From the NCBI GenBank assembly GCA_032718475.1, contig JAUCBJ010002445.1, forward strand, positions 1-44,993: 44,993 nt of DNA, read 5' to 3'. This DNA comes from Nemertoderma westbladi. Lineage: Eukaryota; Animalia; Xenacoelomorpha. Below, piece by piece: positions 1 to 44,993 of the stretch. The notes under the pieces were generated by a model. The model did no database searches and was not told where the DNA came from. It saw only the letters and a list, made by a program, of their open reading frames with translations. The first letter of the stretch is position 1, and each line of letters begins with the position of its first letter. The position numbers and the translations under genes were made by a program.

Positions 1-3000
1 GACTTACCTGTTACATAAAGTACACCACTCGGGGCCCGACTCAGTGACTTACCTGTTACATAAAGTACACCACCCGGGGCCCGACTCAGTGACTTACCTG
101 TTACATAAAGTACACCACCCGGGGCCCGACTCAGTGACTTACCTGTTAGATAAAGTACACCACCCGGGGTCCGACTCAGTGACTTACCTGTTACATAAAG
201 TACACCACTCGGGGTCCGACTCAGTGACTTACCTGTTACATAAAGTACACCACCCGGGGCCCGACTCAGTGACTTACCTGTTACATAAAGTACACCACCC
301 GGGGTCCGACTCAGTGACTTACCTGTTACATAAAGTACACCACCCGGGGTCCGACTCAGTGACTTACCTGTTAGATAAAGTACACCACCCGGGGCCCGAC
401 TCAGTGACTTACCTGTTACATAAAGTACACCACTCGGGGTCCGACTCAGTGACTTACCTGTTAGATAAAGTACACCACCCGGGGCCCGACTCAGTGACTT
501 ACCTGTTAGATAAAGTACACCACCCGGGGCCCGACTCAGTGACTTACCTGTTACATAAAGTACACCACCCGGGGTCCGACTCAGTGACTTACCTGTTAGA
601 TAAAGTACACCACCCGGGGCCCGACTCAGTGACTTACCTGTTAGATAAAGTACACCACCCGGGGTCCGACTCAGTGACTTACCTGTTAGATAAAGTACAC
701 CACTCGGGGTCCGACTCAGTGACTTACCTGTTAGATAAAGTACACCACCCGGGGCCCGACTCAGTGACTTACCTGTTAGATAAAGTACACCACCCGGGGT
801 CCGACTCAGTGACTTACCTGTTAGATAAAGTACACCACTCGGGGTCCGACTCAGTGACTTACCTGTTAGATAAAGTACACCACCCGGGGCCCGACTCAGT
901 GACTTACCTGTTAGATAAAGTACACCACCCGGGGTCCGACTCAGTGACTTACCTGTTAGATAAAGTACACCACCCGGGGTCCGGCTCAGTGACTTACCTG
1001 TTAGATAAAGTACACCACCCGGGGTCCGACTCAGTGACTTACCTGTTAGATAAAGTACACCACCCGGGGTCCGACTCAGTGACTTACCTGTTAGATAAAG
1101 TACACCACCCGGGGTCCGGCTCAGTGACTTACCTGTTAGATAAAGTACACCACCCGGGGCCCGACTCAGTGACTTACCTGTTACATAAAGTACACCACCC
1201 GGGGTCCGACTCAGTGACTTACCTGTTAGATAAAGTACACCACCCGGGGTCCGGCTCAGTGACTTACCTGTTAGATAAAGTACACCACCCGGGGTCCGAC
1301 TCAGTGACTTACCTGTTACATAAAGTACACCACCCGGGGCCCGACTCAGTGACTTACCTGTTACATAAAGTACACCACCCGGGGCCCGACTCAGTGACTT
1401 ACCTGTTACATAAAGTACACCACCCGGGGTCCGACTCAGTGACTTACCTGTTACATAAAGTACACCACCCGGGGCCCGACTCAGTGACTTACCTGTTACA
1501 TAAAGTACACCACTCGGGGCCCGACTCAGTGACTTACCTGTTACATAAAGTACACCACCCGGGGCCCGACTCAGTGACTTACCTGTTACATAAAGTACAC
1601 CACTCGGGGCCCGACTCAGTGACTTACCTGTTACATAAAGTACACCACCCGGGGTCCGACTCAGTGACTTACCTGTTACATAAAGTACACCACCCGGGGC
1701 CCGACTCAGTGACTTACCTGTTACATAAAGTACACCACTCGGGGCCCGACTCAGTGACTTACCTGTTACATAAAGTACACCACTCGGGGCCCGACTCAGT
1801 GACTTACCTGTTAGATAAAGTACACCACCCGGGGTCCGACTCAGTGACTTACCTGTTACATAAAGTACACCACCCGGGGTCCGACTCAGTGACTTACCTG
1901 TTACATAAAGTACACCACCCGGGGTCCGACTCAGTGACTTACCTGTTACATAAAGTACACCACTCGGGGCCCGACTCAGTGACTTACCTGTTACATAAAG
2001 TACACCACCCGGGGTCCGACTCAGTGACTTACCTGTTACATAAAGTACACCACCCGGGGTCCGACTCAGTGACTTACCTGTTAGATAAAGTACACCACCC
2101 GGGGCCCGACTCAGTGACTTACCTGTTACATAAAGTACACCACTCGGGGCCCGACTCAGTGACTTACCTGTTACATAAAGTACACCACCCGGGGTCCGAC
2201 TCAGTGACTTACCTGTTACATAAAGTACACCACCCGGGGTCCGACTCAGTGACTTACCTGTTACATAAAGTACACCACCCGGGGTCCGACTCAGTGACTT
2301 ACCTGTTACATAAAGTACACCACTCGGGGCCCGACTCAGTGACTTACCTGTTATATAAAGTACACCACCCGGGGTCCGACTCAGTGACTTACCTGTTACA
2401 TAAAGTACACCACCCGGGGTCCGACTCAGTGACTTACCTGTTAGATAAAGTACACCACCCGGGGCCCGACTCAGTGACTTACCTGTTACATAAAGTACAC
2501 CACCCGGGGTCCGACTCAGTGACTTACCTGTTACATAAAGTACACCACTCGGGGTCCGACTCAGTGACTTACCTGTTACATAAAGCACACCACCCGGGGC
2601 CCGACTCAGTGACTTACCTGTTAGATAAAGTACACCACTCGGGGTCCGACTCAGTGACTTACCTGTTAGATAAAGTACACCACCCGGGGCCCGACTCAGT
2701 GACTTACCTGTTAGATAAAGTACACCACCCGGGGTCCGACTCAGTGACTTACCTGTTAGATAAAGTACACCACCCGGGGTCCGACTCAGTGACTTACCTG
2801 TTACATAAAGTACACCACCCGGGGTCCGACTCAGTGACTTACCTGTTACATAAAGTACACCACCCGGGGTCCGACTCAGTGACTTACCTGTTAGATAAAG
2901 TACACCACCCGGGGCCCGACTCAGTGACTTACCTGTTACATAAAGTACACCACCCGGGGTCCGACTCAGTGACTTACCTGTTACATAAAGTACACCACTC

Positions 3001-6000
3001 GGGGTCCGACTCAGTGACTTACCTGTTACATAAAGTACACCACCCGGGGCCCGACTCAGTGACTTACCTGTTAGATAAAGTACACCACTCGGGGTCCGAC
3101 TCAGTGACTTACCTGTTAGATAAAGTACACCACCCGGGGCCCGACTCAGTGACTTACCTGTTAGATAAAGTACACCACCCGGGGTCCGACTCAGTGACTT
3201 ACCTGTTAGATAAAGTACACCACCCGGGGTCCGACTCAGTGACTTACCTGTTACATAAAGTACACCACCCGGGGTCCGACTCAGTGACTTACCTGTTAGA
3301 TAAAGTACACCACCCGGGGCCCGACTCAGTGACTTACCTGTTACATAAAGTACACCACTCGGGGCCCGACTCAGTGACTTACCTGTTACATAAAGTACAC
3401 CACTCGGGGCCCGACTCAGTGACTTACCTGTTACATAAAGTACACCACTCGGGGCCCGACTCAGTGACTTACCTGTTACATAAAGTACACCACTCGGGGC
3501 CCGACTCAGTGACTTACCTGTTACATAAAGTACACCACCCGGGGTCCGACTCAGTGACTTACCTGTTACATAAAGTACACCACCCGGGGCCCGACTCAGT
3601 GACTTACCTGTTACATAAAGTACACCACTCGGGGCCCGACTCAGTGACTTACCTGTTACATAAAGTACACCACTCGGGGCCCGACTCAGTGACTTACCTG
3701 TTACATAAAGTACACCACCCGGGGTCCGACTCAGTGACTTACCTGTTACATAAAGTACACCACCCGGGGTCCGACTCAGTGACTTACCTGTTACATAAAG
3801 TACACCACCCGGGGTCCGACTCAGTGACTTACCTGTTACATAAAGTACACCACTCGGGGCCCGACTCAGTCACTTACCTGTTACATAAAGTACACCACCC
3901 GGGGTCAGACTCAGTGACTTACCTGTTACATAAAGTACACCACCCGGGGTCCGACTCAGTGACTTACCTGTTAGATAAAGTACACCACCCGGGGCCCGAC
4001 TCAGTGACTTACCTGTTACATAAAGTACACCACCCGGGGCCCGACTCAGTGACTTACCTGTTACATAAAGTACACCACCCGGGGTCCGACTCAGTGACTT
4101 ACCTGTTACATAAAGTACACCACCCGGGGTCCGACTCAGTGACTTACCTGTTACATAAAGTACACCACCCGGGGTCCGACTCAGTGACTTACCTGTTACA
4201 TAAAGTACACCACTCGGGGCCCGACTCAGTGACTTACCTGTTATATAAAGTACACCACCCGGGGTCCGACTCAGTGACTTACCTGTTACATAAAGTACAC
4301 CACCCGGGGTCTGACTCAGTGACTTACCTGTTAGATAAAGTACACCACCCGGGGCCCGACTCAGTGACTTACCTGTTACATAAAGTACACCACCCGGGGT
4401 CCGACTCAGTGACTTACCTGTTACATAAAGTACACCACTCGGGGTCCGACTCAGTGACTTACCTGTTACATAAAGTACACCACCCGGGGCCCGACTCAGT
4501 GACTTACCTGTTAGATAAAGTACACCACTCGGGGTCCGACTCAGTGACTTACCTGTTAGATAAAGTACACCACCCGGGGCCCGACTCAGTGACTTACCTG
4601 TTAGATAAAGTACACCACCCGGGGTCCGACTCAGTGACTTACCTGTTAGATAAAGTACACCACCCGGGGTCCGACTCAGTGACTTACCTGTTAGATAAAG
4701 TACACCACCCGGGGTCCGACTCAGTGACTTACCTGTTAGATAAAGTACACCACCCGGGGTCCGACTCAGTGACTTACCTGTTACATAAAGTACACCACCC
4801 GGGGTCCGGCTCAGTGACTTACCTGTTAGATAAAGTACACCACCCGGGGCCCGACTCAGTGACTTACCTGTTACATAAAGTACACCACCCGGGGTCCGAC
4901 TCAGTGACTTACCTGTTAGATAAAGTACACCACCCGGGGTCCGACTCAGTGACTTACCTGTTAGATAAAGTACACCACCCGGGGCCCGACTCAGTGACTT
5001 ACCTGTTACATAAAGTACACCACCCGGGGCCCGACTCAGTGACTTACCTGTTACATAAAGTACACCACCCGGGGCCCGACTCCGTGACTTACCTGTTAGA
5101 TAAAGTACACCACCCGGGGCCCGACTCAGTGACTTACCTGTTAGATAAAGTACACCACCCGGGGTCCGACTCAGTGACTCACCTGTTAGATAAAGTACAC
5201 CACCCGGGGTCCGGCTCAGTGACTTACCTGTTAGATAAAGTACACCACCCGGGGTCCGACTCAGTGACTTACCTGTTAGATAAAGTACACCACCCGGGGT
5301 CCGGCTCAGTGACTTACCTGTTAGATAAAGTACACCACCCGGGGTCCGACTCAGTGACTTACCTGTTAGATAAAGTACACCACGCGGGGCCCGACTCAGT
5401 GACTTACCTGTTAGATAAAGTACACCACCCGGGGTCCGACTCAGTGACTTACCTGTTACATAAAGTACACCACCCGGGGCCCGACTCAGTGACTTACCTG
5501 TTACATAAAGTACACCACCCGGGGCCCGACTCCGTGACTTACCTGTTAGATAAAGTACACCACCCGGGGCCCGACTCCGTGACTTACCTGTTAGATAAAG
5601 TACACCACCCGGGGTCCGACTCAGTGACTTACCTGTTAGATAAAGTACACCACCCGGGGTCCGACTCAGTGACTTACCTGTTAGATAAAGTACACCACCC
5701 GGGGTCTGGCTCAGTGACTTACCTGTTAGATAAAGTACACCACCCGGGGTCCGACTCAGTGACTTACCTGTTAGATAAAGTACACCACGCGGGGCCCGAC
5801 TCAGTGACTTACCTGTTAGATAAAGTACACCACCCGGGGTCCGGCTCAGTGACTTACCTGTTAGATAAAGTACACCACCCGGGGTCCGACTCAGTGACTT
5901 ACCTGTTAGATAAAGTACACCACCCGGGGTCCGACTCAGTGACTTACCTGTTAGATAAAGTACACCACCCGGGGTCCGGCTCAGTGACTTACCTGTTAGA

Positions 6001-9000
6001 TAAAGTACACCACCCGGGGCCCGACTCAGTGACTTACCTGTTACATAAAGTACACCACCCGGGGTCCGACTCAGTGACTTACCTGTTAGATAAAGTACAC
6101 CACCCGGGGTCCGGCTCAGTGACTTACCTGTTAGATAAAGTACACCACCCGGGGCCCGACTCAGTGACTTACCTGTTACATAAAGTACACCACCCGGGGC
6201 CCGACTCAGTGACTTACCTGTTACATAAAGTACACCACCCGGGGCCCGACTCAGTGACTTACCTGTTACATAAAGTACACCACCCGGGGTCCGACTCAGT
6301 GACTTACCTGTTAGATAAAGTACACCACCCGGGGTCCGGCTCAGTGACTTACCTGTTAGATAAAGTACACCACCCGGGGTCCGGCTCAGTGACTTACCTG
6401 TTAGATAAAGTACACCACTCGGGGTCCGACTCAGTGACTTACCTGTTACATAAAGCACACCACCCGGGGCCCGACTCAGTGACTTACCTGTTACATAAAG
6501 TACACCACCCGGGGCCCGACTCAGTGACTTACCTGTTACATAAAGTACACCACCCGGGGCCCGACTCAGTGACTTACCTGTTACATAAAGCACACCACCC
6601 GGGGCCCGACTCAGTGACTTACCTGTTACATAAAGTACACCACCCGGGGCCCGACTCAGTGACTTACCTGTTACATAAAGTACACCACTCGGGCTCCGAC
6701 TCAGTGACTTACCTGTTAGATAAAGTACACCACCCGGGGCCCGACTCAGTGACTTACCTGTTACATAAAGTACACCACCCGGGGCCCGACTCAGTGACTT
6801 ACCTGTTAGATAGAGTACACCACTCGGGGTCCGACTCAGTGACTTACCTGTTACATAAAGTACACCACTCGGGGTCCGACTCAGTGACTTACCTGTTACA
6901 TAAAGTACACCACCCGGGGCCCGACTCAGTGACTTACCTGTTACATAAAGTACACCACTCGGGGTCCGACTCAGTGACTTACCTGTTACATAAAGTACAC
7001 CACCCGGGGCCCGACTCAGTGACTTACCTGTTAGATAGAGTACACCACTCGGGGTCCGACTCAGTGACTTACCTGTTACATAAAGTACACCACTCGGGGT
7101 CCGACTCAGTGACTTACCTGTTACATAAAGTACACCACTCGGGGTCCGACTCAGTGACTTACCTGTTACATAAAGTACACCACTCGGGGTCCGACTCAGT
7201 GACTTACCTGTTACATAAAGTACACCACCCGGGGCCCGACTCAGTGACTTACCTGTTACATAAAGTACACCACTCGGGGTCCGACTCAGTGACTTACCTG
7301 TTAGATAAAGTACACCACCCGGGGCCCGACTCCGTGACTTACCTGTTAGATAAAGTACACCACCCGGGGCCCGACTCAGTGACTTACCTGTTAGATAAAG
7401 TACACCACCCGGGGTCCGACTCAGTGACTTATCTGTTAGATAAAGTACACCACCCGGGGCCCGACTCAGTGACTTACCTGTTACATAAAGTACACCACCC
7501 GGGGCCCGACTCAGTGACTTACCTGTTACTTAAAGTACACCACCCAGGGCCCGACTCAGTGACTTACCTGTTACATAAAGTACACCACCCGGGGCCCGAC
7601 TCCGTGACTTACCTGTTACATAAAGTACACCACTCGGGGTCCGACTCAGTGACTTACCTGTTACATAAAGTACACCACCCGGGGCCCGACTCAGTGACTT
7701 ACCTGTTAGATAAAGTACACCACCCGGGGCCCGACTCAGTGACTTACCTGTTAGATAAAGAACACCACCCGGGGTCCGACTCAGTGACTTACCTGTTACA
7801 TAAAGTACACCACCCGGGGCCCGACTCAGTGACTTACCTGTTAGATAAAGTACACCACCCGGGGTCCGACTCAGTGACTTACCTGTTAGATAAAGTACAC
7901 CACACGGGGTCCGACTCAGAGACTTACCTGTTACATAAAGTACACCACCCGGGGCCCGACTCAGTGACTTACCTGTTAGATAAAGTACACCACCCGGGGT
8001 CCGACTCAGTGACTTACCTGTTACATAAAGTACACCACCCGGGGCCCGACTCAGTGACTTACCTGTTAGATAAAGTACACCACCCGGGGTCCGACTCAGT
8101 GACTTACCTGTTACATAAAGTACACCACCCGGGGCCCGACTCAGTGACTTACCTGTTAGATAAAGTACACCACCCGGAGCCCGACTCAGCGACTTACCTG
8201 TTAGATAAAGTACACCACACGTGGCCCGACTCCGTGACTTACCTGTTACATAAAGTACACCACTCGGGGTCCGACTCAGTGACTTACCTGTTAGATAAAG
8301 TTCACCACCCGGGGCCCGACTCAGTGACTTACGTCTGTTAGATAAAGTACACCACCCGGGGTCCGACTCAGTGACTTACCTGTTACATAAAGTACACCAC
8401 CCGGGGCCCGACTCAGTGACTTACCTGTTAGATAAAGTACACCACCCGGGGCCCGACTCAGTGACTTACCTGTTAGATAAAGTACACCACCCGTGGCCCG
8501 ACTCCGTGACTTACCTGTTACATAAAGTACACCACTCGGGGTCCGACTCAGTGACTTACCTGTTAGATAAAGTACACCACCCGGGGCCCGACTCAGTGAC
8601 TTACCTGTTAGATAAAGTACACCACCCGGGGCCCGACTCAGTGACTTACCTGTTAGATAAAGTACACCACCCGGGGTCCGACTCAGTGACTTACCTGTTA
8701 CATAAAGTACACCACCCGGGGCCCGACTCAGTGACTTACCTGTTAGATAAAGTACACCACCCGGGGCCCGACTCAGTGACTTACCTGTTAGATAAAGTAC
8801 ACCACCCGTGGCCCGACTCCGTGACTTACCTGTTACATAAAGTACACCACTCGGGGTCCGACTCAGTGACTTACCTGTTAGATAAAGTACACCACCCGGG
8901 GCCCGACTCAGTGACTTACCTGTTAGATAAAGTACACCACCCGGGGCCCGACTCAGTGACTTACCTGTTAGATAAAGTACACCACCCGGGGCCCGACTCC

Positions 9001-12000
9001 GTGACTTACCTGTTAGATAAAGTACACCACCCGCAACCGGGGCCCGACTCAGTGACTTACCTGTTAGATAAAGTACACCACATGGGGTCCGACTCAGTGA
9101 CTTACCTGTTAGATAAAGTACACCACCCGGGGTCCGACTCAGTGACTTACCTGTTAGATAAAGTACACCACCCGGGGCCCGACTCCGTGACTTACCTGTT
9201 AGATAAAGTACACCACCCGCAACCGGGGCCCGACTCAGTGACTTACCTGTTAGATAAAGTACACCACACGGGGTCCGACTCAGTGACTTACCTGTTAGAT
9301 AAAGTACACCACCCGGGGTCCGACTCAGTGACTTACCTGTTAGATAAAGTACACCACTCGGGGTCCGACTCAGTGACTTACCTGTTAGATAAAGTACACC
9401 ACCCGGGGCCCGACTCCGTGACTTACCTGTTAGATAAAGTACACCACACGGGGTCCGACTCAGTGACTTACCTGTTAGATAAAGTACACCACCCGGGGTC
9501 CGACTCAGTGACTTACCTGTTAGATAAAGTACACCACTCGGGGTCCGACTCAGTGACTTACCTGTTAGATAAAGTACACCACCCGGGGTCCGACTTAGTG
9601 ACTTACCTGTTACATAAAGTACACCACCCGGGGCCCGACTCAGTGACTTACCTGTTAGATAAAGTACACCACCCGGGGTCCGACTCAGTGACTTACATGT
9701 TACATAAAGTACACCACCCGGGGCCCGACTCAGTGACTTACCTGTTAGATAAAGTACACCACCCGGAGCCCGACTCAGCGACTTACCTGTTAGATAAAGT
9801 ACACCACCCGGGGCCCAACTCCGTGACTTACCTGTTAGATAAAGTACACCACCCGGGGCCCGACTCAGTGACTTACCTGTTAGATAAAGTACACCACCCG
9901 GGGTCCGACTCAGTGACTTACCTGTTAGATAAAGTACACCACCCGGGGCCCGACTCAGTGACTTACCTGTTAGATAAAGTACACCATCCGGGGCCCGACT
10001 CAGAGACTTACCTGTTAGATAAAGTACACCACCCGGGGTCCGACTCAGTGACTTACCTGTTAGATAAAGTACACCACCCGGGGCCCGACTCAGTGACTTA
10101 CCTGTTAGATAAAGTACACCACCCGGGGCTCGACTCAGTGACTTACCTGTTAGATAAAGTACACCACCCGGGGCCCGACTCAGTGACTTACCTGTTAGAT
10201 AAAGTACACCACCCGGGGTCCGACTCAGTGACTTATCTGTTAGATAAAGTACACCACCCGGGGCCCGACTCAGTGACTTACCTGTTACATAAAGTACACC
10301 ACCCGGGGTCCGACTCAGTGACTTACCTGTTACATAAAGTACACCACCCGGGGCCCGACTCAGTGACTTACCTGTTACATAAAGTACACCACCCGGGGCC
10401 CGACTCAGTGACTTACCTGTTAGATAAAGTACACCACCCGGGGTCCGACTCAGTGACTTACGTCTGTTAGATAAAGTACACCACCCAGGGCCCGACTCCG
10501 TGACTTACCTGTTACATAAAGTACACCACCCGGGGTCCGACTCAGTGACTTACCTGTTAGATAAAGTACACCACCCGCGGCCCGACTCAGTGACTTACCT
10601 GTTAGATAGAGTACACCACCCGGGGTCCGACTCAGTGACTTACCTGTTAGATAAAGTACACCACACGGGGCCCGACTCAGTGACTTACCTGTTAGATAAA
10701 GTACACCACTCGGGGTCCGACTCAGTGATTTACCTGTTAGATAAAGTACACCACCCGGGGCCCGACTCAGTGACTTACCTGTTAGATAAAGTACACCACT
10801 CGGGGTCCGACTCAGTGATTTACCTGTTAGATAAAGTACACCACCCGGGGCCCGACTCAGTGACTTACCTGTTAGATAAAGTACACCACTCGGGGACCGA
10901 CTCAGTGATTTACCTGTTAGATAAAGTACACCACCCGGGGCCCGACTCAGTGACTTACCTGTTAGATAAAGTACACCACCCGGGGCCCAACTCAGTGACT
11001 TACCTGTTAGATAAAGTACACCACCCGGGGCCCGAATCAGTGACTTACCTGTTAGATAAAGTACACCACCCGGGGCCCGACTCAGTGACTTACCTGTTAG
11101 ATAAAGTACACCACCCGGGGTCCGACTCAGTGACTTACCTGTTAGATAAAGTACACCACCCGGGGCCCGACTCATTGACTTACCTGTTACATAAAGTACA
11201 CCACCCGGGGCCCGACTCCGTGACTTACCTGTTACATAAATTACACCACCCGGGGCCCGACTCCGTGACTTACCTGTTATATAAAGTACACCACCCGGGG
11301 TCCGACTCATTGACTTACCTGTTAGATAAAGTACACCACCCGGGGTCCGACTCCGTGACTTACCTGTTAGATAAAGTACACCACCCGGGGCCCGACTCCG
11401 TGACTTACCTGTTAGATAAAGTACACCACCCGGGGCCCGACTCAGTGACTTACCTGTTAGATAAAGTACACCACCCGGGGCCCGACTCAGTGACTTACCT
11501 GTTAGATAAAGTACACCACCCGGGGCCCAACTCAGTGACTTACCTGTTAGATAAAGTACACCACCCGGGGCCCGACTCAGTGACTTGTACCTGTTAGATA
11601 AAGTACACCACACGGGGTCCGACTCAGTGACTTACCTGTTAGATAAAGTACACCACACGGGGTCCGACTCAGTGACTTACCTGTTAGATAAAGCACACCA
11701 CCCGGGGTCCGACTCCGTGACTTACCTGTTAGATAAAGTACACCACCCGGGGTCCGACTCAGTGACTTACCTGTTACATAAAGTACACCACCCAGGGCCC
11801 GACTTAGTGACTTACCTGTTAGATAAAGTACACCACCCGGAGCCCGACTCAGAGACTTACCTGTTAGATAAAGTACACCACACGGGGTCCGACTCAGTGA
11901 CTTACCTGTTAGATAAAGTACACCACCCGGGGTCCGACTCAGTGACTTACCTGTTAGATAAAGTACACCACCCGGGGCCCGACTCCGTGACTTACCTGTT

Positions 12001-15000
12001 AGATAAAGTACACCACCCGCAACCGGGGCCCGACTCAGTGACTTACCTGTTAGATAAAGTACACCACACGGGGTCCGACTCAGTGACTTACCTGTTAGAT
12101 AAAGTACACCACCCGGGGTCCGACTCAGTGACTTACCTGTTAGATAAAGTACACCACTCGGGGTCCGACTCAGTGACTTACCTGTTAGATAAAGTACACC
12201 ACCCGGGGCCCGACTCCGTGACTTACCTGTTAGATAAAGTACACCACACGGGGTCCGACTCAGTGACTTACCTGTTAGATAAAGTACACCACCCGGGGTC
12301 CGACTCAGTGACTTACCTGTTAGATAAAGTACACCACTCGGGGTCCGACTCAGTGACTTACCTGTTAGATAAAGTACACCACCCGGGGTCCGACTTAGTG
12401 ACTTACCTGTTACATAAAGTACACCACCCGGGGCCCGACTCAGTGACTTACCTGTTAGATAAAGTACACCACCCGGGGTCCGACTCAGTGACTTACATGT
12501 TACATAAAGTACACCACCCGGGGCCCGACTCAGTGACTTACCTGTTAGATAAAGTACACCACCCGGAGCCCGACTCAGCGACTTACCTGTTAGATAAAGT
12601 ACACCACCTGGGGCCCAACTCCGTGACTTACCTGTTAGATAAAGTACACCACCCGGAGCCCGACTCAGCGACTTACCTGTTAGATAAAGTACACCACCTG
12701 GGGCCCAACTCCGTGACTTACCTGTTAGATAAAGTACACCACCCGGGGCCCGACTCAGTGACTTACCTGTTAGATAAAGTACACCACCCGGGGTCCGACT
12801 CAGTGACTTACCTGTTAGATAAAGTACACCACCCGGGGCCCGACTCAGTGACTTACCTGTTAGATAAAGTACACCACCCGGGGTCCGACTCAGTGACTTA
12901 CCTGTTAGATAAAGTACACCACCCGGGGCCCGACTCAGTGACTTACCTGTTAGATAAAGTACACCATCCGGGGCCCGACTCAGAGACTTACCTGTTAGAT
13001 AAAGTACACCACCCGGGGTCCGACTCAGTGACTTACCTGTTAGATAAAGTACACCACCCGGGGCCCGACTCAGTGACTTACCTGTTAGATAAAGTACACC
13101 ACCCGGGGCCCGACTCAGTGACTTACCTGTTAGATAAAGTACACCACCCGGGGCCCGACTCAGTGACTTACCTGTTAGATAAAGTACACCACCCGGGGTC
13201 CGACTCAGTGACTTATCTGTTAGATAAAGTACACCACCCGGGGCCCGACTCAGTGACTTACCTGTTACATAAAGTACACCACCCGGGGTCCGACTCAGTG
13301 ACTTACCTGTTACATAAAGTACACCACCCGGGGCCCGACTCAGTGACTTACCTGTTACATAAAGTACACCACCCGGGGCCCGACTCAGTGACTTACCTGT
13401 TAGATAAAGTACACCACCCGGGGTCCGACTCAGTGACTTACGTCTGTTAGATAAAGTACACCACCCAGGGCCCGACTCCGTGACTTACCTGTTACATAAA
13501 GTACACCACCCGGGGTCCGACTCAGTGACTTACCTGTTAGATAAAGTACACCACCCGCGGCCCGACTCAGTGACTTACCTGTTAGATAGAGTACACCACC
13601 CGGGGTCCGACTCAGTGACTTACCTGTTAGATAAAGTACACCACACGGGGCCCGACTCAGTGACTTACCTGTTAGATAAAGTACACCACTCGGGGTCCGA
13701 CTCAGTGATTTACCTGTTAGATAGAGTACACCACCCGGGGTCCGACTCAGTGACTTACCTGTTACATAAAGTACACCACCCGGGGTCCGACTCAGTGACT
13801 TACCTGTTAGATAAAGTACACCACCCGCGGCCCGACTCAGTGACTTACCTGTTAGATAGAGTACACCACCCGGGGTCCGACTCAGTGACTTACCTGTTAG
13901 ATAAAGTACACCACACGGGGCCCGACTCAGTGACTTACCTGTTAGATAAAGTACACCACTCGGGGTCCGACTCAGTGATTTACCTGTTAGATAAAGTACA
14001 CCACCCGGGGCCCGACTCAGTGACTTACCTGTTAGATAAAGTACACCACTCGGGGTCCGACTCAGTGATTTACCTGTTAGATAAAGTACACCACCCGGGG
14101 CCCGACTCAGTGACTTACCTGTTAGATAAAGTACACCACTCGGGGTCCGACTCAGTGATTTACCTGTTAGATAAAGTACACCACCCGGGGCCCGACTCAG
14201 TGACTTACCTGTTAGATAAAGTACACCACCCGGGGCCCAACTCAGTGACTTACCTGTTAGATAAAGTACACCACCCGGGGCCCGAATCAGTGACTTACCT
14301 GTTAGATAAAGTACACCACCCGGGGCCCGACTCAGTGACTTACCTGTTAGATAAAGTACACCACCCGTGGCCCGACTCCGTGACTTACCTGTTACATAAA
14401 GTACACCACTCGGGGTCCGACTCAGTGACTTACCTGTTAGATAAAGTACACCACCCGGGGCCCGACTCAGTGACTTACCTGTTAGATAAAGTACACCACC
14501 CGGGGCCCGACTCAGTGACTTACCTGTTAGATAAAGTACACCACCCGGGGCCCGACTCCGTGACTTACCTGTTAGATAAAGTACACCACCCGCAACCGGG
14601 GCCCGACTCAGTGACTTACCTGTTAGATAAAGTACACCACATGGGGTCCGACTCAGTGACTTACCTGTTAGATAAAGTACACCACCCGGGGTCCGACTCA
14701 GTGACTTACCTGTTAGATAAAGTACACCACCCGGGGCCCGACTCCGTGACTTACCTGTTAGATAAAGTACACCACCCGCAACCGGGGCCCGACTCAGTGA
14801 CTTACCTGTTAGATAAAGTACACCACACGGGGTCCGACTCAGTGACTTACCTGTTAGATAAAGTACACCACCCGGGGTCCGACTCAGTGACTTACCTGTT
14901 AGATAAAGTACACCACTCGGGGTCCGACTCAGTGACTTACCTGTTAGATAAAGTACACCACCCGGGGCCCGACTCCGTGACTTACCTGTTAGATAAAGTA

Positions 15001-18000
15001 CACCACACGGGGTCCGACTCAGTGACTTACCTGTTAGATAAAGTACACCACCCGGGGTCCGACTCAGTGACTTACCTGTTAGATAAAGTACACCACTCGG
15101 GGTCCGACTCAGTGACTTACCTGTTAGATAAAGTACACCACCCGGGGTCCGACTTAGTGACTTACCTGTTACATAAAGTACACCACCCGGGGCCCGACTC
15201 AGTGACTTACCTGTTAGATAAAGTACACCACCCGGGGTCCGACTCAGTGACTTACATGTTACATAAAGTACACCACCCGGGGCCCGACTCAGTGACTTAC
15301 CTGTTAGATAAAGTACACCACCCGGTGCCCGACTCAGCGACTTACCTGTTAGATAAAGTACACCACCCGGGGCCCAACTCCGTGACTTACCTGTTAGATA
15401 AAGTACACCACCCGGGGCCCGACTCAGTGACTTACCTGTTAGATAAAGTACACCACCCGGGGTCCGACTCAGTGACTTACCTGTTAGATAAAGTACACCA
15501 CCCGGGGCCCGACTCAGTGACTTACCTGTTAGATAAAGTACACCATCCGGGGCCCGACTCAGAGACTTACCTGTTAGATAAAGTACACCACCCGGGGTCC
15601 GACTCAGTGACTTACCTGTTAGATAAAGTACACCACCCGGGGCCCGACTCAGTGACTTACCTGTTAGATAAAGTACACCACCCGGGGCCCGACTCAGTGA
15701 CTTACCTGTTAGATAAAGTACACCACCCGGGGCCCGACTCAGTGACTTACCTGTTAGATAAAGTACACCACCCGGGGTCCGACTCAGTGACTTATCTGTT
15801 AGATAAAGTACACCACCCGGGGCCCGACTCAGTGACTTACCTGTTACATAAAGTACACCACCCGGGGTCCGACTCAGTGACTTACCTGTTACATAAAGTA
15901 CACCACCCGGGGCCCGACTCAGTGACTTACCTGTTACATAAAGTACACCACCCGGGGCCCGACTCAGTGACTTACCTGTTAGATAAAGTACACCACCCGG
16001 GGTCCGACTCAGTGACTTACGTCTGTTAGATAAAGTACACCACCCAGGGCCCGACTCCGTGACTTACCTGTTACATAAAGTACACCACCCGGGGTCCGAC
16101 TCAGTGACTTACCTGTTAGATAAAGTACACCACCCGCGGCCCGACTCAGTGACTTACCTGTTAGATAGAGTACACCACCCGGGGTCCGACTCAGTGACTT
16201 ACCTGTTAGATAAAGTACACCACACGGGGCCCGACTCAGTGACTTACCTGTTAGATAAAGTACACCACTCGGGGTCCGACTCAGTGATTTACCTGTTAGA
16301 TAAAGTACACCACCCGGGGCCCGACTCAGTGACTTACCTGTTAGATAAAGTACACCACTCGGGGTCCGACTCAGTGATTTACCTGTTAGATAAAGTACAC
16401 CACCCGGGGCCCGACTCAGTGACTTACCTGTTAGATAAAGTACACCACTCGGGGTCCGACTCAGTGACTTACCTGTTAGATAAAGTACACCACCCGGGGC
16501 CCAACTCAGTGACTTACCTGTTAGATAAAGTACACCACCCGGGGCCCGAATCAGTGACTTACCTGTTAGATAAAGTACACCACCCGGGGCCCGACTCAGT
16601 GACTTACCTGTTAGATAAAGTACACCACCCGGGGTCCGACTCAGTGACTTACCTGTTAGATAAAGTACACCACCCGGGGCCCGACTCATTGACTTACCTG
16701 TTACATAAAGTACACCACCCGGGGCCCGACTCCGTGACTTACCTGTTACATAAATTACACCACCCGGGGCCCGACTCCGTGACTTACCTGTTATATAAAG
16801 TACACCACCCGGGGTCCGACTCATTGACTTACCTGTTAGATAAAGTACACCACCCGGGGTCCGACTCCGTGACTTACCTGTTAGATAAAGTACACCACCC
16901 GGGGCCCGACTCCGTGACTTACCTGTTAGATAAAGTACACCACCCGGGGCCCGACTCAGTGACTTACCTGTTAGATAAAGTACACCACCCGGGGCCCGAC
17001 TCAGTGACTTACCTGTTAGATAAAGTACACCACCCGGGGCCCAACTCAGTGACTTACCTGTTAGATAAAGTACACCACCCGGGGCCCGACTCAGTGACTT
17101 GTACCTGTTAGATAAAGTACACCACACGGGGTCCGACTCAGTGACTTACCTGTTAGATAAAGTACACCACACGGGGTCCGACTCAGTGACTTACCTGTTA
17201 GATAAAGCACACCACCCGGGGTCCGACTCCGTGACTTACCTGTTAGATAAAGTACACCACCCGGGGTCCGACTCAGTGACTTACCTGTTACATAAAGTAC
17301 ACCACCCGGGGCCCGACTTAGTGACTTACCTGTTAGATAAAGTACACCACCCGGAGCCCGACTCAGAGACTTACCTGTTAGATAAAGTACACCACACGGG
17401 GTCCGACTCAGTGACTTACCTGTTAGATAAAGTACACCACCCGGGGTCCGACTCAGTGACTTACCTGTTAGATAAAGTACACCACCCGGGGCCCGACTCC
17501 GTGACTTACCTGTTAGATAAAGTACACCACCCGCAACCGGGGCCCGACTCAGTGACTTACCTGTTAGATAAAGTACACCACACGGGGTCCGACTCAGTGA
17601 CTTACCTGTTAGATAAAGTACACCACCCGGGGTCCGACTCAGTGACTTACCTGTTAGATAAAGTACACCACTCGGGGTCCGACTCAGTGACTTACCTGTT
17701 AGATAAAGTACACCACCCGGGGCCCGACTCCGTGACTTACCTGTTAGATAAAGTACACCACACGGGGTCCGACTCAGTGACTTACCTGTTAGATAAAGTA
17801 CACCACCCGGGGTCCGACTCAGTGACTTACCTGTTAGATAAAGTACACCACTCGGGGTCCGACTCAGTGACTTACCTGTTAGATAAAGTACACCACCCGG
17901 GGTCCGACTTAGTGACTTACCTGTTACATAAAGTACACCACCCGGGGCCCGACTCAGTGACTTACCTGTTAGATAAAGTACACCACCCGGGGTCCGACTC

Positions 18001-21000
18001 AGTGACTTACATGTTACATAAAGTACACCACCCGGGGCCCGACTCAGTGACTTACCTGTTAGATAAAGTACACCACCCGGAGCCCGACTCAGCGACTTAC
18101 CTGTTAGATAAAGTACACCACCTGGGGCCCAACTCCGTGACTTACCTGTTAGATAAAGTACACCACCCGGGGCCCGACTCAGTGACTTACCTGTTAGATA
18201 AAGTACACCACCCGGGGTCCGACTCAGTGACTTACCTGTTAGATAAAGTACACCACCCGGGGCCCGACTCAGTGACTTACCTGTTAGATAAAGTACACCA
18301 CCCGGGGTCCGACTCAGTGACTTACCTGTTAGATAAAGTACACCACCCGGGGCCCGACTCAGTGACTTACCTGTTAGATAAAGTACACCATCCGGGGCCC
18401 GACTCAGAGACTTACCTGTTAGATAAAGTACACCACCCGGGGTCCGACTCAGTGACTTACCTGTTAGATAAAGTACACCACCCGGGGCCCGACTCAGTGA
18501 CTTACCTGTTAGATAAAGTACACCACCCGGGGCCCGACTCAGTGACTTACCTGTTAGATAAAGTACACCACCCGGGGCCCGACTCAGTGACTTACCTGTT
18601 AGATAAAGTACACCACCCGGGGTCCGACTCAGTGACTTATCTGTTAGATAAAGTACACCACCCGGGGCCCGACTCAGTGACTTACCTGTTACATAAAGTA
18701 CACCACCCGGGGTCCGACTCAGTGACTTACCTGTTACATAAAGTACACCACCCGGGGCCCGACTCAGTGACTTACCTGTTACATAAAGTACACCACCCGG
18801 GGCCCGACTCAGTGACTTACCTGTTAGATAAAGTACACCACCCGGGGTCCGACTCAGTGACTTACGTCTGTTAGATAAAGTACACCACCCAGGGCCCGAC
18901 TCCGTGACTTACCTGTTACATAAAGTACACCACCCGGGGTCCGACTCAGTGACTTACCTGTTAGATAAAGTACACCACCCGCGGCCCGACTCAGTGACTT
19001 ACCTGTTAGATAGAGTACACCACCCGGGGTCCGACTCAGTGACTTACCTGTTAGATAAAGTACACCACACGGGGCCCGACTCAGTGACTTACCTGTTAGA
19101 TAAAGTACACCACTCAGGGTCCGACTCAGTGATTTACCTGTTAGATAGAGTACACCACCCGGGGTCCGACTCAGTGACTTACCTGTTACATAAAGTACAC
19201 CACCCGGGGTCCGACTCAGTGACTTACCTGTTAGATAAAGTACACCACCCGCGGCCCGACTCAGTGACTTACCTGTTAGATAGAGTACACCACCCGGGGT
19301 CCGACTCAGTGACTTACCTGTTAGATAAAGTACACCACACGGGGCCCGACTCAGTGACTTACCTGTTAGATAAAGTACACCACTCGGGGTCCGACTCAGT
19401 GATTTACCTGTTAGATAAAGTACACCACCCGGGGCCCGACTCAGTGACTTACCTGTTAGATAAAGTACACCACTCGGGGTCCGACTCAGTGATTTACCTG
19501 TTAGATAAAGTACACCACCCGGGGCCCGACTCAGTGACTTACCTGTTAGATAAAGTACACCACTCGGGGTCCGACTCAGTGATTTACCTGTTAGATAAAG
19601 TACACCACCCGGGGCCCGACTCAGTGACTTACCTGTTAGATAAAGTACACCACCCGGGGCCCAACTCAGTGACTTACCTGTTAGATAAAGTACACCACCC
19701 GGGGCCCGAATCAGTGACTTACCTGTTAGATAAAGTACACCACCCGGGGCCCGACTCAGTGACTTACCTGTTAGATAAAGTACACCACCCGGGGTCCGAC
19801 TCAGTGACTTACCTGTTAGATAAAGTACACCACCCGGGGCCCGACTCATTGACTTACCTGTTACATAAAGTACACCACCCGGGGCCCGACTCCGTGACTT
19901 ACCTGTTACATAAATTACACCACCCGGGGCCCGACTCCGTGACTTACCTGTTATATAAAGTACACCACCCGGGGTCCGACTCATTGACTTACCTGTTAGA
20001 TAAAGTACACCACCCGGGGTCCGACTCCGTGACTTACCTGTTAGATAAAGTACACCACCCGGGGCCCGACTCCGTGACTTACCTGTTAGATAAAGTACAC
20101 CACCCGGGGCCCGACTCAGTGACTTACCTGTTAGATAAAGTACACCACCCGGGGCCCGACTCAGTGACTTACCTGTTAGATAAAGTACACCACCCGGGGC
20201 CCAACTCAGTGACTTACCTGTTAGATAAAGTACACCACCCGGGGCCCGACTCAGTGACTTGTACCTGTTAGATAAAGTACACCACACGGGGTCCGACTCA
20301 GTGACTTACCTGTTAGATAAAGTACACCACACGGGGTCCGACTCAGTGACTTACCTGTTAGATAAAGCACACCACCCGGGGTCCGACTCCGTGACTTACC
20401 TGTTAGATAAAGTACACCACCCGGAGCCCGACTCAGAGACTTACCTGTTAGATAAAGTACACCACACGGGGTCCGACTCAGTGACTTACCTGTTAGATAA
20501 AGTACACCACCCGGGGTCCGACTCAGTGACTTACCTGTTAGATAAAGTACACCACCCGGGGCCCGACTCCGTGACTTACCTGTTAGATAAAGTACACCAC
20601 CCGCAACCGGGGCCCGACTCAGTGACTTACCTGTTAGATAAAGTACACCACACGGGGTCCGACTCAGTGACTTACCTGTTAGATAAAGTACACCACCCGG
20701 GGTCCGACTCAGTGACTTACCTGTTAGATAAAGTACACCACTCGGGGTCCGACTCAGTGACTTACCTGTTAGATAAAGTACACCACCCGGGGCCCGACTC
20801 CGTGACTTACCTGTTAGATAAAGTACACCACACGGGGTCCGACTCAGTGACTTACCTGTTAGATAAAGTACACCACCCGGGGTCCGACTCAGTGACTTAC
20901 CTGTTAGATAAAGTACACCACTCGGGGTCCGACTCAGTGACTTACCTGTTAGATAAAGTACACCACCCGGGGTCCGACTTAGTGACTTACCTGTTACATA

Positions 21001-24000
21001 AAGTACACCACCCGGGGCCCGACTCAGTGACTTACCTGTTAGATAAAGTACACCACCCGGGGTCCGACTCAGTGACTTACATGTTACATAAAGTACACCA
21101 CCCGGGGCCCGACTCAGTGACTTACCTGTTAGATAAAGTACACCACCCGGAGCCCGACTCAGCGACTTACCTGTTAGATAAAGTACACCACCTGGGGCCC
21201 AACTCCGTGACTTACCTGTTAGATAAAGTACACCACCCGGGGCCCGACTCAGTGACTTACCTGTTAGATAAAGTACACCACCCGGGGTCCGACTCAGTGA
21301 CTTACCTGTTAGATAAAGTACACCACCCGGGGCCCGACTCAGTGACTTACCTGTTAGATAAAGTACACCATCCGGGGCCCGACTCAGAGACTTACCTGTT
21401 AGATAAAGTACACCACCCGGGGTCCGACTCAGTGACTTACCTGTTAGATAAAGTACACCACCCGGGGCCCGACTCAGTGACTTACCTGTTAGATAAAGTA
21501 CACCACCCGGGGCCCGACTCAGTGACTTACCTGTTAGATAAAGTACACCACCCGGGGCCCGACTCAGTGACTTACCTGTTAGATAAAGTACACCACCCGG
21601 GGTCCGACTCAGTGACTTATCTGTTAGATAAAGTACACCACCCGGGGCCCGACTCAGTGACTTACCTGTTACATAAAGTACACCACCCGGGGTCCGACTC
21701 AGTGACTTACCTGTTACATAAAGTACACCACCCGGGGCCCGACTCAGTGACTTACCTGTTACATAAAGTACACCACCCGGGGCCCGACTCAGTGACTTAC
21801 CTGTTAGATAAAGTACACCACCCGGGGTCCGACTCAGTGACTTACGTCTGTTAGATAAAGTACACCACCCAGGGCCCGACTCCTTGACTTACCTGTTACA
21901 TAAAGTACACCACCCGGGGTCCGACTCAGTGACTTACCTGTTAGATAAAGTACACCACCCGCGGCCCGACTCAGTGACTTACCTGTTAGATAGAGTACAC
22001 CACCCGGGGTCCGACTCAGTGACTTACCTGTTAGATAAAGTACACCACACGGGGCCCGACTCAGTGACTTACCTGTTAGATAAAGCACAACACTCGGGGT
22101 CCGACTCAGTGATTTACCTGTTAGATAAAGTACACCACCCGGGGCCCGACTCAGTGACTTACCTGTTAGATAAAGTACACCACTCGGGGTCCGACTCAGT
22201 GATTTACCTGTTAGATAAAGTACACCACCCGGGGCCCGACTCAGTGATTTACCTGTTAGATAAAGTACACCACCCGGGGCCCGACTCAGTGACTTACCTG
22301 TTAGATAAAGTACACCACTCGGGGTCCGACTCAGTGATTTACCTGTTAGATAAAGTACACCACCCGGGGCCCGACTCAGTGACTTACCTGTTAGATAAAG
22401 TACACCACTCGGGGTCCGACTCAGTGATTTACCTGTTAGATAAAGTACACCACCCGGGGCCCGACTCAGTGACTTACCTGTTAGATAAAGTACACCACCC
22501 GGGGCCCAACTCAGTGACTTACCTGTTAGATAAAGTACACCACCCGGGGCCCGAATCAGTGACTTACCTGTTAGATAAAGTACACCACCCGGGGCCCGAC
22601 TCAGTGACTTACCTGTTAGATAAAGTACACCACCCGGGGTCCGACTCAGTGACTTACCTGTTAGATAAAGTACACCACCCGGGGCCCGACTCATTGACTT
22701 ACCTGTTACATAAAGTACACCACCCGGGGCCCGACTCCGTGACTTACCTGTTACATAAATTACACCACCCGGGGCCCGACTCCGTGACTTACCTGTTATA
22801 TAAAGTACACCACCCGGGGTCCGACTCATTGACTTACCTGTTAGATAAAGTACACCACCCGGGGTCCGACTCCGTGACTTACCTGTTAGATAAAGTACAC
22901 CACCCGGGGCCCGACTCCGTGACTTACCTGTTAGATAAAGTACACCACCCGGAGCCCGACTCAGTGACTTACCAGTTAGATAAAGTACACCACCCGGGGC
23001 CCGACTCAGTGACTTACCTGTTAGATAAAGTACACCACCCGGGGCCCAACTCAGTGACTTACCTGTTAGATAAAGTACACCACCCGGGGCCCGACTCAGT
23101 GACTTGTACCTGTTAGATAAAGTACACCACACGGGGTCCGACTCAGTGACTTACCTGTTAGATAAAGTACACCACACGGGGTCCGACTCAGTGACTTACC
23201 TGTTAGATAAAGCACACCACCCGGGGTCCGACTCCGTGACTTACCTGTTAGATAAAGTACACCACCCGGGGTCCGACTCAGTGACTTACCTGTTACATAA
23301 ACTACACCACCCGGGGCCCGACTTAGTGACTTACCTGTTAGATAAAGTACACCACCCGGAGCCCGACTCAGAGACTTACCTGTTAGATAAAGTACACCAC
23401 ACGGGGTCCGACTCAGTGACTTACCTGTTAGATAAAGTACACCACCCGGGGTCCGACTCAGTGACTTACCTGTTAGATAAAGTACACCACCCGGGGCCCG
23501 ACTCCGTGACTTACCTGTTAGATAAAGTACACCACCCGCAACCGGGGCCCGACTCAGTGACTTACCTGTTAGATAAAGTACACCACACGGGGTCCGACTC
23601 AGTGACTTACCTGTTAGATAAAGTACACCACCCGGGGTCCGACTCAGTGACTTACCTGTTAGATAAAGTACACCACTCGGGGTCCGACTCAGTGACTTAC
23701 CTGTTAGATAAAGTACACCACCCGGGGCCCGACTCCGTGACTTACCTGTTAGATAAAGTACACCACACGGGGTCCGACTCAGTGACTTACCTGTTAGATA
23801 AAGTACACCACCCGGGGTCCGACTCAGTGACTTACCTGTTAGATAAAGTACACCACTCGGGGTCCGACTCAGTGACTTACCTGTTAGATAAAGTACACCA
23901 CCCGGGGTCCGACTTAGTGACTTACCTGTTACATAAAGTACACCACCCGGGGCCCGACTCAGTGACTTACCTGTTAGATAAAGTACACCACCCGGGGTCC

Positions 24001-26715
24001 GACTCAGTGACTTACATGTTACATAAAGTACACCACCCGGGGCCCGACTCAGTGACTTACCTGTTAGATAAAGTACACCACCCGGAGCCCGACTCAGCGA
24101 CTTACCTGTTAGATAAAGTACACCACCTGGGGCCCAACTCCGTGACTTACCTGTTAGATAAAGTACACCACCCGGGGCCCGACTCAGTGACTTACCTGTT
24201 AGATAAAGTACACCACCCGGGGTCCGACTCAGTGACTTACCTGTTAGATAAAGTACACCACCCGGGGCCCGACTCAGTGACTTACCTGTTAGATAAAGTA
24301 CACCATCCGGGGCCCGACTCAGAGACTTACCTGTTAGATAAAGTACACCACCCGGGGTCCGACTCAGTGACTTACCTGTTAGATAAAGTACACCACCCGG
24401 GGCCCGACTCAGTGACTTACCTGTTAGATAAAGTACACCACCCGGGGCCCGACTCAGTGACTTACCTGTTAGATAAAGTACACCACCCGGGGCCCGACTC
24501 AGTGACTTACCTGTTAGATAAAGTACACCACCCGGGGTCCGACTCAGTGACTTATCTGTTAGATAAAGTACACCACCCGGGGCCCGACTCAGTGACTTAC
24601 CTGTTACATAAAGTACACCACCCGGGGTCCGACTCAGTGACTTACCTGTTACATAAAGTACACCACCCGGGGCCCGACTCAGTGACTTACCTGTTACATA
24701 AAGTACACCACCCGGGGCCCGACTCAGTGACTTACCTGTTAGATAAAGTACACCACCCGGGGTCCGACTCAGTGACTTACGTCTGTTAGATAAAGTACAC
24801 CACCCAGGGCCCGACTCCGTGACTTACCTGTTACATAAAGTACACCACCCGGGGTCCGACTCAGTGACTTACCTGTTAGATAAAGTACACCACCCGCGGC
24901 CCGACTCAGTGACTTACCTGTTAGATAGAGTACACCACCCGGGGTCCGACTCAGTGACTTACCTGTTAGATAAAGTACACCACACGGGGCCCGACTCAGT
25001 GACTTACCTGTTAGATAAAGCACACCACTCGGGGTCCGACTCAGTGATTTACCTGTTAGATAAAGTACACCACCCGGGGCCCGACTCAGTGACTTACCTG
25101 TTAGATAAAGTACACCACTCGGGGTCCGACTCAGTGATTTACCTGTTAGATAAAGTACACCACCCGGGGCCCGACTCAGTGACTTACCTGTTAGATAAAG
25201 TACACCACTCGGGGTCCGACTCAGTGACTTACCTGTTAGATAAAGTACACCACCCGGGGCCCGACTCAGTGACTTACCTGTTAGATAAAGTACACCACCC
25301 GGGGCCCAACTCAGTGACTTACCTGTTAGATAAAGTACACCACCCGGGGCCCGACTCAGTGACTTACCTGTTAGATAAAGTACACCACTCGGGGTCCGAC
25401 TCAGTGATTTACCTGTTAGATAAAGTACACCACCCGGGGCCCGACTCAGTGACTTACCTGTTAGATAAAGTACACCACTCGGGGTCCGACTCAGTGATTT
25501 ACCTGTTAGATAAAGTACACCACCCGGGGCCCGACTCAGTGACTTACCTGTTAGATAAAGTACACCACCCGGGGCCCAACTCAGTGACTTACCTGTTAGA
25601 TAAAGTACACCACCCGGGGCCCGAATCAGTGACTTACCTGTTAGATAAAGTACACCACCCGGGGCCCGACTCAGTGACTTACCTGTTAGATAAAGTACAC
25701 CACCCGGGGTCCGACTCAGTGACTTACCTGTTAGATAAAGTACACCACCCGGGGCCCGACTCATTGACTTACCTGTTACATAAAGTACACCACCCGGGGC
25801 CCGACTCCGTGACTTACCTGTTACATAAATTACACCACCCGGGGCCCGACTCCGTGACTTACCTGTTATATAAAGTACACCACCCGGGGTCCGACTCATT
25901 GACTTACCTGTTAGATAAAGTACACCACCCGGGGTCCGACTCCGTGACTTACCTGTTAGATAAAGTACACCACCCGGGGCCCGACTCCGTGACTTACCTG
26001 TTAGATAAAGTACACCACCCGGGGCCCGACTCAGTGACTTACCTGTTAGATAAAGTACACCACCCGGGGCCCGACTCAGTGACTTACCTGTTAGATAAAG
26101 TACACCACCCGGGGCCCAACTCAGTGACTTACCTGTTAGATAAAGTACACCACCCGGGGCCCGACTCAGTGACTTGTACCTGTTAGATAAAGTACACCAC
26201 ACGGGGTCCGACTCAGTGACTTACCTGTTGGATAAAGTACACCACACGGGGTCCGACTCAGTGACTTACCTGTTAGATAAAGCACACCACCCGGGGTCCG
26301 ACTCCGTGACTTACCTGTTAGATAAAGTACACCACCCGGGGTCCGACTCAGTGACTTACCTGTTAGATAAAGCACACCACCCGGGGTCCGACTCCGTGAC
26401 TTACCTGTTAGATAAAGTACACCACCCGGGGTCCGACTCAGTGACTTACCTGTTACATAAAGTACACCACCCGGGGCCCGACTCAGTGACTTACCTGTTA
26501 GATAAAGTACACCACCCGGGGCCCGACTCAGCGACTTACCTGTTAGATAAAGTACACCACCCGGGGCCCGACTTAGTGACTTACCTGTTAGATAAAGTAC
26601 ACCACCCGGAGCCCGACTCAGACTTACCTGTTAGATAAAGTACACCACCCGGGGCCCGACTCCGTGACTTACCTGTTAGATAAAGTACACCACCCGCAAC
26701 CGGGGCCCGACTCAG
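1..26715. repeat. 45-bp tandem satellite, ~590 copies, derived from the exon 4/intron 4 junction; truncated by the window start
   Basis: Unit GACTTACCTGTTA(C/G)ATAAAGTACACCAC(C/T)CGGGG(C/T)CCGACTCAGT. The reverse complement equals the last ~43 nt of exon 4 minus 6 nt, plus the start of the intron (GTAAGTCA). Confidence 0.99.
8331..26715. repeat. Higher-order repeat (~2.1-3.2 kb period) within the 45-bp satellite
   Basis: Diagnostic rare variants recur in the same order. CTTACGTCTG at ~8331, 10460, 13440, 16019, 18864, 21844, 24779. CTTGTACCTG at ~11585, 17099, 20259, 23104, 26174. 51-bp units also recur periodically. Confidence 0.92.
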
Positions 26716-26779
26716 ACAAACACCTGCCGCAACTACCATCGTAATCGCCAACACAGTTAACCACCTTCAGTTTATTGAC
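26673..26779 (-). CDS. Plexin-like receptor, coding exon 4 (107 nt, PSI domain N-terminal part)
   Basis: Acceptor ttttatttcattcag|GTC and donor CAG|gtaagt, phase 0-2: VNKLKVVNCVGDYDGSCGRCLSESGPGCGWCTLSN(R). It carries the PSI signature C..Y..SC..CL.....CGWC. Confidence 0.9.
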
Positions 26780-27718
26780 CTGAATGAAATAAAATATGAA
26801 TCTCGATAAAAAGATAAACGATAGCAAACAGTGAGCTTAACAGGCAGTAAAACGGCTATGACTGTCAAACATTGTAACTTCATTACCGTAAAAGGGTAAA
26901 TCGACTTCCCCCCAATTGCATTAATTACAGCTCTGACAAGCATTGAAATCGCCGGAATACTGTGTTACTCGAGCCATGCATGGCTAAAAGTCGATCAGCT
27001 AACGAGAGATTGGGCCTTCATTTGGATAAAGTGTCGGGATGTCATGGAATGGAGATCCCGGATTCCAATGCGGCATTGTTAGTCGGGATTTAATTCGGCG
27101 TAGAAGATACGCTTTAGCTAACAGTTGATATCGGGATGGCGGCGTAACGAGAATAGGTCCACACCTTGGCCACAATGTTCCAGACGTAAACGCCGGGTAA
27201 CTACGTCGGCTTCCATTACTTGGGGAGTCGGTTGTTTGTTTGAACGTAGAGTAGAGAGGAAACCCCTTATCCAGGCACCGTGTAGTCCGCTAATTATCAG
27301 CGGCTGATAGCAACTCCCTTTGTACCGTTATAATGTGTATCAACTTGCCCGTAAACTTGGCTCCATATTTTATTAATGCCAATATTAATAGTCTCGATAT
27401 ATTTAGACAAATATAATGTAGTATTCTCATCTCTCTATGCAAATTAAGAATGAATGGACTGTGAGTCAGTAATTATCAGTAATCGAGTTTACTTTTATGT
27501 CGATGGGTATATACAAACATTCCATTCTTCAGCCAGTCCAGGTACGCGGAAAAGAAACAAGGAATATCTTTTTTTTTGCGCATACACAGTTGTCTACACA
27601 ATCGTTTATTATTATTAATATAGTTATTATCCTGACATGGAGAAATATAAACCAAATTAATAAACACTAAATTATTAGCTGTAACCGGGATTGAAATATA
27701 ACTAAAATTATTATTATG

Positions 27719-28317
27719 TAGTAGGCCTATGGTTGGGGTACTAGAACTAAGTACACCCAGCCTCCGCAGCAGCAGACATGACCACAGTTTCTGCTAACGA
27801 TCGCATTTGCCGGCCAGTCTATGCCTGCGGGAGCCTCTTAGGCAGATTAGGGTAGAGTCAACCAGTGCGAAATTGAGTTTTGTGCGCATTAGATTGACCG
27901 TTGTAGAATATTGGGATTCCCGCTTAACTGATAACAACAGCGCAATCCTGTTCACCAAAGCGTGTGCGCACCTACTCATCCCCCCGGTTGTGGCCATCAC
28001 AAACGAACAAAATCCGGTGTGTTCAATTGAGTTGACTCGTTCTCCATACCTCCAACGTTTCTCCCATTCATGCGTGGAGTTGGAGTATTCTGAACTTATC
28101 GACCGTGGGTTGGACGCACAGAGGGGGTTAAAAACTTTAACTTCGATCATAATCTGCTCGAAAGTTCCACCCCATACTCCGCTCGCTGCTATATCCAGCC
28201 GGGCATCCGACTCCCTGGATGTGCTACGCAGTCTAAACTGCTCATCATCGACTGGCTGTAGGTGGGGTTCCGTTTCGACGCTATGTGCGACTTCTAACAA
28301 CAACTCTCCCTTATGGC
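27719..28317 (-). mobile_element. 5'-truncated non-LTR retrotransposon fragment, CRE-like, C-terminal restriction-like endonuclease region (in intron 3)
   Basis: ORF 27794-28303 has EPHLQPV, ARLDIAASGVW, EVKVFNP, HEWEKRWRY, TTGGM and CLRGSR, which I recognise as the RLE-domain C-terminus of metazoan CRE-clade elements. No RT domain is present. Flanked by ATTATTATTATG (27707-27718) and ATTATAATTATG (28318-28329), a possible tail or TSD. Confidence 0.72.
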
Positions 28318-28401
28318 ATTATAATTATGGAACAAGGAATATCTAGGAACTTAGTAGAAAATATATACTACAATTTTTACTTATTTGTAAAGATAACTCA
28401 C

Positions 28402-28551
28402 AGTGTAGTCGGTTATAGCGTAAATGTAACCTCCATCGTCAGTGGACCGCATTACAAGATTGGAGGTGCCAGTAGTGGATTCCAGAAGATTTACTTGGCG
28501 GTATTCTATGGGGTGATGGATAGAAGCATATCTCTGCGCATTCACAGCCAC
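28402..28551 (-). CDS. Plexin-like receptor, coding exon 3 (150 nt, end of Sema domain)
   Basis: Acceptor tcttgatttag|GTG and donor ACT|gtgagt, phase 0-0: VAVNAQRYASIHHPIEYRQVNLLESTTGTSNLVMRSTDDGGYIYAITDYT. The YIYAIT motif matches the Sema C-terminal YLYVMT-type strand. Confidence 0.82.
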
Positions 28552-29870
28552 CTAAATCAAGATTAAATTAATATTATTGTAATTGTATTAATTCAAACGT
28601 TTATTAATTCCCTTTGTTCACTTTAGCCACACCTGTTCTTCATTCACTCAACAAGGGAAATGGAACCCACATACAATTCAAAACCCGTCTATACTAGTAA
28701 TGATGAGTTTATTTACTGTTGAGGAAATAACCTCCTCTACAGACACAATTTATTTATTCTTGTAACATTTTATTTGAACACCAAACACCACACCGATAAC
28801 ATCAACCAGCGTGAGAGAGAGTTATGGAATTATGTTTTAACCTGTACAGAGTAAAGTACAATATTGTTGTTACATGCAAAATACTTGACGTTTATTGCTG
28901 ATGAATGCAGTGGGCAGTGCATTGCACATTCGGCATACTACAATGTTCCCATAATGTATGTCTCCCAGGGGTAGATTTATCATATCCGCAGTATATATTT
29001 ACCATTTGCTACTACGAACTAGATTAGTCATGTTTCTTTACCTAAAGCACGTTTTCGCTTCGCAGAGAAACAAGACAGATCAGAGACAACTATAATAATG
29101 GACGGTAGTAATTAGTTGGTGGAATTTACGCAAGTCGGTTGTGTCAGTTCCACTATTTCTGCCAACGGAACAATCTACAACCCTACAATAAATCAAACTA
29201 GATTTCATTTGCAACCAATTTGAGAAAATATAATGTTTTCACATTTCACTTGTGACAAACTTGCGCCTCTAACTGGCAGTTTCACATGCAAAGTTTGCTT
29301 TGTGACCTCAGACATATAATAGTATTTGATTTAGCAAATGTCACACATTTGACTTTGACTATGGCAGTATATGAGTTTTAATTAGGATTTAACTGCCGGA
29401 CTCTAGCCTAAATATCTAGCTAGCCTAAAATTCACATCAGTTCTGAATTAAAGGCAGTGGGGCAGTTTACTAGATGCGTAGTATGTGTACGTACACCGTT
29501 CTAGTGGTCGGAAGTAGTAAGTGAAGACGTTATCCTATCAGATAATTCTATGATTACTATGATTACATATATTAAAAAGGGAGGTAACATTATCCTGCTG
29601 AAAACATATTCGGTATTAATAAAATTATCACCAAGATAACATACTTATAATCACGAATGGAGACAGGGTGACTTTTGACACAAATCCCAACCCGGCGAAT
29701 TAACAATCTGTATTATCAATTAAGGTAAACGAGCAGATTATACTGGTATACGTTCGTTATTCTAACCAAAACAATAAACGAGAGTCAATAGCATAGGTCA
29801 CTGTTTCATTACTTATAATCTGTTGTTATTAGCGTTGATTTCCCCGTGGCGGGTTCCATTTTGATTGCCA

Positions 29871-29904
29871 CACCCCCCCCACCCCCTCCCCCCCCCCCCA
29901 CCCC
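29871..29904 (-). other. C-run tract (G-rich on the gene-sense strand), G-quadruplex-competent
   Basis: CACCCCCCCCACCCCCTCCCCCCCCCCCCACCCC has at least four runs of >=3 C. Structure formation is an inference. Confidence 0.45.
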
Positions 29905-30830
29905 GCGGCCCCTAAATATCTGCTGGAAATAAAATCAGTCAATCGCATCGACCATGACACTGCACTGTCATTACTAATGAAGAAGAAATTTCGCCGCCGG
30001 GTGCCCTTAGCACAATATCCTAGACAAGTTTGTAATTCAATCTCCAAACATAAACCCAGTAAAACAAAATAGAAAATAGTCTAAAAGCCCCCCTGAGGGT
30101 CAAACAACCCATGTCCCTAGTTCAAACAGAGAAATTTCCTGAGAACTGTGGAAAAAATAATTACTCTGCCAGAACCAGTTAGAGAAATATGGAAAAGGAC
30201 AAAGGGTGGGGCTCAGTACACCACCCTAACTATCCCTTGGGCACATCCCCAACTTAGCTACAATGTGTAGATGATTACGCATGGGATAGGCACGTTGTGT
30301 TGGAACCCACCACACTAAACATGGTGAATAGTGAGTCACTATCAGCTTGGGCTACAGCTGCAGAAATCGTTCTGGTTGTAAGCTAATTGCATATATATAG
30401 TATATATACTAATGAAAAATAATTTGTATGCCTGTCAGCTCATTAATAAATAATAATAAATATAAAACTTGATAGTAGAAGTGCGATAATTGCATTACTA
30501 ATAAATAAATAAACACCGCTACTGTAAGGTAGTTGTTATAAAGGAAATTTTATTTTATTTCCCTGATCCAAAATATAATTAACCCTTTTTCATCTCAGCT
30601 TCAGATTATTTAGTTTGTGAAAAACTAGAAAATAATTGAAAAAAAATTAATAAAACTAATTAACGTATGAAAAGTTGTACGACCAGTGGGAGGAAGGATT
30701 GAAGAAATAATTTGGGCTTACTAAAGAAATAAACTGGGCGGTTTGGGGTGCACCTGAATCGGCTGAATTAAAGACACTATTCTACTGGGAGATGATAAAT
30801 CATCAATGATACCATAGATGAATGTGGGTC

Positions 30831-30960
30831 CACGCCCGTACCGTACGGGGGGGTTTGGGGGCACTGCCACTTTGCTGTATGCCCCCCAATCCCAGTTATG
30901 GGTCTGCCCCCCCAGATTTGGCCTCTGCCCCCCAGATATAAGGGTCACCATACGGGCCTG
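30831..30960. mobile_element. 130-bp hAT-like MITE
   Basis: Termini CACGCCCGTA and TACGGGCCTG are 9/10 inverted, with internal G-run/TGCCCCCC motifs. 8-bp flanking direct repeats TGTGGGTC (30823-30830) and TATGGGTC (30961-30968) match 7/8; 8 bp is the TSD length typical of hAT. Confidence 0.6.
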
Positions 30961-31589
30961 TATGGGTCTCATAAAGTTCTACTTAACTTCAACTATATTA
31001 TTGCTATGAAGTAGAGTTATAATATTACAATTTTTGAATAAAATAATTAATTGAATAACATGTCACATGGCTCATGGATAACAAAATAAGGTAAACAAGT
31101 CATATTTATGAGAAAATTTATAGCAGAAATCTACAACTGCCTTGATTTGCACTACATACCGGTCAATTTACATCACGGTTCATAAAACATTCCTGTTTGA
31201 TTAGACGTCATCAACTCTAGCCCGTGGCTATGGGACTGGACATGGACCAGAGCAGCACAAAAGTGGAGAATAATAGCCCGCCAATTGTAGTAGCAGTAAT
31301 TGGGCTTCCATCAGGACCCAAAGGAAGGAGGACCACCGTGCCTTCCATCAATAGACGCCGCCACTACTGGTAAATATACTGACTAAATATGGATAGGCCT
31401 GACTATGCACTTAATGGACAATGTTGTAAATATATACAAGGCCATCGGTGGGGCTGGAATTTAATGAACGGCCTTCCTTTAGCCTTTATTATCTGTCTTG
31501 TTTGTGTAACGGCTAGCGAGATATGGGCCAATAGTAATTTGTAGACAATTGCATTGCACTTACATCTGCACGTGAGATGAGAGGCAGCA

Positions 31590-31620
31590 ATTTTCTGCGA
31601 AATATTATTTCGCAGAAAAT
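31590..31620. repeat. Perfect inverted repeat, 15-bp arms, 1-nt spacer
   Basis: ATTTTCTGCGAAATA-T-TATTTCGCAGAAAAT. Confidence 0.9.
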
Positions 31621-33005
31621 GGAAAAGTTTTCTCTTTTATATGCTCATTTGCTCAAAGATATCATATCATAAAAGTCGTATCATGAACCTAAATATAGCA
31701 TTCCGGTACACAGATAAGCTATGGGAACACGAATGTACGATTACTAACAACACTGCCATCTATCCTTTCTGGAAGTAACGCATCGTTTACTGGAAGTCAA
31801 CTCGATCTAACACCCAGTATTCTTAATGAAAATTATACCATCCTTTAGTAAGCTTAAAGGATTGCCATGTGGCCTCATAGTAATGCACTTAGTGATCATT
31901 AGACAAGAACAAACAACAGACAAAACAGGTCTGAGCATGTTCAGGGTTGGTAGGAGTACAGCTGCCTACCAAAAGTAATGAGATGGAATGAATTATGACA
32001 TGGCCACGAATATAAAGCTTTATTTACGACAATCATTTCGCAAAATATATTATACGATTCATTATTCAGGCATGGAATATTTTGGAATAAAATTAGAGGC
32101 TAATTTAGAATTCACTGATCGGTAATGGGGAGAGCGTGGTTGGAGAGGTAACGCAGTCACGTAACGATAACCATAAAAATCGCCAAGCTTCGAAGTACTC
32201 AAATTTGTCAGTTGCATAACCGTCATGGATGCAGTTGTCAACTTATCGTATTCGCGTCTTACTATAATACGGTGAGGTTAGCCGATAGGGAATGGAGCAT
32301 AACTAAGGACTGACAGTGAATCTTAAGTAAACATCTGATGGAATGCAGATCCGCACCTTATGAATCAAAATCCAGCCAACTGAATTCATTGAATTCATTT
32401 AGGTGGCGTAGTTCCTATACGATCCCGATATTATCCAGGAAACCCGCGTCCCTGCAACCTGGTTCCCCATGGATTATACCTCCACGAAGCATTTAATTTA
32501 CAACCTGGGGAGGCGCGGTGAAAAGATGACACACCACCGCTTGCACTGCTCACACACAGTGAGTTGATGATAGCATAATTCTGCCTTAATTTAAAACTTG
32601 GAGTAATGTTCTCTACGGGAGGGGCCGACGCAATGGATCAGCTCCATGGCAGATGTCGCGCCACCGACCATTATGCAATATATAGCATAGCGGGAATCAG
32701 CATCGACCTAGCAGCCTTCCTTGGGAGATGCTAAATGCCTCACCACAAGGATTTTATATTCTACGAATGAGCTCAGCATGCAATAAACAAAAATGTGCAT
32801 TCGATATAAACAGCTCAACATACAAACCTATTAGTGATATTCTGTGTCAACATAGCGACGTTAGGCATTAGCATTTGATGTATGAATCCCAGCATGTACT
32901 GCTGGTATGGATGGATATCCGTCGATGTGCGTCAATCACTGAAGCTATAATAACCGCGCCTAAACTGATCTGATTAATCCATCAGATTCGAAAACTGGGC
33001 TAGGG

Positions 33006-34187
33006 TTCGCTGAACCAGAGTAATTAGTTCAACAACTATAATTGGCGAAGGAAAGGCATTGTCAATGGATATTATTCATATGAAATAACAGGAAAGAAGA
33101 CTTAAAATCGATACAACAGCAACAGGCTATGCCAAATGGCGATACCGGGGCCTATATTTGCCTTCGACCAACATAAATACTGACCTGACAATACTATTTA
33201 TACGAATATTGTACTGCCATTGGGTCCAACCATATCCTTAATAATTACTATTGATTGATTAATATATTCCTCAAATTCGATAACATGCGAAACAGGGTCA
33301 TATGATATAGTTTGGGACACTTGTATGCGCAATTACGAATATTAATCATGTGCCGTGCCCAGTATCCCTGTAGTGGTAGCAATCGCAAACATTGTTATGT
33401 AGACAGTTCGACAACTTGAATGCCTACCCTTGCAGACAAGTCGAATCCCCTTTGTCAATCAAGGAACCACATATATCTCTATAGTAAGAGAGAGATATAG
33501 CGATATAGGTGGTGATACAACAATTAGAGGTAGAACTACCCGCCTATACAATCACATATGATAGCTTAAATATTTATTGAATGTATATTGTCACCTTTCG
33601 CTGAACCAGAGTAATTAGTTCAACAACTATAATTGGCGAAGGAAAGGCATTGTCAATGGATATTATTCATATGAAATAACAGGAAAGAAGACTTAAAATC
33701 GATACAACAGCAACAGGCTATGCCAAATGGCGATACCGGGGCCTATATTTGCCTTCGACCAACATAAATACTGACCTGACAATACTATTTATACGAATAT
33801 TGTACTGCCATTGGGTCCAACCATATCCTTAATAATTACTATTGATTGATTAATATATTCCTCAAATTCGATAACATGCGAAACAGGGTCATATGATATA
33901 GTTTGGGACACTTGTATGCGCAATTACGAATATTAATCATGTGCCGTGCCCAGTATCCCTGTAGTGGTAGCAATCGCAAACATTGTTAAGTAGACAGTTC
34001 GACAACTTGAATGCCTACCCTTGCAGACAAGTCGAATCCCCTTTGTCAATCAAGGAACCACATATATCTCTATAGTAAGAGAGAGATATAGCGATATAGG
34101 TGGTGATACAACAACAATTAGAGGTAGAACTACCCGCCTATACAATCACATATGATAGCTTAAATATTTATTGAATGTATATTGTCA
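33006..34187. repeat. Near-identical tandem duplication (33006-33593 and 33597-34187)
   Basis: Both copies run from TTCGCTGAACCAGAG to GTATATTGTCA, offset 591 bp. Differences seen by eye: one T/A substitution and one extra ACA triplet. Confidence 0.95.
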
Positions 34188-34314
34188 ACTCCATATTGAA
34201 TTACATTGACAATAATTCATATAATAGCTAGTAATATAATATCCTGTCACACACGATGCGATCATATTCATTTGTTGTTGTACAAAAATGGTGTTTGCAA
34301 TGACTGTATGCAAC

Positions 34315-35762
34315 CAACAGACTACACGCACCTACAGACTACACGCACCTACAGACTACACGCACCTACAGACTACACGCACCAACAGACTGCACGCACC
34401 TACAGACTACACGCACCTACAGACTACACGCACATACAGACTACACGCACCTACAGACTGCACGCCCCTACAGACTACACGCACCTACAGACTGCACGCA
34501 CCTACAGACTGCACGCACCTACAGACTACACGCACCTACAGACTACACGCACCTACAGACTACACGCACCTACAGACTACACGCCCCTACAGACTACACG
34601 CACAGCTACAGTGCTACAGACTGCACACACTTACAGACTACACGCACCTACAGACTACACGCACCTACAGACTGCACGCACCTACAAACTACACGCACCT
34701 ACAGACTACACGCACCTACAGACTACACGCACCTACAGACTACACGCCCCTACAGACTACACGCACAGCTACAGTGCTACAGACTGCACGCACCTACAGA
34801 CTGCACGCACCTACAGACTACACGCACCTACAGACTACACGCACCTACAGACTACACGCACCTACAGACTACACGCACCTACAGACTACACGCACCTACA
34901 GACTACACGCACCTACAGACTACACGCACCTACAGACTACACGCACCTACAGACTACACGCACAGCTACAGTGCTACAGACTGCACGCACCTACAGACTA
35001 CACGCACCTACAGACTGCACGCACCTACAGACTACACGCACCTACAGACTACACGCACCTACAGACTACACGCACCTACAGACTACACGCACCTACAGAC
35101 TACACGCACAGCTACAGTGCTACAGACTGCACGCACCTACAGACTACACGCACCTACAGACTGCACGCACCTACAGACTGCACGCCCCTACAGACTGCAC
35201 GCACCTACAGACTACACGCACCAACAGACTGCACGCACCTACAGACTGCACGCACCTACAGACTGCACGCACCTACAGACTACACGCACCTACAGACTAC
35301 ACGCACCTACAGACTACACGCACCTACAGACTACACGCACCTACAGACTACACGCACCTACAGACTACACGCACCTACAGACTACACGCACCTACAGACT
35401 GCACGGACCTACTGCACGCACCTACAGACTGCACGCACCTACAGACTACACGCCCCTACAGACTGCACGCACCTACAGACTACACGCACCTACAGACTAC
35501 ACGCACCTACAGACTACACGCACCTGCAGACTACACGCCCCTACAGACTGCACGCACCTACAGACTACACGCACCTGCAGACTACACGCCCCTACAGACT
35601 ACACGCACCTACAGACTACACGCACCTACAGACTACACGCACCTACAGACTACACGCACCTACAGACTGCACGGACCTACTGCACGCACCTACAGACTGC
35701 ACGCACCTACAGACTACACGCACCTACAGACTTCCCGCACCTACAGACTACACGCACCTACA
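34315..35762. repeat. 17-bp minisatellite, ~85 copies
   Basis: Unit CTACAGACT(A/G)CACGCAC with recurrent variant units. The overlapping 17-aa-period ORFs in three frames are artefacts. Confidence 0.97.
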
Positions 35763-36361
35763 ACTGTATGCAACTTGACGGCCTATTGATCCACTTGCGG
35801 TGCTCCTGGGGGGTTGATACTATTCTACACTACTGGAGGAGCCACGCTCCACGGAGATGATATAATTTATAACGATAATTACGTGAAGAATTCATTTACT
35901 CAGTGGCTCGCCCCATAAACCAAAAATAACATTAATTTACTTTAGTTTAAATAAAATTAACTTTTAAGTTCGCCATATTGTCCAACGGAAATCCTAAATA
36001 AATTCAGGTAACTTGACCTCCAATGATATTAGCTCGCATATCAGAGGGTTAGCTTAGCTCAACCCCAGGTGCACAGTGAATCCACAAACAGACAAGTTAC
36101 ACGGTTATCCTTCATGGGTGTGGTATTGGTTACAACTCAGTTACAACTCATGAATCGTGGAATGAATTGATGGTGCCACAATGTCTGGCTTGAGAATACA
36201 CAGAAACCGTAAAAACACAAAAGGAAATGATAAATTAGCATTGCAGGCTTTAATTATCCGTAACATTGGTTGATAACGATATGCAGTATGCAGGTTTCCG
36301 GCACGGATGCATACCGCCACTCGTGTGAGCACTAATGAATAGAGCCGTGCTCTTATTGGGG

Positions 36362-36381
36362 GAGAGAGAGAGAGAGAGAGA
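36362..36381. repeat. (GA)10 microsatellite
   Basis: Direct read. Confidence 0.9.
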
Positions 36382-36876
36382 AGGGGAACAGACAACTTAA
36401 TAAACTACCTGAATTTCTGAACAAAGCCTTTGAATAACATGTAATTATATGTTGAGTTGTTCCATAATAAAAGGGTATAAGGGTTGGATCTCGCATTTAT
36501 CGTAGGCGTAGGCCATAAATAAGAAAGTCCGCGTTTCATTATCTCTTATAATACACATTAATATGTGTTCTGGAGTTATGTAAAACCATTTAGGTGGAAC
36601 AGAGAGGCCTTAGGGGTGATGAATGAGTATTGATCCATGGGATAGGAATGTAAGCTAGTGCAGGTGGGTGTGTAAAGGTAAGTCCAACACTTATACCCAA
36701 ATGATTGACACACTGGCGGAATTACCAAGGACTAAACGCAATTATGCAGGAAACATGACAATGCTAGGATCTAGTTATTTACACCTCAACACAACGTGTT
36801 ATTTCTCTATTCCGCCGATAAAATATTTTGTTAATAAAATGCTCGTTTAGAGTTGAGCGCGGGATAATTGCATCAT

Positions 36877-37050
36877 ACGGACACGGACAAGGCACGGGTT
36901 GATAAACGGACACGGACAAGGCACGGGTTGATAAACGGACACGGACAAGGCACGGGTTGATAAACGGACACGGACAAGGCACGGGTTGATAAACGGACAC
37001 GGACAAGGCACGGGTTGATAAACGGACACGGACAAGGCACGGGTTGATAA
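36877..37050. repeat. 29-bp minisatellite, 6 perfect copies
   Basis: Unit ACGGACACGGACAAGGCACGGGTTGATAA. Confidence 0.97.
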
Positions 37051-37262
37051 ACTAAATGCAAATAAAACTAACAATAAAAATATTATCTATCATAAATATT
37101 ATCCACAGTAAATATCTATCAATATTTATATGGTAGAGGTAGATTCTATACAAATGTTGTAAATTGAGCAAAAATAAATGCCTTTAAAAAACTGCAGACG
37201 TATTTATGTTGGTATGGATGGACAGCTAACAATTAAGATAAATAATGAGTAATTTAATTTAC

Positions 37263-37454
37263 CTCAAGAATAGCGGCAGTATCTAATCCGATGTGAAGAT
37301 TAAGGTAAGAGCCTTGGTTTGTGGCTTCTATAGCAACAACATTGCCTGACTCAACAACATAAACAGCTGTTCTGTTCACGATTGATGTCCCACCAGCTAT
37401 TATTTGTCCCTGTTTATCATCCCATGTCTCGATGTCCCAACAGTGAATATCCGC
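37263..37454 (-). CDS. Plexin-like receptor, coding exon 2 (192 nt, Sema domain)
   Basis: Acceptor ttttgtctag|GCG and donor GAG|gtaaat, phase 0-0, open frame: ADIHCWDIETWDDKQGQIIAGGTSIVNRTAVYVVESGNVVAIEATNQGSYLNLHIGLDTAAILE. This fits the late Sema blade pattern (C...GG...I...AV...G...L). Not in the ORF track. Confidence 0.8.
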
Positions 37455-37540
37455 CTAGACAAAATTATTTGAAAGTATTAATGATATTGCAGGATTATAT
37501 CATAACGTTCCAGAAAATGTGTGAAATCCTAGTAGCGCTG

Positions 37541-40500
37541 TAAAGTAAAGGTCGGAACACTGGAAAGAAATAAAGTAAAGGTCGGAACACTGGAAAGAAA
37601 TAAAGTAAAGGTCGGAACACTGGAAAGAAATAAAGTAAAGGTCGGAACACTGGAAAGAAATAAAGTAAAGGTCGAAACACTGGAAAGAAATAAAGTAAAG
37701 GTCGGAACACTGGAAAGAAATAAAGTAAAGGTCGAAACACTGGAAAGAAATAAAGTAAAGGTCGGAACACTGGAAAGAAATAAAGTAAAGGTCGGAACAC
37801 TGGAAAGAAATAAAGTAAAGGTCGAAACACTGGAAAGAAATAAAGTAAAGGTCGGAACACTGGAAAGAAATAAAGTAAAGGTCGAAACACTGGAAAGAAA
37901 TAAAGTAAAGGTCGAAACACTGGAAAAAAATAAAGTAAAGAACGGAACACTGGAAAGAAATAAAGTAAAGGTCGGAACACTGGAAAGAAATAAAGTAAAG
38001 GTCGGAACACTGGAAAGAAATAAAGTAAAGGTCGAAACACTGGAAAGAAATAAAGTAAAGGTCGGAACACTGGAAAGAAATAAAGTAAAGGTCGGAACAC
38101 TGGAAAAAAAATAAAGTAAAGGTCGGAACACTGGAAAGAAATAAAGTAAAGGTCGGAACACTGGAAATAAATAAAGTAAAGGTCGGAACACTGGAAAAAA
38201 AATAAAGTAAAGGTCGGAACACTGGAAAAAAATAAAGTAAAGGTCGGAACACTGGAAAGAAATAAAGTAAAGGTCGGAACACTGGAAAGAAATAAAGTAA
38301 AGGTCGGACGGAACACTGGAAAAAAATAAAGTAAAGGTCGGAAAACTGGAAAGAAATAAAGTAAAGGTCGAAACACTGGAAAGAAATAAAGTAAAAGTCG
38401 GAACACTGGAAAGAATAAAGTAAAGGTCGGAACACTGGAAAGAAATAAAGTAAAAGTCGGAACACTGGAAAGAATAAAGTAAAGGTCGGAACACTGGAAA
38501 GAAATAAAGTAAAGGTCGGAACACTGGAAAGAAATATAGTAAAAGTCGGAACACTGGAAAGAATAAAGTAAAGAACGGAACACTGGAAAGAAATAAAGTA
38601 AAGGTCGGAACACTGGAAAGAAATAAAGTAAAGGTCGGAACACTGGAAAGAAATAAAGTAAAGGTCGGAACACTGGAAAGAAATAAAGTAAAGGTCGGAA
38701 CACTGGAAAGAAATAAAGTAATGGTCGGAACACTGGAAAGAAATAAAGTAAAGGTCGGAACACTGGAAAGAAATAAAGTAAAGGTCGGAACACTGGAAAG
38801 AAATAAAGTAAAGGTCGGAACACTGGAAATAAATAATAAAGTAAAGGTCGGAACACTGGAAATAAATAAAGTAAAGGTCGGAACACTGGAAATAAATAAA
38901 GTAAAGGTCGGAACACTGGAAATAAATAAAGTAAAGGTCGGAACACTGGAAATAAATAAAGTAATGGTTGGAACACTGGAAATAAATAAAGTAAAGGTCG
39001 GAACACTGGGAAAAAATAAAGTAAAGGTCGGAACACTGGAAAGAAATAAAGTAAAGGTCGGAACACTGGAAAGAAATACAGTAAAGGTCGGAACACTGGA
39101 AAGAAATAAAGTAAAGGTCGGAACACTGGGAAGAAATAAAGTAAAGGTCGGAACACTGGAAAGAAATAAAGTAAAGGTCGGAACACTGTCAAAGAAATAA
39201 AGTAAAGGTCGGAACACTGGAAATAAATAAAGTAAAGGTCGGAACACTGGAAAAAAAATAAAGTAAAGGTCGGAACACTGGAAAGAAATAAAGTAAAGGT
39301 CGAAACACTGGAAAGAAATAAAGTAAAGGTCGAAACACTGGAAAGAAATAAAGTAAAGGTAGGAACACTGGAAAGAAATAAAGTAAAGGTCGGAACACTG
39401 GAAAGAAATAAAGTAAAGGTCGGAACACTGGAAATAAATAAAGTAAAGGTCGGAACACTGGAAAAAAAATAAAGTAAAGGTCGGAACACTGGAAAGAAAT
39501 AAAGTAAAGGTCGGAACACTGGAAATAAATAAAGTAAAGGTCGGAACACTGGAAAAAATAAAGTAAAGGTCGGAACACTGGAAAAAAATAAAGTAAAGGT
39601 CGGAACACTGGAAAGAAATAAAGTAAAGGTCGGAACACTGGAAAGAAATAAAGTAAAGGTCGGAACACTGGAAAGAAATAAAGTAAAGGTCGGAACACTG
39701 GAAATAAATAAAGTAAAGGTCTGAACACTGGAAAGAAATAAAGTAAAGGTCGGAACACTGGAAAGAAATAAAGTAAAGGTCGAAACACTGGAAAGAAATA
39801 AAGTAAAGGTCGGAACACTGGAAATAAATAATAAAGTAAAGGTCAGAACACTGGAAAGAAATAAAGTAATGGTCGGAACACTGGAAAGAAATAAAGTAAA
39901 GGTCGGAACACTGGAAATAAATAATAAAGTAAAGGTCAGAACACTGGAAAGAAATAAAGTAAAGGTCGGAACACTGGAAAGATATAAAGCAAAGGTCGGA
40001 ACACTGGAAAGAAATAAAGTAAAGGTCGGAACACTGGAAAGAAATAAAGTAAAGGTCGGAACACTGGAAAGAAATAAAGTAATGGTCGGAACACTGGAAA
40101 GAAATAAAGTAAAGGTCGGAACACTGGAAATAAATAAAGTAAAGGTCGGAACACTGGAAAGAAATAAAGTAAAGGTCGGAACACTGGAAATAAATAAAGT
40201 GAAGGTCGGAACACTGGAAAGAAATAAAGTAAAGGTCGGAACACTGGAAAGAAATAAAGTAAAGGTCAGAACACTGGAAAGAAATAAAGTAAAGGTCGGA
40301 ACACTGGAAAGAAATAAAGTAAAGGTCGGAACACTGGAAATAAATAAAGTAAAGGTCGGAACACTGGAAAGAAATAAAGTAAAGGTCGGAAAACTGGAAA
40401 GAAATAAAGTAAAGGTCGGAACACTGGAAATAAATAAAGTAAAGGTCGGAACACTGGAAAGAAATAAAGTAAAGGTCGAAAACTGGAAAGAAATAAAGTA

Positions 40501-42897
40501 AAGGTCGGAACACTGGAAAGAAATAAAGTAAAGGTCGGAACACTGGAAAGAAATAAAGTAAAGGTCGGAACACTGGAAAGAAATAAAGTAAAGGTCGGAA
40601 CACTGGAAAGAAATAAAGTAAAGGTCGGAACACTGGAAAGAAATAAAGTAAAGGTCGGAACACTGGAAATAAATAAAGTAAAGGTCGGAACACTGGAAAG
40701 AAATAAAGTAAAGGTCGGAACACTGGAAATAAATAAAGTGAAGGTCGGAACACTGGAAAGAAATAAAGTAAAGGTCGGAACACTGGAAATAAATAAAGTA
40801 AAGGTCGGAACACTGGAAAGAAATAAAGTAAAGGTCGGAACACTGGAAATAAATAAAGTGAAGGTCGGAACACTGGAAATAAATAAAGTAAAGGTCGGAA
40901 CACTGGAAAGAAATAAAGTAAAGGTCAGAACACTGGAAAGAAATAAAGTAAAGGTCGGAACACTGGAAAGAAATAAAGTAAAGGTCGGAACACTGGAAAT
41001 AAATAAAGTGAAGGTCGGAACACTGGAAAGAAATAAAGTAAAGGTCGGAACACTGGAAAGAAATAAAGTAAAGGTCAGAACACTGGAAAGAAATAAAGTA
41101 AAGGTCGGAACACTAGAAAGAAATAAAGTAAAGGTCGGAACACTGGAAATAAATAAAGTAAAGGTCGGAACACTGGAAAGAAATAAAGTAAAGGTCGGAA
41201 AACTGGAAAGAAATAAAGTAAAGGTCGGAACACTGGAAATAAATAAAGTAAAGGTCGGAACACTGGAAAGAAATAAAGTAAAGGTCGGAAAACTGGAAAG
41301 AAATAAAGTAAAGGTCGGAACACTGGAAAGAAATAAAGTAAAGGTCGGAACACTGGAAAGAAATAAAGTAAAGGTCGGAACACTGGAAAGAAATAAAGTA
41401 AAGGTCGGAACACTGGAAAGAAATAAAGTAAAGGTCGGAACACTGGAAAGAAATAAAGTAAAGGTCAGAACACTGGAAAGAAATAAAGTAATGGTCGGAA
41501 CACTGGAAAGAAATAAAGTAAAGGTCGGAACACTGAAAAGAAATAAAGTAAAAGTCGGAACACTGGAAAGAAATAAAGTAAAGGTCGGAACACTGGAAAG
41601 AAATAAAGTAAAGGTCGGAACACTGGAAAGAAATAAAGTGAAGGTCGGAACACTGGAAAGAAATAAAGTAAAGGTCGGAACACTGGAAAGAAATAAAGTA
41701 AAGGTCAGAACACTGGAAAGAAATAAAGTAAAGGTCGGAACACTGGAAAGAAATAAAGTAAAGGTCGGAACACTGGAAATAAATAAAGTAAAAGTCGGAA
41801 CACTGGAAAGAAATAAAGTAAAGGTCGGAAAACTGGAAAGAAATAAAGTAAAGGTCGGAACACTGGAAATAAATAAAGTAAAGGTCGGAACACTGGAAAG
41901 AAATAAAGTAAAGGTCGGAAAACTGGAAAGAAATAAAGTAAAGGTCGGAACACTGGAAAGAAATAAAGTAAAGGTCGGAACACTGGAAAGAAATAAAGTA
42001 AAGGTCGGAACACTGGAAAGAAATAAAGTAAAGGTCGGAACACTGGAAAGAAATAAAGTAAAGGTCGGAACACTGGAAAGAAATAAAGTAAAGGTCAGAA
42101 CACTGGAAAGAAATAAAGTAATGGTCGGAACACTGGAAAGAAATAAAGTAAAGGTCGGAACACTGAAAAGAAATAAAGTAAAAGTCGGAACACTGGAAAG
42201 AAATAAAGTAAAGGTCGGAACACTGGAAAGAAATAAAGTAAAGGTCGGAACACTGGAAAGAAATAAAGTAAAGGTCGGAACACTGGAAATAAATAAAGTA
42301 AAGGTCGGAACACTGGAAAGAAATAAAGTAAAGGTCGGAAAACTGGAAAGAAATAAAATAAAGGTCGGAACACTGGAAATAAATAAAGTAAAGGTCGGAA
42401 CACTGGAAAGAAATAAAGTAAAGGTCGGAAAACTGGAAAGAAATAAAGTAAAGGTCGGAACACTGGAAAGAAATAAAGTAAAGGTCGGAACACTGGAAAG
42501 AAATAAAGTAAAGGTCGGAACACTGGAAAGAAATAAAGTAAAGGTCGGAACACTGGAAAGAATAAAGTAATGGTCGGAACACTGGAAATAAATAAAGTAA
42601 AGGTCGGAACACTGGAAAGAAATAAAGTAAAGGTCGGAACACTGGAAAAAATAAAGTAAAGGTCGGAACACTGGAAAGAAATAAAGTAATGGTCGGAACA
42701 CTGGAAATAAATAAAGTAAAGGTCGGAACACTGGAAAGAAATAAAGTAATGGTCGGAACACTGGAAATAAATAAAGTAAAGGTCGGAACACTGGAAAGAA
42801 ATAAAGTATAGGTCGGAACACTGGAAAGAAATAAAGTAAAGGTCGGAACACTGGAAAGAAATAATAAAGTAAAGGTCGGAACACTGAAAAGAAATAA
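37541..42897. repeat. 30-bp satellite, ~178 copies, filling most of intron 1
   Basis: Unit TAAAGTAAAGGTCGGAACACTGGAAAGAAA. The gene-sense strand reads TGTTCCGACCTTTACTTTATTTCTTTCCAG. Confidence 0.98.
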
Positions 42898-43269
42898 AAA
42901 AAACTTAAATTACAGAAAACTGTAGTAAGGGTAGTTGCAATTAATTCCATATTAAATATTATTTATTATAAAATATAAAATTTATTAATTTAATTAAGCG
43001 TCCAGAACGCCGATAAGTTAACCTTAACATTTAGAAGGCCCAGCTCAGTTCCAATACTATCACTAATAAATTAAAGTTTTCGTTAAAAATAATTACGATC
43101 TTCAAATCAAAGTTTATACGTATTTAATTTATATTATATTTTTTGTTTAACTCATTGGTGTATAGCTCGTTAAACTAATATAATATCGGCACGGAATTTA
43201 GAAAAACGGCTATTTATTTCGTAATAAAATAAATAAGTTATAATATCAACAACATCAATAAATATCAAC

Positions 43270-44376
43270 CTCAGACTGTTGGTTAGTGAAGCTTCCTGTG
43301 CAGCGGGATTCTTCCTTCCCTCCCGGGACAGTGTAGCCGACCCCAGCCGAACAGGCCTTTACGTTCGAGCAGAGCGAAGCTCGCACTTCCTCGGTGAGGG
43401 AGTACAGACAGACAGGAGAGCGATTAGAGTCGGGATCCGAGAAGGCGACCACCACCAGACGGGATGTGTTGGTGCCTGTTGGTTCTACTACCCCTGCTGG
43501 GGTGTACACCGCCGGGGTGGGTTGCACACTGGTGGCTGCCACCGCTGTCCTGTATGCGACTCCATCGAGAACACATTCCAATCGCGCCTCCATGTACTGC
43601 GGGGGGGTACTACGCAAACGAGGATCCATCATTAATGCCAACGAAGTGCTGTTGAAATTTGCGTCTATCGCTCTTCCAAGTTTTACCTGATAATTCCCGG
43701 TGGGATGGATGAAATTATGGAGATACGTGGAACTTCTGAAGTATTTCGTTTGCTCATTCGCTATTATTGTGAGTCTTGACATAAAAATTGCTGGACCCGA
43801 CTGACTATTTTCCGCGTCGACCGGCAATAAAAAAGTAGACACATCGAGGCTATTCACTTGCAAATAATGAAATTCTGAAGTAGGAGCTCCGCCCCCTTGA
43901 GCTGTTATGACAACCATAACTCTGGTGTCGTCGTAAAAGCCAACAAAAACGTCGACAGGACGATATTTCGCGAGATGATATTCTCCTCTATCGGGGTTTG
44001 TTTCATTCCGTCGGATATCCGATAGCTCGTGAATGTAGCAAAGACCATCATACAGAGTGCCACACGAAAGCAGTGCGTTAGGTTTATTGTCGGCCGCATC
44101 ATAAGGGAATTCAACAAGGACTATATTCCGGTTATCTGAAAGTGAACCACCACTAAGGCCTGGCCCAGTAATTTGTGTGACAAGATTATCGAGGTTGGAA
44201 TCAAGCTGATATAAGGCGTTTATAGCGCCGATGTAAACATTGGCGTTATCTGCGTCGACCACGATGTTACTAAGTTTGTTGGAAAGCGTTATTGATTTGT
44301 CTAGAACGGAGCTACCACAGTAGTGCCTGGTCAACACGCAACATAAGGCGATAATAAATGCTAAATGACCTGACAT
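43270..44376 (-). CDS. Plexin-like receptor, coding exon 1: signal peptide and most of the Sema domain (369 codons)
   Basis: The ORF MSGHLAFIIALCCVLT... has a hydrophobic N-terminus, then the plexin/MET Sema motifs VYIGAINALYQLDSNL, TGP, LLSCGTLYDGLC, YMEARLEC, VVVAFS and SPVCLYSL. Proposed phase-0 donor GAG|gttgat at 43269 joins in frame to the next exon. The ATG at 44376 is likely but not proven. Confidence 0.85.
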
Positions 44377-44993
44377 TGTTTCAACATATATAAACAAGAT
44401 AAATATTAATATTCCATTATTGTTTTATAATACTATCCCCTACACAATATACGCCTGCACTTACCGGTAGTCTAAATATTAATATAACATTCAGACATTG
44501 TATAGGCTATCTATATATGACAATACTTTGGCGTTATGTTTGGTTGTACTTGTGATAAATTAAATAGACAATTGTGAAATTAAATGTTTACTCCAAAATA
44601 AATGATTATAATATATTATTTGACTTAACCATTGACGAAGTACAGTAAGTACCTGCGGTAATACACAAATATTGTTATATAAACCAATAACTTAAGAACA
44701 CAGCAAATAGCTGAAGAGGCACACCAACTCCAACCTTGTCGTTGTCAACAGTTTAATAGACTCAATGTAATTCCTCATGTGTGCCAATCTCTAGCTTTTT
44801 ATTTACCAAGTGATCTACTCCATTAGGCCAGAACTAACTAAGAGGATCGACTGATTGGTTTAATGTCAAAACGTTCCATCCAATGAGAAGTCCTTTTCCT
44901 CTAGAGTAATTATTGGAATCTGAGAACCGCGATGCGGAGCCTATAGGTATTGAATATAATATAACAAATTCGGTCCCCACCAGGAGATGGCTT

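What the first reader, a model, noticed from the sequence alone, without database searches (positions are those of the whole stretch)
1..26779. A >=26.7 kb satellite born from a coding exon end and its splice donor: ~590 tandem CAG|GTAAGT sites in a plexin intron
Seen: on the minus strand the array begins inside PSI exon 4 (...CL-SESGPGCGWCTLSN-R|gtaagtcac). Each downstream unit repeats GAGTCGGGCCCCGGGTGGTGTACTTTATCTAACAG|GTAAGTCACT. Known: CAG|GTAAGT is the optimal U1-binding consensus, and small VNTRs spanning exon-intron junctions have been described. Inference: amplification to satellite scale in an apparently intact gene means the spliceosome must pick the first of hundreds of identical donors, and the pre-mRNA could load or sequester large amounts of U1 snRNP. 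CTGAG microhomology between exon (TGTCTGAGTC) and intron start (GTCACTGAGTC) suggests how the first duplication arose.
Basis: partly seen in the sequence, partly recalled or inferred. Interest (0 to 1): 0.88.

Follow-up and report, generated by a model that had tools for sequence, protein, structure and literature searches.

The report
Giant splice-donor satellite in plexin intron
The end of one exon of an animal plexin-like gene, with its splice signal, is copied at least 591 times into the next intron, yet the spliced transcript seen stops at the first, genuine signal, so this is likely a very large but neutral example of a repeat type already known from human and lancelet genes.

Summary
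The array is real: 591 units (mostly 45 bp) fill window 1-26672 behind exon 4 of a plexin-like gene, with 542 exact CAG|GTAAGT copies after the true donor. It has a ~2.9-kb higher-order period; eight 51-bp units keep 43 bases of exon unchanged. The gene is alive: one public run holds spliced contigs joining exons 1-2-3-4, and exon 4 ends at the first donor and continues in frame, restoring the PSI cysteine spacing. Three DNA runs, two haplotypes, hold the unit at high depth; the full length is not confirmed. Any later donor puts a stop codon right after exon 4, so wrong choices would likely be destroyed and hidden. This is the kind known from human F7, CBS and IFI6 introns and lancelet 'mirages', about 24 times more copies than the largest published case I read. 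The scan has noted it on other DNA (up to ~377 copies, sea urchin). The CTGAG microhomology argument is circular, and U1 sequestration is untested and unlikely. Open point: every unit is also a possible acceptor (AG|GT), so stepwise splicing is not excluded.

The parts
1..26672 (-). Tandem array in intron 4: 591 whole units (570 x 45, 12 x 47, 8 x 51, 1 x 43 bp), each the last 37-43 nt of exon 4 plus 8 nt of intron start; runs off the window
10463..24782 (-). Five measured higher-order blocks of 2579-2980 bp inside the array; pairwise 0-42 mismatches and 2-5 gap blocks; longest exact repeat in the array 1493 nt
9010..23565 (-). Eight dispersed 51-bp units (first bases 23565, 20630, 17560, 14805, 14619, 12046, 9246, 9060) whose last 43 nt equal the exon end; likely the ancestral unit
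   Evidence: ancestry is inference
26667..26675 (-). Authentic donor of exon 4, CAG|GTAAGT, followed in frame by TAA
   Evidence: the X2 contig ends at 26673 and goes on in other sequence
26673..26779 (-). Exon 4, first part of the PSI domain (107 nt, phase 0 to 2)
28402..28551 (-). Exon 3 (150 nt)
   Evidence: joint 26777/28400 skipping 1622 nt with GT..AG ends in X2
37263..37454 (-). Exon 2 (192 nt)
   Evidence: X2 contig with loose ends that match the end of exon 1 and the start of exon 3
43270..44376 (-). Exon 1 coding part: hydrophobic N-terminus and most of a plexin-type Sema domain (369 aa)
37541..42898 (-). Second array in the same gene (intron 1): 178 x 30 bp, each a pyrimidine run plus CAG (acceptor-like); skipped by the exon 1-2 join seen
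34313..35762 (-). Third array (intron 2): 87 x 17 bp, 63 copies of the donor-like TAG|GTGCGT; not at a known exon edge

Best explanation
This is an exon-end plus splice-donor tandem repeat (a 'mirage' or F7-type minisatellite) grown to at least 26.7 kb in intron 4 of a spliced plexin-like gene; the transcript contig seen uses the first donor, and the array is likely neutral. Shown: anatomy, open frame, splicing of exons 1-4, exit at the first donor, in-frame stop behind every later donor. Inferred history: a 51-bp duplication across the exon/intron edge, loss of 6 nt to give the 45-bp unit, expansion by slippage or unequal exchange, then ~2.9-kb block duplications. Inferred mechanism: the acceptor of exon 4 pairs with the nearest donor as it is transcribed (exon definition or 5'-to-3' scanning). 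Only the next few donors give exons of ordinary size (152, 195, 240, 285 nt against 107), so the cost of the array would level off after a few copies and its length would be free to drift. Slips to a later donor would give a message with a stop right after exon 4 and unused donor motifs, likely removed by nonsense-mediated decay or nuclear retention.
For: Spliced contigs in run X2: exon 3-4 joint with GT..AG ends; a 1772-nt contig matches 26673-26777 with 0 differences and then leaves the window; its 30 loose letters, read by hand in frame, give R-C-V-E-R-P-S-C. That restores CGWC-x5-C-x5-C, the spacing in 18 of 18 long homologues in which the motif was found (18 of 24 over 800 aa, many redundant). 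Exon 1-2 and 2-3 joins are seen too. DNA runs X1, X3, X4 hold many short unit contigs, summed depth 577-7699 against 14-28 on the flank; X3 is a second haplotype (5 substitutions over 37060-37570). Higher-order blocks differ from each other. Donor positions are neither purged nor protected: 5 distinct substitutions of 27 possible against 35 of 108 elsewhere, Fisher p 0.24. Predicted folding does not favour the first donor (unpaired probability 0.005 against a median 0.012-0.035 in the array), so position, not structure, likely decides. Precedent: only the most upstream F7 site is used, whatever the copy number up to 12 (PMC1557585); lancelet mirages do not disturb splicing (PMC3087553).
Against: The transcript evidence is one run (X2, listed as 'DNA?'; I take it as RNA because its contigs are spliced), contigs only, which drop rare forms. 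It comes from another sample (S2) than the DNA runs, so it is not shown that this individual carries the array; its exons 2-4 and 660 nt across intron 3 do match the window with 0 differences where X3 differs. Steady-state RNA cannot tell strict first-donor choice from decay of wrong products or from re-splicing. In F7, perfect-consensus pseudo-sites were the one class that did compete, although against a weak true site; here all sites are perfect. Summed depth is not a copy number, and the rough ratio of the 45-bp to the 30-bp array is 1.7-2.2 in X1 and X3 and 5.3 in X4 against at least 5.0 in the window, so the length is not confirmed. The neutrality test has little power (40 alleles).
Confidence: 0.7

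Rival explanations
1. Ratchet or self-correcting intron: each unit ends in CAG and the next starts with GTAAGT, so splicing from the first donor to any unit's AG rebuilds the same exon end and donor. The intron could be cut out stepwise, and a product made at a later donor could be re-spliced to the correct junction.
For: 570 of 591 unit junctions keep AG|GT. 484 of 570 45-bp units have no other AG in positions 14-42 (86 have one). A duplicated AGGT segment was spliced in 6-16% of minigene transcripts (PMC3265369 Results). The final mRNA would be the same as the one seen.
Against: The pyrimidine tract is weaker than in the gene's three true acceptors (11 of 20 against 13-15 of 20). A single 45-nt step is under the ~60-nt minimum intron given in PMC3265369. 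The CTAAC branch-like motif of one unit is followed by three nearer AGs before the next CAG (sequence). AG|GT comes free with any good donor. No nascent RNA was available.
Confidence: 0.1
2. Copy-number-dependent attenuator: leak to later donors, or slow removal of the long intron, sends part of the transcripts to decay or yields a secreted Sema plus half-PSI protein, so array length tunes plexin output.
For: Every extension meets TAA at once. Two proximal pseudo-sites are used in IFI6 (6-16) and CBS (PMC1557585 Introduction). Messages with unused donor motifs are retained and degraded in human cells (PMC9074902, listing and start of abstract only). The gene already shows a contig that reads from exon 3 into intron 3, so truncated forms may be tolerated.
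Against: No selection signal on the donor positions. F7 site choice did not change with copy number. Leak would involve the first few units only, so hundreds add little (inference).
Confidence: 0.1
3. The repeat is real but much shorter, and the assembly has inflated it.
For: Rough depth ratios in X1 and X3 are lower than the window predicts. No long reads were available, and no listed piece spans the array.
Against: Higher-order blocks are not identical; the longest exact repeat is 1493 nt in 26.7 kb. About 70 distinct unit types occur in ordered patterns. X4, another sample and study, gives the expected ratio.
Confidence: 0.07
4. U1 sponge or scaffold: the pre-mRNA loads hundreds of U1 snRNPs and lowers free U1 or forms a functional hub.
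For: 542 sites that match the strong donor consensus.
Against: One locus with a few nascent transcripts offers about 10^3-10^4 sites against a pool recalled as 10^5-10^6 per cell (recalled, no call). Donor motifs are not preferentially kept. The array has no AATAAA or ATTAAA that U1 would need to mask.
Confidence: 0.03

Closest known systems
Human F7 intron 7 37-bp VNTR, and the IFI6 (6-16), CBS intron 13, LMNB2 and PDGF intron 4 minisatellites (Borensztajn et al. 2006, PMC1557585; parts 1, 3 and 4 of 6 read)
   Same: First monomer spans the exon-intron edge; the donor is repeated in the intron; the most upstream site is used.
   Different: 5-9 copies in F7 and 10-25 in the others, against at least 591 here. 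F7 sites have consensus value 74; here all match the optimal consensus. 43 nt of coding exon are copied here, 4 nt in F7. Higher-order blocks of ~2.9 kb are present here.
Amphioxus 'mirage' minisatellites in Adh3, troponin C, globins BflGb6/BflGb9 and PGBD5 (PMC3087553 passages; PMC3902484 one passage)
   Same: Invertebrate tandem duplications of exon-intron edges that carry AG/GT signals and do not disturb the mRNA; both 5' and 3' edges can be copied.
   Different: 3-6 units in BflGb6; units 10-160 bp. Length instability between alleles or cells is reported there and was not measured here.
Intron gain by tandem duplication of an AGGT segment (PMC3265369 abstract and Results; PMC3443670 passages)
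   Same: A duplicated AG|GT gives a donor and an acceptor whose use restores the coding sequence.
   Different: There the duplication is inside an exon and creates an intron. Here it is at an existing donor, and use of the unit AGs is not shown.
Satellite DNA with higher-order repeats (general knowledge, recalled)
   Same: Tens of kb, ~95% identical monomers, multi-monomer blocks duplicated again.
   Different: One intronic locus seen; presence at other loci or centromeres could not be tested (no genome held).

Membership tests
Splice-donor minisatellite (F7-type, mirage) | Head-to-tail repeat whose first unit spans an exon-intron edge | tested here: met
Splice-donor minisatellite (F7-type, mirage) | Donor sequence reiterated in the intron | tested here: met
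   542 exact copies
Splice-donor minisatellite (F7-type, mirage) | Host gene expressed, main mRNA spliced at the most upstream donor | tested here: met
   One run, contigs only, another sample than the DNA runs
Splice-donor minisatellite (F7-type, mirage) | Copy number varies between alleles or cells | tested here: inconclusive
   Rough depth ratios differ between runs, but summed contig depth is no copy number
Splice-donor minisatellite (F7-type, mirage) | Downstream sites work when the first is lost | not testable with these tools
   Needs a minigene
Recursive splice sites (ratchet points) | YAG directly followed by a GT donor | tested here: met
   570 of 591 junctions keep AG|GT
Recursive splice sites (ratchet points) | Working pyrimidine tract and branch point | tested here: inconclusive
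   11 of 20 pyrimidines against 13-15 in three true acceptors
Recursive splice sites (ratchet points) | Splicing intermediates or lariats at the sites | not testable with these tools
   No raw RNA reads were listed
Plexin family | N-terminal Sema domain followed by PSI | tested here: met
   Exon 1 matches plexin-A4 and -A1 and full-length plexins, though it has no Pfam hit of its own; exon 4 hits PSI
Plexin family | IPT/TIG repeats, transmembrane helix, cytoplasmic RasGAP domain | not testable with these tools
   Downstream exons lie outside the window; a MET-like or other Sema-PSI protein is not excluded

The most novel reading that the evidence does not exclude
The array is a chain of about 570 ratchet points: a self-correcting intron that is removed stepwise or re-spliced, so any donor choice returns the right exon junction. 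That would free the repeat to grow to satellite size, and with two more splice-signal arrays in the same gene it would tie splice signals to tandem amplification.
Probability: 0.1. Interest if true: 0.75.

Novelty: new member of a known kind. Interest (0 to 1): 0.3.

Why it matters
As it stands it is an extreme data point: a working coding gene tolerates more than 540 perfect donors right behind the true one. That extends the first-donor rule from 5-25 weaker copies in mammals to satellite scale in a distant animal and suggests the splicing cost of such repeats levels off. It is a ready natural test of first-come choice against decay or re-splicing, in a setting (all sites perfect and equal) that the parts of the F7 paper I read did not test. 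It also warns annotators that a plexin gene can be 79% tandem repeat over its first 44 kb. It does not show a new mechanism.

Tried and rejected
No whole genome is held, so exon 5, the far end of the array and other loci could not be read. No RNA holder was listed; one listed run turned out to hold spliced contigs. In X2 no contig was laid on the 45-bp units at 88% likeness (3 contigs laid), while 6 contigs of the 30-bp unit were laid; a part without cover is no evidence, and it could mean little intron-4 RNA, a filter, or an individual without the array. X3 has no cover over most of exon 4, also no evidence. No contig with a long loose end from the array was listed, so the far junction was not found. 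The unit pattern found 0 matches in metagenome contigs and exon 1 found no related locus there (52 pattern matches, 0 confirmed), so no orthologous intron was compared. Two word-index protein searches with exon 1 found nothing; the full HMMER scan found 65 distant hits, mostly 24-42% identical. The Atlas search gave no answer. Rfam: 0 matches in 24000-44993; 1-24000 was not scanned. Rejected: structural masking of later donors; a coding role on the sense strand in the exon's frame (stop in each unit; one other sense frame and one antisense frame of the consensus unit are open, with no evidence of use); weakening of the nearest donors (the first 11 unit starts are all perfect); CTGAG microhomology (circular). 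A 3-nt GTC junction, as in the single 43-bp unit, is possible but needs more steps than 51 to 45 to 43. Motif odds for the 17-bp and 30-bp arrays (0.3% and 0.8% of random intron pieces) used patterns written after seeing them and are not a valid test. Literature: nine searches showed no published array of this size and none joining tandem repeats with ratchet points (0 papers); the library lacks most subscription papers, and no supplements were read.
Full report
Observation. Tandem Repeats Finder gives a 45-bp array of 591.7 copies over 1-26696 with 95% matches. My parse gives 591 whole units: 570 of 45 bp, 12 of 47, 8 of 51 and 1 of 43, plus a cut unit at base 1. On the minus strand four exons (44376-43270, 37454-37263, 28551-28402, 26779-26673) with AG acceptors and GT donors join into an open frame of 518 residues. 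Exon 4 scores as Pfam PSI just above the cut-off; exons 1-3 have no Pfam hit. Exon 1 matches plexin-A4 at E 1e-07 and full-length plexins in a HMMER scan. There are 542 exact CAGGTAAGT copies behind the true donor and none elsewhere on that strand; 49 of 591 unit starts deviate. The host is an animal. A retroelement remnant in intron 3 has a relative in the sponge Ephydatia muelleri among 20 hits, a weak hint only; the organism is not identified.

Is the gene alive? Yes, on the evidence of one run. The run search listed four holders, none on record as RNA. One of them, X2, holds spliced contigs: a joint skipping 1622 nt between exons 3 and 4 with GT..AG ends, and a 1772-nt contig that matches 26673-26777 with no difference and then continues for more than 255 letters in sequence outside the laid stretch. 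Its 30 listed loose letters, read by hand in the frame of exon 4, give R-C-V-E-R-P-S-C. With the exon this makes CGWC-x5-C-x5-C, the spacing in all 18 long homologues where the motif was found (18 of 24 over 800 aa, many redundant). A second contig joins exon 1 to exon 2 to exon 3. Limits: contigs drop rare forms, and X2 is another sample than the DNA runs. Its exons 2-4 and 660 nt across intron 3 equal the window where X3 differs, so it is likely the same haplotype.

Is the array real? Three DNA runs (two samples by label, two studies; X1 may be the source of the window) hold 35-126 laid contigs, with summed depth of 577-7699 on the units against 14-28 on the flank. X3 carries a second haplotype and also has the units. 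Five higher-order blocks of 2579-2980 bp differ by 0-42 substitutions and by whole-unit gaps, and the longest exact repeat is 1493 nt. That is not what a simple assembly stutter would give. Length is less sure: the rough ratio of the 45-bp to the 30-bp array is 2.2 (X1), 1.7 (X3) and 5.3 (X4) against at least 5.0 in the window, and the tool warns that such depth is no copy number.

Origin. Eight 51-bp units end in 43 nt identical to the exon end; their only non-exonic part is GTAAGTCA. The 45-bp unit lacks 6 nt of the exon. The simplest path is a 51-bp duplication, a 6-nt loss, expansion, and then block duplication; back-conversion of the 51-bp type from the exon is also possible (inference). 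Donor positions carry 5 distinct substitutions of 27 possible, other positions 35 of 108 (Fisher p 0.24): no sign that donors are purged or kept, with low power.

Mechanism. Use of the second to fifth donors would give exons of 152, 195, 240 and 285 nt instead of 107. All start with AGG TAA, so all end the protein right after exon 4. Predicted folding leaves the first donor no more open than the others. The best account is positional: the acceptor of exon 4 pairs with the nearest donor as it emerges, and only the first few copies are real competitors (exon-size limit recalled). Slips would be hidden by nonsense-mediated decay (general knowledge) or by retention of messages with unused donor motifs (PMC9074902, listing and start of abstract only). 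The cost would then level off and length could drift. These steps are inferred. A rival gives the same mRNA: 570 of 591 junctions keep AG|GT, so splicing to any unit's AG rebuilds the exon end. A duplicated AGGT was spliced at 6-16% in a minigene (PMC3265369 Results). Against it, the unit's pyrimidine tract is weaker than the gene's true acceptors and nearer AGs follow the branch-like motif. U1 sequestration is untested; by recalled pool sizes one locus is too small a sink.

Comparison. Borensztajn et al. (PMC1557585; parts 1, 3, 4 of 6 read) describe this arrangement in F7 (5-9 copies), 6-16 (25 pseudo-sites, two used), CBS (15-20, two used), lamin B2 and PDGF. In F7 the most upstream site wins with up to 12 copies, and only perfect-consensus pseudo-sites compete with the weak true site. 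Lancelet mirages are the invertebrate case (PMC3087553 passages; PMC3902484 passage). This scan's earlier notes list eight similar arrays on other DNA, the largest about 377 copies in a sea urchin gene (unchecked AI notes). Nine literature searches showed no published array of this size; the library is incomplete and no supplements were read.

Surroundings. The gene holds two more large arrays with sense-strand splice-like motifs: 178 x 30 bp (pyrimidine run plus CAG) in intron 1 and 87 x 17 bp (63 copies of TAG|GTGCGT) in intron 2. The X2 contig skips both. Neither sits at a known exon edge, and my odds for the motifs are post hoc. Tandem repeats make up 79% of the 44.4 kb from the start codon to the window's end, so this gene is repeat-prone in general, which lowers the surprise of one array at a donor.

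Verdict. Observation confirmed, interpretation partly supported. A new and very large member of a known kind, likely neutral. Interest 0.3. The ratchet reading has about 10% probability and would deserve 0.75.

Noticed in passing
window 37541-42898, minus strand: 178 x 30-bp array in intron 1, each unit a pyrimidine run plus CAG. Its upstream edge looks like a true acceptor, and the last unit leads into a 19-codon frame ending in a stop, about 105 nt before exon 2. It may be an acceptor mirage of a cryptic or dead exon. X2 joins exon 1 straight to exon 2 but also holds 6 short contigs of the unit at depth 8-104.
   Followed up: partly
window 34313-35762, minus strand: 87 x 17-bp array in intron 2 with 63 copies of the donor-like TAG|GTGCGT; flanked on both sides by the same 10-nt word GTTGCATACA.
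   Followed up: partly
window 27770-28429: An X2 contig (660 nt, depth 53.8) reads from the end of exon 3 into intron 3. A stop comes 6 codons after the exon, so it could be a secreted Sema-only isoform ending in the retroelement remnant, or retained intron. Contigs cannot show an RNA end.
   Followed up: partly
window 27794-28318, minus strand: 174-codon frame that looks like the C-terminal part of a non-LTR retrotransposon protein (family likeness recalled); 20 relatives found, one from Ephydatia muelleri; no Pfam hit; a second genomic copy with 14 differences shows in three DNA runs.
   Followed up: partly
window 33006-34190: Near-perfect direct duplication with ~591-bp spacing in intron 2.
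   Followed up: no
window 36877-37052: Six perfect copies of a 29-bp unit in intron 2, with no splice-like motif by my patterns.
   Followed up: no
window 37329, 37335, 37431: Three substitutions in exon 2 in run X3 mark a second haplotype of the gene.
   Followed up: no
window 1-8300 versus 8300-26672: The distal ~8 kb of the array loses the long higher-order period, shows short 4-5-unit patterns and more C-to-G variant units, and holds only 1 of the 49 altered donors beyond unit 430: two phases of expansion.
   Followed up: partly
window 29870-29900: A long G-rich run on the minus strand in intron 2, a possible G-quadruplex (seen).
   Followed up: no
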